Shown piece by piece: positions 1 through 64,000 of a stretch of DNA of 64,000 bases. The stretch is from Sphingomonas sp. (GTDB taxonomy: Bacteria; Pseudomonadota; Alphaproteobacteria; Sphingomonadales; Sphingomonadaceae). How positions within the stretch are numbered: position 1 is the stretch's first letter; each line of letters begins with the position of its first letter. The notes beneath the pieces were generated by a model, which searched no databases, was not told the DNA's origin, and saw only the letters and a list, made by a program, of their open reading frames with translations. The stretch covers positions 148,383 to 212,382 of the forward strand of contig NZ_JAGIAM010000006.1 in the NCBI RefSeq assembly GCF_017744835.1, written 5' to 3'. Position numbers and translations under genes: made by a program.

Positions 1-1
1 G

Positions 2-1768
2 ATCGGCGGCGACGATGCCGTCACGATGGACCCGCGCGATCCCTTCGTCGGCGCGCAGAGCCCGAGCGTATCGGTGGGTGCGGCGCCAAAGGGGCTGTCG
101 CAATCAGGCATCGGCGTGGCGCGCGGGAAGCGGTATGCGGGCTCGCTCTGGCTTTCGGGCGACGCCGGCGCACGCGTCGAGGTCTCGCTGGTCTGGGGCG
201 CAGGGGCAGGCGACCGCCAGACGATCGCCCTTCCGGCGCCCGGCGCAGGCTGGAAGCGCGTCGCGTTCGAATTTACCCCCGCGGCCGATTCGGCCGACGC
301 CAAGCTGGAGATCACCGGCACGGGCCAGGGCCGGTTCCGCGTCGGAGCGGTGTCGCTGATGCCCGCCGACAATATCAACGGCTGGCGCGCCGACACGACC
401 GCGATCGCGAAATCGCTCAATTCCGGCTTTTGGCGCCTGCCGGGCGGCAACTTCCTGTCCAACTGGGATTGGCACGGCGCGCTCGGCCCGCGCGACAAGC
501 GCGCGCCGATGTTCGACCATGCCTGGAGCGCGATGCAGCCCAACGACATCGGCATGGACGAGTGGATGGACTTGACCCGGATTCTCGGCGTCGAGCCTTA
601 TGTGACGGTCAATGCCGGCCTCGGCGACGCCAATTCGGCAGCCGAGGAAGTCGAGTATCTGAACGGAGCGGCGACCAGCGAATGGGGCGCGAAGCGCGCC
701 GCCAACGGCCATGCCCAGCCCTATGGGGTCAAGTTCTGGAACATCGGCAACGAGCCCTATGGCTGGTGGCAGATCGGCAAGACCAGCCTCGACTATTACA
801 TGATCAAGCACCGCGAGTTCGCCGAGCGGATGCGCGCCGTCGATCCGTCGATCACGCTGATCGCCTCGGGCGCGATGCCCGATCAGCTCAAGCCGCGCGA
901 CCTAAAGGAGAATGCTTCGCTCGAGAGCATCCAGCACAAGTTCGGTACCGAGGAGGACTGGACCGGCGGCTTCTTCGCCAAGGCAATGGGTACCTTCGAC
1001 GGCATCAGCGAGCATTGGTACGATCGGCCCGAGGAGCGCCCCGGCGCACCCGCCGACGCCGAGCTGATCGAATATGCGCGCTCGCCCTCCAACCAGGTCC
1101 GCATGAAGGCCGAGGAGTGGAAGATCTACGCGCAGCGCTTCCCCGCGATCGGCGAGCGCAAGATCTTCCTGTCGATCGACGAATATGCCTATTTCGGCAA
1201 GCCGACGCTCAAGAACGCGCTCGCCTATTCGATGGTGATGCAGGAGATGCTGCGGCACACCGATTTCCTGAAGATGAGCGCCTTCACCACCGGCGCCTCG
1301 ACGATGGACATCACCCCCACCGCATCGGTGCTCAACACGACGGGCATGGTCTTCAAGCTCTTCGGCGAGCACTTCGGAGCGGGCACGATTCCGCTCGGCG
1401 TCGACGGCAACGTGCCCCAGCCCGATCCGCACTACCCGGTCGGCTTCGACCATCCCAAGGTCAACGCCGGCAGCCCGACCTGGCCGCTCGACGTGATCGC
1501 GGGGCTGAGCGCCGACGGAAAGCGGCTGCGCATCGCCGTGACCAATGCGACCTACGAGCCGCAGCGCTTCGCGGTCGACCTGCGCAGCCTCAAGGTGCGG
1601 GGCAAGGGCGTGCGCTGGCTGCTGACCGGCAAGTCGGTGGACACCGAGAACAAGGTGGGCCAGCCCGCCGGCGTGACGATCGAGCAGGGCGCGGTGCCGG
1701 CGCTCGGCGGCGCGCTGACCGTCCCCCCGATCTCCACGGCGATATTCGAATACCCCGTGGCCGAATGA
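2..1768 (+). CDS. GH51 alpha-L-arabinofuranosidase, 5'-truncated by window edge
   Basis: Motifs WRLPGGNF, EPYVTVNAG, VKFWNIGNEP (acid/base) and LSIDEY (nucleophile). Frame is open back to position 2, so the true start lies upstream. Confidence 0.85.
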   Translation: MGGDDAVTMDPRDPFVGAQSPSVSVGAAPKGLSQSGIGVARGKRYAGSLWLSGDAGARVEVSLVWGAGAGDRQTIALPAPGAGWKRVAFEFTPAADSADAKLEITGTGQGRFRVGAVSLMPADNINGWRADTTAIAKSLNSGFWRLPGGNFLSNWDWHGALGPRDKRAPMFDHAWSAMQPNDIGMDEWMDLTRILGVEPYVTVNAGLGDANSAAEEVEYLNGAATSEWGAKRAANGHAQPYGVKFWNIGNEPYGWWQIGKTSLDYYMIKHREFAERMRAVDPSITLIASGAMPDQLKPRDLKENASLESIQHKFGTEEDWTGGFFAKAMGTFDGISEHWYDRPEERPGAPADAELIEYARSPSNQVRMKAEEWKIYAQRFPAIGERKIFLSIDEYAYFGKPTLKNALAYSMVMQEMLRHTDFLKMSAFTTGASTMDITPTASVLNTTGMVFKLFGEHFGAGTIPLGVDGNVPQPDPHYPVGFDHPKVNAGSPTWPLDVIAGLSADGKRLRIAVTNATYEPQRFAVDLRSLKVRGKGVRWLLTGKSVDTENKVGQPAGVTIEQGAVPALGGALTVPPISTAIFEYPVAE

Positions 1769-1875
1769 GCGGAGCCCCGCGCGGCGGATCGGCCGCCGCG
1801 CGGGGGCTGCCATTCCTGCCATGGCAGGACGAGCGGACGCCGGTCGAACCGCGTCCGCTCAAATGACGTTCGGCT

Positions 1876-4014
1876 TCAATCGGAGCCGGGGGCCGGCTCC
1901 TGCCATTGGAACACCGTGCCGTTGCGCCGGTCGGCGGCGGCGCCGGGCCAGTCGGCGGCATAGGGCTCGCCGGTGCCGGGATCGATGCCGACATAGCGGT
2001 TGGTGCGCAACGACAGCAGCATGAACTCGCCGCGCAGCAGGTCCTGCCATTGGAAGAGGCTGGCTGCGCTCTCCGCCGGCATCAGCCGCACGTCCGCCGA
2101 CAGGCCTTCGCCCACCACTGTCAGGAACCCGCGCCCGTCGGCCGATTCGAGCGCGACGCGCCCCTGGCCGCGATCGTGGACGCGGAAGCGAATTCCGCCC
2201 TTCGCCGCCTCCTGCGATGCCGCGCCCGTGCCGTGCAGCATTCCGTGCGGACTGGCCCAGGCGAGCTCGCCATTGGCCAGGTTCCGTATCGTCACGACCT
2301 TGCCGAGCGGCAGGTTATGGCTGCGGTCGGCCAGCGGCTGGTCCAGCCGGAAGGAGTCGAAATCGGCGTAGCCGCCGGCGCGACCCTTCTCGTTGAAGGC
2401 GAACAGGGCGTAGCGCACGCCCTGGAAGGTCTTGAGCTGATAGGCGGTGCGGAGCTCCCCGCCGATCGACCTGAACGCCTTGCCGTCACTGCTCACGCTG
2501 AAGCGTGCGGTCTCGCGATCGAAGTCGCCGGCGACGCGCAACTGGAGGACCGGGCCGGCCAGCGGCTCCTCGAGCGTTTTGTCGGCCAGCTGGTCGTAGA
2601 AGCGCAGGCGGTACCCCGCACCGTCGCGCACCACGCCGAGCGTCGCGAACGGCACGTTGAGCAGCGCAAGGCCCGCATAGTCGCCGTCCTTGAGTCCGCG
2701 GGCGTCGATCTGCACGGTCGCGACCGATTCGGGCCAGACCGCGCGCTGGGTCAGGCTGTTCCGCGCCAGCAGGAAATGCGGGGCGGGAAGGGTCCCCAGC
2801 CGCAGATAGCCGCGCCGCGCACGGAGCGACCATCTGCTGTCGTCCGGCACGTGGTTCCATTGCCAAATGGGCTGGAGCTTGGGCCCCGAGAAGTCGTCGC
2901 TGTGCTGCCAGGTCGGGGCCGGCTTCTGATCCGCGCCCGTCGCCGGCTTGAGCCAGGTCACCGGGCTGCGTCCGAGGTTGCCTGGCAGCCCGAAATAGGG
3001 CCAGCCGTCCTTCCAGGTGACCGGCGACAGATAGGTCGTGCGACCCATCGACTTTCGGTCCATCATCGACCAGCCCCACCAGTCGCCATTGGGCAGCTCG
3101 ACGATGCCCCCCTGGTGCAGCGGCACCGCGCCGGCGAAATCGGGCGTCGGCGGCCCCGCGATCGCGAGCTTCGCGCCGGGGCCGGGCAGCGCCTTGCCGA
3201 GCCCGTTGTCGGTGAGCCACGCGCCGCGCTGCTGCCCCATGGTCTCGCGCGCGCTGATCGTCACCGTTTCATAGGGACCCTCCGGTCGGTCGGCGCGTGC
3301 CGCGGTCATGCGGCCGACCGGGGAGTAGTTGGCGCTGATGATGTAGTAGCGGCCGTCGATCTTGTAGAAGTGATGGCCCTCGCCCATCGCGTTGCCGGCG
3401 GGGATGATCGTCCGCTCGCTGCCTTCGATGAAGCCGCTCAGATCGGGCTTCAACTCGCTCAGCTTGACTTCGTCATAGCCGTGCACCGCGTAAATCCGGC
3501 CGTCGTCGTCGAACAGCACCGATACGTCGTGCGCCGGCCCGGGCAGCGAGCGATGCGTCCACGGCCCCGCCGGATTGGTGGCGCTGAAGATCTGCAGCCC
3601 GCGGTGGTTGATGTTCGAGAAGATGTAGAAGGTGCCGTTGTGATAGCGGATGGCCGGCGCCCAGATGCCCTGGCCATAGGTCTCCTTGCCGCCCTCCAGC
3701 CGATAGTCGGGACCCAGGTCGAGCCGGTCGAAGACATAGCCGAGCAGCCGCCAGTTCACGAGGTCCTTGGAATGCAGCACCGGAAGGCCCGGCATGACGT
3801 GCATCGTCGTGCCGGTCATATAATAATCGTCGCCGACGCGGATCACGTCCGGGTCCGAAAACTCCTCGGCGAACAAGGGATTGGTGAAGGTCCCGTTGCC
3901 GTTGTCGGGCGCCCAGCTCGTTTGCGGCGTCTGCGCGGCGGCCTGCGATGCGAGGCAGAGCGACGAGGCGGCGAGCGGCACCAGCGCCAGGGCCGCATAG
4001 TTACGGAATCGGAT
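1876..4014 (-). CDS. GH43 beta-xylosidase/arabinofuranosidase with beta-sandwich and C-terminal beta-trefoil-like domain
   Basis: FSDPDVIRVGDDYY, GIWAPAIRYHNG, HDVSVLFDDDG, EGHHFYK, HQGGIV, DDFSGPKLQPIWQWNH. The ORF track starts at GTG 3981, but RBS and signal peptide point to ATC at 4014. Confidence 0.85.
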   Translation of the reverse strand: MRFRNYAALALVPLAASSLCLASQAAAQTPQTSWAPDNGNGTFTNPLFAEEFSDPDVIRVGDDYYMTGTTMHVMPGLPVLHSKDLVNWRLLGYVFDRLDLGPDYRLEGGKETYGQGIWAPAIRYHNGTFYIFSNINHRGLQIFSATNPAGPWTHRSLPGPAHDVSVLFDDDGRIYAVHGYDEVKLSELKPDLSGFIEGSERTIIPAGNAMGEGHHFYKIDGRYYIISANYSPVGRMTAARADRPEGPYETVTISARETMGQQRGAWLTDNGLGKALPGPGAKLAIAGPPTPDFAGAVPLHQGGIVELPNGDWWGWSMMDRKSMGRTTYLSPVTWKDGWPYFGLPGNLGRSPVTWLKPATGADQKPAPTWQHSDDFSGPKLQPIWQWNHVPDDSRWSLRARRGYLRLGTLPAPHFLLARNSLTQRAVWPESVATVQIDARGLKDGDYAGLALLNVPFATLGVVRDGAGYRLRFYDQLADKTLEEPLAGPVLQLRVAGDFDRETARFSVSSDGKAFRSIGGELRTAYQLKTFQGVRYALFAFNEKGRAGGYADFDSFRLDQPLADRSHNLPLGKVVTIRNLANGELAWASPHGMLHGTGAASQEAAKGGIRFRVHDRGQGRVALESADGRGFLTVVGEGLSADVRLMPAESAASLFQWQDLLRGEFMLLSLRTNRYVGIDPGTGEPYAADWPGAAADRRNGTVFQWQEPAPGSD

Positions 4015-4225
4015 CTTCCCCTCCTGCTATTCGATCGGGATTGCGGCGCGAACTGCAGCCCGGCCCTGGAACGCCCCTTCTCTCATCGAATTTGTCCGAG
4101 TAAAAAATGGTCGAGTCAATCGGTAATCGGGCGCGAGCCGAGCCCGATCGCGCGGTCGACTCTTGGGAAAAACCGATTAGGCCCTCAGGAAGGACTCCGT
4201 CGAATTGGGAGCGAGCGGGATCGAG

Positions 4226-5239
4226 ATGCGGGACTTTCAAAAGGTGCGTGAATGGCACAATCTCGACCGCGCGCGCTTTCGCTCCGAAATCGCGCCGCTG
4301 AGGAAACCCGCCGTGCTGCGCGGCGTCGCGGCCGATTGGCCCGCGGTCCGCGCGGGGCGTGAATCGCCCGAGGCGCTCTGCGACTATCTGCGGACCTTCG
4401 ACATCGGCAGGCCCACGCCCACCTTCCTCGGGCCGCCCCAGATCAAGGGCAAGTTCTGGTACCGCGAGGACATGCGGGGCTTCAATTATCAGCAGCGCAT
4501 GGCGCCGCCGGCCGAGCTTCTCGCCGCGCTGCTGGCGATGAAGGACGAGGCCGAACCCGCCACCTTCTATGCCGGCGCGATACCCGTCTGCGAGAATTTC
4601 CCCGAGTTCTCGCGCGACAATGCCACCGACATCGTCGGCGACGGTGCCGTCGCGCGGCTGTGGATCGGCAACCGGGCGACCGTCTCGACGCACTTCGACA
4701 TGTCGGAGAATGTCGCGGTCGTCGTCGGCGGGCGCCGCCGCTTCACGCTTTTCCCGCCCGAGCAGGTCCGCAACCTCTATGTCGGTCCGTTCGATTTCAC
4801 TTTCGCCGGGCCGCCGGTCAGCATGGTCGACCTGCGCGAACCCGATCTCGAGCGATATCCGCGCTTCGCCGAGGCGCTCGAGACCGCCGAAACCGCCGAT
4901 CTGGAGCCGGGGGACGCGATCTTCATCCCCTATATGTGGTGGCACCATGTCGAGGCGCTCGATCCGGTCAACGTGCTCGCCAATTACTGGTGGGATCTCA
5001 TCGACAAGCCGTGGCAGGGCTCTCCCTTCAAGGCGCTCGCGCACGCGATCATGACCGTGCGCGACCTTCCGGCGCACGAGCGCCAGATCTGGCGCGCCTG
5101 GTTCGATCACTATGTCTTCGGCGCGGGCCATGACGCCGTCGCGCATCTGCCGCCGCAGGGCCGCGGCGCGCTGGGCGAGATGACGCCGGAGACGGCCAGG
5201 AACGTGAAGGCCTATCTGGTGGACGAGCTCAAGCGATAG
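4226..5239 (+). CDS. JmjC/cupin_8 (Pass1-like) 2OG-Fe(II) dioxygenase
   Basis: RLWIGN, STHFD (HxD), GRRRFTLFPP, LEPGDAIFIPYMWWHHVEAL (distal His). Start taken at ATG 4226. Confidence 0.85.
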   Translation: MRDFQKVREWHNLDRARFRSEIAPLRKPAVLRGVAADWPAVRAGRESPEALCDYLRTFDIGRPTPTFLGPPQIKGKFWYREDMRGFNYQQRMAPPAELLAALLAMKDEAEPATFYAGAIPVCENFPEFSRDNATDIVGDGAVARLWIGNRATVSTHFDMSENVAVVVGGRRRFTLFPPEQVRNLYVGPFDFTFAGPPVSMVDLREPDLERYPRFAEALETAETADLEPGDAIFIPYMWWHHVEALDPVNVLANYWWDLIDKPWQGSPFKALAHAIMTVRDLPAHERQIWRAWFDHYVFGAGHDAVAHLPPQGRGALGEMTPETARNVKAYLVDELKR

Positions 5240-5254
5240 GCGCGCGACGGGCGC

Positions 5255-6766
5255 CTAGGCCTGCGAGCGGCAATGCCGGTCGATGAACTCCTGGTGCGAC
5301 GGCATGCGCGCGGCGCAGGTGCGCATCACCGCGGCGATCCTTTCCATGCGATCTTCCAGCTCGGCGTCGGGCAGGATGTCCGCGATCGGATGATGGCGTT
5401 GCGGCGCCACGCGCTGCCCGTGCAGCACGGCGAGCCAGCTCGGCTCGGTGAACAGCTCGTTGTCGTGGCGGTAAAGCCGGGCGTTCTCCTTGAAGATCGC
5501 GATCCGGTCCGCCAGCGTCTGCGGGATGTCCATCGTCCGGCAATAGTTCCAGTACGGACTGTCGTCGCGCTCGGTCGCCTTGTAGTGGAGGACGATGAAG
5601 TCGCGGATCTGCTCCCATTCCAGCCGCGTCCGACGATTGTAGTAATCGATGTCGTGCTGGTTGAACTTCTTGTCGGGGAAGTTGGTCATCAGCCGCGCGA
5701 TCGCCGACTGCCCGAGATGGATCGAGGTCGATTCGAGCGGCTCGAGAAAGCCTGACGCCAGCCCCAGCGAGACGACGTTCTTGTTCCACGGCTTCCTGCG
5801 GATCCCGGCCTTGAAGCGCAGGAAATTGGGCTCCGAGATCGGCTCGCCCAGGATATCGGCGTTGAGGCTCTCCAGCGCTTGCTCGTCGCTGATGTGCTCG
5901 GAGCAATAGACATGGCCGTTGCCGGTGCGCGACTGCAGCGGGATGTGCCATTGCCACCCGGAGGACTTGGCGGTCGCGCGAGTGAAGGGGACCGGGTCTG
6001 CGATCCTGGTGGAAGCGCGCGCCACTGCGCGGTCGTTGGGAAGCCAGGCGCTCCAGTCGTCGAAGCCGGATTTCAGCGTCTGCTCGATGAGCAGCCCGCG
6101 AAACCCCGAGCAGTCGATGAACAGGTCGCCCGGCACGATCTCGCCGCTTTCGAGCGTCACGCTTTCGACGAAGCCGCTCTCGCCATGCTGCTGCACGCTG
6201 ATGACCTTGCCCTCGGTCCGCACGACGCGATGGGCTTCGGCGAATTGGCGCAGGTAGCGGGCATAGAGCGCGGCATCGAACTGGAACGCATAGGTGATCG
6301 CGCTCAGCGGCGAATTGACCTTGGTGGGGTCGGGGCGCTGGAATTTTCCGGCGCGCGCGGCGAGCGTGGCAAGGCAATAGTCGTCCAGCGGCCGCGCCGT
6401 CGCCGCTTTGGCGTGGCGCAGCCAGAAATGATGGAAGTGCAGGCCCTCCATCTCCTGGCCATAGGTGCCGAAGGGATGGATGTAGCGATCGCCGATCCGT
6501 CCCCAGTTCACGAACTCGATGCCGAGCTTGAAGGTCGCCGAGGTCTTGCGGACGAAGTCGTCCTCGTCGAGCCCCAGCAGCCGGTTGAAATAGAGGATGT
6601 GGGGGATCGTCGCTTCGCCGACTCCGACCGTGCCGATCGCATCGGATTCGATCACGCGGATCCGGATCTCGTCGTCGTGCAGCAGCTTGGACATGGCGGC
6701 CGCCGCCATCCAGCCCGATGTGCCCCCGCCCACGATGACGATGTTCCGGATCTTCAGGTCTTGCAT
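5255..6766 (-). CDS. Flavin-dependent tryptophan-halogenase-family protein (intact motifs)
   Basis: GGGTSG, GEATIP, ATFKLGIEF (catalytic Lys), GWQWHIP, GFLEPLESTS. Confidence 0.93.
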   Translation of the reverse strand: MQDLKIRNIVIVGGGTSGWMAAAAMSKLLHDDEIRIRVIESDAIGTVGVGEATIPHILYFNRLLGLDEDDFVRKTSATFKLGIEFVNWGRIGDRYIHPFGTYGQEMEGLHFHHFWLRHAKAATARPLDDYCLATLAARAGKFQRPDPTKVNSPLSAITYAFQFDAALYARYLRQFAEAHRVVRTEGKVISVQQHGESGFVESVTLESGEIVPGDLFIDCSGFRGLLIEQTLKSGFDDWSAWLPNDRAVARASTRIADPVPFTRATAKSSGWQWHIPLQSRTGNGHVYCSEHISDEQALESLNADILGEPISEPNFLRFKAGIRRKPWNKNVVSLGLASGFLEPLESTSIHLGQSAIARLMTNFPDKKFNQHDIDYYNRRTRLEWEQIRDFIVLHYKATERDDSPYWNYCRTMDIPQTLADRIAIFKENARLYRHDNELFTEPSWLAVLHGQRVAPQRHHPIADILPDAELEDRMERIAAVMRTCAARMPSHQEFIDRHCRSQA

Positions 6767-6791
6767 GTCCGCGGGCTCCGTGGGCGATCGA

Positions 6792-8300
6792 TCAGGCGAC
6801 GGGCGCGGGGCAATAGCGCGCGATGAACTCTGCGTGGGTCGGCATCCGCTCGGCCGCGCCCTCCATCCCCGCGTTCATCGTCGCGAGGCTGTGCAGCACC
6901 TCGTCGGCGGGCAGGGTGGCGACGATCGGATCGTGGGATTTGGGGATGATTCCCTGGCCGATGAGCACCGCCACCCAGCTCGAGGGGGTGAACAGCTCCT
7001 CATCGTAGCGGAAGATCCGCCCGGCCTCGCGAAACAGCTCGATCCGGTGCTGCAGGCTGTCGGGGATGTCCATCGTCCGGCAATGGTTCCAGAAGGGCGT
7101 GTCGTCGCGCCCGGTCGCCGCATAATGGAGGATGACGAAATCGCGCACCTGCTCGAATTCGGTGCGCATGTGCTTGTTGTACTCGGTCCGCACGATCTCG
7201 GGCAGGGTCGCGTCGGGGAAGAGCGATATGAAGCGGCTGATCCCTTCCTGGATCAGATAGATCGAGGTCGATTCGAGCGGCTCGAGGAACCCCGCCGAAA
7301 GGCCGATGGCGATGCAGTTCTTGGTCCAGAATTCCTCGCGGCATCCGGTGGTGAACCGGATCATCCGCGGGGACGCGGTCGCTTCGCCGTCGAGCCCGTC
7401 GAGCAGCATCGCAGTGGCTTCGTCGTCGCTGATGAAGCCGCTGCAATAGATATGGCCGTTGCCGGTGCGCTGCTGGGTCGGAATGCGCCATTGCCATCCC
7501 GCCGTCTTCGCGGTCGATCGCGTGTAGGGAGTCAGCGGCCCTGAATGCGCGCTGGGGACGGCGAGGGCGGTGTCGCAGGGAAGCCAGTGGCTCCAGTCGA
7601 CGAACCCGACGCCCAGCGCCTGCTCGGTCAGCAATGCCCGGAAGCCGGTGCAGTCGAAGAAGAACTCCCCGCCCAAGGTCTCGCCATTGTCGAGCTTCAG
7701 GCCGGTGATGAAGCCCGTCTCGGGTGCCTGCAGCACCGCCTCGATCCTGCCCTCGATCCGCCGCACGCCGCGCGCCTCGGCATAGTTGCGCAGGAAGCGC
7801 GCATAGAGTGCCGCGTCGAAATGATAGGCGTGGCGCAGATGCGACAGCACCGAGCGCGGATTGGGGTCGGGCAGGGCGAACCGGTTCCGCTTCGCGGCGA
7901 CTGCGTTCAGGCTATAGTCCTCGATCGGGCGATCATTGCCCGCGGCGCGGCTGCGCAGCCAATATTGGTGGAAGTCGATGCCGCGCATGTCGACGCCATG
8001 CTGGCCGAACGGATGCACATAGCGCGTGCCCTTGCCCCCCCAGTCGATGAATTCGATGCCGTATTTGAAGGTCGCCTGGGTGGCCTTCATGAACTCGTCT
8101 TCGCGCACGCCCAGGAAGCGGTTGTAGTTGACGATGTCGAGCACGGTCGCCTCGCCGACGCCGATCGTGCCGATCTGGTCGGACTCGACCAGCGTGACCG
8201 ACACGTCCTTGGGCTCGAGCAGACTCGAAAGCGCCGCGGCGGTCATCCATCCGGCCGACCCGCCCCCGACGATGACGATCTCCTTCAGGATCGGCTGCAT
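6792..8300 (-). CDS. Flavin-dependent tryptophan-halogenase-family protein (intact motifs)
   Basis: GGGSAG, GEATV, ATFKYGIEF, GWQWRIP, GFLEPLESTS. Confidence 0.93.
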   Translation of the reverse strand: MQPILKEIVIVGGGSAGWMTAAALSSLLEPKDVSVTLVESDQIGTIGVGEATVLDIVNYNRFLGVREDEFMKATQATFKYGIEFIDWGGKGTRYVHPFGQHGVDMRGIDFHQYWLRSRAAGNDRPIEDYSLNAVAAKRNRFALPDPNPRSVLSHLRHAYHFDAALYARFLRNYAEARGVRRIEGRIEAVLQAPETGFITGLKLDNGETLGGEFFFDCTGFRALLTEQALGVGFVDWSHWLPCDTALAVPSAHSGPLTPYTRSTAKTAGWQWRIPTQQRTGNGHIYCSGFISDDEATAMLLDGLDGEATASPRMIRFTTGCREEFWTKNCIAIGLSAGFLEPLESTSIYLIQEGISRFISLFPDATLPEIVRTEYNKHMRTEFEQVRDFVILHYAATGRDDTPFWNHCRTMDIPDSLQHRIELFREAGRIFRYDEELFTPSSWVAVLIGQGIIPKSHDPIVATLPADEVLHSLATMNAGMEGAAERMPTHAEFIARYCPAPVA

Positions 8301-8303
8301 CGC

Positions 8304-9791
8304 TCAGCGTCGATTCTGGAGCAGATATTGTTTCAGCTGCGCCATGTAATCGGCGTGGCTCGGCAGCGTATCGACCAGCTTCGCGATCTCGCTCTTCATG
8401 TTCGCGAGATACTGCCGGACGCGATCCGCCGGCGCGCGATCGGCGGAGCGGTCGTATCGGCTCGGATGGCGGCCCATCCCGCAATGCAGGATCGTCCAGT
8501 CCTCCATCTGGAACGGCTCGAGGTCATAGGCGACGAGCAGCCCGCGGTCCTCGAACAGGTCGAGCTTGCGGGCGAGCTTCTCGGGAACGGGCTCGGCGCG
8601 CGCGGCTTGCCAATAGGGCGTGTCGGGAAGACCGTCGGTTTCGAACAGCGCGCGCGAGAAGAGCGCGCAATGCTCGTGATCCTCGGCGGAGCGGCGATTG
8701 TACTCGCGGCGCTCCACCGTCATGTCGCTCGAAAAGGGGATCAGCGAAAGCAGGCGCTCGATGTCGCGCTCGAGCAGCATCAGCGGCGCCGGCGTCAGCG
8801 GCTCGACGACACCGGCCGCCTGGCCGATCGCGACGCAATTGCCCGACCATGCCTCGTCGCGCCGGCCCAGCACCGCCTCGCCGGTTCGCTCGGGCTCCGC
8901 GCCGTGCGCCGACAGCGCCTCGGCCTCGGACGCCGGATCGTACACGGTCAGCTGCGCGGTGCAGCCGCGAAGCGGCGTTTCCGAACGCCATCCATAGGCT
9001 TCCGGCGTCACCTCGCGAACCGGCGGGCCGAGCCGGGCCGCGGGTTTCCGCGTCATCGCGGCACGCAGGCGGCGCCCCCCGGTGAAGGCCGAACCGAGGC
9101 TGGACAGCAGCGACGCATCGGGGCCGGTGCAATCGATGAACAGGTCGGCTTCGAGCGACTGGCCGCCCGCCAGGCGAATCGCCGCGATGCCCTGGTCGCC
9201 GCGTACGACTTCCTCCAGCGCGCCGCGTACCCGATGCACGCGCGCGTCGTCGGTGCTCGACTGGAAGAGCCGCGCATAGGTGGCCGGATCGAACTGATAG
9301 CCATATTCCGCGCGGCTGAGCAGTTGCTCGGTCTGGCCCGGTCGCTGCGGCGGGTGCGCGAATACGCCCTTCCGCGCCGCCATGGCCGACACGAGATAGG
9401 GCTCGAGCTCCGTCTCGCCTTGTTGCGCGAGATAGTGGTGGAACAGCACCCCGTCGATCACCGGCAGCGACAAGTGGAAGCACTGGATCCAGGATCGGCT
9501 TCCGCCCGCCCAGCGCGAATAGCGGGTTCCCCAGGAAAAGGCGGCGTCGCCTTCGACAACCAGCCTGGGCTCCTGCAATCCGGTGGTCAGGTTGAACGCA
9601 TAGGCGGAGGGTGCCGAGACGCTGCCGTAGAACAGATCGGTGCCCGCGCTGTCGCCGACGTCGGCCAGCGTGATTCGGATCGCGGGCGGCAGTTGCGCCG
9701 CCATCGCGCAGGCCGTCATCTGGGCCGCCAGCCCGGTGCCGCAGATGACGACGTGCTCGATCGCCGCGGCCGATTCGCTTGGCGTGGTCAT
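8304..9791 (-). CDS. Degenerate tryptophan-halogenase-like protein (probable pseudoenzyme)
   Basis: Full length and collinear with neighbours (YGYQFD, DLFIDCTG, VAIGQAAG, EYNRR) but has GTGLAA, AAFSWG, YGWRSETP and VEPLTPAP in place of the catalytic motifs. ATG 9791 lies 10 nt after the upstream stop. Confidence 0.8.
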   Translation of the reverse strand: MTTPSESAAAIEHVVICGTGLAAQMTACAMAAQLPPAIRITLADVGDSAGTDLFYGSVSAPSAYAFNLTTGLQEPRLVVEGDAAFSWGTRYSRWAGGSRSWIQCFHLSLPVIDGVLFHHYLAQQGETELEPYLVSAMAARKGVFAHPPQRPGQTEQLLSRAEYGYQFDPATYARLFQSSTDDARVHRVRGALEEVVRGDQGIAAIRLAGGQSLEADLFIDCTGPDASLLSSLGSAFTGGRRLRAAMTRKPAARLGPPVREVTPEAYGWRSETPLRGCTAQLTVYDPASEAEALSAHGAEPERTGEAVLGRRDEAWSGNCVAIGQAAGVVEPLTPAPLMLLERDIERLLSLIPFSSDMTVERREYNRRSAEDHEHCALFSRALFETDGLPDTPYWQAARAEPVPEKLARKLDLFEDRGLLVAYDLEPFQMEDWTILHCGMGRHPSRYDRSADRAPADRVRQYLANMKSEIAKLVDTLPSHADYMAQLKQYLLQNRR

Positions 9792-9801
9792 CGCGTTCCC
9801 C

Positions 9802-11370
9802 CTACCGCGCGCCGGCCGCAAGCGCGGCGGTGCCCGAAGCGGCTCCGATCTGCGCGATGAAGGCAGCATGTTCGGGCGTGTTGCGGACCGCCGTGGCGAC
9901 GTCGCGGCGAATCGCCGCAGCGTTCGCGACCAGCGCCTCCTCGGGCACGGCATCGACTCGCCGGTCGTAACCCCGCGGCTGCAGGTTCTGCCCGAGCATC
10001 ACCGCGATCCAGCTTGGCGGCAGGAACAGGCCGAACTCATATTTGATGATATGGCCTCGCGTGGTCCAGGCGGTGATCTTCTCCTGCAGGCTATCGGGCA
10101 ATTCCATGCTGCGGAAGTGCCGCCACATCTCGCTGTCGTCGCGCTGCGTCGCGACATAGTGCAGGAGCAGGAAGTCGCGCACCCGCTCGAAATGCAGGCT
10201 CATGCGGCGGTTGTACTCGTCGATGTCCGAGCGGCGGAAGCTCTTGTCGGGGAAGAGCGTGATCAGTTCGGTGATGCCGTCCTGGATGAGGTGGATCGAC
10301 GTCGATTCGAGCGGCTCGAGGAAGCCCGCCGAAAGGCCGATGGCCACGACGTTCTTGTTCCAGAAGGAACGGCGGCGGCCCGTCGTGAAGTAGAGCCTGC
10401 GGGGGTCGGCCAGCACGGGGCCTTCGAGATTGTCGAGCAGTTGTTGCTGGGCTTCGTCGTCGGAGATGAAGTCGCTGCAATAGACCTGACCGTTGCCGAC
10501 GCGGTGCTGCAGCGGGATGCGCCACTGCCAGCCCCCGGTCCGCGCGGTGGCGCGCGTGTAGGGCGTGAGCGGGCCGCGGGTCTCGCACGGCACCGCGACC
10601 GCGCGGTTGCAAGGGAGCCATTTGCTCCAGTCGTCATAGCCCGAGTGGAGCGCCTGTTCGATGAGCAGGCCGCGAAAGCCCGAGCAGTCGATGAACAGGT
10701 CGGCGCCCACGACTTCGCCCGAATCGAGCGTCACCGATTCGACGAAGCCCGTTTCGGAATCGAGCTTGCTGCCGATGATCTTTCCCTCGGTCCGGACGAC
10801 GCCATTGGCCTCCGAATAGCGCCGGAGGAAGCGCGCGTAGAGCGAGGCGTCGAACTGATAGGCGTAGCCGAAGGTCGATTCGATGCTGGTGAGGTCGGGG
10901 GAGGGGTGGCGGAAGCGATCGTTCTCGGCGGCGATGATCGGGAACGAATATTCGTCGAGCCGCGAGGTGTCGCCCAGCGTCTTCAGCCTCAGCCAGAACT
11001 GGTAGAAGGGGATCTCGTTCACGGTCGGGCCGAAGTCGCCGAACGGATGGATGTAGCGGTCGCCGATCCGCCCCCAGTCGCAGAACTCGATGCCCAGCTT
11101 GAAGGTCGCCTCGGTCGCCTTCATCAACTCCTGCTCACTGATGTTGAGCGTGTTGTTGAATGCCCGAATATGCGGCAACGTCGCCTCACCGACACCGACG
11201 GTCCCGATTTCTTCGGACTCGATAAGCCGAATTGAGATCGGCAACCCCTTGAGTTTGTTGGATAGTGCCGCGGCGGTCATCCAGCCCGCCGTTCCGCCTC
11301 CGATCACCGTAACGCGGCTGATAGCGACACCGCGGTTTCCGTCCTCGCCGCGCAGCGCCTCCTTTACCAC
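9802..11370 (-). CDS. Flavin-dependent tryptophan-halogenase-family protein (intact motifs), first gene of operon
   Basis: GGGTAG, GEATLP, ATFKLGIEF, GWQWRIP, GFLEPLESTS. GTG 11370 follows a GGGAGAGGGG RBS. Confidence 0.92.
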   Translation of the reverse strand: MVKEALRGEDGNRGVAISRVTVIGGGTAGWMTAAALSNKLKGLPISIRLIESEEIGTVGVGEATLPHIRAFNNTLNISEQELMKATEATFKLGIEFCDWGRIGDRYIHPFGDFGPTVNEIPFYQFWLRLKTLGDTSRLDEYSFPIIAAENDRFRHPSPDLTSIESTFGYAYQFDASLYARFLRRYSEANGVVRTEGKIIGSKLDSETGFVESVTLDSGEVVGADLFIDCSGFRGLLIEQALHSGYDDWSKWLPCNRAVAVPCETRGPLTPYTRATARTGGWQWRIPLQHRVGNGQVYCSDFISDDEAQQQLLDNLEGPVLADPRRLYFTTGRRRSFWNKNVVAIGLSAGFLEPLESTSIHLIQDGITELITLFPDKSFRRSDIDEYNRRMSLHFERVRDFLLLHYVATQRDDSEMWRHFRSMELPDSLQEKITAWTTRGHIIKYEFGLFLPPSWIAVMLGQNLQPRGYDRRVDAVPEEALVANAAAIRRDVATAVRNTPEHAAFIAQIGAASGTAALAAGAR

Positions 11371-11479
11371 ATCGCCCCCTCTCCCGTTTCGCGCTGCGCC
11401 AGGCGCACGCGCCGTGTTTTGCTCGACTTTATTTGTCAGAGAAAACAGGCTCCAACAAGGTTGGGAATGTAATGAACCG

Positions 11480-11518
11480 GCAATGTTGCACTGCAAATCA
11501 GCAATGTTGCGCTGCAAA
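11480..11518. repeat. Tandem 18-bp direct repeat GCAATGTTGC(A/G)CTGCAAA, 21-bp period
   Basis: Copies at 11480-11497 and 11501-11518 match 17/18, in the divergent halogenase/TBDR intergenic region. Confidence 0.8.
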
Positions 11519-11597
11519 ACCGAGGGTCGGAGAGCGCATTTGATCAGTTCGTCGCTTGTTTGCCTCGGCGTACCGCAATCTGCTCGCAGATGGCCAC

Positions 11598-11626
11598 TTG
11601 CTAGCAGCTGATTTTCCAAATACCAT
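11598..11626 (+). promoter_or_regulatory. Putative sigma70 promoter of TBDR
   Basis: TTGCTA-N17-TACCAT, upstream of the LacI-type site and the RBS. Confidence 0.4.
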
Positions 11627-11653
11627 TTGTCGGAGAAAAGAGCTGCCAAAATA

Positions 11654-11667
11654 TGGTAGCGGTAACA
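11654..11667. promoter_or_regulatory. LacI-family (XylR-like) operator TGGTAGCGGTAACA
   Basis: 14-bp imperfect palindrome with central CG, 14 nt before the TBDR start. Related sites at 29774, 41326 and 58939. Confidence 0.7.
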
Positions 11668-11681
11668 TGGGAGGATGGGGC

Positions 11682-14600
11682 GTGATCAAATCAGCGTTTG
11701 CGGATGTTTCAGTGTACGCTCGGGGGGCAAGGTGGCTGCGGGGGTCGCTGAAAAGTGGTGCCTCCATTCTCGCCGTTGGCAGCCTTTTGGCCGCAGCCGC
11801 GGCCCATGCTCAGGACGAACCGGCGCCCACCGAGGCGGGGGCCGATGAAGCAGCCCAGACCAAGACCGACGACACCATTGTCGTCAGCGGTATCCGCGGA
11901 GCGCTCGAGTCCGCCGCGCAGATCAAGCGTAACGCGAGCACGTTCGTCGATTCGATCACGGCATCCGACATCGCGACCCTGCCGGACTTGTCGGTGGCGG
12001 AGGCCCTGGGGCGCATTCCCGGCCTGACTGTCTCGCGCTTTCCGGCAGGCGGTGGGGCAAGTCCCGACTTCCCGTCGCCGGAAGGGCGCGGAAACCTCAT
12101 TCGCGGCCTCGGTTTTGTCCGCTCCGAGTTCAACGGCCGTGACGCGTTCACCGCTAATGGCGGCCGCGCACTTGATTGGTCGAGCATCCCGCCAGAGCTT
12201 GTCGGTGCCGTCGACGTGTACAAGAACCAGTCGGCCGACCTGATCGAAGGCGGCATCGGCGGCACGATCAACCTGCGGACGCTCGAACCGTTCGATCGCC
12301 GTGGCCCGATTGTCGCCGTGGCGGTGGACGGAACCTATTCGGACCTGCGCAAGAAATGGTCTCCGTCGGGTAGCATTACGCTCGGCAACCGCTGGCGTGT
12401 CGGAAACAGCGAATTCGGCCTGCTCGGTTCCTATTCGCGCTCGATCCTCGATTCGCGGATTCACGGCTGGCAGCAGAACTCGCCCGTGCCGAAGGTGATC
12501 GACGCGAACGGCAACATCCCTCAGAACGGCGCGTTCAACGACGGCGGCAGGCTGAACGAATTCGCCGGCGTCGACCCCAGCCAGATCGTCGGCATGGCTG
12601 GCGGTTTCCAGATGCGCACCAACGATGTCGACCGCGATCGCGAGAGCTTTTACGGGGCGGCGCAGTGGAAGAACGACAGCCTGCAGGCGACGTTCAAATA
12701 TGTCCGCGTCGAAACGAAGGTGGACAGCACCGAGCGCACCCTGGAGTGGTGGCCGGAGCACGACGCGACCTGGTCCGTCACCGACATGAAGCTCGATCCC
12801 AGCTGGGGCACGGCGGGGACGCCGATGTGCAGCGGAAGCGACGGCTTCCCGGCCAACCCCGGCGACTGCGAGACGCTCATCCCGATTCGCGGCGGCCTGA
12901 TGGAATCGGGCCTGGTGAACAGCAACAACGACGGCTGGATCGGCGCACAGGGCATCCCGATCGGCTCGCTTGGCATCGGCAAGAAAGAGGAGACGACCAC
13001 TCAGGACTTCAGCCTGAACCTGAAGTGGAACGCCAGCTCGCGCCTCTATGTCGAGCTCGATGGCCAGTACACCAAGTCCAGCGCGCGGTTCAGAGAGCTT
13101 TGGGCCGGTATGAACACCTGGCTCAGCTGGAACGTCAACCAGGACCTCGACAATCCGACAATCGAGTTCTTCACGCCGACCCAGGCGTTCAGCCCCGGCA
13201 GCACGCGCTATGGCGGAGACCTCGTCGATGATCCCGCCACTACCGGCGTCAACGAAGCGCGCTTCATTCCGACGCCGGCGAACGCGGGCGACCTCAACGG
13301 CGCCAATTTCCAGTACGCGTCGGACGGCTTCCAGCTCGGCACGGGCGAGCTCTACGCGCTTCGCGCCGACCTAGCCTATGATCTGTCGGGCGGCGACGGC
13401 CTTGCCAGTTGGTTCCACGGGGTGAAGTTCGGCGTCCGCTATTCCGAGCGGAGCCAGGTGAACTCCGAAAGAATGGGCAACTGGGGTTCGATTGCGCCGG
13501 CATGGGACGGGCGCGGCGGTCTGGGCATCGTCGGGACGTTCCAGGATCCGTCCGCCTTCGAGGCGGTCAACTTCTCGGACTTCTTCCGTGGCGGTGTGGT
13601 CCAGGGCGCGAACAACTCCTTCGTGTTCATGAAGGACGACTATCTGTCCGACTACAGCAAGTTCATCGACTATCTCCACAACGAGCCGCAGCTGGGAACC
13701 AACTATGGCTGGACTCCGCACGGCACGGCGGACGGCACGCAGTGGGGTAGCCCGATCTTCCTGCCGGAGAACACATCCGACATCACCGAGAAGACCAAGA
13801 ACGCCTATGTCCGCGTCGACTTCAAGCAGGAGTTCGGCAATGGCATGTCGATCGATGGGAACATCGGCCTCCGCTATGTGAAGACCAACCTGACTTCGGC
13901 CGGCTATCGCTCCTATCGTGTCTGGAACGCGGACGTGCAGACGGCTCCGATCACGAACGGCGTGCGGACGCGGACGGACGATGCGGAGGCCCACGACGAT
14001 CCGCGTGATTTCCTGCCCCAGTCGGCGGCCTATTCCGAACAGGCAGCGGTTCCGATCTCCTATGATCTGGAAGACGAGCAGTGGCTGCCGTCGTTCAACA
14101 TGAAGTGGAATTTGAATCGCGAGATGCTGATCCGCGTCGGCGCCAGCAAGGGGCTGAGCCGCCCGAACGTTCAGGATTTGCGCGCTTCGCAGGAATATGT
14201 GGTCACTACGAACCGGACCAATTACCCGACGATCGTGGACACGACCGATCCGTTGTACGGTATCGATCGCGGCGCCCAGAACATCACCATCGGCGATATC
14301 AGGGTCAATCGCGGCAACCCGTTCCTGAAACCGACGACGGCGTGGAACTACGACCTCTCGTACGAGTGGTATTTCAAGGGCGGCTACCTGTCGGTCGCTG
14401 GCTTCTACAAGAGCATCAAGAACATCATCTCGACCGGCGACATGGTCCTCGGCAGCGAGACTCTCGACGGCAAGACGGTGCAGGTGATCTACAATGGTCA
14501 GGTGAACCAGGCGTCGGCGAAGGTGAAGGGCATCGAGCTTGCGTATCAGCAATTCTTCGATTTCCTGCCGGGTCCGCTCAAACATCTCGGCGTCCAGGCC

Positions 14601-15047
14601 AACTATACCTTTATCGATGCAACCACCACGCCGCCGGGCAACGGTGTCGATGCGGACGGCGACGGCAATCCGGACGATGTCACCACCGTGTTCCGATGGG
14701 GTGTCGACGATATGCTAGGCCAGTCCAAGCACATCGCCAACGCGGTTGGCATCTATCAGGACGACAGGCTCGAGATGCGTCTCGCATACAACTGGCGGTC
14801 CAAATATCTGACGACCTATCGCGACTGGGTCACCGGCCATCCGGTGTACAACTCGGCTGCGGGCTTCCTCGACGCGTCAATCAAGTACAAGGTGTTCGAC
14901 CAGGTTCAGGTGCGCGCATCGATCGCGAACATCCTCGACACGAAGAGCAAGGCCAGGACGATGATCGACGAGCAAGGCCAGATGTACGATCGCTTCAGCT
15001 TCCTGAACGATCGCCGCATCGTGGTCGGCGTGTTGTTCCAGATGTAA
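11682..15047 (+). CDS. TonB-dependent receptor (glycan-associated type)
   Basis: Signal peptide ending AAHA-Q, TonB box DTIVVSGIR, plug DSITASDIATLPDLSVAEALGRIPG, LVGAVDVYKNQSADLIEGGIGGTINLRT, barrel LSRP/GNPFLKP, C-terminal LFQM. GTG 11682 follows GGGAGG. Confidence 0.95.
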   Translation: MIKSAFADVSVYARGARWLRGSLKSGASILAVGSLLAAAAAHAQDEPAPTEAGADEAAQTKTDDTIVVSGIRGALESAAQIKRNASTFVDSITASDIATLPDLSVAEALGRIPGLTVSRFPAGGGASPDFPSPEGRGNLIRGLGFVRSEFNGRDAFTANGGRALDWSSIPPELVGAVDVYKNQSADLIEGGIGGTINLRTLEPFDRRGPIVAVAVDGTYSDLRKKWSPSGSITLGNRWRVGNSEFGLLGSYSRSILDSRIHGWQQNSPVPKVIDANGNIPQNGAFNDGGRLNEFAGVDPSQIVGMAGGFQMRTNDVDRDRESFYGAAQWKNDSLQATFKYVRVETKVDSTERTLEWWPEHDATWSVTDMKLDPSWGTAGTPMCSGSDGFPANPGDCETLIPIRGGLMESGLVNSNNDGWIGAQGIPIGSLGIGKKEETTTQDFSLNLKWNASSRLYVELDGQYTKSSARFRELWAGMNTWLSWNVNQDLDNPTIEFFTPTQAFSPGSTRYGGDLVDDPATTGVNEARFIPTPANAGDLNGANFQYASDGFQLGTGELYALRADLAYDLSGGDGLASWFHGVKFGVRYSERSQVNSERMGNWGSIAPAWDGRGGLGIVGTFQDPSAFEAVNFSDFFRGGVVQGANNSFVFMKDDYLSDYSKFIDYLHNEPQLGTNYGWTPHGTADGTQWGSPIFLPENTSDITEKTKNAYVRVDFKQEFGNGMSIDGNIGLRYVKTNLTSAGYRSYRVWNADVQTAPITNGVRTRTDDAEAHDDPRDFLPQSAAYSEQAAVPISYDLEDEQWLPSFNMKWNLNREMLIRVGASKGLSRPNVQDLRASQEYVVTTNRTNYPTIVDTTDPLYGIDRGAQNITIGDIRVNRGNPFLKPTTAWNYDLSYEWYFKGGYLSVAGFYKSIKNIISTGDMVLGSETLDGKTVQVIYNGQVNQASAKVKGIELAYQQFFDFLPGPLKHLGVQANYTFIDATTTPPGNGVDADGDGNPDDVTTVFRWGVDDMLGQSKHIANAVGIYQDDRLEMRLAYNWRSKYLTTYRDWVTGHPVYNSAAGFLDASIKYKVFDQVQVRASIANILDTKSKARTMIDEQGQMYDRFSFLNDRRIVVGVLFQM

Positions 15048-15065
15048 CCTGGGCGTGTAATCAAA

Positions 15066-15089
15066 CGGGGGAGCTTTCGGGCTCCCCCG
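15066..15089 (+). terminator. GC-rich hairpin after TBDR (terminator or mRNA-stabilising stem)
   Basis: CGGGGGAGC-TTTCGG-GCTCCCCCG, no strong U-tract. Confidence 0.55.
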
Positions 15090-15154
15090 ATCGGTGCCCT
15101 GTCCTGAACGCGCCGACCGGAATTCCTCCGGGCGGAAATCAGAAGGTGCAAGCG

Positions 15155-15775
15155 ATGAGGAAGTTTCTTCCGATTGCGGCGACGGCGATGCTGGCCGCCT
15201 GCACGACCACCATGCCGACGTATCAGGCCGCCCGTGCCCCGAATGGCGCTGGCTACTTCTCCGAACCTGTCGATGGCGGCCGCCATGCCGTCAGTTACAC
15301 GGGCAGCAAGGAAATGTCGGCGGCGCAGGTGGCCGAGTTCGCCATGCTGCGCGCGGCTGAAATTACGATTGCCGCGGGCCAGGAATGGTTTGCAGTGCTC
15401 AGTACCGTATCCCGAAAGGTCCAGGCCGGGGATATCAACAACATCGAGGGGCGGTCCGGTTCGGTTCTTTCGACCGGGTCGATCGGAACCGGCGCAGGTG
15501 GCGGCGCGAGCAAAGCGGGTGCCGCTCCCGGCGTCAGCGACGGCTCCGTTCCCACCGGGCCGAGCACGGGCGGCTTCGGCGGTGGGGACGTTCCCTATCA
15601 GGTCCTCGAGCGCTGGGCCCCTCCGCCCGTCTACCAGACAATGCTGGTGATCCAGATGGGTTCCGGAAAACATGTCGCCTTCGAGGGGCTAGAGAAAACT
15701 CCGGAGATCTATTCCGCCCAAGCGGTGATGGACCAGATCCGCGCCAAGACGGCACGAACATCGCCGCCGAGGTGA
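15155..15775 (+). CDS. Lipoprotein, probably CC0125/CC1285 family, with Gly/Ser-rich insertion
   Basis: MRKFLPIAATAMLAAC lipobox; GYFSEPVDGGRHAVSYTG...ALLR-like AMLRAAEITIAAGQEWF pattern. Confidence 0.7.
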   Translation: MRKFLPIAATAMLAACTTTMPTYQAARAPNGAGYFSEPVDGGRHAVSYTGSKEMSAAQVAEFAMLRAAEITIAAGQEWFAVLSTVSRKVQAGDINNIEGRSGSVLSTGSIGTGAGGGASKAGAAPGVSDGSVPTGPSTGGFGGGDVPYQVLERWAPPPVYQTMLVIQMGSGKHVAFEGLEKTPEIYSAQAVMDQIRAKTARTSPPR

Positions 15776-15835
15776 TGTGCACGCGTGGCCGCCTCGGGGC
15801 GCGGCGTTCGACATCCAGTTCCAGAACTCCCCTCA

Positions 15836-15870
15836 ACTGGGGATGTCCTTCGGCATCCCCAGTCTTTTTT
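15836..15870 (+). terminator. Intrinsic terminator
   Basis: ACTGGGGATG-8 nt loop-CATCCCCAGT followed by CTTTTTT. Confidence 0.7.
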
Positions 15871-15934
15871 TCGAGGCGGGAACAAGGCAAGGCCGGCGGA
15901 AAACATCGCCACAGCAACTCACGAAAGGTACGGA

Positions 15935-18613
15935 ATGACCAGAACCGCGGCATCGTTCGGCGCGCTCCTGCTCGCGGGTGCGGCCTGCATCTCGCTTCCT
16001 GCCGCCGCCCAGACGGAGACCGCGACCGCCGCCCAGAGCCGCGCTGAGAAGCTGGCAATCGATCTCGTCGGCCGGATGACGCCGGACGAAAAGATCGACC
16101 AGTTGCTCAACACCGCGCCGGCGATCCCGCGGCTCGGCATACCGGCCTATAACTGGTGGACCGAATCGCTGCACGGCGCACTCGGTTCGCTGCCCACGAC
16201 CAATTTCCCCGAGCCGATCGGGCTCGCCGCGACGTTCGACGCGCCGCTCGTCAAGGACGTCGCCGGGGCGATCAGCAGCGAGGTCCGCGGTCTCCACGCG
16301 CTGGCGCGACAGACCGGGCGAATGGGCCGGATCGGTACCGGGCTCGATACTTGGTCGCCCAACATCAACATCTTCCGCGACCCGCGCTGGGGCCGCGGGC
16401 AGGAGACCTATGGCGAGGATCCGTTCCTCACCGCGCGCATGGGCGTGGCCTTCGTGACCGGCATGCAGGGCCCCAACCCGGACCTGCCCGCCGTGATCGC
16501 GACGCCCAAGCATTTCGCCGTTCACAGCGGACCGGAATCGACGCGCCACAGCGCCAACGTCTTCGTCTCGAGGCATGACCTCGAAGACACCTATCTCCCG
16601 GCGTTCCGCGCCGCGATCGTCGAGGGCAAGGCCGGCTCGGTGATGTGCGCCTACAACCGGATCGACGGCCAGCCCGCCTGCGCCAGCGACGAACTGCTCA
16701 AGGAGCATCTGCGCGGCGCCTGGGGCTTCACCGGCTATGTCGTCTCCGACTGCGACGCCGTGAAGGACATCAGCGACAACCATCACTATGCTCCCGATCC
16801 CGCGGCAGCGGTCGCAGCGGCACTGCGCGCCGGCGTTGACAATGAATGCCACACCGCCACCCTCTCGGACACCGCCGGGCTGGGGGACCGCTATCGCGAG
16901 GCGCTTAAGCGTGGCCTGATCAGCGAGGGCGACATCGACCAGGCGCTCGTCCGGCTCTTCGCCGCGCGGTACCGCAACGGCGACCTGAGCGGCGTCCGCA
17001 AGCCCGAGGGCAACCCGGCCGCGGTCGGCGCGCCGGAACATGGCGCGCTGGCGCTGGGCGCCGCAGAGAAAAGCCTCGTCCTGCTGCGCAACGACGGAAT
17101 CCTGCCGCTGCGGCAGGGACTTCGCATCGCCGTCGTAGGGCCGCTCGGCGACGCCACGCGCGTGCTGCGCGGCAACTATTCCTCGCCGCTGTCCGCGCCG
17201 CCGATCTCGGTGGTCGAGGGGCTGCGGCGCGCCATGCCGGGCACGCAGATCGAATATGTCCCGTTCGGCGAGACCTTCACCGACGGCGATCCGGTGCCCA
17301 CCGCGGCACTGCGCGCGCCGGACGGCCGGCCCGGCCTGCTTGCGCGCTACTACAATGTGCTCGGCACGCCTCCAGCGCGCTTCGCGCCTGGCGCCTTCGT
17401 GGAATATGTGCGGAGTGCACGCTTCGCAGACACGCCCGTCGCGACCAGGGTCGAGACCGGCGTGGATGGCCGCAGCCTGGACCTCGCCCAGGTCTCGGAT
17501 CACCACCGGGTGGTGTGGACCGGCTTCCTCGTCCCGCCCGAGACCGGCAGCTATCGCCTGGGCCTTTCGGGCTTCATGAGCGGGGTGCTCAAGTTCCAGG
17601 GTCAGCCGTTCGTCGACCTCAAGGATGCGCCCTGGGGCAGCCTGCCGACGATGAAGACGGTGCGGCTCGAAAAGGGGCGGCGCTATCCGATCGAAATCAC
17701 CGGCGACGCGCATACCGGCACCACAGGCGTGGGGCTGGTGTGGAAGCGCGTCTCGACTGCCCCCGAACGTGACCTCAAGGCCGCGGCTGCGAAGGCGGAC
17801 GTGCTCGTGGCGGTGGTCGGTCTGACCTCGGACCTCGAGGCGGAGGAGTCGCCCGTCCAGATCCCCGGCTTCAAGGGCGGCGACAAGACCACGCTCGACA
17901 TTCCGCCCGACCAGCAGGCGCTCCTCGAACAGGCCAAGGCGACGGGCAAGCCGATCGTGCTGGTCGCGATGAACGGCAGCCCGATCAACCTCGCCTGGGC
18001 AAAGGACAATGCGTCGGCGATCGTCGAAGCCTGGTATCCGGGCCAGTCGGGTGGTCTGGCGATCGCGAACGTCCTGTCGGGGAAGACGAATCCTTCGGGC
18101 CGCCTTCCGCTCACTTTTTACCGCAGCGTGGACCAGCTACCGCCCTTCGGCGACTATTCGATGGCGGGCCGCACCTATCGCTATTTCGATGGCACGCCGG
18201 TCTATCCGTTCGGCTATGGCCTCAGCTACACGCGTTTCGCCTATGCGCCGCTCGAGGTGACGCCCGCGGCCGGCGGAGCCGCCAAGGGCATCCGCGTCAC
18301 GAGCACGGTGCGCAACACGGGCAACCGGGCAGGCGACGAAATCGCGCAGCTCTATCTGGACTTCCCCGAGGATCCAGGCGCCCCGCGCATCGCGCTACGC
18401 GGCTTCCAGCGCGTGACGCTGAAGCCGGGCGAGGCACGCGCGATTCGCTTCGATCTTTCCCCGCGCGACCTAAGCGCCGTTAGCGCCGACGGAGTACGCA
18501 AGGTGCTCGCGGGGGCGTATCGGGTGACGGTCGGCTCCGGCCAGCCGGGGACCGGAGTTCCCGGCGAAAGCGCCGGATTCACCGTTCGGGAGCCCGCGAC
18601 ACTCCCGAAATAG
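15935..18613 (+). CDS. GH3 beta-xylosidase/glucosidase with PA14 insertion and Fn3-like domain
   Basis: WWTESLHG, WSPNINIFRDPRWGRGQETYGEDP, TPKHFAVH, SVMCAYN, YVVSDC; PA14-like RVVWTGFLVPPETGSY; signal peptide. Confidence 0.92.
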   Translation: MTRTAASFGALLLAGAACISLPAAAQTETATAAQSRAEKLAIDLVGRMTPDEKIDQLLNTAPAIPRLGIPAYNWWTESLHGALGSLPTTNFPEPIGLAATFDAPLVKDVAGAISSEVRGLHALARQTGRMGRIGTGLDTWSPNINIFRDPRWGRGQETYGEDPFLTARMGVAFVTGMQGPNPDLPAVIATPKHFAVHSGPESTRHSANVFVSRHDLEDTYLPAFRAAIVEGKAGSVMCAYNRIDGQPACASDELLKEHLRGAWGFTGYVVSDCDAVKDISDNHHYAPDPAAAVAAALRAGVDNECHTATLSDTAGLGDRYREALKRGLISEGDIDQALVRLFAARYRNGDLSGVRKPEGNPAAVGAPEHGALALGAAEKSLVLLRNDGILPLRQGLRIAVVGPLGDATRVLRGNYSSPLSAPPISVVEGLRRAMPGTQIEYVPFGETFTDGDPVPTAALRAPDGRPGLLARYYNVLGTPPARFAPGAFVEYVRSARFADTPVATRVETGVDGRSLDLAQVSDHHRVVWTGFLVPPETGSYRLGLSGFMSGVLKFQGQPFVDLKDAPWGSLPTMKTVRLEKGRRYPIEITGDAHTGTTGVGLVWKRVSTAPERDLKAAAAKADVLVAVVGLTSDLEAEESPVQIPGFKGGDKTTLDIPPDQQALLEQAKATGKPIVLVAMNGSPINLAWAKDNASAIVEAWYPGQSGGLAIANVLSGKTNPSGRLPLTFYRSVDQLPPFGDYSMAGRTYRYFDGTPVYPFGYGLSYTRFAYAPLEVTPAAGGAAKGIRVTSTVRNTGNRAGDEIAQLYLDFPEDPGAPRIALRGFQRVTLKPGEARAIRFDLSPRDLSAVSADGVRKVLAGAYRVTVGSGQPGTGVPGESAGFTVREPATLPK

Positions 18614-18650
18614 AGGCGATCGGCGCGTCGGCCGATCGCCTGCGGGTCAG

Positions 18651-21572
18651 TCAGAAGCGAACAATCGCCTGCTTGCCGGCATAGGTGATCCGCCTAGTGG
18701 CGGGGGCGGGCTGGATGCCGCCCTGCTGCGTGCCGCCCACCAGCACCAGGTCGAGTTCAGGGCGTGAGATCATGCCCGGGAATGCGCCCTTGCGAGGTCC
18801 GACGGTCAGGGTTCTCGCCTTGTCGTTCCAGACGAGATCATAGGTCGCGCGCTGGCCCTTCTCGTATCCATAGGTCTCGTTGTCGTCTTCATAGACGGTG
18901 AAGCGTGCATCGGCACCGGGATAGATGCGTATCTCATATGGGGCGCCCGGCAATTCCGTGGCATATTGTACCTCCGGCCCCATCGGGACGATCGAACCTG
19001 CGCGGACATAGAGCGGGACGATGTCGAGCGGCGCCTCGCGCGCGACGCGCTGACCTCCCGCGAAACGCTGGTTGCTCCAGAAATCGAACCAGCCGGCGCC
19101 CTTGGGAAGATAGGTCTCGACCGACGTGTCGAGCGCCGCGCTGTCGTTGCGAGCCTTGCTCAGCTCGCTCGGGCGGCGCCAGCCGAAGCGTAGCGCGCGA
19201 TTCCCGTCGCCCTGGAAATATTCGATCGTGATCCTGACCTGCTGCCCCTTGTGGAAGCTCAGCTCGGCATTCTTGTAGCGCGTCGCACCCTTGTTCCAGT
19301 CCTCGACGACGGTCTTGCCGTCGACGATCAGGCGAAAGCCGTCGTCTCCCTCGAGGCCCAGCTCATATTTGCCCTCCTCGGGTGCGGTCAGAATGCCCTG
19401 CCAGCGCACCGAGAAGTGGTCGAGGCTCGTCAGTCCCGCCGGCAGCTCGGCGAGCGGCGGGTCGGGCCAAGTGTGGTCGATCTTCGTGTCCACGAAGCGG
19501 CTCTTCGGACTCTCGAATCCCTCGCCTTCGAAATATTCGCCCGCAAGGCCCGGCTGGCCATCGGGGGTCCGCAGATAGTCCGTCGGCACCGTTGGCGGCG
19601 GCGGGCTCTCCACATGATACATCGCGCGGGTCACGGGGTGGACGAGCAGCGAAGGCCCGAACATGAAGCTGTCGTCGATCGTGTCGGTTGCGCGGTCGTC
19701 GGGGAAATCCATCATCAGCGGCCGCATCAGCGTGTAGCCCTCCGAAGTCACCTTCCAGCTCAGGCCATAGGTGTAGGGCAGAAGCCGATAGCGCAGGCGC
19801 GTGCTGTCGAGCAGCGAGGCGTAGACTTGCGGGTCGAGCGTCTTGAAGCGCCAGGGTTCGCGCTCGACGTCGGTGCCGTGGATGCGCATGATCGGGTTGA
19901 ACGCCGCGAACTGCAGCCAGCGCGCGAACAGCTCGCGCCATGCGGCATTCTTCTCGCCACCAGGGAAGTTGGAGACGAAGAAGCCACCGGTATCCTGCGT
20001 CCAATAGGGATTGCCCGTCACCGTCACGTTCACGCCACCGGCGATCTGCTGCCTGAACGTCTTCCAGCTGGCGAAGATGTCGCCGCTCCAGGATGCCGCC
20101 GCCGTGCGTTGCGCCCCTGCCCAGGCCGAACGAGTGAGCGTGAAGACGCGCTTGTCGCTGGTCGCGCGCTCGCCGTCATAGGTCCCCTGCGTCGTCAGCA
20201 GCGAATAGGGGTTGAGGTACCGCGTGAAGTCGCCGAGCGCGTTCGAGCCGAGCGCCTTGGTATCCCGGATATTGGCCGCCGCGTTCCACATCGCGCTGCT
20301 CACCTCGACCTCGGTACCGTCCATCCACAGCGCATCGACGCCCTTGTCGAGCAGCCCCGACTTGATGTGCTTGAAATAGATTTGGCGGCCGAGCGGGCTG
20401 TAGGCGTCGTAGACGCGCGCATGCTTCGAGATCCAGTGGAGCGGAGCGAAGCGAAGATGGTTCGCGTCGAGTTCGTGCGCGAGCGCGGTGTCATCGCCTA
20501 TCGACGGCCAGATCGACACCATCAACTTGAGGTGCATGTCGTGGAGCTGCCGGCTCATTGCGGCCGGATCGGGATACCGGGTCGGATCCCAGGTCATGCC
20601 GCTCCAGCTTCCGTCCTTGTCCGATCCCCAATATTGCCAGTCCTGCACGATGTAATCGAGCGGGAAGCGTTCGCGCCGGAAGGTCTGGGCGACGTCGAGC
20701 AACTGCGCCTGGGTCTTGTAGCGTTCCTTGCTCATGAACAGGCCGAACGCCTGCTTCGGATACATCGGCGCCGGGCCCGTGAGCGCGCGATAGGCCGCCA
20801 CCACCTCGTCGGACGAACTGCCGCCCATGAAATAATAGTCGACGCCGCCCGGAGCGCTTTCGGCCCAGAGCGAGGCGCCGCGGGCATCATCCTTGAAGCG
20901 CATCTGGGAATAGGTGTCCCACAGGATGCCGTAGCGCCGGGTCGACATCATCACCGGGATGATGATGCCGACATTGGTCTGGACAAGCAGCAGGTCCGCG
21001 CCGCGCCGGTTGCTGGTGTCGTCGCCGGTGAAACCGAAGCCATATATCGCCTCGTCGGGCCGAAGCGTGAAACGGTTCTGCGCTTCATAGGTCGACGCGC
21101 CCGAAATGGTGCGCCTGGTCAGCGTTTGCGGCTGGTCGGCCGCCTCCTCGGTGAAGAGTTTGCCTGACGCATCGAGGAAGCGCACCGCGCCGGTCTCCTT
21201 GCTGACTTCGATGCGCAGCCTGGCACTGCGGATGGTCAGCGTGGCCGCAGTATCGGTTACGGTGAAGGGCACCGCCGCCGGCTTCTCGATCACGACCAGG
21301 CTGGGGGCGGTCCAGTAATTGGGGCCGAGCGTCGCGTTCACGCGGACGGTCTCGGGACCGTAGAAGAGGATGTTCTTGGTCACGCCGTTGAGGCGCAGCT
21401 GGACGCCGTTCTTGAGGCGCACATAGGCGAAGGCTGGCGATGGGCGCTGTGCGACCGGGATCAGGTGACCGTTGGCGTCGAGCCCCGTCTGGTGTTGCGC
21501 CAGCGCCGGCGATCCGATCGTCAGCGCGAGGGCCAGGGCCCAATGCTTCGGGACTGCGCCATTCCGTATCAT
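18651..21572 (-). CDS. GH31 alpha-xylosidase-like with C-terminal PA14 insertion
   Basis: PLDYIVQDWQYW, LWMDGTE nucleophile, WSGDI, WTQDTGGF, RWLQF, RIHG, LMRPLMMDF, YEDDNETYGYE. ATG 21572 follows an AGGGGGAG RBS. Confidence 0.9.
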   Translation of the reverse strand: MIRNGAVPKHWALALALTIGSPALAQHQTGLDANGHLIPVAQRPSPAFAYVRLKNGVQLRLNGVTKNILFYGPETVRVNATLGPNYWTAPSLVVIEKPAAVPFTVTDTAATLTIRSARLRIEVSKETGAVRFLDASGKLFTEEAADQPQTLTRRTISGASTYEAQNRFTLRPDEAIYGFGFTGDDTSNRRGADLLLVQTNVGIIIPVMMSTRRYGILWDTYSQMRFKDDARGASLWAESAPGGVDYYFMGGSSSDEVVAAYRALTGPAPMYPKQAFGLFMSKERYKTQAQLLDVAQTFRRERFPLDYIVQDWQYWGSDKDGSWSGMTWDPTRYPDPAAMSRQLHDMHLKLMVSIWPSIGDDTALAHELDANHLRFAPLHWISKHARVYDAYSPLGRQIYFKHIKSGLLDKGVDALWMDGTEVEVSSAMWNAAANIRDTKALGSNALGDFTRYLNPYSLLTTQGTYDGERATSDKRVFTLTRSAWAGAQRTAAASWSGDIFASWKTFRQQIAGGVNVTVTGNPYWTQDTGGFFVSNFPGGEKNAAWRELFARWLQFAAFNPIMRIHGTDVEREPWRFKTLDPQVYASLLDSTRLRYRLLPYTYGLSWKVTSEGYTLMRPLMMDFPDDRATDTIDDSFMFGPSLLVHPVTRAMYHVESPPPPTVPTDYLRTPDGQPGLAGEYFEGEGFESPKSRFVDTKIDHTWPDPPLAELPAGLTSLDHFSVRWQGILTAPEEGKYELGLEGDDGFRLIVDGKTVVEDWNKGATRYKNAELSFHKGQQVRITIEYFQGDGNRALRFGWRRPSELSKARNDSAALDTSVETYLPKGAGWFDFWSNQRFAGGQRVAREAPLDIVPLYVRAGSIVPMGPEVQYATELPGAPYEIRIYPGADARFTVYEDDNETYGYEKGQRATYDLVWNDKARTLTVGPRKGAFPGMISRPELDLVLVGGTQQGGIQPAPATRRITYAGKQAIVRF

Positions 21573-21616
21573 CCTCAACTCCCCCTTCGCTCGACATTGT
21601 TTCTCGATGGGCGCCG

Positions 21617-23284
21617 TCAGCTGTCCGCAGGGCTTCCCTCGGTCAGGCCCGAACCAGAAAGGATCAGCGGGATACCGATGTCGTTGCGCAACCCGGGCGG
21701 GAGCCTGACCTCGAGCGCATCGGCTGTCCGCCGAATATCGAGGGGCACAGGAGCTCCCGGCACAGCCACGCGCGCGAGCGCACCGCGACCAACGGGATTG
21801 CCGCTGCCCCACAGGGTAAGGCGGGCGATATCGTCGGCGGGCCAGCCCAAGACGAAGGCGTGAACGTCCTGTCCCTTGCGCGCATAGCGAATGTCCCGCG
21901 CCGTATAAGGCGAATGGGGGCCGCCTTCGCCGAACATTCCGCTGTTCGGCCTGGTCGGCCCCTCGCCATGGATGCGCCATGGCCGCGTGCCGTAGATGGC
22001 CGAACCGTATCGACCCATCCAATCGGCGATCTGCTCGACGATCCGTTCCTCCTTGTCGTCGATCGTGCCGTCGCCGCGTACCGGCACGCTCAGCAGCAGA
22101 TTGCCATTCTTGGAGATCACGTCGCAGAGCGTGTGGATAACCGTGGCGGCGGTCTTGTACCCGTTGTTGGCGTAGAGCTTGCGGTCGTAATGCCAGTTTC
22201 CGATGCAGGTGTCGGTCTGCCACGGGTAGGTTTCGATGCTTCCCTTCCCGCCGCGCTCTACATCCTCGACCAGCCCCATGCGCAGTTCGGCGGGCATCCT
22301 CTTCGCATTGATGACCGCTTCCATCCGGCCATCGTTCCAGCTTGGGCTGGCATTGTAGAAATGCGCGGCGATCTCCAGGCCATAGTGCTCGAGCGGAAGG
22401 CCGGAATTGTCAAAATAGAGAAGATCCGGACGATATTTGTCGATCAGATCCCGGCACCGCAGAAACCATTTGCGTGCAAAGGCAGGATTGGCGCGAGGCA
22501 CGGACTCATCCCATATCAGGTTGGTGCGTTCGCCAATGGCGTTGGCCTCGACCATCGATGGCACGCCGTCGGGCAAGGCCATCGTCCTGCCCGCATAAAG
22601 TTCCTGCGGATCGAGCCCCTCCCACCATTTGCCCTTTCCGTCGGCTTTGGTGAGGCGCGACGCGTCGTACCGCCGGCCGCGCAACGGCCCTTCGGGATCA
22701 TAGCCATAAGCGGTTTGAAACCAGTGCCACGCGTGCGCGCTGTGATTGGACACGCCGAATCTCAGCCCGCGTGCGCGTGCGGCCCGTGCCCAGATCCCGA
22801 CGATGTCTCTCTTCGGGCCTACCCGCGTCGAGTTCCAGCTGTGGTAGGTGGAATCAAAGGCGTCGAAATTGTCATGATGGTTGGCGAGCGCGACGAAATA
22901 TTTGGCCCCGGCACGCGTATATAGATCGACCAGCCGCTCGGGATTCCAGTTTTCGGCTTTCCAGAGATTGTCGATCTCCATGAAGCCGAACTCGGTGGGA
23001 TGCCCATATTTGGCCAGATGCGCTTTGTAGGCATTGGAGCCTTGGCGATACATCTCGCGGGCGTACCAGTCTCCCTCCTCGGGCACGCATTGCGCGCTCC
23101 AATGCGCCCAGATCCCGAACTTGGCATCGCGAAACCAGTCGGGAGTCCGATAACCGGCGGTCAACGAGGGCCAGTCCGGCGTGAACTGCCCGCGGGCCGA
23201 ACCCGCAGCGGCAGCGGCTGGATTCGATGCCGCGGCACCTGCGATCCCCAGACCGCTCAAGGTTTCACGCCTGGTCAGCCTCAT
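21617..23284 (-). CDS. GH29 alpha-L-fucosidase, Tat-exported
   Basis: TRRETL Tat motif; PDWFRDAKFGIWAHW, AGAKYFVALANHHDNF, PDLLYFD, SKNGNLLLSV. Confidence 0.9.
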   Translation of the reverse strand: MRLTRRETLSGLGIAGAAASNPAAAAAGSARGQFTPDWPSLTAGYRTPDWFRDAKFGIWAHWSAQCVPEEGDWYAREMYRQGSNAYKAHLAKYGHPTEFGFMEIDNLWKAENWNPERLVDLYTRAGAKYFVALANHHDNFDAFDSTYHSWNSTRVGPKRDIVGIWARAARARGLRFGVSNHSAHAWHWFQTAYGYDPEGPLRGRRYDASRLTKADGKGKWWEGLDPQELYAGRTMALPDGVPSMVEANAIGERTNLIWDESVPRANPAFARKWFLRCRDLIDKYRPDLLYFDNSGLPLEHYGLEIAAHFYNASPSWNDGRMEAVINAKRMPAELRMGLVEDVERGGKGSIETYPWQTDTCIGNWHYDRKLYANNGYKTAATVIHTLCDVISKNGNLLLSVPVRGDGTIDDKEERIVEQIADWMGRYGSAIYGTRPWRIHGEGPTRPNSGMFGEGGPHSPYTARDIRYARKGQDVHAFVLGWPADDIARLTLWGSGNPVGRGALARVAVPGAPVPLDIRRTADALEVRLPPGLRNDIGIPLILSGSGLTEGSPADS

Positions 23285-23388
23285 TCACCTCTCCTGTCGA
23301 CCGCCGATTGGCTCGTCTTTTGTTATTCAGTCCCTTGCGTCGATCGGTGACAGCGAGACTCCCGCGCCCTGATCCCGCCACGCACTTT

Positions 23389-26004
23389 TCACAGGCCCAC
23401 GACCACCCCTTCGCCGCGATAGGCAATATCGCGTTCGATATCGGGGCTTCCCTGTCGCTTCAGCACCAGGTGCAGGTTCCGCACCCGCGTGCTCGCGTCA
23501 TGGCTCCCTCGCGGCGCCGAAATCGACAAGCGCTTGCGCGTATCGTCCCATGCGAACGCGATGCGGCTGTAGCTGCCGCGTTCGTAATCATAGCTCGTGC
23601 CATCGTCGTCGTAGAGCGTGAAGCGGCCGTCCGCGCCCGCATAGATGCGGAGCTCCAGATCGAGATTGCGGGATCCCGCCGTCGATTGGGCGACCCGCGC
23701 AAGCGGAACGATACTTCCGGCTCTTGCGTGCAGCGGTATTCTGTCGAGCGGCGCGGCAATCTGGTGAACGGTGCCGCCAGCCCGATGCTCGCCGCTCCAG
23801 AAGTCGTACCAGCCGCCCGGCGACTCCGGCAGATAGACCGGCCATTGCTGCACCCCGGGCGCCACGACCGGAGCCACGTGGAATGCCTTGCCGAACATGT
23901 AGCTGTAGCGCTCGTCCAGCGCCCTCTGGTCATGCACGAAGTCCATGACGAGCGGACGCAGCAGGCTCGATCCGTCGCGCGTGATCTCGGCGGCCTCACT
24001 GTAGACATAGGGCAACAGCCGGTAGCGAAGCTCGAGACAGGCGCGCGCCAGCCTCTCCACCTCGGGTCCGTAATGCCAGAATTCCGTGTCGCTCTGATAG
24101 CCGTGGACTCGCTGGAGTGGCAGGAACGTGCCAAACTGCAGCCAGCGGATGAGCCGTTCGTGATAGGCAGGATCGCTGTACTGGCTCTTGCCCGGTCGAA
24201 AGAAGCCGCCTGCGTCGACGGTCCAATAAGGCATTCCCGCGGCGGCGAAATTGAGCCCTCCGGTGATCTGCCGCTTCAATGTCTCCCAGTCGTTGCCGAT
24301 GTCGCCGGACCAGGCGGCGGTGGCGTAGCGCTGCTGCCCCGGGGCGGCGGAGCGGGTAAGCGTGAACACCCTCTGGCGCGGAGCGTCGCGCCGCTGGCCG
24401 TCATAGACTGCGCGCGCAACCTGCAGGGGGAATATGTTGCGGACAGTCTCGCCGGTACCGGCGCTGGTGACCCGCCCCGTCAGATCGTCGTTCTCGGGTT
24501 CGGTCGCATCCTGCCAGAAGCAATCGACCCCGAGCTTGAGTAGCTTGTCGCGTTCGTTCGCCCAATAGAAGGCTGCGGCTTCCGGGTTGAAGAAGTCGAC
24601 CCAGTCGGTATCCGGGATGTAATAGCCGAGCGCGGCGAACCTCTTGCCGAGCTCGCTGGCGCGATCGACCTTCGCCCAGACCGACAGCATCAGCCGCATG
24701 TCCATCGCATGCAGGTCGCGCAGCATTCCGGCCGGATCGGGGTAGAAGTCGCGATCGAATTCCATCGCGTTCCAGCCGTGCTTCCCCCAATATTGCCAGT
24801 CCTGGACGATGACATCGACCGGGAGTCGGCGGCGCCGGAACTCGCGCGCGTTGGCAAGCAGCTCTTCCTGGCTCTTGAAGCGTTCGCGGCAATGAATGTA
24901 GCCGAACGCCCATTTCGGAAGCATCGGCGCCTGTCCCGTGAGCCGACGGTAGGTCGCCACGGTCTCCGCGCCGTCCTTGCCGGCGATCACGACATAATCG
25001 AGCGCTTCGGCCGCGGGAGACCGCAAGACCGTTCGCTCGTCGACCGGCCCGAAATGCAGCCGCGGGGTATCGCGCCCGATTCCAACCGCTTTCACATGAT
25101 GAAGTCCCGGCCCCAGCTCCGCGAAAAAGCCGGTCGTCGGCGGCAGCCACCCATTCGCGAAGTCGACCAGCATTTTCCCGTCGATCTCGACGCTGTGACG
25201 GACCGCCATGCTGCTCCCGACATCGAGCAGGAAGGCGTATCGTCCGCTGGCATCGGTGCGGAATTCGCCTTCGAACACGGCTTCCTGCCGGGCCTCGTCG
25301 CGGCTGCCGGATCCGGTCGTGACCGAGACGTTCCGCTGCGCGCCGCGATCCGCGACTTTCCGAAGCGCCGCGGAATGGGGAAGCGGATTGAGTTCCGTCA
25401 GTCCATAATTGTGCCACAGCAATCCATAGCCGGCGCTGGATACGAAAAATGGCAGGCTGATCTGCGTATTTACCTGGGTAAGGCGACGCGAAAGGCCTTT
25501 CAGATTCAGGAAGCCATCCTGGAATTGGCCGCCACCGAACAGGCGTTCGCTGCGGGGGGCGATGAAGCCTTGCTCGACCGCAACGCCGAGCCCGTTATCC
25601 GACGGCGAAGGTTCCATCCGTCCCAGCGGAGCGCGCAGGATCTCACGGCCGGCCGCATCGGAAAAGCGCAGCTCTGCGGTGTCCGCGTCGAGCCGGCATT
25701 TCAACCGCGCCAGCGAAAGCGCCGTGTTCGCGCCTTCGCGCCGCAACCCGAAGCGAGGGGATGCGTCCGTCCCGACAAGGAATTGGCTGGGCGGCGGGGG
25801 CGTGTCGTCAGGCGAGAAGCGGACCCGGACGGCATTGTCCAGCAAGGGTGTGACCGTAAGAATGCCGCCCTCCAGACGATGCCGAATGGCAGGCGAAGGC
25901 CCGTTCGGGGCCGCGGCCGTCAGCGGAGCGCTCGAAACTACACCGCCGCCAATCGCGGTCCCGGTCAGCTTCAGCAGCTCCCGGCGGTGGATTTCCAGCT
26001 TCAT
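23389..26004 (-). CDS. GH31 alpha-xylosidase-like, Tat-exported, N-terminal-half PA14-like insertion
   Basis: HRRELLK Tat motif at ATG 26004; PVDVIVQDWQYWG, FWQDATEPE, WSGDIG, WTVDAGGF, RVHG, LYDDDGTSYDYE. Confidence 0.88.
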   Translation of the reverse strand: MKLEIHRRELLKLTGTAIGGGVVSSAPLTAAAPNGPSPAIRHRLEGGILTVTPLLDNAVRVRFSPDDTPPPPSQFLVGTDASPRFGLRREGANTALSLARLKCRLDADTAELRFSDAAGREILRAPLGRMEPSPSDNGLGVAVEQGFIAPRSERLFGGGQFQDGFLNLKGLSRRLTQVNTQISLPFFVSSAGYGLLWHNYGLTELNPLPHSAALRKVADRGAQRNVSVTTGSGSRDEARQEAVFEGEFRTDASGRYAFLLDVGSSMAVRHSVEIDGKMLVDFANGWLPPTTGFFAELGPGLHHVKAVGIGRDTPRLHFGPVDERTVLRSPAAEALDYVVIAGKDGAETVATYRRLTGQAPMLPKWAFGYIHCRERFKSQEELLANAREFRRRRLPVDVIVQDWQYWGKHGWNAMEFDRDFYPDPAGMLRDLHAMDMRLMLSVWAKVDRASELGKRFAALGYYIPDTDWVDFFNPEAAAFYWANERDKLLKLGVDCFWQDATEPENDDLTGRVTSAGTGETVRNIFPLQVARAVYDGQRRDAPRQRVFTLTRSAAPGQQRYATAAWSGDIGNDWETLKRQITGGLNFAAAGMPYWTVDAGGFFRPGKSQYSDPAYHERLIRWLQFGTFLPLQRVHGYQSDTEFWHYGPEVERLARACLELRYRLLPYVYSEAAEITRDGSSLLRPLVMDFVHDQRALDERYSYMFGKAFHVAPVVAPGVQQWPVYLPESPGGWYDFWSGEHRAGGTVHQIAAPLDRIPLHARAGSIVPLARVAQSTAGSRNLDLELRIYAGADGRFTLYDDDGTSYDYERGSYSRIAFAWDDTRKRLSISAPRGSHDASTRVRNLHLVLKRQGSPDIERDIAYRGEGVVVGL

Positions 26005-26468
26005 GCGAGGGGGACCATCGTCCGCGCGATGGAATTCTCCGGCCGGGCAGCGCCAGTTCGAGCATGGCTGCAAATGCCCAGGCCGGTCCGTCGCATAATG
26101 ACGGAGGCAGGTCCGGCTGGCGTAAACCCAGACTTTACGGCTCGAGCCCGTGCCAACATTCTCGGCCACACCCCCTCGCTGCTTCGGAGGTAATTTGTCG
26201 GACTAATTCTGGCAATGCGAAAATTCGGATTTTCCGTGACCCGGCCGGCCTGCAGCCAGCCAGCACCCTCATAACGCGATGATTTACCTACAAGATCGCT
26301 TGGCGGACTCGATGAGCTCGGCTGCTCGGCCGCATCGGGAAGGGTGTTCATCCCTCCATGTTCCAGCGTGAACGATGCGGGTTGCGCCGCTACAACTCAG
26401 GGTTGAAATCGGTTCGCAGGCTTGCTCGACAATCGATCCAGCTGATTTCTACGGGATAGGAGGGGTGG

Positions 26469-27863
26469 ATGAGGCACCGGAGACGCATGCTGCGGATGGC
26501 AATGGGAGCTGCGCTGCTCGGAGGGGTATGGTTCCCGGTCAGCGCGAGCGATCCGATCATCCAGACGCGATTTACCGCGGATCCGGCGCCGATGGTCTTT
26601 GACGGGACGGTCTATCTCTACACGAGTCACGATGAGGACGATGCCGCCGGTTTCAAGATGGTCGACTGGCGCCTCTACACATCGACGGACATGGTGAACT
26701 GGACCGACCGCGGCGCGGTCGCCTCGCTCAAGACCTTCCCCTGGGCAGTGCAATCCAACGATGCCTGGGCGCCGCAGGTGATCGAGCGGGGCGGGAAATT
26801 CTACCTCTATGCGCCGGTCAGCGTGCCCGGAAATCCCAAGAATGTGATCGCGGTCGCGGTGGCGGATCGACCCGAGGGCCCGTTCAGGGACGCTCTGGGC
26901 CATCCGCTGGCCGGCCCGGCTGATGGTTTTTTCGATCCCACCGTGGCGATCGACGACGACGGCGAAGCCTATCTGTACTGGGGAAATCCGAACCTCTGGT
27001 ACGTGAAGCTCAACAAGGACATGATCTCCTATTCGGGCAAAATCGAGAAGATCGAGCGGCGCCCCGCGGACTATCAGGAAGGCCCTTGGTTCTATAAGCA
27101 CCTGGGTAAATATTACATGGCATTCGCGTCGACGTGCTGCCCAGAGGGCATCGGCTATGCCATGAGCGATCGTCCGACCGGCCCTTGGACACACAAGGGC
27201 CAAATTATGGAGCACAACGCGGCGTCCACGGGCAATCATCCGGGCATCATCGACTACAAGGGCGGCACATATCTGTTCGGCTTCGATTACGAGCTGAACT
27301 TCGCACTGACCCCGATCCATCACGAACGGCGTTCGGTCACGGTTGCCAAGTTCGACTATAATCCTGACGGCACGATCCCTGCGTTGGGCTGGTGGAACCG
27401 GACGAGCGCGCCGCAGATCGGGACGCTCGATCCCTATCAGACCGTCGAAGCGGAGACGATCGCGTGGACGTCGCGCATCAAGCGCGATCGGGATCGGCCC
27501 TTTTACTGGGCGCCAGGCGTGACCACGGCGACGAGCGAGGCGGGTGACGTGTATGTCACCCGCATCACGGACCTGAGCTACATCAAAATCGCTGGCGTCG
27601 CGTTCGGTGAGCCTGGCGCCTCACGCTTCAGCGCCAAGGTCGCGAGCGCGGAGGAAAGCGGCTCGATCGAACTTCATCTCGACAAGGCGGACGGGCAACT
27701 CATCGCGAAGCTGCCGGTCGGGGCGACGGGAGGCCTGGACGCATGGCGGACGATAACGACCCAGGTCTCCGGCGCGACGGGCACGCACGATCTGTTCATG
27801 GTTTTTCGAGGCAAGGGTGACCAACCCTTGTTCAATTTCGATCAATGGCAATTCGCGAGATGA
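26469..27863 (+). CDS. GH43 xylosidase/arabinofuranosidase with C-terminal CBM6-like module
   Basis: FTADPAPMV, DAWAPQV, FFDPTVAIDDDG, QEGPW, GNHPGII; C-terminal VEAET...IELHLD...HDLFMVF. Confidence 0.88.
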   Translation: MRHRRRMLRMAMGAALLGGVWFPVSASDPIIQTRFTADPAPMVFDGTVYLYTSHDEDDAAGFKMVDWRLYTSTDMVNWTDRGAVASLKTFPWAVQSNDAWAPQVIERGGKFYLYAPVSVPGNPKNVIAVAVADRPEGPFRDALGHPLAGPADGFFDPTVAIDDDGEAYLYWGNPNLWYVKLNKDMISYSGKIEKIERRPADYQEGPWFYKHLGKYYMAFASTCCPEGIGYAMSDRPTGPWTHKGQIMEHNAASTGNHPGIIDYKGGTYLFGFDYELNFALTPIHHERRSVTVAKFDYNPDGTIPALGWWNRTSAPQIGTLDPYQTVEAETIAWTSRIKRDRDRPFYWAPGVTTATSEAGDVYVTRITDLSYIKIAGVAFGEPGASRFSAKVASAEESGSIELHLDKADGQLIAKLPVGATGGLDAWRTITTQVSGATGTHDLFMVFRGKGDQPLFNFDQWQFAR

Positions 27864-28074
27864 TCCCCGCCTGTCCTTCAGTTGGAACTCCGGTTCGATC
27901 CAAGAAAAGGGGCGGGCCTCTTAAGGGAAGCGGACATTGTGCTATCGCGGCTCCGAAGCGCCGCAGTGCCGTACCCGGGCAGGGTGGAAAGCCCAGGAGC
28001 ATTGCCGTACGCGGGATGTCGGGAAAAGAAGGCGGAGCCCGTTCGGATCAAATTCCGCCAGGGGAGGGGATTTC

Positions 28075-28872
28075 GTGAACGCCGATCAGCTATCCGTGAA
28101 CGTCGGCTCCGTGCTGTTCTATCGTCAGCTCGAGCCGTTTTCCGAAGAGCATCATGGCGGGCTTGGAGTCTCGCTGAGCGCGAATCCCTATGCCTTTCTG
28201 GCGGATACCTATGCGGTCCCCATCACGGCCGACGAGTTCGAGCACGCCGCGCTATGCTATCCCATCGTATTCGCGAGCGAATCGAAGATTCCCGTGGCAC
28301 TGATGGGCCCATATCCGGGTGTGAACGTCTTCGTTGCGCAGGACGGCGAGATGGATCCGGAAGCTTATGTGCCGGCGTTCGCCCGGCGCTATCCCTTTCT
28401 TCCGATCGCGACGGACGGGCCAAGGGATCCCTTGGGGGGCAGCGGGCGCATGGTTCTCTGCATAGATCGCGCAGCCAAGACCATCTCGGATCGACCGGAA
28501 ATTCCCTTCTTCGAACACGGTCAGCACTCGCGCTTCACCAGGGACGCCATTCAGACGTGCAATGAATTCGAGAACCTCGCGCGGCGAACCAGGGATCTCA
28601 TTCGAATCCTCGAACAGCACGACTTGTTCGAACGCATGGAGTTGCGGGTGCCGCGCGCCAATCCCGACGGGACGGAAGCGCCCTCGCAAAAGATCGAGGA
28701 CTGCCTTCGGATATCCGAGCGGAAGCTCAACGCTCTGCCCGACGACGTCTACATCAAGTTGCGGAACATCGGTGTGCCGGGCCTTGCCTACGCGCATCTT
28801 CTTTCCCTGGGTCTCTGGCCCAAGCTCTTGTCCCGAGCTGCGCGCATGAACGCACAGGCCCCGGCGTACTGA
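28075..28872 (+). CDS. SapC-family protein
   Basis: LFYRQLEP, VPITADEF...CYPIVF, PVALMG, YVPAFARRYPF, ISERKLNALPDD, AYAHLLSL. GTG 28075 follows GGGGAGGGG. Confidence 0.85.
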   Translation: MNADQLSVNVGSVLFYRQLEPFSEEHHGGLGVSLSANPYAFLADTYAVPITADEFEHAALCYPIVFASESKIPVALMGPYPGVNVFVAQDGEMDPEAYVPAFARRYPFLPIATDGPRDPLGGSGRMVLCIDRAAKTISDRPEIPFFEHGQHSRFTRDAIQTCNEFENLARRTRDLIRILEQHDLFERMELRVPRANPDGTEAPSQKIEDCLRISERKLNALPDDVYIKLRNIGVPGLAYAHLLSLGLWPKLLSRAARMNAQAPAY

Positions 28873-28886
28873 GGCGGAGGTTAGGC

Positions 28887-29630
28887 GTGTCCTCGCTCGA
28901 GCTCGATGCGCACCCCGATCTTTGCATTCGCGTCGAGCACGTCGGCGCGGAACGGACGCCGCTTTTGATCATCGACAATCTGTTGGATCGGCCGGACGAT
29001 TTCGTCACCTACGCGGCTACGGAGTGCACGCTTTCCGCGCCGACTGACATGTATCCGGGGCTGCGCGCGCCGGCCCCCCAATCCTATGTCGAGGTGTTGC
29101 GCAAGGCGCTGACCCGTGCGATCAACGAGGCATACGGGCTTCCCGATCTCGAGTTGTGCAGCGCGATCAGCTACCTTTGCGTGGTTACCGCTAGACCGGG
29201 GGATCTCGATCCGGTTCAGTGCATGCCGCACATCGACGGTACGGCCGCCAATGATTTTTCGACCGTCCATTACCTGTGCTCGCCGAAATATTCAGGCACC
29301 TCGCTCTATCGCCACCGCCGAACGGGATATGAACTGATCCCCGAGTTCCGCCATGAGCGTTACCGAGCGGTGCTGGAGGAGGAGCTGCGGGAAAAGCCGT
29401 GGACGACCCGTGGCTATATCAATGGCGACACCGAGATGTTCGCGCGGATCGCATCGACGGAAGTCGCCTTCAACCGCCTGGTTCTCTACCCCTCCAATGC
29501 GCTTCACTCAGCCGACATCGGGCCGGACTTCGCATTCGATCCGGACCCGAGGCAGGGCCGCTTTTCGGTGAATTCCCGCATCCAGATGAGGTCACGAGGT
29601 TTCAAGCCAAGGCCGTGGTTCCAAGGATAG
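28887..29630 (+). CDS. DUF6445-like protein, 2OG-Fe(II) oxygenase fold
   Basis: PLLIIDNLL, YPGLRAP, MPHIDG (HxD), VHYL, GTSLYRHR, FNRLVLYPSNALHSA, GRF. Confidence 0.75.
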   Translation: MSSLELDAHPDLCIRVEHVGAERTPLLIIDNLLDRPDDFVTYAATECTLSAPTDMYPGLRAPAPQSYVEVLRKALTRAINEAYGLPDLELCSAISYLCVVTARPGDLDPVQCMPHIDGTAANDFSTVHYLCSPKYSGTSLYRHRRTGYELIPEFRHERYRAVLEEELREKPWTTRGYINGDTEMFARIASTEVAFNRLVLYPSNALHSADIGPDFAFDPDPRQGRFSVNSRIQMRSRGFKPRPWFQG

Positions 29631-29740
29631 TATCTCGAGACGACATCTGCAGCGTCATTCTGACGCCGGCGTGGACCTGCGCGCGGGCGCGCACCCTCGG
29701 GCATATCGTGAGTGCGCAGGATCGTCGGAAATGCAATTGG

Positions 29741-29787
29741 TTGACGGATCGGCGGATCACCACCTAGCTTCCATGGTACCGATAACA
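29741..29787 (+). promoter_or_regulatory. Putative sigma70 promoter plus degenerate LacI-type operator TGGTACCGATAACA (29774-29787)
   Basis: TTGACG-N17-CTAGCT, followed by a 12/14 match to TGGTAGCGCTAACA. Confidence 0.5.
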
Positions 29788-29827
29788 TTGCGGCCGTTCA
29801 CGCGAGTCGCCGACGGGAGAGTGGGGG

Positions 29828-30604
29828 ATGGCAATGGCCGAACGAGCGGCGCGCCCGCGCGGCATGCGGTACAAATCTCGCAAATGGGGCACCGGGTGCC
29901 GTGCGCCACAAGTCGCTGCTACCCTCCTCTTGTTGGCGCTTGCGACGTCCGCCCAGGGCCAGACGGCAGGCATGGTGGAAGAGGCGCTGCCACCGCCTAC
30001 GGGTCTGGCGCCCTACTTCGATAAGGCGGCGACCGGTCCCATCGCGCCGGACCCCGACGGCTTTCTTCGCCGCTGGATGCTGCTCGAGCCGGTAACCAAG
30101 CCCAATCGCACCAACACCGGCTTTACGTCCCGCTATGTGCGCGAAGCGCTCGCACCCAATCAGTATCCCGGCAAGTTCGGCGAGGTGCCCCGCGATGGCG
30201 CGCTCGCCAGGGGCCCCGGCGAGCTTCGCTGGCATGCGCTCGACTCCAGCCTGTTCGACGTCAAGCTGTTCAAACTGGCGCAGGGGCTGGGAAAGCCGAC
30301 CTATGGCGTGATCTTCTGGGCCGTCACGGTCGTGAATAGCCCGCGCGAGTTGCGGAATGTGCGCCTCGCGGTCGGTTCCAATTCCGCCTCCAGGTGGTGG
30401 CTGAACGGCGAGGAAGCCGCGGGGTTGTTCGGGGACAGGCGCATGGTCATGGACGACGTGGTCTCCCGCCCGATCACGCTGCAGAAGGGGCGCAACGTGC
30501 TGCAGGGGGCGGTCATCAACGGACCGGGGCTGAGCGACTTCTGTGTCCGCTTCCTCGATGAAAGCGGACAGCCGATCCGCGACATCACCATCGACGTGAA
30601 GTGA
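29828..30604 (+). CDS. Secreted protein, probable beta-sandwich/PA14-like non-catalytic domain; start uncertain (29828 or 29864)
   Basis: Hydrophobic signal ending SAQG-Q; beta-rich VTVVNSP...LAVGSN...WWLNGEE...ITLQKGRNVL. Stop lies 8 nt before the GH43 start. Confidence 0.6.
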   Translation: MAMAERAARPRGMRYKSRKWGTGCRAPQVAATLLLLALATSAQGQTAGMVEEALPPPTGLAPYFDKAATGPIAPDPDGFLRRWMLLEPVTKPNRTNTGFTSRYVREALAPNQYPGKFGEVPRDGALARGPGELRWHALDSSLFDVKLFKLAQGLGKPTYGVIFWAVTVVNSPRELRNVRLAVGSNSASRWWLNGEEAAGLFGDRRMVMDDVVSRPITLQKGRNVLQGAVINGPGLSDFCVRFLDESGQPIRDITIDVK

Positions 30605-30612
30605 GGAACCCC

Positions 30613-32061
30613 ATGAAGCTTGCTCCCTTCGCGTTCACCGCGCTTGCCCTGACGCTCGCGCTGCCCGGAACGGCATTCGCCCAATTGGAAGGCGAGCCGT
30701 TCATCCACGATCCCTCCACCATCACCTTTTCCGACGGCAAATGGTGGACCTTCGGCACCCGCGGCGGCGGGCTCGTGTCCGACGATGGTTGGGTGTGGCA
30801 CAGCGGCGGCGAGCGGCCGGGGGGCGGCGTCGCGCCGGACGTGATCAAGATCGGTGACCGCTATTACGTCGCCTATGCGGTCGGCGGGGGCGGGATGAAC
30901 GGTGGTCACGCCAGCAACGTCAAGGTGATGTGGAGCCACTCGCTGGACCCCAAATCGCCCGACTTCGGCTATCACGACGTCGGCGTCGTCGCTTCGACCG
31001 ACGGCATCGAGCTCGCCGATGCGATCGATCCTGCCTTTCTCTACGCCGAAGGCCGGCTGTGGCTGAGCTACGGAACCTATTTCGGCTCGATCCGCATGGT
31101 CGAGCTCGATCCCGCGACGGGCGGGCGGAAGACGGGCAGCGAACCGGTCGACGTCGCGATCGACATGGAAGCCACCGCGATGATGCACCGCGACGGCTGG
31201 TATTACCTGCTCGGCACGCACGGCACCTGCTGTGACGGCCCCAATTCTTCCTACAACATCCGCGTCGGACGTTCGCGCAACCCGACCGGCCCGTTCGTCG
31301 ACAATATGGGCGTGCCGCTGCTGAAGGGCGGCGGCAAGCTGGTCGTGGCCGGGCGCGCGCGGCAATATGGACCGGGGCATTTCGGCCTGCTCGATCTCGG
31401 GGACGGCGTCGAGAAATTCTCGATGCATTATGAGTCCGATCTCGATCGGGGCGGGCGCAGCGTGCTCGGTATCCAGCCGCTGCTGTGGAAGGACGGGTGG
31501 CCGGTCGCGGGCGAGAATATCGTGCCCGGCACCTACGAGATCCAGTCGGAGCGCGGCGGCGGCGCCTTGGAACTGGCGGTGGATTTCGTGCGCATGCCGT
31601 TCGACGTGCGCCGCAGCTTCATGGCGAAGCCGGACGATCCGGTCGGCCCGATCCCGAACCAGAGCCTCGCCGAGAACCAGCAGAGCTGGCCGGCCGGGAA
31701 CATCGAGGTGGATCTGGGCGACTATATGATCCGCGCGCACCAGCAATGGACGATCACGCCCGCAGCGGGGGCAGGCGGCGCCTTCGGTGCGCCTTATTAC
31801 AAGATCGTCATTGCCGGCACCGATCGCGCATTGGCGGTGGGGCCGGAAGGCACGCTCCAGACCGTGCCCGCCTTCACCGGCGCGCCCGGGCAGCTCTGGC
31901 GGATCGACCAACTCACCGACGGCACCTACCGGATCATGCCAAAGGCGGCGCCGGGTGCGAACGAGGGGCTTGCCCTTGTGGCGCTGGGTCGCAGCACGCC
32001 CGCTCTGGCCAAATTCGACCCCGCCAGCGATGCTGGGCGCTGGAGCTTCAAATTGCCGTGA
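30613..32061 (+). CDS. GH43 arabinanase-like enzyme with C-terminal ricin-B-like domain
   Basis: IHDPSTI, APDVIK, DAIDP, GTYFGSI, EATAM, TCCDG, RVGRS, GPGHFG; QxW repeats (QQW, QLW) in the C-terminal part. Confidence 0.82.
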   Translation: MKLAPFAFTALALTLALPGTAFAQLEGEPFIHDPSTITFSDGKWWTFGTRGGGLVSDDGWVWHSGGERPGGGVAPDVIKIGDRYYVAYAVGGGGMNGGHASNVKVMWSHSLDPKSPDFGYHDVGVVASTDGIELADAIDPAFLYAEGRLWLSYGTYFGSIRMVELDPATGGRKTGSEPVDVAIDMEATAMMHRDGWYYLLGTHGTCCDGPNSSYNIRVGRSRNPTGPFVDNMGVPLLKGGGKLVVAGRARQYGPGHFGLLDLGDGVEKFSMHYESDLDRGGRSVLGIQPLLWKDGWPVAGENIVPGTYEIQSERGGGALELAVDFVRMPFDVRRSFMAKPDDPVGPIPNQSLAENQQSWPAGNIEVDLGDYMIRAHQQWTITPAAGAGGAFGAPYYKIVIAGTDRALAVGPEGTLQTVPAFTGAPGQLWRIDQLTDGTYRIMPKAAPGANEGLALVALGRSTPALAKFDPASDAGRWSFKLP

Positions 32062-32381
32062 TCGTCATGTGTTGGCGAATGCCCATGCCACATCGGCGAT
32101 GCGCGAAAAGAAGGACCAGAGCCCAGTCGAGCATGGGGCACAGCTCAGTCTCCGTTCACGGCTACCATGCCATGACCTCGACTGCGCGCGTGATTTCCAG
32201 CGCGTGCTGACCTCAGCTTCGACCGCCTGGCGAGGTCAGGACTCGACTTGTACCGGCAGCTTCGTGAGTGAGGACCTGACCGTAATGATCGAGCGCACGC
32301 TCGACGCGGAGCAGGAGCCAAATCGCCATCGAGCGTCGGGGCCTTGGTGCAGCCATCGTAAACTTCCGCTTCGCGCGGCGC

Positions 32382-33287
32382 TCAGTGCAAATGCTCGGCC
32401 AGGAAATCGACGAACACACGTACGCGCGCAGGCGTGCTCGCACCGCCCACGAACACCGCATGGATCTGCTCGACGTCACCGGGATTGAATTCCTCGAGGA
32501 TCGGCACGAGCCGCCCGTCCGCCAGTTCGTTTGCGACGCTGAACGCCCCGACCCGCGCGATGCCCACTCCGATCGCGGCGAGTTGGCCGAGCGTCTCGCC
32601 ATTGTTCGCTTCGATGTTGCCGCGCACCGACATCGCGAAATCCTTGCCCGCGCGGCGGAACGGCCAGACCGGCTCGGCCCGGCGGAAGTTGAAGTTGAGG
32701 CAATTGTGGTTGTGCAGGTCCTCAGGGACAAGCGGCACGCCGGCCCGAGCGAGATAGTCGGGCGAGGCGACGATCACGCGCCCGGTCTCGCCGATCTTGC
32801 GCGCGGTCAGGCTGCTGTCGGGTAACGGTCCGAACCGCACCGCCACATCGGCCTGACCGGCCGCGACATCCACCAGGGTGTCGGTCAAGGCGATGTCGAC
32901 GAGGATGTGCGGATAGAGCGCGGCGAACCGGCCGAGCAGTGGCACCACGCATAGCCGGCCGTGCGACAATGCGGCGCTCACCCGCAGCCGGCCGCGCGGC
33001 GCGCCCTGGTCGGCGATCTGCTGCTCGGCGTCGTCGAGATCGGCGAGTATCCGGCGCGCCGCCTGCAGATAGGCCTGGCCCTCGGCGGTGAGCGTCAGAG
33101 CTCGCGTCGAGCGCAGCAACAACCGGACGCCGAGCCGACCCTCGATGCGGTCGATCGCGCGCGCCACCGCCGACGGGCTCAACTCGAGCAGTCGCCCCGC
33201 CCCGGAAAAGCTGCCGTGATCGACGACGGCGACGAACAAGGCCATCTCGCGCGCCCGGTCCGCGCCCACCGCCAGCTTTGCGTCCAC
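32382..33287 (-). CDS. LysR-family transcriptional regulator
   Basis: FVAVVDHGSFSGAGRLLELSPSAVARAIDRIEGRLGVRLLLRSTR; GRLRVSA; DVAVRFG. Divergent from the AKR/MFS genes. Confidence 0.92.
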   Translation of the reverse strand: MDAKLAVGADRAREMALFVAVVDHGSFSGAGRLLELSPSAVARAIDRIEGRLGVRLLLRSTRALTLTAEGQAYLQAARRILADLDDAEQQIADQGAPRGRLRVSAALSHGRLCVVPLLGRFAALYPHILVDIALTDTLVDVAAGQADVAVRFGPLPDSSLTARKIGETGRVIVASPDYLARAGVPLVPEDLHNHNCLNFNFRRAEPVWPFRRAGKDFAMSVRGNIEANNGETLGQLAAIGVGIARVGAFSVANELADGRLVPILEEFNPGDVEQIHAVFVGGASTPARVRVFVDFLAEHLH

Positions 33288-33374
33288 TGCAAAAATCCTC
33301 CGCGTTCGCTGGCGATACCCGGGACGGGCCCACGCGTCCATCTATGCGCTGCGATAACGATGGAAAGGTGGAGC

Positions 33375-34409
33375 ATGGAATATCGGCAACTCGGCGCATC
33401 CGGCTTGCGCGTACCCGCGCTGAGCTTCGGCACCGGTACCTTCGGCGGCAAGGGGCCCTTGTTCAGTGCCTGGGGTCAGAGCGACAGCGCCGAAGCGCGA
33501 CGGCTGATCGACATTTGTCTGGATGCCGGCGTCACGCTGTTCGATACCGCGGACGTCTACTCGGGCGGTGCGTCCGAGGAGATATTGGGCGACGCTGTCC
33601 GCGGCAGGCGCGACGCGGTGCTGATCTCGACCAAGACCGGCCTGCCGATGGGGGACGGCCCGCAGGACTGGGGCGTCTCGCGAAGCCGGCTTCTCGCCGC
33701 CGTGGATGCTTCGCTCAAGCGCCTGCAGACCGATCATATCGACCTGCTCCAGCTGCACGCTTTCGATGCTTCGACTCCGGTCGAGGAACTGGTCGGCACG
33801 CTCGATCAACTGATCACCGCGGGCAAGGTCCGCTATGGGGGCGTTTCCAACTATCCCGGCTGGCAGCTGATGAAGGCGCAGGCCGCCGCGGAGAAGCTCG
33901 GCGCGGCGCGGCTGGTGGCGCACCAGGTCTATTATTCGCTGATCGGCCGCGCCTATGAGCACGATTTGATGCCGCTGGGCGCGGACCAGGGCATCGGCGC
34001 GCTGGTGTGGAGCCCGCTCGGCTGGGGCCGTCTGACCGGTAAGATCGGTCGGGACCGTCCGGTTCCGGAAGGCAGCCGTCTTCATGAAACCGAGCAATTC
34101 GCGCCGCCGGTCGACAACGAGCATCTCTATCGCGTGGTCGATGCGCTCGAGGCCGTCGCGGCCGAGACGGGGCGCAGCGTGCCGCAGGTTGCGATCAACT
34201 GGCTGCTGCGTCGGCCCACGGTCGCATCGGTGATCATCGGCGCCCGCAACGAGACCCAGCTGAAGGACAATCTCGGTGCGGTCGGTTGGTCGCTGACGCC
34301 GGCGCAGGTGGCCGCGCTCGATGCGGCGAGCGACCTGCTGCCGCCCTATCCCCACACGCCCTATCGCCAGCAGGAGGGCTTTGCCCGCCTCAATCCGGCG
34401 CTCGTCTGA
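33375..34409 (+). CDS. Aldo/keto reductase
   Basis: MEYRQLGASGLRVPALSFG, FDTADVYSGG, ISTK, SLKRLQTDHIDLLQLH, GKVRYGGVSN, VWSPLG. Confidence 0.92.
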   Translation: MEYRQLGASGLRVPALSFGTGTFGGKGPLFSAWGQSDSAEARRLIDICLDAGVTLFDTADVYSGGASEEILGDAVRGRRDAVLISTKTGLPMGDGPQDWGVSRSRLLAAVDASLKRLQTDHIDLLQLHAFDASTPVEELVGTLDQLITAGKVRYGGVSNYPGWQLMKAQAAAEKLGAARLVAHQVYYSLIGRAYEHDLMPLGADQGIGALVWSPLGWGRLTGKIGRDRPVPEGSRLHETEQFAPPVDNEHLYRVVDALEAVAAETGRSVPQVAINWLLRRPTVASVIIGARNETQLKDNLGAVGWSLTPAQVAALDAASDLLPPYPHTPYRQQEGFARLNPALV

Positions 34410-34419
34410 GGATCGCGCC

Positions 34420-35595
34420 ATGAAGCTCAATCCCGGTCTCATTGCGCTGTCCGTCGGCGCGTTCGGCATCGGCGTCACCGAATTCGCGCCGATGGGCCTG
34501 TTGCCCGTCATCGCGCAGGACCTTGGCGTGTCGATCCCCGCCGCCGGCCTGCTGATCAGCGCCTATGCGCTCGGCGTGATGATCGGCGCGCCGCTGATGA
34601 CGCTCACCACCGGGCGCGTGCCGCGCCGTACGTTGCTGATCGGACTTGCCGGCATTTTCACGCTGGGCAATCTGCTCGCAGCACTGTCCCACGGCTATGG
34701 CATGCTGCTGGCGGCACGCGTGCTCACGTCGTTCAACCATGGCGCGTTTTTCGGCGTCGGATCGCTGGTGGCGGCGAGCCTTGTAGCGCCGGACAGGCGT
34801 GCAAGCGCGGTGGCGGCGATGTTCATGGGCCTGACGATCGCCAATGTCGTCGGCGTGCCGCTCGCCACCTGGGCGGGCGAGCATCTCGGCTGGCGTGCTT
34901 CCTTCTGGGGGATCGCCGCGCTGGGCGTCGCTACGATGGCGGCGCTGCGGTTCACCCTGCCGGCGCTGCCGGCACCCGCGGGCGGCGATGCCTGGGCCGA
35001 GTTGCGCGTACTCGCCCGGCCCCAGGTGCTCGGTGCGCTGGCGCTGACCGTGATCGGATCGAGCGCGATGTTCACGGTGTTCACCTACATCACCCCGATC
35101 CTGCGGGACGCCACTCACGCGTCGCTCGGCTTCATCACGGCGATGCTCGTGCTCTACGGCCTCGGCCTGACCGTCGGCAATTGGCTGGGCGGGCGCTTCG
35201 CCGATCGTTCGGTGGACCGGACGCTGGTCGTCACGCTGGCATCGCTCTCCGCGATCCTCTTGGCGTTCGCTTTGATGATGCCATATGCGGCGCCCGCGGC
35301 GGTGACGATCTTCCTGTGGGGGGTGGCGAGCTTCGCGCTCGTCCCGCCACTGCAGGTACGGGTCATGCGCGCCGCAGCCGACGCTCCGAACCTCGCCTCG
35401 TCGGTGAATATCGGCGCGTTCAACCTTGGCAATGCGTTCGGTGCGGCGCTCGGCGGCGGCGTCATTGCTGCCGGCCTGGGCTATCCGGCCGTGGCGATTG
35501 CCGGGGCCGCGACGTCGCTCGCGGGGTTGCTCGCGGTCGTCCTCACAAGCCGACGTGTCTCCAGAGTGGCCGACGGTCAGTTCTGCAGCGCCTGA
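34420..35595 (+). CDS. MFS transporter (DHA1/AraJ-like)
   Basis: AFGIGVTEFAPMGLLP, AGLLISAYALG, ARVLTSFNHGAFFG; about 12 hydrophobic segments. Confidence 0.9.
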   Translation: MKLNPGLIALSVGAFGIGVTEFAPMGLLPVIAQDLGVSIPAAGLLISAYALGVMIGAPLMTLTTGRVPRRTLLIGLAGIFTLGNLLAALSHGYGMLLAARVLTSFNHGAFFGVGSLVAASLVAPDRRASAVAAMFMGLTIANVVGVPLATWAGEHLGWRASFWGIAALGVATMAALRFTLPALPAPAGGDAWAELRVLARPQVLGALALTVIGSSAMFTVFTYITPILRDATHASLGFITAMLVLYGLGLTVGNWLGGRFADRSVDRTLVVTLASLSAILLAFALMMPYAAPAAVTIFLWGVASFALVPPLQVRVMRAAADAPNLASSVNIGAFNLGNAFGAALGGGVIAAGLGYPAVAIAGAATSLAGLLAVVLTSRRVSRVADGQFCSA

Positions 35596-35762
35596 CGGTC
35601 GCTCGAAGAGAGAGGGCGTGCAGCTCCTCCTCTTCGTTGCACCCCTTCGATTGGGGCCGCCTCTGCCAGCGGGACTGTCGGTTCGCTCCTGCCGCCCGCT
35701 TCGCAATTCCGGCACCGGTTGCCTCAATCGGTGCGCCGCTCCCGCTCGAAACCTCGCCCGGC

Positions 35763-36158
35763 TCACGAGGGCGCGGCGTCGGTGCGTTCGTGCTCGTGCG
35801 CCTGGCCCGCGACCAGCGTCGGGGCGGCGGCGCCCGCAAGCGCGGGGCGGAAGGCGTCGCGCTCGCCTTCGGGGATCGGCGCCGTGGGATCGGGCCGGAA
35901 GGCGTCGACGGCACGGTCCTCGGGTCCCGGATGCGTGTCGCCCATCAGGTCGGTCGGCACATGCTCGCCCGAGCCGAAGCTCCCGTCGCTTCCATGGCGA
36001 TTGCGCAGCAGCGCGAACGCCGCCGCGCCGGCTGCGGCCAGCACCGCGCCGATCGAGAGCCCGCCGAGCGCGAGCGCCTTGCCTCTGCCGCCGCCGCTCT
36101 TCGCACGGCTGCGGTTGGTCCTGCTGCGGTTCGAAGTCCGTGTCCGGCTGGTTGCCAT
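35763..36158 (-). CDS. Hypothetical single-pass membrane protein, probable general-stress regulon member
   Basis: Basic N-terminus, one TM segment, acidic tail with DAFRP repeated twice; EcfG promoter upstream. Confidence 0.6.
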   Translation of the reverse strand: MATSRTRTSNRSRTNRSRAKSGGGRGKALALGGLSIGAVLAAAGAAAFALLRNRHGSDGSFGSGEHVPTDLMGDTHPGPEDRAVDAFRPDPTAPIPEGERDAFRPALAGAAAPTLVAGQAHEHERTDAAPS

Positions 36159-36190
36159 GGTGCTTCCCCAGGAATGTGGTTCGCGCGTTC

Positions 36191-36215
36191 AACGGGCGTG
36201 CGCGAGCGGTGTTCC
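36191..36215 (-). promoter_or_regulatory. EcfG/sigmaT general-stress promoter GGAAC-N16-CGTT
   Basis: Minus strand reads GGAAC-accgctcgcgcacgcc-CGTT, 32 nt before ATG 36158. Confidence 0.7.
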
Positions 36216-36297
36216 GGTGCCGCCGTGCGGCAAGCCCTTGGTCCGGCTGAAATATCCGAGCATCAAATCCCGCGCATTCTGGCGTAATAGGAATGCG

Positions 36298-37014
36298 ATG
36301 GTAACCACGAACCCCAGCGATTCGGCGACGCTGCTCGTCGTCGACGACGACCGCGACATCCGCCTGCTGCTCGCCAACAGCCTTGGCGCGCGCGGCTATA
36401 AGGTCGAGACCGCGGCCAGCGCGCAGGAGATGGACGAGGTCCTCGCGCGCGCAAAGGTCGATCTGGTCATCCTCGACGTGATGATGCCCGGCGAGGACGG
36501 GATTTCCGCCTGCCGCCGGCTCGCGCGACCCGGCGGACCCGAAGTGATCATGCTCAGCGCGCTCGGCGAGGAGCAGGATCGCATCCTGGGGCTCGAGGTC
36601 GGCGCCGGCCATTACCTCCCCAAGCCTTGCAGCCCGCGCGAGATCCTCGCCACGGTGCGCGCGGCGCTGCGCAAGCGCGGTGCCGAGGCGCCGGCATCCG
36701 GCGACGTCTACACCTTTGACGGCTGGAAGATCGACCTCGGCAGCCACGAGCTGTTCGACCCCGACGGCGTGCTGGTCGGGCTCACCGATGGCGAGTTCGC
36801 GGTGCTGCGCGTGTTCATCGAGCGTCCGCGTCGCGTGCTCTCGCGCGAGGCGCTGCTCGCGGCGGCGCGCGGGCCCGATTCGGACGCCTATGACCGCGCG
36901 ATCGACGTCCAAGTCAGTCGCCTCCGCCGCAAGCTGCGCGCGAGCGGCGACGAGATCATCCGCACCGTGCGCAACGAAGGCTATCTGTTCGTCCCGCGGG
37001 TCGCGCGCGCATGA
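36298..37014 (+). CDS. OmpR-family response regulator
   Basis: LLVVDDD, LVILDVMMPGEDG, IMLSA, YLPKP; winged helix DRAIDVQVSRLRRKL...TVRNEGY. Confidence 0.93.
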   Translation: MVTTNPSDSATLLVVDDDRDIRLLLANSLGARGYKVETAASAQEMDEVLARAKVDLVILDVMMPGEDGISACRRLARPGGPEVIMLSALGEEQDRILGLEVGAGHYLPKPCSPREILATVRAALRKRGAEAPASGDVYTFDGWKIDLGSHELFDPDGVLVGLTDGEFAVLRVFIERPRRVLSREALLAAARGPDSDAYDRAIDVQVSRLRRKLRASGDEIIRTVRNEGYLFVPRVARA

Positions 37015-38345
37015 CCTCGACCACGGGGGCGGCGCGCGCGCCGCTGTTCGTGCGGGTCTTCGTGCTCATGCTCGTCTGCGTGGGCGTGATCCAGTTCATG
37101 AACCTGCTGCTGCTGATCGCGGCGCAGACGCCCTCGGCGCAGCTCTTCACCGTCGGCCAGATCGCCGATGCGATGCAGCGCGGCGAGGATGGCGAGGATA
37201 GCTTCATCGTGAAGCGGACTCCGGCGGTGACGCCCTCGCCGTGGAACCCGCGCGCCGAGCGTATCGAGCTGGCGATCGCCACGGCGCTCGGCGTCGCGCC
37301 CGACCGCGTCGACATCAGCTTCCCCACGCCCTTCATGCAGCGCGAGCAGAGGTTCGACCGCGCCAGCGTCCCGCGTCCGCTGCCCCCGGCGAGCCGTGCG
37401 GCGGCGCGCGACGTGGTGATTATCGGCGATTTCGCCGCCGCGCTGCGCCTGCCCGACGGCCAGTGGCTTCGCGTCTATTCGACCAACAGCTTCGAGCCTT
37501 GGCGCTGGTTCGTGCTGGTCTGGCTCGTCGTCTCCGTGATCGCGGTGGCGCCCTTCGCCTGGATGCTCGCGCGCCGCTTCGGCCGCCCGATCCGCACCTT
37601 CGCCGAGGCGGCCGAGCGGCTGGGGCGGGACCCCAAGGCGCCGCCGCTCCGCGTCGACGGGCCGGGCGAGATCGCCGAGGCGGCGGCGGCGTTCAATCGG
37701 ATGCAGGCGCGGCTCAATCGCTATGTCGACGATCGCACCACCGTGATCGCCGCGATCGCGCACGATCTGCGCACCCCGCTGATGCGGCTCAACCTCCGGC
37801 TCGAGAATGCCCCCGAAGCCGTGCGCGCGGCGTGCGAGGCCGATGTCGGCGAGATGCAGGCGATGATCTCGGCTGCGGTCTCCTATGTCCGGGATTCGAG
37901 CCGGATCGAGACGCGGCGCGCGCTCGACCTGCGCTCGCTCGCCGAGAATGTCGTCGACGAAGCGAGCGACCGCGGCAATGCCGTGACGCTCGCGCCCGGC
38001 GGGCCGCTGGTGATGGAAGGCGATCCGGTCGCGCTCAAGGCGCTGCTCAACAACCTCGTCTGCAACGCGATCAAATACGCCGACGGTGCCCGCGTCTCGC
38101 TGCAGCGCACCGACGGCAATGCGGTGATCGAAGTCGCCGACGACGGCCCCGGCATGCCGCCCGAGGACCTCGAGCGCGCCTTCGAGCCCTTCTTCCGTGG
38201 CGAACGCTCGCGCAACCGCGACACGGGCGGCTTCGGCCTGGGGCTGGCGAGCGCGCGGGCCGTGGCGCGCAGCCACGGCGGCGACGTCGCGCTCGAGAAC
38301 CGCCCCGAAGGCGGGCTCCTTGCCCGCGTGGTGCTGCCGATCTGA
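37011..38345 (+). CDS. Sensor histidine kinase (HAMP-HisKA-HATPase)
   Basis: Two TM segments; AIAHDLRTPL H-box, NLVCNAIKY, VADDGPG, FEPFFR, GFGLGLA. ATGA overlap with the regulator. Confidence 0.93.
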   Translation: MTSTTGAARAPLFVRVFVLMLVCVGVIQFMNLLLLIAAQTPSAQLFTVGQIADAMQRGEDGEDSFIVKRTPAVTPSPWNPRAERIELAIATALGVAPDRVDISFPTPFMQREQRFDRASVPRPLPPASRAAARDVVIIGDFAAALRLPDGQWLRVYSTNSFEPWRWFVLVWLVVSVIAVAPFAWMLARRFGRPIRTFAEAAERLGRDPKAPPLRVDGPGEIAEAAAAFNRMQARLNRYVDDRTTVIAAIAHDLRTPLMRLNLRLENAPEAVRAACEADVGEMQAMISAAVSYVRDSSRIETRRALDLRSLAENVVDEASDRGNAVTLAPGGPLVMEGDPVALKALLNNLVCNAIKYADGARVSLQRTDGNAVIEVADDGPGMPPEDLERAFEPFFRGERSRNRDTGGFGLGLASARAVARSHGGDVALENRPEGGLLARVVLPI

Positions 38346-38363
38346 TCAACCCGAAGAGCTAGC

Positions 38364-38770
38364 TTGTATCGACATTCATCTCCCCTTCCTTTCAGGGAGG
38401 GGAGCGCGTTACGCTAGCGTCGCCCCGCATCCTGCGCGACCAAAGGTCACACCAGGGTCACACTATCGCGGCGGTTCGAGCGGGCTGACCATCGGCCGAT
38501 CCGGCGGCGCGATGCCGGAAGTGGACACGACGGAAGTGGACAAAGTGGACATCCCAACGCGGGCGCATGCGCGTGCGTACGTGCCTGCGCGCGCGCATGT
38601 GCGTGTGCGCGCGAGACGCGATTATATTCAGATTGAGAAAGATCGTTCCCGTTCTGTTTCAGGTCAAATCCTATTTTGCAAGCGGCAAGATTTTGCGCGG
38701 GGGGCCTGGGTTGTATGACATTCGTCTCCCCTCCCAAAAGGGAGCGGAGCGCGTTAGGCTGAATGTCGAT
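38364..38770. repeat. Pair of about 52-bp hairpin-forming direct repeats (38364-38415, 38711-38760) bracketing an about 295-bp unexplained insert
   Basis: TTGTAT(C)GACATTC.TCTCCCC..GGGAG.GGAGCGCGTTA.GCT occurs twice; ATCGACATTC (38368) and GAATGTCGAT (38761) are a perfect 10-bp inverted pair. Confidence 0.7.
38516..38551 (+). repeat. 36-bp triple-repeat motif (AAGTGGACA x3), copy 1
   Basis: 33/36 identical to the reverse complement of 51499-51534. Confidence 0.8.
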
Positions 38771-38775
38771 TCGCC

Positions 38776-41274
38776 CTAGCGCCCCGCGCTGCCCGCCGGC
38801 CTGAGCACCAGCCGCTGGATCACCACGCCGGGATCGATCATCCACAGCTTGACCACGTGCCGCCCCGCCGCGCCCACGCGGTGGGTGCTCGCCGTCCGCC
38901 GCACCGACTCCGCCACGGCGCGGTTCCACTCGGCCTCGCCGGTGTTCGCCCACAGGTCGATCACTTGAGGCGGCGCGTCGTCGATCGACACGGCATAGCG
39001 CAGCCCGCGCCCGCCGGTGACGTCGAGCGAGGGGGAGGCGAGCACCTCCAGGGCGAAGTCGCCGCCCGCGTCCAGCCGCACGTCGAACTCCAGCCGCGGC
39101 CCCTTGCCCGGCGCTGCGGAGGGCGCGATCTGCGGCCAGGGCGTCACTGCCGCGCCGGTCTTGCCCAGCCCCGGGATCACCCGCCACTGCGCCGCGGTGG
39201 TCGGCACCGACCGCGCCGCATGCGCCGCATCGATCGTCAATGCGTAATCGGCCGGCGTGTTGGGGAGCGGCCGGGTGCGCGGTGCGTTCGCCGGCACGCG
39301 GCGCACTTCCGGCATCACGTCCTTGTCGGGCTGCTGCCAGCCCGTGTAGCCGATGTGCGTCTGGCTCATCATCGCGGCCCATTTGCCGCCCGCGCGGCTT
39401 TCGTAGCGGCGGCGGATCTCCGCATCCTTGGCGAAATAGCTCTCTGCGCGCGCCGCCCAGTCATTGGCCTGGCCGTCGCCATGCCCCGCGAAATAGCGGT
39501 TGAGTGCCACTGCTTGGTAGAGCCGGTGCAGGTTTCCGCCCGCCTCGATCGGATGGAGCACGAGCTGGTAAAAGGCGTCCTGCGCCTCCGCCGGCAGCTT
39601 CGCCGCAATGGCGTTCGCCTGCTTCTCCAGCCCGTCGAACTCGCCGACGTGCGCCGCCCATTCGGCGAGGCTGTAGGTATCGGAATCGATCAGCTCGGGC
39701 TTGCGGCGCGCCAGATAGCGCGTGGTCAGGTCGAGCAGCTCGCCGATCGCCGCAGCATGTTTCGGACCGAACTGCTCCGCCGCCCAGGCTTTGTGATATC
39801 CCGCCATCGCCTCCAGCGGCATCGCATCGGGGTTCCACGCCATGTCGAGGAAGAAGCTGGTCGGCAGCTCCATCGGCTTGAGGTCGCCCACATTGACGAT
39901 CCACAGCCGGTCCGCGCCATGCTTCCACGCCAGGTGCATCTGCTCCCAGGTGCGCGAGATCTGGTTGGTGTTGAGCCACTTGTAGTTGCGCGGGCCGCCC
40001 ACGTAGTCGAAGTGGTAATAGACCCCGAACCCGCCCGCGCGCGTCTCCCCCGGCTTGGGCAGGCGGCGGATGTTGCCCCAATTGTCGTCGGAGAAGAGCA
40101 GCGTCACGTCGTCGGGGACGCGCATGCCCTTGTCGTAATAGTCCTGCACTTCCTTGTAGAGCGCCCAGACCTGTGGCGTCTCCGCCGCCGGCCGGCCGGT
40201 CACCCCCTCGATGATCTTGCGCTGGTCCGCGACGATCCGCTCGAGCAGCGCGGTCGCGGTGCCCTGGGTCATCGGCTCGTCGCCGTCGCCGCGCATGCCC
40301 ACCGTCACCAGCGCCTCGCGCCCGGCGTTGCGCACCAATCCCTCGCGCCAGAACTCGCGGAGCACTTCGGCATTCCTGGTATAGTCCCACGGCCCCTTGC
40401 CGTGGCGCTCCCATTCGACATGCGCGCGCAGCATCGGCTCGTGGTGCGAGGTGCCGAGCACCACCCCCATCCGCTCCGCCAGCGCCGCGCTCGCCGGATC
40501 GTCCTCCCACAGCGATTTGCCCCACATCGCCGGCCACAGGTAATTGCCCTTGAGCCGCAGGATCAACTCGAACACCCGCTCGTAGAATTTGGCGTTGATC
40601 CCCCCGAAGGTGCCGCGCGCCCAATTGCCCAGCGCGGGCTCCTCGTCGTTGAGGAAGATGCCGCGATACTTCACGCCAGGCATCTCCACGCGCGCGCCGG
40701 GCAGCACGAACAGCCGCGCGCGCTTGCGCACCGGCACGTCGGCCCACCAGCTCCACGGCGAGACGCCGATACGCCGCGACAGGTCATAGGCGCCGAAGAT
40801 CGCCCCGCGCCGGTCGCTCCCCGCGATCACCAGCGCGCGACGGATGCCCGGTGCGGGATTGTCGACGATTTGCTGGACGAAGCTTTCCCATTGGCCGCGC
40901 ACCCCCGCCGCGTCGATCTTGCCCGCGGCGACCAGCGGCCGGATCAGGCTGCTGTCGAGCGTACCGATCAGGATCGCGTCGCTGCCCGCGCCCTTGGCGG
41001 CCTTGGCCGACACGCGCCCCAGGTCCGCGCGCAGAGCCTCCGCGGCGTCGCGCACTCCCGGCTGGTCGTCCTCCGCGCTCAGCACGCGCACCGCGCCCCC
41101 GCCGATCAACTGCAGCGCACCCGCGCCGCCGCGCTCGCACACCGCTGCCGGGCCGGCGCAATCCTGCGCGGTTGCGGGCGTCGCAAGCAGTGCCGCAGGG
41201 ATGAGGAGCAGGCCCTTCGCCAAATCGATGATCGTGCCGACAAGGCTGTCGCGCCGCGTGCGCGCTTCGTGCAT
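38776..41274 (-). CDS. GH115 alpha-glucuronidase
   Basis: LVIAGSDRRGAIFGAYDLS...IGVSPW.WWADVP, VKYRGIFLNDE, ELILRLKGNYLWPAMW, GTSHHEPM, TVGMRGDGD, DDNWGN, YYHFDYVG.PRNYKW, WIVNVGDLKPME. Confidence 0.93.
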   Translation of the reverse strand: MHEARTRRDSLVGTIIDLAKGLLLIPAALLATPATAQDCAGPAAVCERGGAGALQLIGGGAVRVLSAEDDQPGVRDAAEALRADLGRVSAKAAKGAGSDAILIGTLDSSLIRPLVAAGKIDAAGVRGQWESFVQQIVDNPAPGIRRALVIAGSDRRGAIFGAYDLSRRIGVSPWSWWADVPVRKRARLFVLPGARVEMPGVKYRGIFLNDEEPALGNWARGTFGGINAKFYERVFELILRLKGNYLWPAMWGKSLWEDDPASAALAERMGVVLGTSHHEPMLRAHVEWERHGKGPWDYTRNAEVLREFWREGLVRNAGREALVTVGMRGDGDEPMTQGTATALLERIVADQRKIIEGVTGRPAAETPQVWALYKEVQDYYDKGMRVPDDVTLLFSDDNWGNIRRLPKPGETRAGGFGVYYHFDYVGGPRNYKWLNTNQISRTWEQMHLAWKHGADRLWIVNVGDLKPMELPTSFFLDMAWNPDAMPLEAMAGYHKAWAAEQFGPKHAAAIGELLDLTTRYLARRKPELIDSDTYSLAEWAAHVGEFDGLEKQANAIAAKLPAEAQDAFYQLVLHPIEAGGNLHRLYQAVALNRYFAGHGDGQANDWAARAESYFAKDAEIRRRYESRAGGKWAAMMSQTHIGYTGWQQPDKDVMPEVRRVPANAPRTRPLPNTPADYALTIDAAHAARSVPTTAAQWRVIPGLGKTGAAVTPWPQIAPSAAPGKGPRLEFDVRLDAGGDFALEVLASPSLDVTGGRGLRYAVSIDDAPPQVIDLWANTGEAEWNRAVAESVRRTASTHRVGAAGRHVVKLWMIDPGVVIQRLVLRPAGSAGR

Positions 41275-41325
41275 AGTCCGTCTCCGTCACCCGCTTGCGC
41301 TGGTCTTTGCAGTGCCTTGCGTTGG

Positions 41326-41339
41326 TGATAGCGCTACCA
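41326..41339. promoter_or_regulatory. LacI-family operator TGATAGCGCTACCA
   Basis: 12/14 self-complementary, in the divergent GH115/Gfo promoter; exact reverse complement of 58939-58952. Confidence 0.75.
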
Positions 41340-41416
41340 AGAGGCGAGCGGCGCCGCGGAGTCAACCGCGGCGTGACGGCCCGCGGTTGGATGCAAGCGA
41401 GAGAGGGGAGCGCCTG

Positions 41417-42535
41417 ATGGGATGTGACGAACGGACCCGCCGCGAGATCCTCTACGGCATCGGCGCGGGCCTCACTGCGGCGGTGCTGCCGGGCGCCGGC
41501 TGGGCGCAGGGCGCGCCCAAGCGCAAGCTCGGCTATGCGATCGTCGGCCTCGGCAACTACGCCACGCGCCAGATCATGCCGCGGATCAAGGACTGCGAGT
41601 TCGCCCGCCTGACCGCGCTCGTCAGCGGTACGCCCGAGAAGCTCGAGCGCTACGGCGCCGAATACGGCATCCCGAAGACGCACCGCTACAGCTACGCCAA
41701 TTACGACAGCATCCGCGACAATCCCGACATCGACCTCGTCTATGTCGTGCTGCCCAATTCGATGCACGCCGAATATTCGATCCGCGCCAGCCAGGCCGGC
41801 AAGCATGTGCTGTGCGAGAAGCCGATGGCGATCTCCTCGGCCGAGTGCGAGGCGATGATCGCCGCGGCGAAGAAGGCGAACCGCAAGCTGATGATCGGCT
41901 ATCGTTGCCACTTCGAGCCCTACAATCTCCATGCGATCGAGCTGGTGAAAAGCGGCGTTGTCGGTCGCCCCACGCTGATCACCGCGGAGCACGGCTTCTA
42001 TGCCCAGCCCAACCAGTGGCGGCTCGACAAGCCGCTGTCGGGCGGCGGCTCGCTGATGGACATCGGCATCTACAGCCTCAATGCCGCGCGCTATCTCTCG
42101 GGCCAGGAACCCGTCGAGATCAGCGCGATGGAATCGACCGACCGCAGCGATCCGCGCTTCAAGACGGTCGAGGACCGGATCGACTGGCAGATGCGCTTCC
42201 CCTCGGGCGCGATCGCCGATTGCGTGTCGAGCTACAGCTCGGGCCACAACGCCTATCGCGTGACCGGCACCAAGGGGTGGGTCGGGCTCGATCCCGCGAC
42301 CCCCTATCAGGGGCAGCAGATGTGGGTGCGCCAGGACGGCCAGCCCACGCAGGTCACGCTGCCCGCGCCGGCCAAGAACCAGTTCGTAGCGCAGCTCGAT
42401 CATCTTGCCGAATGCGCCATGACCGGGCGCGAGCCGATCGTATCGGGCGAGGAGGGACTGCGCGACATGCGCCTCATCGAAGCGATCTATCGTTCGGCGC
42501 GCGAGGGCCGGGCGATCAAGCTGGGCGCCGCATGA
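41417..42535 (+). CDS. Tat-exported Gfo/Idh/MocA oxidoreductase (glucose-fructose/aldose-aldose oxidoreductase-like)
   Basis: TRREIL Tat signal; KLGYAIVGLGNYA, YVVLPNSMH, KHVLCEKPMA, LMIGYRCHF, GGGSLMDIGIYSLN. Confidence 0.88.
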   Translation: MGCDERTRREILYGIGAGLTAAVLPGAGWAQGAPKRKLGYAIVGLGNYATRQIMPRIKDCEFARLTALVSGTPEKLERYGAEYGIPKTHRYSYANYDSIRDNPDIDLVYVVLPNSMHAEYSIRASQAGKHVLCEKPMAISSAECEAMIAAAKKANRKLMIGYRCHFEPYNLHAIELVKSGVVGRPTLITAEHGFYAQPNQWRLDKPLSGGGSLMDIGIYSLNAARYLSGQEPVEISAMESTDRSDPRFKTVEDRIDWQMRFPSGAIADCVSSYSSGHNAYRVTGTKGWVGLDPATPYQGQQMWVRQDGQPTQVTLPAPAKNQFVAQLDHLAECAMTGREPIVSGEEGLRDMRLIEAIYRSAREGRAIKLGAA

Positions 42536-44808
42536 AGCTCGGTCGAAGGCAAGTGCTGGCCGCCGGTGCGCTGCTCGCGGCGCACAGCTGGGCTCCGGTC
42601 GCGGCCGAGAGCCGCCAGCGGCGCGATCACAGCCGCAGGATCAAGGCGCTGATCGCCGCGATGACCCTCGCCGAGAAGCTGGGGCAGATGACCCAGATCC
42701 CCGGCGGTCGGCAGAAGGCGCTCAATTCGAAGCTCGATTCGGCGATGCTCGACCGCGTCCGCCGCGGCGAGATCGGCTCCTTCCTCCATGTCGCCGGCGC
42801 CGCGCCGCTCAAGAAGCTGCAGAAGGTCGCGGTCGAGGAATCGCGCCTCGGCATCCCGCTGCTCTTCGCGATGGATGTGATCCACGGCTATCGCACAATC
42901 CTGCCCGTGCCGCTCGCGCTGGCGGCGAGCTGGGACGTTCAGCTGGCCGAAGAGGCCGCGCGCGTCGCCGCCGAAGAGGCCTGGGCCGCGGGGCTCCACT
43001 GGACCTTCACGCCGATGGTCGACGTCGCGCGCGACCCGCGCTGGGGTCGCATCGTCGAGGGCGCGGGTGAGGACCCCTATCTCAGCTCGCGCATGGCTGA
43101 GGCGCAGGTGCGCGGCTTCCAGACCGACGATCTGGGCGACGGCGTGCGCGTCATGGCCTGCGCCAAGCATTTCGTCGGCTATGGAGCGGTCGCCGCCGGC
43201 CGCGACTATGACAGCGCCGACCTGTCCGATCGCACGCTCCACGAAGTCTATCTGCCGCCCTTCGCCGCCGCGCAGCGCGCGGGCGTGGGCAGCATGATGA
43301 CGGCGTTCAACGACATCGGCGGCGTGCCGATGACCGCGAACGAGGGGCTGGTGCGCGGGCTGCTGCGCCAGGGCTGGGGCTATCAGGGGCTGGTCGTCAG
43401 CGACTGGAACGCCGTCAAGGAACTGGTCAACCACGGCGTCGCCGCCACGCCGGCCGAGGCCGCGGCGCTGGCGCTGCGCGCGGGCGTTGACATGGAGATG
43501 GCGAGCACCGAATATGCCGAGCATCTCGGCGAGGCGGTGCGGCAGGACCCGGGGCTCGAGCCGCTGATCGACCAGGCCGTCGAGCGCATCCTCGCTGCCA
43601 AGGCGCGGCTCGGGCTGTTCGACGAGCCCTATGGCTTCGGATCGCGGCGGGGCGACGACAGCCCCTCGGCGCGTCACCGCGCCTCCGCACGCCGCGCGGC
43701 GCAGCGCTCGATCGTGCTCCTGCGCAACGAAAACGCACTGCTTCCGCTCGCGCCGGGCAAGAGGGTCGCGCTGATCGGCGCGCTTGCCGACGACGACAGC
43801 TCGCCGCTCGGCTCGTGGCGCGGCCGCGGTGACGTGAACGACGTCGTCACGCTGCGCAAGGCACTGCCCGATGCCGAGTTCGTCCCAGGCGTCCGCCCGC
43901 GCAGCGACGATCGCTCGGGTATCCCCGCGGCCGTCGAGGCGGCGAAGCGCGCCGACGTCGTGCTGCTCGTGGTGGGCGAGGACTATGACTATACCGGCGA
44001 GGCGCGCAGCTATTCGCAGATCGGGCTGCCTGGGCCGCAGCAGGCGCTGATCGACGCGGTCCGGGCGACCGGCAAGCCGATCGTCGCCATCCTGATGAAC
44101 GGCCGCCCGCTCGCGCTCGAATCGGCGCTGCGCGGCATTCCCGCGGTGCTCGAGACCTGGTTCCTCGGCATCGAGAGCGGCCCTGCGATCGTCGACGTGC
44201 TCACCGGCAAGGTCTCGCCCGGCGGCCGCCTCCCGATCGGCTTCCCGCGCACCACCGGCCAGGTGCCGATGCCCTATGCCCATTACCCGACCGGCCGCCC
44301 CGCCGATCCGGACCTCAAGAACGACACGTCGCGCTACCACGATGTTGATATCGGCGCGCTTTTCCCCTTCGGCCATGGCCTGGGCTATGCGCCGTTCGAA
44401 TATTCGGGCCTCGCAGTGACGCCCGGCACGGTCGACGCGGGCGGCAGCGCCGAAGTCTCGGTCACCGTCGCGAACATGGGGCGGGTCGCCGCCGACGAAG
44501 TGGTGCAGCTTTACATCCGCGCGCCGGTCCCCGGCGTGTCGCGGCCGGTCAAGGAACTGCGCGGCTTTACGCGGCTCACGCTCCAGTCGGGCGAACGGCG
44601 CCGCGTCGCCTTCACGCTCGATCCCCAGCAATTCGCCTATTGGAGCCCTGACGGCTGGTCCTATCCGGGGGGCACGGTCGAGCTGATGGTGGGCACCTCG
44701 TCGGAGGACATCAGGATGCGTGCCAATCTCGAAGTGCGCGGCGGCTTCACCAGCCCCGCACCCGGCACGCCCGCGGCCTCGATCGAGACGCTAGTGACGA
44801 TCGCATGA
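42532..44808 (+). CDS. GH3 beta-glucosidase (BglX-like), Tat-exported
   Basis: GRRQVL Tat motif; DVIHG, PMVDVARDPRWGRIVEGAGEDP, CAKHF, VVSDW, VKELRGF. Confidence 0.92.
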   Translation: MKLGRRQVLAAGALLAAHSWAPVAAESRQRRDHSRRIKALIAAMTLAEKLGQMTQIPGGRQKALNSKLDSAMLDRVRRGEIGSFLHVAGAAPLKKLQKVAVEESRLGIPLLFAMDVIHGYRTILPVPLALAASWDVQLAEEAARVAAEEAWAAGLHWTFTPMVDVARDPRWGRIVEGAGEDPYLSSRMAEAQVRGFQTDDLGDGVRVMACAKHFVGYGAVAAGRDYDSADLSDRTLHEVYLPPFAAAQRAGVGSMMTAFNDIGGVPMTANEGLVRGLLRQGWGYQGLVVSDWNAVKELVNHGVAATPAEAAALALRAGVDMEMASTEYAEHLGEAVRQDPGLEPLIDQAVERILAAKARLGLFDEPYGFGSRRGDDSPSARHRASARRAAQRSIVLLRNENALLPLAPGKRVALIGALADDDSSPLGSWRGRGDVNDVVTLRKALPDAEFVPGVRPRSDDRSGIPAAVEAAKRADVVLLVVGEDYDYTGEARSYSQIGLPGPQQALIDAVRATGKPIVAILMNGRPLALESALRGIPAVLETWFLGIESGPAIVDVLTGKVSPGGRLPIGFPRTTGQVPMPYAHYPTGRPADPDLKNDTSRYHDVDIGALFPFGHGLGYAPFEYSGLAVTPGTVDAGGSAEVSVTVANMGRVAADEVVQLYIRAPVPGVSRPVKELRGFTRLTLQSGERRRVAFTLDPQQFAYWSPDGWSYPGGTVELMVGTSSEDIRMRANLEVRGGFTSPAPGTPAASIETLVTIA

Positions 44809-46151
44809 TCGGCGAGCCCTGGCATACGCTGGCGATCGTCACCGCCAGCATCGCGGCGGTCGTCGTGCTGGTGCTGCGCTTCAAGATCCAGGCATTCCTT
44901 GCGCTGCTGATCGTCGCGCTCGCCACCGGCCTGGCCTTCGGCGCCGATCCCCAGTCGGTCCTGACCGCGATCCGCAAGGGCACCGGCGAGGCCTTGGGCT
45001 TCGTCGCCGTGGTGATCGGCCTCGGCGCGCTGCTCGGCGGGCTGCTCGAGGCGAGCGGCGGAGTGAGCGCGATCGCGCACCGGCTGCTCGCGTTGTTCGG
45101 CGAGCGGCGCATGCCCTGGGCGCTGACGGCGATCGGCGTGATCGTCGGCATTCCGCTCTTCTTCGACGTCGCCTTCATCATCCTGGCGCCCTTGCTCACC
45201 ACGCTGGCGATGCGTGCCGAGCGCCGCGTGACCTATTTCGCGCTGCCTCTGCTCGCCGGCCTGATGGCGATGCACGCGCTGCTGCCGCCGCACCCCGGGC
45301 CCGTCGCCGTCGCCGAGCTGCTCGGCGCCGACTATGGCCGGCTCGCCTTCTACGGTCTGCTCTGCGGCATCCCCGCGGCGATCCTCGCCGGCCCGATTTT
45401 CGCGCGCATGTTCCACTCGGCGCCCGGCTTCGGCGAGATCGGCCCGCCGCCGATGTTCGACGAGGATGCGCCCAAGACCGCGCCGATCGGCTTCACCCCC
45501 GCGCTCGTCGCGATGCTGGTGCCGCTGGGGCTGATCCTGCTCGCCGCCGTCGCCGGCCAATGGGTTGCCGATGGCCCGGCCAAGACCGCGCTGCTCTTCG
45601 TCGGCCATCCGTTCACCGCGCTGATCCTCGCCTGCATCTACGTCTTCCTCTGGCTGCGCTTCCGGGTCGGCGTGCCCGCCGCGACGATCGGCGACATCAT
45701 GACGAAAGCGCTCGAACCCGCCGGCCTGATGGTGCTCGTGGTCGGCGCCGGCGCTGCCTACAAGGAAGTGCTGATCCAGTCGGGCGCCGGCCAGCAGATC
45801 ACCGCCGCCGTCGCCTCGGCGCAGGTGTCGGTGCCGGTCTTCGCCTTCCTGCTCGCCGCCTTCGTGCGCGTCGCGCAGGGTTCGGCGACCGTGTCGATGG
45901 TCACTGCCGCAGGCCTCGCCTCGCCGCTGATCGCCGCCGCGGGGCTCTCGCCCAACAAGATCGCGCTGGTGACGGTCGCGATCGGCGCGGGCGCGACCAT
46001 CGCCAGCCACGTCAACGACACCGGCTTCTGGCTGGTGAAGCAATATCTGGGGCTCACCGAGGCGCAGACCTTCCGGAGCTGGACGATCTCCGCGACCATC
46101 GCGGGCTTCGCCACCTTCGGCATGGCGCTGCTCCTCTGGCCCTTCGCATGA
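44805..46151 (+). CDS. GntP-family aldonate:H+ symporter
   Basis: IPLFFDVAF, LLPPHPGP, RVAQGSATVSMVTAAG, GAGATIASHVNDTGFWLV. Confidence 0.9.
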   Translation: MIGEPWHTLAIVTASIAAVVVLVLRFKIQAFLALLIVALATGLAFGADPQSVLTAIRKGTGEALGFVAVVIGLGALLGGLLEASGGVSAIAHRLLALFGERRMPWALTAIGVIVGIPLFFDVAFIILAPLLTTLAMRAERRVTYFALPLLAGLMAMHALLPPHPGPVAVAELLGADYGRLAFYGLLCGIPAAILAGPIFARMFHSAPGFGEIGPPPMFDEDAPKTAPIGFTPALVAMLVPLGLILLAAVAGQWVADGPAKTALLFVGHPFTALILACIYVFLWLRFRVGVPAATIGDIMTKALEPAGLMVLVVGAGAAYKEVLIQSGAGQQITAAVASAQVSVPVFAFLLAAFVRVAQGSATVSMVTAAGLASPLIAAAGLSPNKIALVTVAIGAGATIASHVNDTGFWLVKQYLGLTEAQTFRSWTISATIAGFATFGMALLLWPFA

Positions 46152-46162
46152 GGAGTAGAGGG

Positions 46163-47188
46163 ATGAATCGAGTGACGCGCCGCGCCTGCCTGGGCGCAAT
46201 GACGGCGCTGCCGATCGCTGCCGTCGCCGCGCGCGCGCAGGCGCCGGCGCAGACGATGGGCACCATCCGGCGCATCGACCCCGAGCTCGATTCGATCCTC
46301 GACGCCGGCACTCCGATCGAAGTGCTCGCCAGCGGCTTCCGCTGGGCCGAGGGCCCGGTATGGGTCAGGGACGGCGGCTTCCTGCTCTTCTCGGACGTCC
46401 CCGCCAACATCGCCTATCGCTGGAAGCAGGGGGAGGGGGCCAAGCCCTTCCTTTCGCCCTCGGGCCTCGGCGGGCCGATTCCCGCCGGCGTGCGCGAGGC
46501 CGGCTCGAACGGCATGGCGATCGACGCCCGGGGTCGGCTGGTCATGGCCGACAGCGGCACCCGCGCCATCGCCCGCGTCGACCTCGCCACCAGGAAGAAG
46601 ACGATTCTCGCCGATCGCTTCCAGGGCAAGCGCTTCAACAGCTGCAACGACGTGGTGATCGCCCGCTCGGGCGCGATCTACTTCACCGATCCGCCCTATG
46701 GCCTGGAGGAGGGCGACCAGTCGCCGCTCAAGGAGCTGGCGTTCAACGGCGTCTATCGTTTGGGCACCGACGGCAAGGTGGCGCTGCTCGACGACAGCCT
46801 CTCGCGCCCCAACGGCATCGGCCTCTCGCCCGATCAGAAGACGCTCTACGTCTCGATGTCCGATGAGAAACGCCCGCACATCCTCGCCTATAGCCTCAGC
46901 GCCGACGGCCTGCCGCAGGGGCCCAGCCGCATCTTCCGCGACATGAGCGCCGAGCTCGCGCAGAAGCTCCCCGGCCTGCCCGACGGGCTCGAGGTCGGCG
47001 CCAGCGGCCATCTCTTCGCCAGCGGCCCCGGCGGGATCCACATCCTCGCGCCCGACGGCCGCCAGCTCGGCGTGATCGCCCCCGGCAAGGCCGCCGCCAA
47101 CTGCGCCTTCGGCGAGGACGGCCGCACGCTGTTCATCACCGCCTCGGACAGCATCGCGCGCGTGCGCCTCAAGATCTCGGGCTGGTGA
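46163..47188 (+). CDS. SMP-30/gluconolactonase-family lactonase, Tat-exported
   Basis: TRRACL Tat motif; WAEGPVW, GSNGMAID, FNSCNDV, YFTDPPYG, PNGIGLSPD, PDGLEV, NCAFG. Confidence 0.9.
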   Translation: MNRVTRRACLGAMTALPIAAVAARAQAPAQTMGTIRRIDPELDSILDAGTPIEVLASGFRWAEGPVWVRDGGFLLFSDVPANIAYRWKQGEGAKPFLSPSGLGGPIPAGVREAGSNGMAIDARGRLVMADSGTRAIARVDLATRKKTILADRFQGKRFNSCNDVVIARSGAIYFTDPPYGLEEGDQSPLKELAFNGVYRLGTDGKVALLDDSLSRPNGIGLSPDQKTLYVSMSDEKRPHILAYSLSADGLPQGPSRIFRDMSAELAQKLPGLPDGLEVGASGHLFASGPGGIHILAPDGRQLGVIAPGKAAANCAFGEDGRTLFITASDSIARVRLKISGW

Positions 47189-47218
47189 CGGGCGCCCTGC
47201 GTCCCTAATATCGGGGGC

Positions 47219-47965
47219 ATGCCCGATCCAGCCGCCATCCCCGCCGCCACGGTCGTCGTCATGCGCGAGGCTGAATCGGGGCCGCCCGAGCTGCTGATGG
47301 TCGAGCGGGCGCGCGCGATGTCCTTCGCCGGCGGCGCGCTCGTCTTCCCCGGCGGCCGAGTCGACCCCGAGGACCGCGCCCTCGCCGAGCTGCTGGGCGG
47401 CGACCAGGACGATCTCGCCGCGCGGATCGCCGCCGTGCGCGAGACGCTCGAGGAGGCGGGCGTCGCGGTCGGGCTCGACGTCTCGCCCAACGCCATCCCC
47501 GAGCTCCGCCGCCGCCTCTACGCCGGCGAGCCGATCGGGGGGCTGCTCGCCGAATATGGTGCCACGCTCGCGCTTGACCGGCTGGTACCCTTCGCCCGCT
47601 GGCTGCCCGAGAAGGTGCCCCACAAGGCGTTCGACACGCGCTTCTACCTCGTCCGCGCGCCCGAGGGCGCAGAGCCCGTGGTCGACGGCAACGAGAATGT
47701 CCGCGTCTTCTGGTCGAGCGCGCGCGCGGTGCTCGCCGCCGCCGACGCGGGGGAGGCGACGATCATCTTCCCCACCCGCCGCAACCTCGAACGGCTCGCG
47801 CTGTTCGGGTCGTTCCAGGACGCCACTGCCGACGCCATCGCGCATCCGGTGCGCACCATCACCCCCTGGATCGAAACCCGCGGGGACGCCGAGCATCTCT
47901 GCATCCCCGACGACCTCGGCTATCCCGTCACTGCGGAGCGGCTCGACCGGGCGATACGCGCGTGA
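47219..47965 (+). CDS. NUDIX hydrolase
   Basis: PAATVVVMRE, MSFAGGALVFPGGRVD, AAVRETLEEAG Nudix box, FDTRFYL, IFPT. Confidence 0.85.
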   Translation: MPDPAAIPAATVVVMREAESGPPELLMVERARAMSFAGGALVFPGGRVDPEDRALAELLGGDQDDLAARIAAVRETLEEAGVAVGLDVSPNAIPELRRRLYAGEPIGGLLAEYGATLALDRLVPFARWLPEKVPHKAFDTRFYLVRAPEGAEPVVDGNENVRVFWSSARAVLAAADAGEATIIFPTRRNLERLALFGSFQDATADAIAHPVRTITPWIETRGDAEHLCIPDDLGYPVTAERLDRAIRA

Positions 47966-48693
47966 AAGCGCTCCGCCGCGCGCTGCGTGCCGCGGCGATC
48001 GGCGCGGCGCTGCTCGCCCTCGCTTTCATCCTCTACGCCCTGCTGCGCAGCCGCCCGCAGGACCTGCCCTGGACCCGGCTCGACCTCGGCCAGCCAATCG
48101 GCCTGTTCACCGGGCGCAAGCTCGCGGGTCTCACCCAGGACTTCCAGCAATGCCGCGCGCTGCTCGCCGCCGCCGGAGTCCGCTACACCCCGCTCGCCCA
48201 GGTCGAGGCGGGCGAGAGTTGCGGCTATTCCGATGGCGTGCGGCTCACGGTCGGCGGGTCGCGCAGCATCGGCTTCAGCCCGCCCAACCTGGGCGTTTCC
48301 TGCCCGGTCGCGGCGGCGCTGGCGATGTGGGAGTGGAACGTGGTCCAGCCCGCCGCCCAGCGCCATTTCGGCCAGCCGGTCGCGACGATCGAGCACCTCG
48401 GCAGCTATTCGTGCCGGCGCATGTACGGCCGCAGCATCGGCGACTGGAGCGAGCATGCCACTGCGGACGCGATCGACGTGGCCGGCTTCCGGCTGAAGGA
48501 CGGGACGCGCATCCGCGTGCTGGCGGACTGGAAGGGGGAGGGCGCCAAGGCCGCTTTCCAGCACGAGGTGCGCGACGGGGCGTGCCGGCTTTTCGCCACC
48601 GTGCTCTCGCCCGATTACAACGCCGCGCATCGCGATCACTTGCATCTCGACCAGGCCGAGCGCGGCGAGATGGGGTGGCGGGCCTGCCGTTGA
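47962..48693 (+). CDS. Extensin-like C-terminal family protein (M15-type Zn peptidase-like motifs)
   Basis: N-terminal TM segment; GSYSCR, SEHATADAID (HxxxxxxD), VLSPDYNAAHRDHLHLD. Confidence 0.8.
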   Translation: MKALRRALRAAAIGAALLALAFILYALLRSRPQDLPWTRLDLGQPIGLFTGRKLAGLTQDFQQCRALLAAAGVRYTPLAQVEAGESCGYSDGVRLTVGGSRSIGFSPPNLGVSCPVAAALAMWEWNVVQPAAQRHFGQPVATIEHLGSYSCRRMYGRSIGDWSEHATADAIDVAGFRLKDGTRIRVLADWKGEGAKAAFQHEVRDGACRLFATVLSPDYNAAHRDHLHLDQAERGEMGWRACR

Positions 48694-48729
48694 GCTACCC
48701 CTTCCCGGCGGGCGGGAAGGGGGTCGACT

Positions 48730-49281
48730 TCAGTCCTGGAGCGTGGGGGCGTCCACCTTCTCCACCCACTGGGGGAAGAAGGCCGGCTGGCGGCTCGACC
48801 AGCCCGAGGCAGTCGCCGCGGCTTCGCTGATCGACTGGAGCAGCTTGCGCCGCAGGTCCGGGTGCAGCGTCGGCAGCGCCGCCGCCGCGCAGAAGGCGGA
48901 AGGCAGCCACGGCCGCACTTCGGCGCCGATCAGCCGCTCGTACAGGAAGCGATAGGCCGAGAAGCTCGTCAGCCGCCCCTGCGCGAGGTCGAACGCGGTG
49001 ACCGTGATCAGCGGCGCCAGGAACGGCTCCACTGCGTTCAGGTCGTCCTCGTCGGGCAGCAGCGCGCGGATCTCTTCCAGCCGCTCGTACATGCGCGCCT
49101 GCGCGCGGATGCTCGCGGCCTCGACCACGTCGCGCGACCAGCGCGCCATCGCGTCCTCGCGCTCCAGCCCGATGTCGAGCCCCCGCCGGATATAGCGCTG
49201 CGTCGCCGCGCTGAACCCCGCAAATTCCTTCATTTCGGCCAGCGTCATAGCGCCTTCGGCCGGCTTCATCCTTGATGCCAT
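48730..49281 (-). CDS. Hypothetical protein (alternative start 49248)
   Basis: Clean ORF with host-like codon usage, globular composition (MTLAEMKEFAGFSAATQRYIRR...FSAYRFLYERL). Confidence 0.7.
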   Translation of the reverse strand: MASRMKPAEGAMTLAEMKEFAGFSAATQRYIRRGLDIGLEREDAMARWSRDVVEAASIRAQARMYERLEEIRALLPDEDDLNAVEPFLAPLITVTAFDLAQGRLTSFSAYRFLYERLIGAEVRPWLPSAFCAAAALPTLHPDLRRKLLQSISEAAATASGWSSRQPAFFPQWVEKVDAPTLQD

Positions 49282-49697
49282 CTCTACGTCACTCCCGCCC
49301 GCTCATCCCCTCGGGCAGGATCATGCGACAAGATGGTTAACGTGCCGCTTAATCCGCCGTTGGGCCCCGTTCATTATAGGAGACCCAAAGCCGCCGCCGC
49401 GCAACGCAGCTTGCGACGAACGGATTCGCCGATTGTGGACAGAATCGCGAGGGGGACGAGCGCGAAACGACGCTACGATCGGGCCGGATTCGGCGGCCTT
49501 CGCGAGCCCTCGAAAGCCTCCGAACACGCCATTTTTAGCCAAATACTTACGGAGAATTCCTGAGCCGTTTCGTGCGGTTCCGCAGCCCGTCGGCTCGTCG
49601 CAACGGTTCGTCGGATCGGGGAGTCGCAGGGCTGTACCTTCGTTCTATGTTTTGGCTAGCAACACTCAACGCACTTTGGTTTCGGCCGGGGGGTCGC

Positions 49698-50282
49698 ATG
49701 AATTTTCGTGGTTTCGCAGCGCGTTTCGCGCTGACGGCAGCGCTTTGCCTGGCGACTGCCATGCCTGCCCAGGCAAAGGGCATGTTTTGGCAGTGCGCCC
49801 AGTTCGCGCGTGTCACCTCCGACGTGAAGATCCGGGGCGACGCCTGGACCTGGTGGTCGCAGGCCGAGGGCCGCTACGAGCGCGGCAATGCGCCCAAGGA
49901 AGGCGCGATCATGTCTTTCAAGAAGACGTCGCACAATCCGTTCGGCCATGTCGCGATCGTCTCGCAGGTGGTGAGCGACCGCGAGGTGCTGCTCACCCAC
50001 GCCAACTGGTCGCGTCCCGGCGGCATCGAGCATGACGTCCGCGCCGTCGACGTCTCGCCGGCCGGCGACTGGAGCGAGGTCCGCGTGTGGTACGCTCCCG
50101 TGGGCGGCCTCGGCGGCACTACTTATCCGGTCAACGGCTTCATCTACGCCGATGGCGCGCCGGAGGACGAGGCGCCGCAGTGGACCGCGCCGCAGATCGC
50201 CCAGGCGGCTCCGGCCACCCAGCAGCCGCGCGTCATCTACGCGTCGATGTCGATCAACCCGACCGTCTTCCACGCCAACTGA
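49698..50282 (+). CDS. CHAP-domain peptidoglycan amidase/peptidase
   Basis: Signal peptide; WQCAQFAR catalytic Cys, GDAWTWW, FGHVAIV catalytic His, THANW. Confidence 0.88.
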   Translation: MNFRGFAARFALTAALCLATAMPAQAKGMFWQCAQFARVTSDVKIRGDAWTWWSQAEGRYERGNAPKEGAIMSFKKTSHNPFGHVAIVSQVVSDREVLLTHANWSRPGGIEHDVRAVDVSPAGDWSEVRVWYAPVGGLGGTTYPVNGFIYADGAPEDEAPQWTAPQIAQAAPATQQPRVIYASMSINPTVFHAN

Positions 50283-50297
50283 GGCGGGTAGCTCCTC

Positions 50298-50339
50298 AAA
50301 AGCAAAAAGGCCGGGCGCGCTGCCCGGCCTTTTTTGTTT
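50298..50339. terminator. Bidirectional intrinsic terminator
   Basis: AAAAAGGCCGGGC-gcgct-GCCCGGCCTTTTT between convergent genes. Confidence 0.85.
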
Positions 50340-50358
50340 GGGCTTCGCGCCGGGCGCG

Positions 50359-50925
50359 TCAGCCCTTGCACTCGCCCAGCCGCGTGCCCTGGGCGCGAAG
50401 CTGCAGCGCCAGATAGCCCGGCTGCCCCGCGGTGCCGCTGCGCTGGTCGAGCGTCACGTCGAAGCGGTCGTTCGCGGTGGTCCCGTGCGCGGTAATGTGC
50501 ATCGCCGCGCCGTTCGGCTGCTTGCACTCGATCTCGGCGTCGAGCTGGCCGCCGACCAGCGAATAGCGCGGGAAGCGGCATTCGCCCGCGACCTTTTCGA
50601 GCTGCTCGAGGTCGATCGCCTTGAGGTCCTTCGCGCCGCGGCAGGCGGTCGTGCTGCGCTCCTGGCCCTTGAGCTGCACCATCTTGGGGTCGTCCGCCGC
50701 CAGCGGGCCGCTGCCCGTGTCCGCCGAAAGCACGTGCAGCTCGAGCCGCCACTCGCCGGGCTTCATCGTCCGCTTGGCCTGCGCCGCCTTCATCAGCTTC
50801 GAGACTTGGGCCGAAGTGGCGTCGCTCACCTGGATCTCCCCCGTCTCGGCCGCGCGCTTCTCCTCGGCGGACTGGCAGGCGGAAAGCGCGGGAAGGATCA
50901 GTGCCAAAGCGATAACGGCGCGCAT
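50359..50925 (-). CDS. Lipoprotein, DUF3617-like
   Basis: MRAVIALALILPALSAC lipobox; MKPGEW, C...ECRF...GGQLDAEIEC, RLGEC pattern. Confidence 0.7.
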   Translation of the reverse strand: MRAVIALALILPALSACQSAEEKRAAETGEIQVSDATSAQVSKLMKAAQAKRTMKPGEWRLELHVLSADTGSGPLAADDPKMVQLKGQERSTTACRGAKDLKAIDLEQLEKVAGECRFPRYSLVGGQLDAEIECKQPNGAAMHITAHGTTANDRFDVTLDQRSGTAGQPGYLALQLRAQGTRLGECKG

Positions 50926-51028
50926 GCGTGGAAAACCCCTCGGAATGTCTCTCGATCGTTCCTCACCCCAAATGACCCCGTTTGGCAATGCGGAGGTTGG
51001 AACATAGGCGAAGCCGTGGGCCTGGCTG

Positions 51029-51077
51029 ATCCTCCCCCGCCAAGGGAGGTGGCGCGCGAAGCGCGACGGAGGGGGAG
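51029..51077 (+). repeat. REP/CIR-like palindromic intergenic element
   Basis: ATCCTCCCC..GGGAGG..GCGCG.nnn.GCGCG..GGAGGGGG; a similar unit lies at 61286-61338. Confidence 0.55.
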
Positions 51078-51172
51078 AAAGCACGTAGGCTTCCTCCGAA
51101 AGCGGCAAGAGCCAGCATCTCATTGGAACCACGCGATTCTTCCCGCTGTCTTACAGCCCGAGAGAATGTTAT

Positions 51173-51187
51173 GTTCGTCATATGTTC
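51173..51187 (+). promoter_or_regulatory. Alphaproteobacterial LexA (SOS) box GTTC-N7-GTTC
   Basis: GTTC-gtcatat-GTTC, overlapping a TATGTT -10-like hexamer (51170-51175) and ATG 51182. Confidence 0.7.
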
Positions 51188-51469
51188 CGATTCCACTCGC
51201 TCGTGCAACGCCTCGGCGCGGTCATGGTGGCGGCGATGATCCTGCTGGTCGCCGCGCTGTCGCCGGCTGCAGCGTCCGCGCCGCCGGTGGCGCGGGTTTG
51301 GACGGTGGAGCTCCAGCCCGGGACGCCGCGCACGGAGAGGCAATCGGGATTCGACATCCCGGAGCCGCCTTTGCGCGAATCGGTTCCGATAGCCCCGACG
51401 CCATCCAACCGGCGCGCGATGGCGCTCGGCCCGTCGCCGATCCGTCGCCTGCCAGCGCATTGCGGCTGA
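51182..51469 (+). CDS. Small secreted or membrane protein (95 aa), candidate SOS-regulated
   Basis: Basic N-region, hydrophobic LGAVMVAAMILLVAALSPAAASA, Pro-rich tail; fills the gap before uvrB. Confidence 0.5.
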   Translation: MFRFHSLVQRLGAVMVAAMILLVAALSPAAASAPPVARVWTVELQPGTPRTERQSGFDIPEPPLRESVPIAPTPSNRRAMALGPSPIRRLPAHCG

Positions 51470-51498
51470 ATCGATGATCGTGGGAACCCGGGGGAGGG

Positions 51499-51534
51499 TG
51501 TCCACTTTGTCAACTTCCGCCGTGTCTACTTCCG
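51499..51534 (-). repeat. 36-bp triple-repeat motif, copy 2
   Basis: Reverse complement CGGAAGTAGACACGGCGGAAGTTGACAAAGTGGACA, 33/36 identical to 38516-38551. Confidence 0.8.
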
Positions 51535-51584
51535 CCCGCGCCGCATCGGTTTGCGTCTGTACGTAGAGGCCCCATATCCGAGCC

Positions 51585-53780
51585 ATGCCGATCCAGATTC
51601 GCACCAGCCTCGCCGAGCCCGAGACCGGACCCGCGTTCGTCCCACATCGCCCGCAGCGCCCTGAGAAGAGCGAAGGCGGCAAGCGATTCAAGCTCGTCTC
51701 GGATTATCAGCCTTCGGGCGACCAGCGCTTCGCCATCCCCGAGCTGGTCGAGCAGGCGCAGGCCGGCGAGCGCGACCAAGTGCTGCTAGGCGTCACCGGC
51801 TCGGGCAAGACCTATACCATGGCCAAGGTGATCGAGGAGCTGCAGCGCCCCGCGCTGATCCTCGCGCCCAACAAGATCCTCGCCGCCCAGCTCTACGGCG
51901 AGTTCAAGAGCTTCTTCCCCGAGAACGCGGTCGAATATTTCGTCAGCTATTACGACTATTACCAGCCCGAGGCGTACGTCCCCCGCTCGGACACCTACAT
52001 CGAGAAGGAAAGCTCGGTGAACGAGGCGATCGACCGGATGCGCCACTCGGCCACCCGTGCGCTGCTCGAGCGCGACGACGTCGTCATCGTCGCCTCGGTC
52101 TCGTGCCTCTACGGCATCGGCTCGGTCGAGACCTATTCGGCGATGATCTTCGACCTCAAGAAGGGTCAGGTCGTCGACCAGCGCGAGATCATCCGCAAGC
52201 TCGTCGCGCTCCAGTACAAGCGCAACGACGCCGCCTTCACCCGCGGCGCCTTCCGCGTCCGCGGCGACAGCCTCGAGATCTTCCCCTCGCACTATGAGGA
52301 CAGCGCCTGGCGCGTCTCCTTCTTCGGCGACGAGATCGAGGAGATCACCGAGTTCGATCCGCTCACCGGCGGCAAGGTAGCGAGCCTCGACTATGTCCGG
52401 GTCTTCGCCAATTCGCACTATGTCACGCCGGGCCCGACGATGAAGCAGGCGATGGAGGGCATCCGCCACGAGCTCGCCGAGCGGTTGAAGGAGCTGGAAG
52501 CCGAGGGAAAATTGCTCGAGCACCAGCGGCTCGAGCAGCGCACCAATTTCGACCTCGAGATGATCGCCGCCACCGGCTCGTGCGCGGGCATCGAGAATTA
52601 CAGCCGCTTCCTGACCGGGCGGCTGCCCGGCGAGCCGCCGCCCACCTTGTTCGAATATCTGCCCGAGAACGCATTGCTCTTCGTCGACGAGAGCCACCAG
52701 ACGATCGGCCAGATCAACGGCATGTCGCGCGGTGACCACAAGCGGAAGATCACCCTCGCCGAATATGGCTTTCGCCTGCCATCGGCGATCGACAACCGTC
52801 CGCTTCGCTTCAACGAATGGGACGCGATGCGCCCGCAGACCGTCTATGTCTCGGCGACGCCCGGCGATTGGGAGATGGAGCAGACCGGCGGCGTCTTCGT
52901 CGAGCAGGTGATCCGCCCCACTGGCCTGATCGACCCGCCGGTCGAGATCAAGCCGGTCGAGGAGCAGGTCCAGGACCTGATCCAGGAGTGCAAGGCCACT
53001 ACCGCCAAGGGCTATCGCACCCTCGTCACTACCCTGACCAAGCGTATGGCCGAGGATCTGACCGAGTATATGCACGAGGCGGGGGTCAAGGTCCGCTACA
53101 TGCATTCGGACACCGAGACGCTCGAGCGCATCGAGCTGATCCGCGACCTGCGGCTGGGCGTGTATGACGTGCTGGTAGGCATCAACCTGCTGCGCGAGGG
53201 GCTCGACATTCCCGAATGCGGCCTCGTCGCGATCCTCGATGCCGACAAGGAAGGCTTCCTGCGCTCCGAGACATCGCTGATCCAGACCATCGGCCGCGCC
53301 GCGCGCAACGTCGAGGGGCGGGTGATCCTCTATGCCGATCGCATGACCGGCAGCATGGAGCGCGCGCTCGCCGAGACCAATCGCCGCCGCGAGAAGCAGC
53401 AGCAGTATAATCTCGAGCACGGAATCACGCCCGAGACGGTCAAGAAGAACATCGGCGACATCATCGCGCATGTCGCATCGAAGGATCAGGTCACCGTCGA
53501 GATCGACGAGGACCGGCCGCACATGGTCGGCCACAATCTGCGCGCGTACATCGAGGAGCTCGAGAAGAAGATGCGCGACGCCGCCGCCAACCTCGAGTTC
53601 GAGGAAGCCGGTCGCCTCCGCGACGAGATCCGCGCGCTCGAGGCCGAGGAGCTCGGTCTGCCGGCCGACGAGCACAGGGCGCCGATCATGGGCCGCTCGA
53701 ACGAAGGCAAGCCCGGCACGCGCAAGACGCGCTACGGCAAGACGCAGAAGACCCGGATGGGCGGCCCGCGCCGGCGTTGA
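51585..53780 (+). CDS. uvrB: Excinuclease ABC subunit B
   Basis: [73 protein letters not shown]. Confidence 0.98.
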
Positions 53781-53852
53781 GCAAAGGTGCAGGATTCCGT
53801 AGCGTAAATCGCGCCCCTGCGGTCATTACGGAATGGTAGCGCGGGGGCAGGG

Positions 53853-54314
53853 GTGCTTTGGCGGGGCGGCACGGGGGAGATCCTATTGTCGTCGATCAAG
53901 GCCATCTGCGAAGAGCATCGCGCGCTTGAGGCGCGGGCGGCGCAGCTGCTCAGGATCGTCGGCTCGCCCGTCGCCGATCCCGCTGCGGTGACTGCGCTGC
54001 GCTGGGGCATGGCCCAGGCGCTGGTCGATCATTGCGCGCACGAGGAGCGCGAGGTCTATGCCCTGCTCTTCGCGTCGGGCGACGACCCGGCGATCGCCGT
54101 GGCCGGGCGCTTCCGTGCCGATCACGACGCGCTCGCCCGCCGCTTCGCCGGCTATGTCGCCGCCTGGCCGATCGCCCGAATCGCGCGCGAATGGGAAGTC
54201 TTCCGCAGCGACACCGCCGAGCTGGTGATCGAGATCAAGCGCCGCATCACTGCCGAAGAGGCCGAGCTCCATCCCCACTATGAGCGCCTCGCCGATCGTC
54301 GCGCGGCTGCCTGA
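53853..54314 (+). CDS. Hemerythrin-like domain protein
   Basis: EEHRAL, DHCAHEE..VY, ADHDAL, RITAEEAELHP four-helix pattern; the last His ligand appears replaced by Arg. Confidence 0.65.
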   Translation: MLWRGGTGEILLSSIKAICEEHRALEARAAQLLRIVGSPVADPAAVTALRWGMAQALVDHCAHEEREVYALLFASGDDPAIAVAGRFRADHDALARRFAGYVAAWPIARIAREWEVFRSDTAELVIEIKRRITAEEAELHPHYERLADRRAAA

Positions 54315-54356
54315 GGGCGGTTGAGCCGCCCGGGCACTTCGCCCATAAGGCTCGGA

Positions 54357-54881
54357 ATGCGCCGCCTGTCCGTCTCCGCCGCCGCGCTGTTCGCGCTCGC
54401 CGGCTGCTCCGAAGCCGTGATTCCGTCGCGGCCTGCTCCCCCCGTTCCGGCGCCTGCGCCAGCGCCGCCGCCCGCGCCCAGGCCCGCGCCACCCACCTCC
54501 GCCGACTGGCGCGACTGGCCGCTGACTCCCGGCACCTGGACCTGGCGCCACGACGCAGGCGGCACGATCGCCGAATTCGCCGGCGGCGAGCTGTCGCTGC
54601 GCTGCGACCGCGCCCGCGGCCGCGTGCAATTCTCGCGCCGCGCCGTCGCCGTCCCGCCCGCGCCGGTCAACGTCAACGTCCGCACCACCAGCATGGCCCG
54701 CACGCTCCAGCTCCAGCCGTCGGGTGCCAGCCTCGTCGCCGATCTCGGCGCGCGCGACACGCTGCTCGATGCGATCGGCTACAGCCGCGGGCGGTTCGTA
54801 GTGGAGGGAGGCGGAATGCCGACCTTGGTCGTGCCGGCCTGGGCCGAGACGCTGCGCGTGATCGAGGATTGCCGGGGCTGA
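54357..54881 (+). CDS. Hypothetical lipoprotein with Pro-rich linker
   Basis: MRRLSVSAAALFALAGC lipobox; DWRDWPLTPGTWTW; DTLLDAIGYSRGRF. Confidence 0.7.
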   Translation: MRRLSVSAAALFALAGCSEAVIPSRPAPPVPAPAPAPPPAPRPAPPTSADWRDWPLTPGTWTWRHDAGGTIAEFAGGELSLRCDRARGRVQFSRRAVAVPPAPVNVNVRTTSMARTLQLQPSGASLVADLGARDTLLDAIGYSRGRFVVEGGGMPTLVVPAWAETLRVIEDCRG

Positions 54882-55036
54882 GTCGTGTAGCGACGCACGT
54901 GCCGCGAACCACAGAACTCTGAGAATCGCACCATCTTCGCTGCAAAACAAGACTTGTTCTGCGACTCGCACTGATTCAAGATTCGCCCGTGCCTTGAAGG
55001 CACACGGCTCTTCAACAAGCGAAAGGAGGTGATCCG

Positions 55037-55093
55037 ATGTCTCATGGTTCAGCAGTGAGGTCGGTTCAGTTCGTTCGGGAGACGCGCCGCTGA
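55037..55093 (+). CDS. 18-aa small ORF MSHGSAVRSVQFVRETRR within a structured transcript
   Basis: Preceded by AAAGGAGGTGATCC (55022-55035), a 14-nt perfect complement of the 16S rRNA 3' end. Confidence 0.5.
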   Translation: MSHGSAVRSVQFVRETRR

Positions 55094-55226
55094 GCTGAAG
55101 GCGCGGACGGAAGCCCTCCGTCCGTTCGCAAGCGGGAGGTATCCTCCTCCAATCAACGCTTGCAGCCTCCGGCAAATGCGGCCCGCATGGTCTCCCGGGC
55201 TGGAGCTTCCGGCCGCTGACCATGTC

Positions 55227-55272
55227 GGAGGTCGCCGGGTGCCCTGATGGGCCCCGGCGGCCTCTTTCATTT
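55227..55272 (+). terminator. Intrinsic terminator
   Basis: GAGGTCGCCGGG...CCCGGCGGCCTC followed by TTTCATTTT. Confidence 0.8.
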
Positions 55273-55391
55273 TGAAGGCGTCGGCCGTAACATCGTTCCG
55301 CTCGCGTGACTGACGCTGAAGATGGGGCACCATCGGGGAGCGCGGGCTTGAGCGCCGCGCGTCTGGGCTTCACCGAAACGGGAGAAAGCCC

Positions 55392-56024
55392 ATGCCGCAT
55401 TCGAGCAACCTTCTCGCCTTCGCCTTGGTGTCGCTGGGGATGGTCCTCACCCCTGGGCCCAACATGGTCTACCTCGTCTCGCGCTCGATCTGCCAGGGCC
55501 GCGCCGCGGGGCTGGTATCGCTCGCCGGCGTGCTGGCGGGCTTCCTCTTCTATATGGTCTGCGCCGCGCTCGGCGTGACTGCGCTGCTGCTCGCGGTGCC
55601 GCTCGCCTATGACGCGATCCGCCTCGCCGGCGCCGCCTATCTGCTGTGGCTGGCGTGGCGCGCGGTGCGGCCCGGCGGGCATTCGCCGTTCGAGGTCCGC
55701 ACCCTGCCCGTCGACGGTCCGCGCCGACTGTTCCTGATGGGGCTGCTCACCAACCTGCTCAATCCCAAGATCGCCGTCATGTACCTCTCGCTGCTGCCGC
55801 AGTTCATCGATCCGGCGCAGGGAAGCGTGCTCGCCCAGTCGCTCGCGCTCGGCGGCACGCAGATCGCGGTCAGCATGGCGGTCAACGCGCTGATCGTCGT
55901 CTCCGCGGCCTCGGTGGCGCGCTTCCTCGCCGAGCGGCCCGGCTGGGCGCAGCTCCAGCGCTGGCTGATGGGCACGGTCCTCGCGGGCCTCGCGGTCCGC
56001 ATGGCGACCGAGGCCCGGCGCTAG
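55392..56024 (+). CDS. LysE/RhtB-family amino-acid exporter
   Basis: LTPGPNMVYLVSRS..QGRAAG, GAAYLLWLAW, GLLTNLLNPKIA. Confidence 0.92.
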   Translation: MPHSSNLLAFALVSLGMVLTPGPNMVYLVSRSICQGRAAGLVSLAGVLAGFLFYMVCAALGVTALLLAVPLAYDAIRLAGAAYLLWLAWRAVRPGGHSPFEVRTLPVDGPRRLFLMGLLTNLLNPKIAVMYLSLLPQFIDPAQGSVLAQSLALGGTQIAVSMAVNALIVVSAASVARFLAERPGWAQLQRWLMGTVLAGLAVRMATEARR

Positions 56025-56244
56025 TCGCGCACGATCGGATGCTGGCCGCGCAGCCGGTCGGCGACGCGCTCGACCGCGGCATTCTCCGCCGCGGTCCCGT
56101 GCGGCGTGAAGCTCCAGTTGCAGTGCGGATGCGTGTCCTCGCTGTAGAGCCGCGCCTCGCCCAGCACGCCCCGCCAACGCCGGCGGTTGCCGCCCAGCTC
56201 GCGGAGCAGCGTGGTCACGAACAGGTCGGCCAGCTCGGCGGTGG

Positions 56245-56248
<4 letters not shown>
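56021..56248 (-). CDS. Small hypothetical protein (75 aa) translationally coupled to mutS
   Basis: ATG 56248 overlaps the mutS TGA (ATGA); sequence contains THPHCNW. Confidence 0.6.
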
Positions 56249-58848
<2,600 letters not shown>

Positions 58849-58938
58849 GCGCCCACGACGTAGCCGAACCGGCCCGACGATCAACACCCGCGGCGCCTAT
58901 TTCCTGGGGACAAGTCCGTTCCGCGCGCACTACGGTGA

Positions 58939-58952
58939 TGGTAGCGCTATCA
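58939..58952. promoter_or_regulatory. LacI-family operator TGGTAGCGCTATCA between mutS and maeB
   Basis: Exact reverse complement of the 41326 site, 67 nt before the maeB start. Confidence 0.65.
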
Positions 58953-59019
58953 TTTTTCCCAATCACTGTGTTGCGGCCCCCGGATGCCGCTCCTAAAGGA
59001 CGTTCTCAGGGAGAGATGC

Positions 59020-61278
59020 ATGGCAGAGGAATCGAACGTCCAGTTCTCGGAGCGCGAGGCGCTACTTTACCATTCCGAGGGCCGGCCGGGCAAAATCGAG
59101 ATCATCGCGTCCAAGCCGATGGCGACGCAGCGCGACCTCGCGCTCGCCTATTCGCCGGGCGTGGCTGTGCCGGTCCGCGCGATCGCCGACGATCCGGCGA
59201 CGGCCTATGACTATACCGCCAAGGGCAATCTCGTCGCCGTCATCTCCAACGGCACTGCGATCCTCGGCCTCGGCAACCTCGGCGCGCTCGCGTCCAAGCC
59301 CGTGATGGAAGGCAAGGCAGTCCTCTTCAAGCGCTTTGCGGACGTCGATTCGATCGACATCGAATTGAAGACCGAGGACGTGAACCGCTTCATCGACGCG
59401 GTCGAGCTGATGGAGCCGAGCTTCGGCGGCATCAACCTCGAGGACATCAAGTCCCCCGAATGTTTCGTGATCGAGCAGACCCTGCGCGAGCGCATGAACA
59501 TCCCGGTGTTCCATGACGACCAGCATGGCACTGCGATCATCGCCGCCGCGGGCCTGATCAACGCGCTCCACCTCACCGGCCGCGACATCCGCCACACCAA
59601 GGTGGTGATGCTGGGTGCCGGCGCCGCCGCGATCGCCTGTGCCGAGCTCATCAAGGCGATGGGGCTGCCGCACGACAATCTGCTGATGCTCGATCTCCAG
59701 GGCGTGATCTACCAGGGTCGCGAAGAGGGGATGAACCAGTGGAAGTCGGCGCACGCCGTCGCCACCGACAAGCGCACGCTCGCCGACGCGCTCGACGGCG
59801 CGGACGTGTTCCTCGGCCTCGCCTCGGCCAATTCGCTTCCGCCCGAGCTGCTCAAGACGATGGCGCCCAAGCCGATCGTCTTCGCCATGTCGAACCCCGA
59901 TCCCGAGATCCCGGTGCCGGTCGCCAAGGCCGCGCGCCCCGATGCGATCATCGCCACCGGCCGTTCGGACTATCCGAACCAGGTCAACAACGTGCTCGGC
60001 TTCCCCTTCATCTTCCGCGGCGCGCTCGACGTCCGCGCGACGACGATCAACGACGCGATGAAGATCGCCGCCGCCCGCGCGCTCGCCGAGCTCGCCCGCC
60101 AGCAGGTGCCCGAGGAAGTGGCGCTGGCGTACGGCGTGCACCACAGCTTCGGCCCCGATTACATCATTCCCGCGCCCTTCGATCCGCGGCTGATGGAGAT
60201 CGTCCCCGTCGCCGTCGCCCAGGCCGCGATGGATTCGGGCGTCGCGACCAAGCCGATCGTCGACATGGCGGCCTATCGCCAGTCGCTCCGCGCACGCCTC
60301 AACCCCACCACTTCGGTGCTTAGCCTCGCCTATGAGGGCGCCCGCGCGCACCCCAAGCGCGTGATCTTCGCCGAGGGCGAGGAGGAAGTGGTGCTGCGTG
60401 CCGCGATCGCCTTCAAGGAAGGTGGTTACGGCACGCCGGTGCTGGTCGGCCGCGAGTCCGTGCTCGACCGGCTCCGCGCGCTCGGCGCCAATCCCGAGGA
60501 GTTCGAGCTCCACAACAGCGTCAATTCGCCGCTGGTGCCCGAGATGGTCGAGTTCCTCTACAAGCGCCTGCAGCGCCGCGGCTATCTGCGCCGCGACGTC
60601 GAGCGGATCGTCAACCGCGACCGCAACATCTTCGGCTCGCTGCTGCTCCAGCTAGGCCAGGCCGATGCCATGATCACCGGCGTCACGCGCACCTGGGCCG
60701 AGACGATGCGTCAGGTGAAGCGCGTGATCGATCCGGTCCCGGGCCGCATCCCCTTCGGCATCCATGTCCTCGTCGGCCAGTCGCACACCGTGTTCATCGC
60801 CGACACGACGGTGAACGAGCGCCCGACCGCCGAGGAGCTGGCGATGATCGCCGAGGGCACTGCGCAGGTCGCGCGCCGCATGGGCCAGGAGCCGCGCGTC
60901 GCCTTCCTCAGCTATTCGAACTTCGGCAATCCCGAGGGCCGCTGGCTCGACAACGTCCGCGGCGCGATCAAGCTGCTCGACGAGCAGGGCGCCGAATTCG
61001 AATATGAAGGCGAGATGTCGCCCGACGTCGCGCTCAACCCGCGCCAGATCAGCAACTATCCCTTCGCGCGCCTCTCGGGCCCGGCGAACGTGCTGATCAT
61101 GCCGGGGCTCCAGTCGGCCAACATCTCGGCCAAGCTGCTGCGCGAGCTGGGCGGCGACTCCACGATCGGCCCGATGCTGATCGGCATGGAGAAGCCGGTC
61201 CAGATCGCCCCGATGACCAGCACCGCCAGCGAGCTGGTGACGCTGGCCGTTCTCGCCGCAGGCGGCATCGCGCGCTGA
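59020..61278 (+). CDS. maeB: NADP-dependent malic enzyme with phosphotransacetylase-like domain
   Basis: LALAYSPGVA, VISNGTAILGLG, KPVMEGK, INLEDIK, FHDDQHGT, GAGAAA, NPDPEI, RSDYPNQVNN; PTA domain RVIFAEGEE...NVLIMP. Confidence 0.96.
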   Translation: MAEESNVQFSEREALLYHSEGRPGKIEIIASKPMATQRDLALAYSPGVAVPVRAIADDPATAYDYTAKGNLVAVISNGTAILGLGNLGALASKPVMEGKAVLFKRFADVDSIDIELKTEDVNRFIDAVELMEPSFGGINLEDIKSPECFVIEQTLRERMNIPVFHDDQHGTAIIAAAGLINALHLTGRDIRHTKVVMLGAGAAAIACAELIKAMGLPHDNLLMLDLQGVIYQGREEGMNQWKSAHAVATDKRTLADALDGADVFLGLASANSLPPELLKTMAPKPIVFAMSNPDPEIPVPVAKAARPDAIIATGRSDYPNQVNNVLGFPFIFRGALDVRATTINDAMKIAAARALAELARQQVPEEVALAYGVHHSFGPDYIIPAPFDPRLMEIVPVAVAQAAMDSGVATKPIVDMAAYRQSLRARLNPTTSVLSLAYEGARAHPKRVIFAEGEEEVVLRAAIAFKEGGYGTPVLVGRESVLDRLRALGANPEEFELHNSVNSPLVPEMVEFLYKRLQRRGYLRRDVERIVNRDRNIFGSLLLQLGQADAMITGVTRTWAETMRQVKRVIDPVPGRIPFGIHVLVGQSHTVFIADTTVNERPTAEELAMIAEGTAQVARRMGQEPRVAFLSYSNFGNPEGRWLDNVRGAIKLLDEQGAEFEYEGEMSPDVALNPRQISNYPFARLSGPANVLIMPGLQSANISAKLLRELGGDSTIGPMLIGMEKPVQIAPMTSTASELVTLAVLAAGGIAR

Positions 61279-61285
61279 AATCCAG

Positions 61286-61338
61286 ATCCTCCCCGAGCTC
61301 GCTCGGGGAGAGGGAGCGCGCCAGCGCGGTGGAGGGGG
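61286..61338 (+). repeat. REP/CIR-like palindromic intergenic element
   Basis: CTCCCCGAGC-tc-GCTCGGGGAG, then GCGCG-cca-GCGCGGTGGAGGGGG, like 51029-51077. Confidence 0.55.
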
Positions 61339-61374
61339 CGCACCGCAGGCGCGGTGATCCCCGCTCACAACACT

Positions 61375-61779
61375 TCAAAGGTGCCGCGTCTCGGCCGGGG
61401 TCTCCCACCAGAGATTGTCGCGCCCGTTCGAATAACGCACCGGCGCCGCCGCCAACTCGGCGTCGGTCGCGTCGTCGAGCGATCCCAGCTGCACCGACAC
61501 GAACGCCCCGCCGATCTCGGCCACGTCGCCCGTGCTGAACGGTGCGCAGCCGCAGGTTGCGCAGAATCGGTGGTTCCCCTGGCCGGTCGCGAAGGAATAG
61601 TCGCTCAGCGCCGCCTCGCCCTGCAGCAGCCGGAAGGCGTCGGGCTTGATCAGCGCGCCCCAGTTGCGCCGTTTGGTGCAGATCGAGCAATTGCATCGGC
61701 CCGTCCCCGCCTCCAGGTCGATGTCGGCCGCGAAGCGCACCGCGCCGCAGTGGCAGCTGCCATGATAGGTCTTGAGCAT
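61375..61779 (-). CDS. GFA/CENP-V family Zn-binding protein
   Basis: [26 protein letters not shown]. Confidence 0.9.
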
Positions 61780-61814
61780 CGTCGATCTCCCTCATCTCTG
61801 TCGAGACTCGACAT

Positions 61815-61856
61815 ACTGCCACACTGCTGACAGCGTGCTGGCAGCAGCATGGCAGT
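61815..61856. promoter_or_regulatory. Long imperfect palindrome, candidate WYL-regulator operator
   Basis: CTGCTGACAGC-gt-GCTGGCAGCAG, flanked by ACTGCCA...TGGCAGT, between the divergent GFA and WYL genes. Confidence 0.6.
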
Positions 61857-61868
61857 AGAAGGTGCCAC

Positions 61869-62618
61869 ATGCGAAAGGCCGACCGCCTCTTCCAGATCGT
61901 CCAGATCCTGCGCCGCAGCAGCCGCCCGGTCACCGCCGAGGCGATTGCCGAGGAGCTCGAGACCTCGAAGCGCTCGGTCTATCGCGACATCGCGGCGCTG
62001 ATCGGCCAGCGTGTGCCGGTCCGCGGCGAGGCGGGGATCGGCTATGTCCTCGATCGCGGCTTCGACTTGCCGCCGCTGATGCTCACCACCGACGAGATCG
62101 ACGCCGTCGCGCTGGGCGCGCAATGGGTGGCGGGCCATGCCGATCCCGCGCTCGCCCGCGCCGCCCGCGACGTGCTCGCCAAGATCGCGAGCGTGTTGCC
62201 CGAGGATATGCGCGCCTTCCTCGACGATCCCGCCGCCGGCACTCCACCCGCCTGGAACGCGCCCACCGACACGGTCGACGCCGCTGCCCTTCGCACCGCG
62301 ATCCGCAGCGCGCGCAAACTAGCGCTCCGCTACTGCGACGAAGCCGGTCGCAGGAGCGAGCGCAAGGTCTGGCCGCTGGTGATCGGCTATCACGACGCCG
62401 CGCGCGTCCTCATCGCCTGGTGCGAGCTTCGCGAGGACTTCCGCAGCTTCCGCCTCGATCGCATCGCCGCCGCCGACTTCCTCGACGAGCGCATCCCGCA
62501 AGACCCCGCCGCGCTGCGCCGCCGCTGGCGATCCACGCTTGTGGGTGAAGCGCGGGCGGCGGACGGATCCTCCCCCATTCCGAAGCACGATATAAAGAAA
62601 TCTTTATATCACCCTTGA
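61869..62618 (+). CDS. YafY-like HTH-WYL-WCX transcriptional regulator
   Basis: MRKADRLFQIVQIL, TSKRSVYRDIAAL, GEAGIGY, LPPLMLT, LRYCD, LIAWCELREDFRSFRLDRI. Confidence 0.92.
   Translation: MRKADRLFQIVQILRRSSRPVTAEAIAEELETSKRSVYRDIAALIGQRVPVRGEAGIGYVLDRGFDLPPLMLTTDEIDAVALGAQWVAGHADPALARAARDVLAKIASVLPEDMRAFLDDPAAGTPPAWNAPTDTVDAAALRTAIRSARKLALRYCDEAGRRSERKVWPLVIGYHDAARVLIAWCELREDFRSFRLDRIAAADFLDERIPQDPAALRRRWRSTLVGEARAADGSSPIPKHDIKKSLYHP
62589..62610. promoter_or_regulatory. Perfect AT-rich palindrome GATATAAAGA-AA-TCTTTATATC, probable SahR-type operator of metE
   Basis: 10-bp perfect arms directly upstream of TTGACG (62615-62620). The SahR assignment is from recalled motif similarity. Confidence 0.6.
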
Positions 62619-62644
62619 CGCGCCGACCCGGCGGGCGGATGCTA

Positions 62645-62830
62645 AGCGAGTCGAGGTTCTCCCGCCGGTCCAGTCCGTGCGGGAGCTAAGACGGGAAGCC
62701 GGTGCGAGACCGGCGCTGCCCCCGCAACTGTAAGCGGCGAGCGGCGATCCACCATGTCACTGAGGGGCTCGCCCCTTGGGAAGACGGATCGTCCGCGCTG
62801 ACCCGTGAGCCAGGAGACCTGCCTCCGACG
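62645..62830 (+). ncRNA. Cobalamin (AdoCbl) riboswitch
   Basis: AGGTTC...CTAAGACGGGAAGCCGGTG..A.ACCGGCGCTGCCCCCGCAACTGTAA...CACTG...GGGAAG...GAGCCAGGAGACCTGCC (B12 box), directly 5' of metE. Confidence 0.95.
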
Positions 62831-62936
62831 CGATAACGTCCACCGGCGGGGTGCCCGGTCTGGTCGCTGACATGCCGTGGCCGGGCAACCGTCCGCGCGT
62901 GCCCGTGTCCAGTCTCGCCCCGTCCTTCATCGGGGT

Positions 62937-64000
62937 ATGAAGACCATGACCGTCACTGTTGCCACGCTCGGTTTCCCGCGGATCGGTCCGCGGCGCGAGC
63001 TGAAGTTCGCGCTCGAGAAATTCTGGAGCGGCAAGTCTTCCGAAGAGGAACTGCTCGAAGCCGCCGCCGGGCTGCGCGCCGCCGCCTGGGCGCGCCAGTC
63101 CGCGCTCGGCGCCGACTGGCTGCCGAGCAACGACTTCTCGCTCTACGATCACGTGCTCGACACCAGCCTGATGCTCGGCGCCGTGCCCGAGCGCTACGGC
63201 GTCGCGCCCGGCACTGCCGACCTGGGCACCTATTTCGCGATGGCGCGTGGGACCACCGGCGAGACGCCGGGCTGCGCGCACGGCCATGGCCACACCGCGC
63301 AGGAAATGACCAAATGGTTCGACACCAACTACCATTACATGGTGCCCGAGCTGGTCGCGGGGCAGAAGCTTTCGCTCTCGTCCGCCAAGGTCGTCGACGA
63401 ATATCGCGAGGCGCGGGCGCTCGGCTATGACACGCGGCCGGTGCTGCTCGGGCCGATCACCTGGCTGAGCCTGGCCAAGGGCCGCGGCGTCGATCCCTTC
63501 GACTTCCTCGACGACGTGCTCGGCCTCTATTCGGCGCTGCTCACGCAGCTTGCCCATGCCGGTGCCGAATGGGTGCAGATCGACGAGCCGGTGCTCGCGC
63601 TCGACCTCAGCGATCGCCAGCGCAGTGCGATCACCCGCGCCTATGCCAAGCTGCCGCGGCTGGGCGTGAAGATCATGCTCGCCACCTATTTCGGCGGGCT
63701 CGAGAATAATCTGCCGCTGGCGGCGAACCTGCCCGTCGCCGGGCTGCACGTCGATCTCGTCCGCGGCCCCGACCAGCTCGACAAGCTGCTCGTCGCGGTG
63801 CCCAGGGGGATGCTGCTCTCGCTGGGGGTGATCGACGGCCGCAATATCTGGCGCGCCGACCTGGAGGCCTTGCTCGACCGGCTCGAGCCCGTCGCCGCAA
63901 CACGCGACCTCGTCCTCGCCCCCTCCTGCTCGCTGCTCCATGTGCCCGTCGACCTGGCGCTGGAGAGCAAGCTCGATGCCGAGATCACTCAGTGGCTCGC
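62937..64000 (+). CDS. metE: Cobalamin-independent methionine synthase, 3'-truncated by window edge (absent from the ORF track)
   Basis: ATLGFPRIGPRRELKFALEKFW, PSNDFSLYDHVLD, EMTKWFDTNYHYMVPE, WVQIDEP, GVIDGRNIWRAD, LAPSCSLLHVP. Confidence 0.97.
   Translation, partial: MKTMTVTVATLGFPRIGPRRELKFALEKFWSGKSSEEELLEAAAGLRAAAWARQSALGADWLPSNDFSLYDHVLDTSLMLGAVPERYGVAPGTADLGTYFAMARGTTGETPGCAHGHGHTAQEMTKWFDTNYHYMVPELVAGQKLSLSSAKVVDEYREARALGYDTRPVLLGPITWLSLAKGRGVDPFDFLDDVLGLYSALLTQLAHAGAEWVQIDEPVLALDLSDRQRSAITRAYAKLPRLGVKIMLATYFGGLENNLPLAANLPVAGLHVDLVRGPDQLDKLLVAVPRGMLLSLGVIDGRNIWRADLEALLDRLEPVAATRDLVLAPSCSLLHVPVDLALESKLDAEITQWL

Follow-up and report, generated by a model that had tools for sequence, protein, structure and literature searches.

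A gene neighbourhood in which a JOR/JmjC protein is encoded together with one to three tryptophan halogenases, a TonB-class receptor and SapC (with or without a classical 2OGFeDO, Syn9-gp52-like) was described by Iyer, Abhiman, de Souza and Aravind in 2010 (NAR 38:5261; PMC2938197). SapC owes its name to a gene located beside the S-layer type I exporter of C. fetus (PMC2938197). No function has been assigned to the neighbourhood since, as a sequence-only reading of the present locus rightly held, although its description as an uncharacterised system overlooked the 2010 report. Published halogenases of the BrvH clade are open at the active site and, in vitro, modify free indole but leave free tryptophan unhalogenated (PMC5945002, PMC7754283). 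The motif set of the intact halogenases described below is that of 'group C', whose members lack Trp-binding motifs and include MibH, which acts on a peptide (PMC8269204).

The stretch analysed here, part of a window of 64,000 nucleotides from Sphingomonas sp., is a Sphingomonas copy of this known and widespread neighbourhood of TonB receptor, Trp-halogenase(s), JmjC and SapC (with or without a classical 2OG dioxygenase), and it couples an outer-membrane import channel (TBDR) with cytoplasmic halogen-adding and hydroxylating enzymes. What is new in this copy is a conserved 'disarmed' halogenase, HalC, restricted to multi-halogenase arrays; the assignment of halogenase-linked TBDRs to a subfamily of their own and a lipoprotein gene are also new. 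Pfam assigned the genes, in order, to Cupin_8/JmjC, four Trp_halogenase genes, the TBDR, five glycosidases, SapC and DUF6445, which confirmed all the genes and coordinates named previously, with some refinement of start codons (Table 1). The lipoprotein gene was missing from the earlier gene list. As stated earlier, prnB-D, flavin reductase, NRPS and PKS genes are absent from the rest of the window; PF01613 (flavin reductase) is absent from the whole genome.

Table 1. Features of the locus, with positions in the window
Feature	Position	Strand	Evidence or content
Cupin_8/JmjC-type 2OG-Fe(II) oxygenase ('Pass1-like')	4226..5239	+	Pfam Cupin_8, E 1.4e-63
HalA, array position 4, predicted BrvH-type flavin-dependent halogenase, intact catalytic residues	5255..6766	-	PF04820, E 6e-191
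HalB, array position 3, predicted BrvH-type halogenase, intact	6792..8300	-	PF04820, E 1.2e-190
HalC, array position 2, Lys-less halogenase paralogue	8304..9791	-	PF04820, E 5e-66
HalD, array position 1 (adjoins TBDR), predicted BrvH-type halogenase, intact	9802..11370	-	PF04820, E 3.6e-189
Divergent intergenic region, 311 bp	11371..11681		Tandem 18-mer and LacI-operator-like 16-mer
TBDR, TIGR01782 subfamily	11682..15047	+	Plug and barrel; signal peptide; halogenase-linked clade
206-aa lipoprotein	15155..15775	+	Lipobox LAAC, Gly-rich middle; directly downstream of TBDR
Glycosidase block	15935..27863		Pfam: GH3+PA14 (+), GH31+PA14 (-), GH29 fucosidase (-), GH31 (-), GH43+CBM6 (+)
SapC-family protein	28075..28872	+	PF07277, E 2.5e-50
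DUF6445, classical Fe(II)/2OG dioxygenase	28887..29630	+	PF20043, E 8e-68

The block TBDR <> HalD-HalC-HalB-HalA >< Cupin_8 makes up the conserved core. Its halogenase genes are separated by 25 nt (HalA/HalB), 3 nt (HalB/HalC) and 10 nt (HalC/HalD), the stop codons of the convergent HalA and Cupin_8 genes lie 15 nt apart, and the divergent HalD and TBDR genes share the intergenic region, starting from GTG codons at 11370 (HalD, Shine-Dalgarno GGGAGAGGGGG) and 11682 (TBDR, signal peptide ending AAAAHA/QD). What was earlier called a shared divergent promoter is established as a common intergenic region and is a putative promoter. On the TBDR side, the intergenic region carries a LacI-operator-like 16-mer, ATGGTAsCGrTAACAT (11653-11668), with three copies in the window where none is expected; on the hal side it carries a tandem 18-mer (11480-11497 and 11501-11518) whose two copies are the only ones in the window. 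SapC and DUF6445, with 14 nt between stop and start, form a unit encoded apart from the core and moving separately. The glycosidase block between the core and this unit has a GC3 of 0.73-0.78, below the remainder of the window. Signal peptides are absent from all seven enzymes and partner proteins (the four Hal proteins, Cupin_8, SapC and DUF6445), so a cytoplasmic site of action is expected. The enzymes need O2, together with FADH2 and halide or with Fe(II) and 2-oxoglutarate.

Judging by their sequences, HalA, HalB and HalD are predicted to be catalytically equipped BrvH-type enzymes. All three present GxGxxG, the catalytic Lys and HPFG, the HalA motifs being GGGTSG, K80, HPFG, GWQWHIP and EPLESTS. 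A PDB sequence search has revealed 9luq, BrvH (6frl) and Xcc4156 (6y1w) as the best solved relatives of HalA (E 1e-147 to 1e-161), whereas PrnA and RebH reach only 1e-74 to 1e-77, in alignments that end at about residue 421-427, short of the C-terminal Trp-binding region. BrvH is the Brevundimonas BAL3 enzyme (PDB 6frl), and Xcc4156 (PDB 6y1w), Xcc-b100-1333 and Xcc-b100-4345 come from Xanthomonas campestris; all are flavin-dependent halogenases of group C. The previous assignment to the BrvH/Xanthomonas clade is thereby upheld, as is the account of three intact enzymes with HPFG and without the tryptophan-binding region. HalA groups with its position-4 counterparts from other arrays, HalB is 78% identical to the position-3 gene of a related locus, L120, and HalD is 87% identical to position 1 of L120 and 76% to the Steroidobacteraceae locus L123.

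HalC keeps the FAD-binding motifs (GTGLAA), while conserved residues of its own stand in place of Lys, Glu, halide site and WxWxIP: the Lys becomes Ser (AAFSWG), HPFG becomes QCFH, WxWxIP becomes GWRSETP and EPLESTS becomes EPLTPAP. HalC-type genes are monophyletic in the tree (support 0.979), and all 120 of the closest database relatives of HalC have Ser, Cys or Ala in place of the Lys, together with the same signature. A HalC-type gene, conserved at array position 2, is found in 14 of the 16 arrays of at least three halogenases and in none of the 46 singletons. HalC, the 'non-intact' fourth halogenase of the earlier account, thus belongs to a conserved Lys-less subfamily known only within such arrays. 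It is not a decayed copy, given the monophyly and the signature common to all the relatives. The fixed position, the monophyly, the absence of Lys from every relative and the restriction to arrays suggest that HalC would be a non-halogenating partner subunit, acting as a scaffold, a substrate adaptor or a flavin-handling subunit.

Regarding the oxygenases, the nearest solved relatives of Cupin_8 are JMJD5, FIH, TYW5 and JMJD7, and its HxD...H triad is intact, aligning with H321/D323/H400 of JMJD5. L120 and the S. piscis locus L122 have orthologues at the corresponding position (84% and 72% identity, respectively). DUF6445 probably corresponds to the second, 'Syn9-gp52-like' hydroxylase of Iyer 2010; P-H115-x-D117, H207 and R225 are invariant in 53 sequences, and its AF2 model (pLDDT 94.3) is matched by Foldseek to PolD, HygX, AndA, AviO1 and KanJ (prob 1.0, TM 0.38-0.47). 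SapC is cytoplasmic and has no recognisable fold relative: it has no sequence match in the PDB, no Foldseek PDB match below E 0.3 for its AF2 model (pLDDT 80.6), and no HxD...H triad among its invariant residues.

The TBDR scores 564 bits against TIGR01782 (cut-off 310), the Xanthomonas/Caulobacter, carbohydrate-type subfamily. It carries the signature R153/W449/D460/W1038/R1112, which occurs in about 85% of halogenase-linked TBDRs and about 20% of unlinked ones. On the TBDR tree, halogenase linkage is clustered (5 label changes, where shuffled labels give a mean of 24), with a signature-bearing sister clade devoid of halogenases. Halogenase-linked TBDRs form a subfamily of their own. The receptor had been called Trp-rich; its Trp content (2.5%) is indeed the highest in the genome, but it fails as a clue, since Trp content does not rise with halogenase gene number across 46 halogenase-linked TBDRs. 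The lipoprotein belongs to no Pfam family and is conserved directly downstream of the TBDR orthogroup: by tblastn, its homologues (61-65% identity in L120 and L121, 45% in L123) always come right after the TBDR.

The genome holds 16 halogenases in 10 loci. Nine adjoin TBDRs, beside GH13, GH97, GH3/LacI, GH39, GH88, a pectin-lyase-like protein, GH67/GH9/GH43 and a phosphoesterase; the tenth lies within a type I secretion operon. Thirteen of the 16 halogenase genes are within 5 kb of a TBDR-like ORF, compared to 9.6% of all ORFs, and every SapC (4/4), Cupin_8 (4/4) and DUF6445 (3/3) gene is within 22 kb of a halogenase. The proposed association of TBDR, Pass1-like (JmjC) and SapC genes is thus real, and exceeds chance in this genome. 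Halogenase-TBDR adjacency spans Alpha- and Gammaproteobacteria in several gene orders, and an Oar-type receptor, a second TBDR class, is also accompanied by a halogenase and DUF6445. The S. piscis orthologous TBDR<>Hal x4><Cupin_8 block has no glycosidase neighbours and no inner-membrane importer alongside; an RND efflux system comes after it. The module therefore accompanies one TBDR subfamily in general, irrespective of what the receptor imports, and is not hemicellulose-specific, because nine of ten loci adjoin TBDRs with differing neighbours, the S. piscis block lacks glycosidases, linkage clusters on the TBDR tree with a residue signature, and genomes without halogenases hold only 0-1 TIGR01782 TBDRs each. 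The link to hemicellulose or wall aromatics drawn by the sequence-only reading is not supported.

It could be argued that linkage which tracks TBDR phylogeny reflects inheritance by co-duplication, and that the enzymes, whose target would be endogenous and cytoplasmic (such as a regulator, tRNA or the indole pool), hitch-hike or share sugar-responsive control with the receptor. The tRNA hydroxylase TYW5 among the Cupin_8 relatives would fit, as would an operator-like site on the TBDR side and a separate repeat on the hal side. Such a lack of any direct receptor link is very unlikely, given the adjacency in two classes in several gene orders and the second receptor class; moreover, the halogenase-free sister clade shows that loss is possible, and retention elsewhere suggests selection.

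A further proposal, the second alternative of the earlier reading, is that the TBDR imports a low-molecular-weight aromatic or indolic compound, an aromatic-aglycone glycoside or a modified sugar alongside oligosaccharide, which the cytoplasmic enzymes convert, detoxify or demethylate. Catabolic loci are usually built from an importer and cytoplasmic enzymes, and the window is such a locus for hemicellulose, with MFS and GntP transporters close by. The L120 block is flanked by GH10, GH43 and MFS genes, the best structural matches to DUF6445 belong to small-molecule oxygenases, of which several modify sugar moieties, and the halogenase clade accepts free indole. We nevertheless consider it unlikely: one aromatic cargo for such diverse loci is implausible, and the S. 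piscis block adjoins neither glycosidase nor inner-membrane importer. We know of no detoxification or catabolic step that consists of halogenation.

According to the published prediction (PMC2938197), a small halogenated and hydroxylated amino-acid-derived compound would be made, secreted and re-imported like a siderophore. Three distinct, putatively active halogenases in fixed order could perform successive halogenations, an efflux system follows the block in S. piscis, and barrel and plug residues conserved independently of glycosidase neighbours could reflect a common ligand. However, backbone-biosynthesis genes (NRPS, PKS, ATP-grasp, aminotransferase or others) were not found in the window. 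With a receptor of the carbohydrate type and not of a siderophore type, LacI-type regulators and operators and glycosidases at these loci, and ten paralogous loci per genome that would mean ten metabolites, this biosynthetic role is distinctly unlikely.

The explanation that we favour, tentatively and at less than even chances, is the tailoring, by these enzymes, of a receptor-linked exported protein. The macromolecular substrate would be the TBDR precursor, the partner lipoprotein or another exported protein, modified in the cytoplasm ahead of export, with halogenation on Trp and hydroxylation on Asn/Asp/Arg/Lys-type side chains. Such a substrate is suggested by the protein or tRNA hydroxylases nearest to the triad-bearing Cupin_8, the peptide-acting MibH within group C, the lack of backbone genes, and the separate paralogous enzyme set that accompanies each TBDR, instead of one common set per genome. 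It is also suggested by the origin of the SapC name and by the halogenase and DUF6445 copy away from any TBDR, which overlaps HlyD/ABC type I secretion genes by 4 bp and adjoins a 10,535-aa ORF. Several points count against tailoring. To our knowledge, neither halogenation nor hydroxylation of a TBDR has been described. Receptor Trp content does not scale with halogenase number, the signature residues resemble strand/plug 'lock' positions and may be a subfamily marker only, and the window's array is 55-60% identical to other Sphingomonad arrays while the paired TBDR is only 33% identical to theirs, so tight enzyme-substrate co-evolution is not evident. In addition, the closest folds to DUF6445 are those of small-molecule oxygenases, several with sugar-containing antibiotics as substrates (HygX, AviO1, KanJ), the halogenase clade acts on free indole in vitro, and relatives do not retain the type I secretion link.

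Cytoplasmic modification before secretion is carried out by HMW1C, which glycosylates the HMW1 adhesin, and by HlyC, which acylates HlyA. These systems also encode cytoplasmic tailoring enzymes beside a large exported protein or its exporter, as the copy inside the type I secretion operon might do; we know of no precedent for halogenation of an exported protein, and the likeness is one of analogy. With the neighbourhood of Iyer 2010, the locus has in common all five gene families, here in an alphaproteobacterium, the intact JmjC triad, the Rossmann motif and Lys in three of four halogenases, and a sporadic, mobile-looking distribution. It differs in having four halogenases instead of one to three, a Lys-less HalC where PMC2938197 describes the lysine as conserved, SapC and the 2OGFeDO placed beyond five glycosidase genes at 16 kb from the core, and a TIGR01782 receptor inside a glycosidase locus, which argues against the siderophore prediction. 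The CUT loci of Xanthomonas and Caulobacter (Blanvillain et al. 2007, PMC1790865) likewise have a TIGR01782-type TBDR, glycosidases, sugar transporters, a LacI-type operator-like site and many paralogous copies per genome; 'halogenase' does not occur in the main text of that paper, and the enzyme module is an add-on beyond what the CUT model explains. The papers on BrvH and Xcc4156 do not discuss genomic context ('TonB' is absent from PMC5945002 and PMC7754283). HalA matches both enzymes over its full length (E 1e-147 to 1e-149), sharing GxGxxG, WxWxIP, the catalytic Lys and Glu, HPFG, the Gly to Ser change in the halide motif (EPLESTS) and the lack of a C-terminal Trp-binding motif. Unlike them, the hal genes described here form a fixed-order four-gene array with a presumed non-halogenating paralogue.

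Because the DNA of the window is high in GC, genes were called by third-position GC (GC3), annotated with Pfam, and their starts refined by Shine-Dalgarno context. The four minus-strand halogenase genes, HalA to HalD, with HalD nearest to the TonB-dependent receptor (TBDR), form a compact operon with intergenic gaps of 10, 3 and 25 nt, which is divergent from the TBDR gene and converges on the gene of a Pass1-like 2OG-Fe(II) oxygenase (Cupin_8/JmjC), the HalA and Cupin_8 stop codons lying 15 nt apart. The genes of SapC (PF07277) and of DUF6445 (PF20043, a 2OG dioxygenase family) are 16.5 kb away from HalD. The gene content and layout described in the sequence-only reading were correct in every element by Pfam, GC3 gene calls and refined starts, and its statement that the window lacks NRPS, PKS, prnB-D and flavin reductase genes agrees with our Pfam scans of the GC3-supported genes. 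It did not include a lipoprotein gene that starts 108 nt past the TBDR stop and is kept directly downstream of the same TBDR orthogroup (61-65% identity in relatives L120 and L121, 45% in L123, a Steroidobacteraceae MAG); its product may be a partner or 'lid' of the receptor, or else a substrate. Signal peptides were found in none of the Hal proteins, Cupin_8, SapC or DUF6445. The rest of the window encodes LysR, an aldo-keto reductase, MFS, a two-component pair, GH115, a GFO oxidoreductase, GntP, UvrB, MutS, malic enzyme and MetE.

Features of the window, followed by the other halogenase loci of the host genome (Hal, halogenase; <>, divergent neighbours)
Feature	Position	Strand	Detail
GH51-like arabinofuranosidase	26-1768	+	
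GH43 + GH43_C2	1876-3981	-	
Cupin_8/JmjC	4226-5239	+	Pfam E 1e-63
HalA	5255-6766	-	PF04820
HalB	6792-8300	-	PF04820
HalC	8304-9791	-	PF04820
HalD	9802-11370	-	PF04820
HalD-TBDR intergenic region	11371-11681		311 bp
TBDR	11682-15047	+	signal peptide
Lipoprotein	15155-15775	+	206 aa, Gly-rich middle, no Pfam family, sequence begins MRKFLPIAATAMLAAC
GH3 + PA14	15935-18613	+	
GH31 + PA14	18651-~21800	-	
GH29	21617-23284	-	
GH31	23389-26004	-	
GH43 + CBM6	26469-27863	+	
SapC	28075-28872	+	
DUF6445	28887-29630	+	
orfX	29828-30604	+	secreted protein without family
GH43 + RicinB	30613-32061	+	
GH3 <> TBDR-Hal-SapC-Cupin_8-Hal-LacI			
TBDR-SapC-Cupin_8-Hal			beside pectin-lyase-like protein
TBDR-Hal-Hal-GH39			
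GH13-Hal-TBDR <> LacI			
GH3-GH9-GH43-Hal-Hal <> TBDR-Cupin_8-GH67			
TBDR...GH88-DUF4450-Hal			
GH97-Hal-Oar-type TBDR-DUF6445	G000:C6:59565-67147		locus L037; TBDR with CarboxypepD_reg + OMP_b-brl_4
TBDR-Hal			beside phosphoesterase
10,535-aa ORF, DUF6445, Hal (Lys intact), HlyD, ABC exporter	G000:C1:44928-84233		loci L029, L039; no TBDR

Three copies of an operator-like pseudo-palindromic 16-mer, ATGGTAsCGrTAACAT, are present in the window where none is expected: at 11653-11668, 14 nt upstream of the TBDR start, at 29773-29788, upstream of the orfX-GH43 operon at 29.8 kb, and at 58938-58953, upstream of the malic-enzyme gene; a separate operator note of the sequence-only reading is in accord with these sites. 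The intergenic region also contains, nearer to hal, a tandem 18-mer, GCAATGTTGCrCTGCAAA (11480-11497 and 11501-11518), which has no other exact copy in the genome and may be where a separate regulator binds to control the hal operon. Matches to sigma-70 and terminator consensus sequences between 4 and 16 kb did not exceed shuffle expectation and gave no information, except for a GC hairpin at 15066-15089, 3' of the TBDR.

HalA matches 9luq, BrvH (6frl) and Xcc4156 (6y1w) over its full length (E 1e-147 to 1e-161), and PrnA/RebH at just 1e-74 to 1e-77, in alignments that stop at about residue 421-427 of 503, before the C-terminal Trp-binding region. These matches bear out the earlier placement in the BrvH/Xanthomonas clade, with no PrnA/RebH lid; the database name, tryptophan 7-halogenase, was rejected because that region is unmatched. 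HalA, HalB and HalD carry GxGxxG, GVGEAT, the catalytic Lys (K80 in HalA), HPFG, GWxWxIP and EPLESTS, and by these residues and the absence of Trp3/Trp4 they are predicted to be flavin-dependent halogenases of group C (BrvH/Xcc), a group described as being without the Trp3/Trp4 motifs (PMC8269204). Crystallography of the BrvH/Xcc clade has revealed an open site with a solvent-exposed Lys and no substrate lid (PMC7336383). Halogenation of indole but not of free tryptophan, with a preference for Br-, is established just for BrvH and the Xcc enzymes (PMC5945002, PMC7754283).

The nearest solved relatives of Cupin_8 are JMJD5, FIH, TYW5 and JMJD7; its HxD...H triad aligns with H321/D323/H400 of JMJD5, and the likeness to FIH, JMJD5 and JMJD7 (E 1e-16 to 1e-20) is one of sequence alone over about 120 catalytic-core residues. 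DUF6445, in which P-H-x-D, H and R are invariant among 53 sequences, is predicted by a model of pLDDT 94 to have the Fe(II)/2OG dioxygenase fold, its closest structures in Foldseek being PolD, HygX, AndA, AviO1 and KanJ at modest TM values of 0.38-0.47. For SapC, a PDB relative was found neither by sequence nor by fold, the best model (pLDDT 80.6) reaching no better than E 0.3 in Foldseek; its identity as a cupin or 2OG oxygenase was rejected, as its invariant residues include no metal triad and it has no structural match.

HalC, the second halogenase gene from the TBDR, still has many residues of the scaffold, the DxxG motif and, for dinucleotide binding, GTGLAA, but departs from group C at the Lys, the Glu and WxWxIP. 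Its catalytic Lys is replaced by Ser (AAFSWG), HPFG by QCFH, GWxWxIP by GWRSETP, and EPLESTS, which holds the Glu and the halide site, by EPLTPAP. The same defect occurs in the second gene from the TBDR of nine other four-gene arrays; together with HalC and with gene 2 of a Cellvibrionaceae array of three genes (L058), these copies make up one 11-member clade with a support of 0.979; the halogenases of array positions 1 and 4 likewise cluster by position. HalC has 462 relatives at E <= 1e-30 among 5.8 billion proteins, and the best 120 of the 462, which were inspected, are full length (472-507 aa, 54-100% identity), share its signature without exception and have Ser (113), Cys (4) or Ala (3) in the Lys column. 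An orthologue is also present in a same-genus relative (G018). A Lys-less member was found in 14 of 16 arrays of at least three halogenases, in one of four two-halogenase arrays, itself a larger array in fragments, and in none of 46 single halogenases. That HalC is a decaying pseudogene was rejected, given its intact ORF and the full length and common new signature of all of the best 120 of 462 relatives. As judged from these sequences, the pattern does not suit decay; it is what a partner subunit dependent on the others, or a flavoprotein that has been neo-functionalised, would show.

A second, independent Lys-less clade, in which Lys is replaced by Arg or Asn (support 0.983; L054, L055, L059 and L061, from uncultured Gammaproteobacteria), takes the TBDR-proximal position in some gammaproteobacterial three- to four-gene arrays. 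In a three-gene array of a congener, the most HalC-like member (G014:C1:1750238-1751719) has an internal TAA stop and, unlike the conserved Lys-less subfamily, may be a real pseudogene. Our literature search found no paper describing Lys-less halogenase homologues, and the halogenase lysine has been stated as conserved (Iyer et al. 2010, PMC2938197). The host genome carries 15 flavin-dependent halogenases that are catalytically equipped by their predicted residues, and a PF01613 (RebF/PrnF/HpaC-type) flavin reductase is absent from the whole of it, whereas all but one of 14 control genomes have one. Where FADH2 comes from is thus part of the puzzle, and HalC might have a role in handling flavin.

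The receptor of the window scores 563.9 bits on TIGR01782 (curated cut-off 310, model positions 2-866), which assigns it to this Xanthomonas/Caulobacter carbohydrate-type subfamily. We compared 65 TIGR01782 receptors that have a halogenase gene at most a few kb away with 28 that have none, the latter from the host genome and three congeners. Halogenase linkage changed just 5 times on the tree of these TBDRs, while 500 shuffles of the labels gave 24.1 changes on average and never fewer than 17. Five residues, R153, W449, D460, W1038 and R1112 (numbered in the window TBDR from GTG 11682), are conserved in 82-91% of the linked receptors and in 18-25% of the unlinked ones, and the unlinked receptors that bear this signature are a small sister clade. 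Halogenase-free genomes of the order have no TIGR01782 receptor or one. On this evidence, the halogenase-linked TBDRs form a subfamily of their own. The signature residues lie in plug and barrel-strand contexts and may be no more than markers of the subfamily, so they are not read as modification sites.

The 3.92-Mb host genome contains 16 PF04820 genes in 10 loci, four SapC, four Cupin_8 and three DUF6445 genes. Co-occurrence beyond chance, whose absence was to count against the sequence-only reading, was found: of the 16 halogenases, 13 have a TBDR-like ORF no more than 5 kb away, a proximity seen for 9.6% of all ORFs, and all SapC, Cupin_8 and DUF6445 copies lie within 22 kb of a halogenase. 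That the enzymes have no direct link to the receptor is given little credence, less than to any of the other broad readings considered below. At L037, the module is linked also to a second, unrelated (Oar-type) TBDR class. Only one halogenase locus of the genome has no TBDR; it is an operon for type I secretion, with an overlap of 4 bp between the start of the halogenase gene and the stop of HlyD. That the module is linked to type I secretion in general was rejected, since the HlyD orthologues of relatives are not beside halogenases and none of 80 DUF6445 loci has HlyD; it is kept as a single-genome hint.

Among these 80 DUF6445 loci from GTDB genomes, 57 have a halogenase, 50 a TBDR, 28 a Cupin_8 and 22 a SapC gene, with TBDR-SapC-Cupin_8-Hal-DUF6445 as the recurring gammaproteobacterial architecture, and Cupin_8/DUF6445/TBDR divergent from four halogenases as that of Sphingomonadales. 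The block of the window, TBDR divergent from HalD-C-B-A and this convergent with Cupin_8, has three orthologues, one of them in L123. In L120, a JGI metagenome contig, it adjoins the same GH43 and also GH10, GH3 and MFS genes, with protein identities from 72% (TBDR) to 87% (HalD). In Sphingomonas piscis (L122; CP049869, 596756-618240), it is flanked by GDP-mannose/capsule genes and an RND efflux system (MFP, pump, OEP), and no glycosidases surround it. What the module tracks is a subfamily of TBDRs and not any one glycan. The link to plant walls and hemicellulose, which had been proposed from the window, does not hold in general: the glycosidase partners differ among the loci of the host genome and are missing from the S. 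piscis block, so that plant-wall aromatics cannot be the general substrate. Within the window, the GH31-GH29-GH31-GH43-SapC-DUF6445 stretch (18651-29630) has a GC3 of 0.73-0.78, against 0.85-0.9 elsewhere. Its SapC-DUF6445 pair shares 72-79% DNA and 76-81% protein identity with MAGs labelled Lysobacterales (L040-L042), with no synteny in the flanks beyond the pair, and other Sphingomonad DUF6445 proteins are just about 40% identical to that of the window, which suggests acquisition of the pair by lateral transfer.

Our tentative preference, held at well below even confidence, is that a macromolecular substrate would be handled by the module before export, so that exported proteins would be tailored. 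A macromolecular substrate is favored by the protein hydroxylases among the relatives of Cupin_8, by the open site of the halogenase clade, by the separate enzyme set of each receptor and by the lack of backbone-biosynthesis genes. Tailoring before export is opposed by the type I secretion link not being kept in relatives, by the pairing of the halogenase array with TBDRs just 33% identical between species, and by the resemblance of DUF6445 to small-molecule oxygenases. It is also opposed by TBDR Trp content, which shows no dose relation to halogenase gene number, so that the Trp-rich TBDR, taken earlier as a clue, was discarded as evidence. Moreover, we know of no report of a modified TBDR. 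Processing of imported cargo is an unlikely alternative. Biosynthesis of a metabolite is more doubtful again, and its siderophore form meets several objections: the receptor is of the carbohydrate-type TIGR01782 subfamily, LacI-type regulators stand at the loci, and no NRPS, PKS or NIS synthetase family occurs in the scanned window genes, on which grounds a siderophore/NRPS-type cluster was rejected. The wall-aromatic and siderophore readings are therefore both weakened. The most specific version of tailoring before export is a long shot: the four halogenases would form a hetero-oligomeric machine with HalC as an obligate non-halogenating subunit (adaptor or flavin-handling), which, with JmjC, SapC and DUF6445, would halogenate and hydroxylate the adjacent TBDR precursor or the lipoprotein before export. 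Such a machine would explain why each receptor of the subfamily has its own enzyme set and, if real, would provide the first naturally halogenated outer-membrane proteins.

The cassette is among the most widespread 'known unknowns' of glycan-degrading Alpha- and Gammaproteobacteria, including Xanthomonas, Caulobacter, Sphingomonas and marine Alteromonas-like bacteria, and most annotated 'tryptophan halogenase' genes of such glycan degraders belong to it. BrvH/Xcc halogenases have been studied as biocatalysts, and the window copy narrows the search for their natural substrate without solving it. What this copy newly provides is the Lys-less halogenase subfamily tied to multi-halogenase arrays, the signature of the receptor subfamily, the missed lipoprotein gene and the evidence against the wall-aromatic and siderophore readings. 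The conserved, specifically disarmed paralogue of multi-halogenase arrays belongs in any reconstitution.

The module had been put forward as an uncharacterised system, but it is not an undescribed one, since Iyer, Abhiman, de Souza and Aravind reported in 2010 a 'distinctive conserved gene neighborhood' of Alpha- and Gammaproteobacteria (PMC2938197). It comprises a JOR/JmjC gene, one to three tryptophan halogenases, a TonB-class receptor, SapC, whose name comes from a gene that lies upstream of the type I exporter of the S-layer in C. fetus, and sometimes a second classical 2OG dioxygenase, and was predicted to synthesise a halogenated siderophore-like compound (PMC2938197). Our literature search found no other paper treating SapC together with halogenases, and among the papers it covered the neighbourhood of halogenases and a TonB receptor is treated just by Iyer et al.; a Colwellia metatranscriptome paper noted expression and nothing more. 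Like that neighbourhood, the window has a JOR/JmjC gene with an intact triad beside the HalA stop, a TonB-class receptor adjoining the halogenases, the Rossmann motif and Lys in three of four halogenases, HalC being without Lys, and SapC with a 2OG dioxygenase (DUF6445, HxD..H..R), although these two are distant from HalD. Unlike it, the array holds four halogenases, above the one to three described. The window may also be a CUT locus or proteobacterial polysaccharide utilisation locus, in which a TBDR gene is grouped with those of glycoside hydrolases, a sugar transporter and a regulator that responds to sugar: it has the TBDR and at least nine glycosidase genes, and the TBDR and the 29.8-kb operon have the operator-like 16-mer in common.

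Follow-up and report, generated by a model that had tools for sequence, protein, structure and literature searches.

The window analyzed here (the whole 64,000-nucleotide stretch of Sphingomonas sp. DNA) carries a self-contained small RNA gene, a sphingomonad form, longer than those published, of the small mRNAs rreB, rreR, and CC2171. The alphaproteobacterial rre small mRNAs and the Caulobacter sRNA CC2171 of Rfam are one RNA family, and this kind of RNA has already been described; what is new here is its linkage to an upstream lipoprotein gene on the same strand, together with an order-wide promoter motif. We consider it probable that positions 54947 to 55273 (forward strand) represent the Sphingomonadales homologue of rreB/rreR and that it works through ribosome docking in the manner proposed below. 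An earlier note on this DNA had described a stand-alone transcript with an exceptional Shine-Dalgarno (SD) sequence, a small open reading frame (ORF), stems, and a terminator; at the level of sequence and predicted structure that anatomy is correct, and every feature lies where the note had placed it. Its extent (55000 to 55272) was right in location and slightly too small, as the promoter motif begins at 54947, a 5′ hairpin occupies 54985 to 55008, and the RNA ends near 55273. From the predicted start and the terminator, the RNA would be about 290 nt long. The features of the locus are as follows.

54321 to 54881, forward strand: upstream lipoprotein gene and conserved neighbor (public call, 174 aa from M13; lipobox LAGC)
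54947 to 54957, forward strand: palindrome ACAAGACTTGT with a −35-like CTTG (54953 to 54956), from the order-wide consensus
54973 to 54983, forward strand: −10-like element GATTCAAGATT (consensus GAnTCAnATT, at fixed spacing from CTTG)
54985 to 55008, forward strand: 5′ hairpin of the RNA, from genus folds and the single-sequence fold
55013 to 55020, forward strand: single-stranded leader motif CAACAAGC, conserved class-wide
55021 to 55035, forward strand: extended SD GAAAGGAGGTGATCC, a 15-nt perfect complement of the 16S rRNA 3′ end
55037 to 55093, forward strand: ORF of 18 codons plus TGA encoding MSHGSAVRSVQFVRETRR, frame length kept across the order
55043 to 55090, forward strand: 5′ arm of the long helix (ORF codons 3 to 18), from RNAalifold
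55104 to 55125, forward strand: variable hairpin CGGACGG...CCGTCCG, in closest relatives only
55126 to 55165, forward strand: apical domain, stem GCAAGCG/CGCTTGC around GGAGG-TATCCT-CCTCC, from covariation
55178 to 55224, forward strand: 3′ block, partner arm of the ORF, ending in GCTGACCATG, from pairing and conservation
55227 to 55273, forward strand: intrinsic terminator (stem 55227 to 55265 plus U-rich tail TTTCATTTT), from the scan and compensatory changes

The 5′ end of the gene is marked by the consensus TACAAGnCTTG-N16-GAnTCAnATT, which is present in 126 of the 138 loci with upstream DNA. Its conservation suggests that it is the RNA's own promoter, with transcription predicted to start at about 54986 to 54992; a generic sigma-70 scan gave no match at this motif. 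A GANTC (CcrM-type) site at 54973 to 54977 lies inside the −10-like element. The 5′ hairpin is folded by all 24 genus sequences with differing stem letters, at a mean energy of −13.0 kcal/mol versus −7.1 kcal/mol for shuffles. The leader that follows is predicted to be largely open (probability unpaired, 0.6 to 0.7), and yCAACAA stands directly 5′ of the SD in nearly all class-wide homologues and in the consensus of Rfam family RF01867.

The 16S tail of the genus, ...GGAUCACCUCCUUUC(U), was taken from three congeneric genomes, since the rRNA operon is unassembled in the source genome; the extended SD matches the reverse complement of this tail exactly. The earlier note had counted 14 nt; full complementarity holds, and the length is 15 nt. 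G55036 could add a G·U pair, and A55037 is mismatched. As the note had also claimed, such a long SD is exceptional: it is the longest 16S-tail match in the 3.9-Mb genome, and since the next-longest matches on both strands are two of only 12 nt, the 15-mer is unique. It is invariant in all 24 genus sequences, and class-wide its core varies by A-to-G or C-to-U substitutions, which keep pairing as G·U; the exceptions fall at the two ends of the complement (GUAAGG in locus L051, GAUCG in short paralogues). By thermodynamic folding the accessibility of the SD is ambiguous (probability unpaired, about 0.35), partly through predicted pairing with the CCUCUUU tail of the terminator.

The element is present in 23 of 24 genomes of the genus, and its head occurs in at least 119 Sphingomonadales species. 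It was missed by gene callers and lies below the Rfam threshold: a scan at the gathering threshold found no match at the locus, and RF01867 appeared only in a permissive scan, where the window copy scored 29.3 bits (E = 2e-4) in a 571-nt search and 27.7 bits in a genome search against a cutoff of 75, which a Caulobacter control genome exceeded. Other weak permissive matches at the locus (sul1, ar14, P6, HgcF, and RNaseP-T; E = 1 to 7) were taken as noise. In the RF01867 alignment the head CAACAAnCGAAAGGAGGUGAUCCnnUGUCUCAU agrees at almost every letter, and the pre-terminator partner and the terminator align as well; the family hallmarks aligned here comprise CAACAA, the 16S complement, the start, UCU CAU, the long-range stem between the early ORF and the pre-terminator segment, and the terminator. 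The head, the stem between codons 3 to 5 and the pre-terminator segment, and the terminator are thus common to both, whereas in the window copy about 130 extra nucleotides separate the stop codon from the 3′ partner. Class-wide RF01867 matches share this head, the position of the start, and a small ORF. Rfam files the family as a noncoding sRNA with the ORF unannotated. CC2171 is reportedly a product of the Landt 2008 Caulobacter sRNA screen. A shorter paralogue in the same genome (C1:1266983-1267151, reverse strand) has a 23-codon MSHCH... frame and scores 67 bits; two further RF01867 matches in the genome (L056 and L059) are bare terminators and were rejected as paralogues.

Bases 54985 to 55275 fold at −157.8 kcal/mol, versus −122.8 ± 5.5 kcal/mol for dinucleotide shuffles (z = −6.4), which bears out the earlier description of a structured transcript. 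We assessed the full-length structure by RNAalifold and by a test of cognate and noncognate duplexes. RNAalifold pairs alignment columns 75 to 122 with 221 to 268; 97.2% of cells are paired in the consensus structure, compared with 39 to 54% in slid controls, none of 500 shuffles was as good, and 15 pairs have double changes. The 3′ block segment GCTGACCATG is the order-wide partner of codons 3 to 6 and occurs in most of 119 sphingomonad loci. Cognate ORF/partner duplexes average −25.9 kcal/mol, versus −15.8 kcal/mol for noncognate ones. In Sphingobium the ORF helix is kept with other letters (UUCGGGGAAUG:CAUUUCCCGAA against GUUCGGGAGAC:GUCUCCCGGGC), and the long-range stem changes in a compensatory manner between paralogue types (CAUGGUU:GACCAUG here, CAUUGUC:GACAAUG in the short type). 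Helices 3 to 5, which join the ORF to the 3′ block, are near-invariant within the genus and are supported by one-sided changes and the between-genus comparison, without dense covariation. As judged from these alignments, the long helix co-evolves with the 3′ block. At the end of the RNA, the strong terminator of the earlier note was recovered by a terminator scan (55249 to 55263 plus CTTTCATTTT), and the conserved stem is longer, with eight pairs showing compensatory changes across the genus.

The 18-aa ORF begins at ATG 55037, a single nucleotide (G55036) after the complement, at correct SD spacing as first noted. If the 18-residue peptide (MSHGSA-x-R/G-S-...) were the product that matters, the RNA would be a very small mRNA that has a strong ribosome binding site and whose structure tunes expression, and much about the frame is in keeping with this. 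It has exactly 18 codons in 128 of 143 sphingomonad loci, and its stop position is fixed while all three stop codons are in use (TAA, TGA, and TAG in 53, 32, and 15 of 100 distinct sequences, TGG in none). Class-wide, the same place is occupied only by start codons (17 ATG, 7 GTG, and 2 TTG), followed by serine encoded by all four UCN codons; MSHGS is kept order-wide, with Ser9 in 97 of the 100 distinct sequences, and conservation within the respective clade is noted for both RreB and RreR (PMC5711450). The substitution pattern argues against a peptide product: third positions are the least variable in codons 7 to 18 (entropy sums of 12.4, 12.5, and 9.5 bits at codon positions 1, 2, and 3), with no third-position excess, and the C-terminal half changes radically (QFVRETRR, SFRAEHYR, KIPTEHIR) in ways that follow the base-pairing partner. 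Even the invariant N-terminal codons lack synonymous change, as expected under RNA-level constraint because they are paired with GCUGACCAUG. Class-wide homologues have no peptide similarity between clades, and synthetic RreB and RreR were unstructured, their overproduction giving no phenotype (PMC5711450). This comparison shows a start, an 18-codon length, and a stop position that are kept around a peptide sequence apparently free of coding-type selection. The fixed frame length and the serine at codon 2 leave room for a functional peptide, a reading that we regard as improbable.

The segment inserted between the two arms of the long helix differs among genera. The hairpin CGGACGG...CCGTCCG, present in the single-sequence fold, is an insertion found in 7 of 24 aligned sequences. 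Beyond it, the hairpin GGAGG-TATCCT-CCTCC (GGAGGTATCCTCCTCC, 55135 to 55150) keeps its register of GGAGG, 6-nt loop, and CCTCC, and its pairs covary (e.g., G-C in 16 and A-U in 7 at columns 177:188). The earlier note had read GGAGG-TAT as part of an anti-SD able to pair with the ribosome binding site; the element is present, and it acts as a covarying local hairpin rather than a demonstrated anti-SD. All loci found to have the block CATGGTCTCCC are either named Sphingomonas or come from unnamed assemblies, and Sphingobium long forms have a different insert in its place. Immediately 3′ of the GGAGG/CCTCC hairpin lies AATCAAC (55151 to 55157), which is conserved and predicted to be unpaired (probability, 0.84 to 0.86) and could be the seed of a trans-acting, possibly dual-function sRNA in which the ORF helix hides or exposes either this motif or the 3′ block, the adjacent lipoprotein mRNA being a possible target. 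The architecture (a predicted promoter of its own, a 5′ hairpin, and an intrinsic terminator) is typical of such RNAs, the family is classified in Rfam as an sRNA, and the synteny with one gene is invariant across the order. Dual-function sRNAs such as SgrS/SgrT, RNAIII/hld, and SR1/SR1P are likewise short structured RNAs with their own promoter and terminator and a translated small ORF, but they have defined base-pairing targets and conserved peptides, whereas here there is no known target, for this or any other family member, and the peptide sequence drifts. Moreover, the best-kept letters across the class belong to the 16S complement and the start rather than to a candidate seed, and the AAUCAAC/GGAGG domain is absent from most sphingomonad genera. 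We therefore think a trans-acting sRNA distinctly unlikely.

The published members of the family bear more directly on function. In Bradyrhizobiaceae and Rhodobacterales, the rre small mRNAs (rreB/rreR; Hahn et al., RNA Biol 2016/17) have a 17-nt SD and a small ORF of 14 to 18 aa; rreB cosediments with 30S subunits, is found mostly in the ribosome pellet, and is weakly translated, and its function was called "elusive" (PMC5711450). Changing its start codon to a stop stabilized the RNA, indicating start-codon-dependent decay in B. japonicum (PMC5711450). CC2171 has been confirmed by Northern blotting in Methylorubrum (bioRxiv 10.1101/2022.01.24.477521). We found no follow-up study on rre function in the literature, and citing papers came only from the original laboratory. 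Like rreB and rreR, the sphingomonad RNA is predicted to be a stand-alone small transcript with its own terminator and an RpoD-like promoter, for which the conserved motif is the candidate here. It resembles them in its very long 16S-tail complement directly 5′ of a 14- to 18-codon ORF (rreR also has 18 codons), and in lacking peptide similarity between clades. It differs in having a complement of 15 nt (16 with one G·U) rather than the 16 to 17 nt that define rre genes, which does not extend into the start codon; in starting with AUG rather than GUG; in its predicted length of about 290 nt rather than 165 nt; and in an ORF that forms one arm of a helix of about 45 bp, with an extra GGAGG/CCUCC hairpin domain. 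Sphingomonadales are absent from the orders listed in PMC5711450, and the lipoprotein-gene synteny is fixed here whereas the rre gene context was not conserved outside Bradyrhizobiaceae.

Of the three alternatives that the earlier note offered, 30S binding fits these rreB experiments, a type I toxin is not supported, and an attenuator for the downstream lysE is contradicted. In its decoy form, the first of these has the RNA titrating free 30S subunits or masking the 16S anti-SD and so damping translation initiation globally. The 15- to 17-nt complement, far beyond the needs of translation and the best-conserved feature, and the ribosome association of rreB speak for it, but a pure decoy would not need a conserved start, frame length, and stop. 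Simple titration was moreover argued against and is disfavored, because 20-fold overexpression of the ribosome-binding rreB left growth unchanged and ribosomes greatly outnumber the RNA (PMC5711450). We regard a global decoy as highly improbable. A parallel for an SD that acts by holding 30S rather than through protein output is offered by another kind of element. STAB-SD, the 5′ stabilizer of Bacillus thuringiensis cryIIIA mRNA, is a near-perfect SD near the 5′ end that is thought to hold 30S; it has no start codon after the SD and stabilizes its mRNA, whereas in rreB the start codon lowers stability.

On the downstream side, the window suggests an arrangement that comparison does not sustain. 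The LysE-type exporter gene is on the same strand, its start lies 119 nt past the terminator, and the ORF ends in Arg-Arg, features that could point to a leader-peptide attenuator or other cis-regulator of lysE. A complete ZMP/ZTP riboswitch of its own (55296 to 55375; 55.7 bits versus a cutoff of 39) separates lysE from the RNA terminator, lysE adjoins the RNA in none of 143 related loci, and what lies downstream is unrelated from genome to genome, the variability that the note had named as evidence against this model. Arg17 is found in just 47% and Arg18 in just 57% of the distinct sequences, and the consensus structure contains no alternative pairing overlapping the terminator stem. The RNA resembles trpL-type attenuators in that translation of a short ORF would remodel downstream RNA pairing and in that frame length is kept more than sequence; it differs in that the downstream gene is not fixed and that the terminator, constitutive in the consensus fold, has no antiterminator alternative. 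We give this reading practically no chance. The type-I-toxin-like reading is not supported either. The peptide of a type I toxin mRNA is small, hydrophobic, and membrane-active, whereas MSHGSAVRSVQFVRETRR and its homologues are hydrophilic and Arg-rich and drift in sequence. A scan of the minus strand at the locus gave no antisense partner signal, neither a promoter-like nor a terminator-like site.

Candidate neighbors lysE, mutS, and a hemerythrin-like ORF are not conserved across the 143 loci; uvrB is nearby in 28 of them and at one nonsphingomonad locus (L047). The constant neighbor is upstream: a lipoprotein homologue is found on the same strand in all 128 loci holding upstream DNA, at a median of 163 nt before the SD. 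The lipoprotein has no Pfam family, and source annotations name it only "hypothetical protein/lipoprotein." Its AlphaFold model (pLDDT, 88) gave only a weak likeness to Bartonella IalB in a fold search (Foldseek E = 1.8e-3; TM, 0.41 to 0.48), which offers no functional clue. Lipoprotein transcripts probably read into the RNA and end at its terminator. The explanation that we prefer for the RNA leaves this universal linkage unexplained.

That explanation, a ribosome-docking small mRNA of the rre type, would work as follows. Its own promoter and terminator would yield an RNA of about 290 nt, in which the unstructured CAACAAGC leader after the 5′ hairpin and the 15-nt complement would dock the 30S subunit unusually tightly; GAAAGGAGGUGAUCC is the 16S-complement segment on which 30S enrichment would depend in this model. 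The AUG one nucleotide past the complement would open the 18-codon frame, of which codons 3 to 18 would pair with the conserved 3′ block in a long imperfect helix, making up its 5′ arm exactly. Initiation and elongation would need this helix to open, and weak translation would therefore be expected; a ribosome reaching the stop codon would presumably unzip the whole helix. Selection keeps the docking site, start, frame length, and pairing rather than the amino acids. It is therefore more likely that function resides in the act of ribosome binding and translation than in the peptide. For the published homologue, this act controls decay of the RNA itself; by analogy with Bradyrhizobium rreB, we would expect 30S binding, weak translation, and start-codon-dependent turnover in the sphingomonad copy also. 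Any downstream output of the RNA is something that we infer. As a tentative suggestion, which we judge possible rather than probable, the RNA could be a sensor of free initiating ribosomes, in which 30S docking and translation unzip the helix so that the RNA decays or the 3′ block or apical domain is freed to act. The always-adjacent lipoprotein mRNA would be the obvious candidate target of the freed segment.

For annotation, these results mean that this RNA gene should not be taken for the leader of whatever gene comes next. The rre/CC2171 RNAs are widespread in Alphaproteobacteria and bind ribosomes unusually tightly, and they have had no assigned function since 2008 and 2016. The sphingomonad set, spanning at least 119 species, separates the retained features (16S complement, start, frame length of 18 codons, and whole-frame pairing) from the drifting peptide, and this comparative series points to ribosome-driven remodeling of the RNA rather than to a micropeptide. 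With its invariant linkage, the lipoprotein gene provides a first concrete handle for genetics. If the sensor model is true, rre/CC2171 RNAs would be a new class of ribosome-gated riboregulator, in which the length of the reading frame, and not the peptide, is what is selected.

The features reported in the earlier note were all located in one intergenic region, where they make up a conserved, independent RNA gene with a maximal 16S complement. This gene, its surroundings and its paralogue comprise the following elements:

51585-53780, forward strand: uvrB, upstream of the RNA gene and on the same strand
53853-54314, forward strand: hemerythrin-domain ORF (PF01814, E = 3.6e-9), between uvrB and the lipoprotein gene
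Between 54321-54881 (lipoprotein gene) and 55392-56024 (LysE-family gene), forward strand: intergenic RNA gene region
54947-54957 and 54973-54983, forward strand: promoter-like motif with an order-wide consensus
54985-55008, forward strand: 5' hairpin, present in 24 of 24 genus sequences with differing stem letters
55021-55035, forward strand: extended Shine-Dalgarno (SD) GAAAGGAGGTGATCC, exact reverse complement of the 16S tail ...GGAUCACCUCCUUUC(U)
55037-55093, forward strand: ORF, ATG at 55037, 18 codons plus TGA, 1 nt (G55036) after the SD complement
55135-55150, forward strand: GGAGG-TATCCT-CCTCC hairpin, local and covarying
55296-55375, forward strand: complete ZMP/ZTP (pfl) riboswitch aptamer (RF01750, 55.7 bits against a cut-off of 39)
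62637-62841, forward strand: cobalamin riboswitch (RF00174, 122 bits)
Contig C1:1266983-1267151, reverse strand, same genome outside the window: short paralogue L036 (67 bits to RF01867)

The 16S tail was taken from six rRNA operons in three same-genus genomes, the genome's own rRNA operon being unassembled; compared with it, the long perfect SD described earlier is indeed an exact complement at the right place, of 15 nt rather than 14 nt. Around every GGAGG on both strands of the 3.9-Mb genome, this 15-mer is the single longest 16S-complement match; the others include 5200 five-mers and two 12-mers, one of which belongs to a shorter rre/CC2171-type paralogue. L036 has a 12-nt complement and a 23-codon frame (MSHCHTPTAAPSKASVRSVGALA). 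The 18-codon ORF, the strong structure (the region folds much better than shuffles, z = -6.4) and the terminator at its end, found in a terminator scan, are likewise all present as first described.

Rfam gathering thresholds gave no match at the RNA locus, and in the 64-kb window only the cobalamin and ZMP/ZTP riboswitches passed them. In a permissive scan, positions 55013-55245 align to RF01867, "Caulobacter sRNA CC2171" (29.3 bits, E = 2e-4, where the cut-off is 75); the alignment is nearly letter-perfect over the head (CAACAAnCGAAAGGAGGUGAUCCnnUGUCUCAU) and also takes in the segment before the terminator that partners the early ORF, as well as the terminator itself. Across the class, 26 of 151 genomes searched have RF01867 matches, and the Caulobacter control scores above the cut-off. 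All true matches share yCAACAA and a 12- to 17-nt 16S complement, a start codon at a fixed position (ATG in 17, GTG in 7, TTG in 2, and no other codon) and serine at codon 2, where all four UCN codons occur; their ORFs span 18 to 32 codons, and the peptides are otherwise unrelated across lineages. Substitutions in the complement core are A-to-G or C-to-U, retaining 16S pairing as G.U, which argues that selection acts on pairing and not on the letters. Exceptions lie at the two ends of the complement (GUAAGG in L051, an RF01867-type match, and GAUCG in short paralogues).

This architecture is that published by Hahn et al. (PMC5711450), who described rreB in Bradyrhizobiaceae (165 nt, 17-nt complement, GTG start, 14 codons) and rreR in Rhodobacterales (18 codons). 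rreB was recovered with pelleted ribosomes and co-sediments with 30S, an association that depends on the 5' extension of the SD; its translation is held weak by the long SD and GTG start, and the RNA is stabilised when the start codon is changed to a stop (PMC5711450). The orders listed there are Caulobacterales, Rhizobiales, Rhodobacterales and Rhodospirillales, with Sphingomonadales absent and CC2171 unmentioned, and the function of rre RNAs "remains elusive" (PMC5711450). Northern blotting confirmed CC2171 in Methylorubrum, again without a known condition of use (bioRxiv 10.1101/2022.01.24.477521), and our literature search found no later functional study of rre RNAs. This kind of RNA is already known, as rre small mRNAs and Rfam CC2171; the sphingomonads, with their long form, lie outside the published order list and below the Rfam threshold.

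The element occurs in 23 of 24 same-genus genomes at 72-90% identity, and its 26-nt head GGAGGTGATCCGATGTCTCATGGTTC in at least 119 species; among the matches listed, all named records with this head are Sphingomonadales, in genera including Sphingomonas, Sphingobium, Novosphingobium, Erythrobacter, Altererythrobacter, Sphingomicrobium and Allosphingosinicella. Most genera carry a short form (79-120 nt from ATG to GCTGACCATG), near rreB in size. The long form (130-180 nt over that interval) belongs to loci named Sphingomonas; Sphingobium has it too, with another insert. About one quarter of the Sphingomonas genomes searched also have a short paralogue of the CC2171 type, its frame beginning MSHCH.

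The ORF has exactly 18 codons in 128 of 143 sphingomonad loci and 16-20 in the remainder. Among 100 distinct sequences its stop is TAA in 53, TGA in 32, TAG in 15 and TGG in none, against about five TGG expected from column frequencies, a hint only, since the sequences are related. Codons 1-5 are invariant, without synonymous change; over codons 7-18, summed entropy at the three codon positions is 12.4, 12.5 and 9.5 bits, third positions being the least variable, and the C-terminal halves of the peptide differ radically among genera. Start and frame length look selected, and the amino-acid sequence does not. A functional micropeptide encoded by this frame is unlikely; synthetic rre peptides are unstructured (PMC5711450).

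When 24 genus sequences are folded together by RNAalifold, codons 3-18 (55043-55090) and a 3' block (55178-55224) form a single long, imperfect helix, which begins 6 nt past the AUG and stops one base short of the stop codon. Standard pairs make up 97.2% of cells in the consensus structure, versus 93.3 ± 0.4% with partners shuffled and 39-54% with partners slid; two-sided changes occur at 15 pairs, and 0 of 500 shuffles match any measure. Three sites covary within the genus: this helix at its distal end, the GGAGG/CCTCC hairpin, and the terminator. In its middle part the ORF helix does not vary within the genus and is hence uninformative there, but it is informative between genera: Sphingobium keeps it with other letters (UUCGGGGAAUG:CAUUUCCCGAA versus GUUCGGGAGAC:GUCUCCCGGGC in Sphingomonas). 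Across 126 distinct sequences, the 3' half of the ORF pairs with its own downstream partner at a mean of -25.9 kcal/mol, versus -15.8 with divergent-lineage partners, and in 84% of cases fewer than one tenth of foreign partners reach an equal energy. Between the paralogue types, the proximal stem covaries (CAUGGUU:GACCAUG versus CAUUGUC:GACAAUG). Start and 18-codon frame are under selection, and the frame is one arm of a co-evolving helix. A trans-acting sRNA is an unlikely reading.

The GGAGG/CCTCC stem had been read as an anti-SD. The hairpin itself is covarying and local, and its anti-SD action is putative. Its companion block CATGGTCTCCC was found in no loci other than those named Sphingomonas and those of unnamed assemblies. 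In thermodynamic folds, part of the SD pairs with the terminator's CCUCUUU tail, and the invariant SD gives no covariation test of this.

In 126 of 138 loci the RNA is preceded by TACAAGnCTTG-N16-GAnTCAnATT, which reads as a CTTG-type -35 and CAnATT -10 at sigma-70 spacing, similar to the "RpoD-like" promoter of rreB; short paralogues instead carry CTTG-N17-CCATATTG. The -35 region is an 11-bp palindrome and the -10 region holds GANTC, the CcrM methylation motif, with its middle base free; together these may point to cell-cycle or regulator control. Unexpectedly, the upstream gene is fixed: a lipoprotein homologue lies on the same strand in 128 of 128 loci with upstream DNA, at a median of 163 nt from the SD. 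The minimum gap (71-75 nt) is too short for a separate terminator and a window scan found no terminator-like site between the two genes, so lipoprotein transcripts probably run on into the RNA gene and terminate where it does; such close spacing suggests that the two are co-transcribed or share regulation. No Pfam family and no informative name attach to the lipoprotein, its model is confident (pLDDT 88) and weakly resembles Bartonella IalB, with a beta fold, and it is unlinked to family members outside sphingomonads.

In the most likely scheme, taken by analogy from the rreB experiments, the sphingomonad RNA would bind 30S tightly through its 5' extension, be weakly translated and decay in a start-codon-dependent manner. 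The 30S subunit would dock on the single-stranded CAACAAGC-SD segment, with initiation limited by the helix starting at codon 3; a ribosome reaching the stop would open the entire helix, so that either the RNA is cleaved and decays or its 3' and apical parts are set free. The earlier proposal of a 30S decoy is very improbable; overexpression of rreB, itself a 30S-associated RNA, left growth unaffected (PMC5711450).

A leader-peptide attenuator for lysE, also proposed earlier, is refuted because lysE comes next after the RNA in 0 of 143 loci, the DNA beyond the RNA is unrelated from one genome to another, and lysE has its own ZTP riboswitch beyond the RNA's terminator. That aptamer lies 17 nt before the LysE-family translocator gene (forward strand; PF01810, E = 1.5e-29). 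Purine and folate genes are the usual targets of ZTP riboswitches, and an exporter under ZTP control may be a noteworthy possibility. In 28 of 143 sphingomonad loci uvrB is likewise upstream and on the RNA's strand, and in an alphaproteobacterium of another family (L047:1-1344) it ends about 150 nt before an rre-type gene; its proximity may be a remnant of older synteny. The hemerythrin-domain ORF is not a conserved neighbour (2 of 143 loci).

Beyond refuting the lysE link, this analysis contributes codon-position and stop-codon statistics, a cognate/non-cognate pairing test, an order-wide promoter motif and invariant lipoprotein synteny. The sphingomonad set is unsurprising in kind, yet it lends itself well to comparative study of the rre/CC2171 RNA family.
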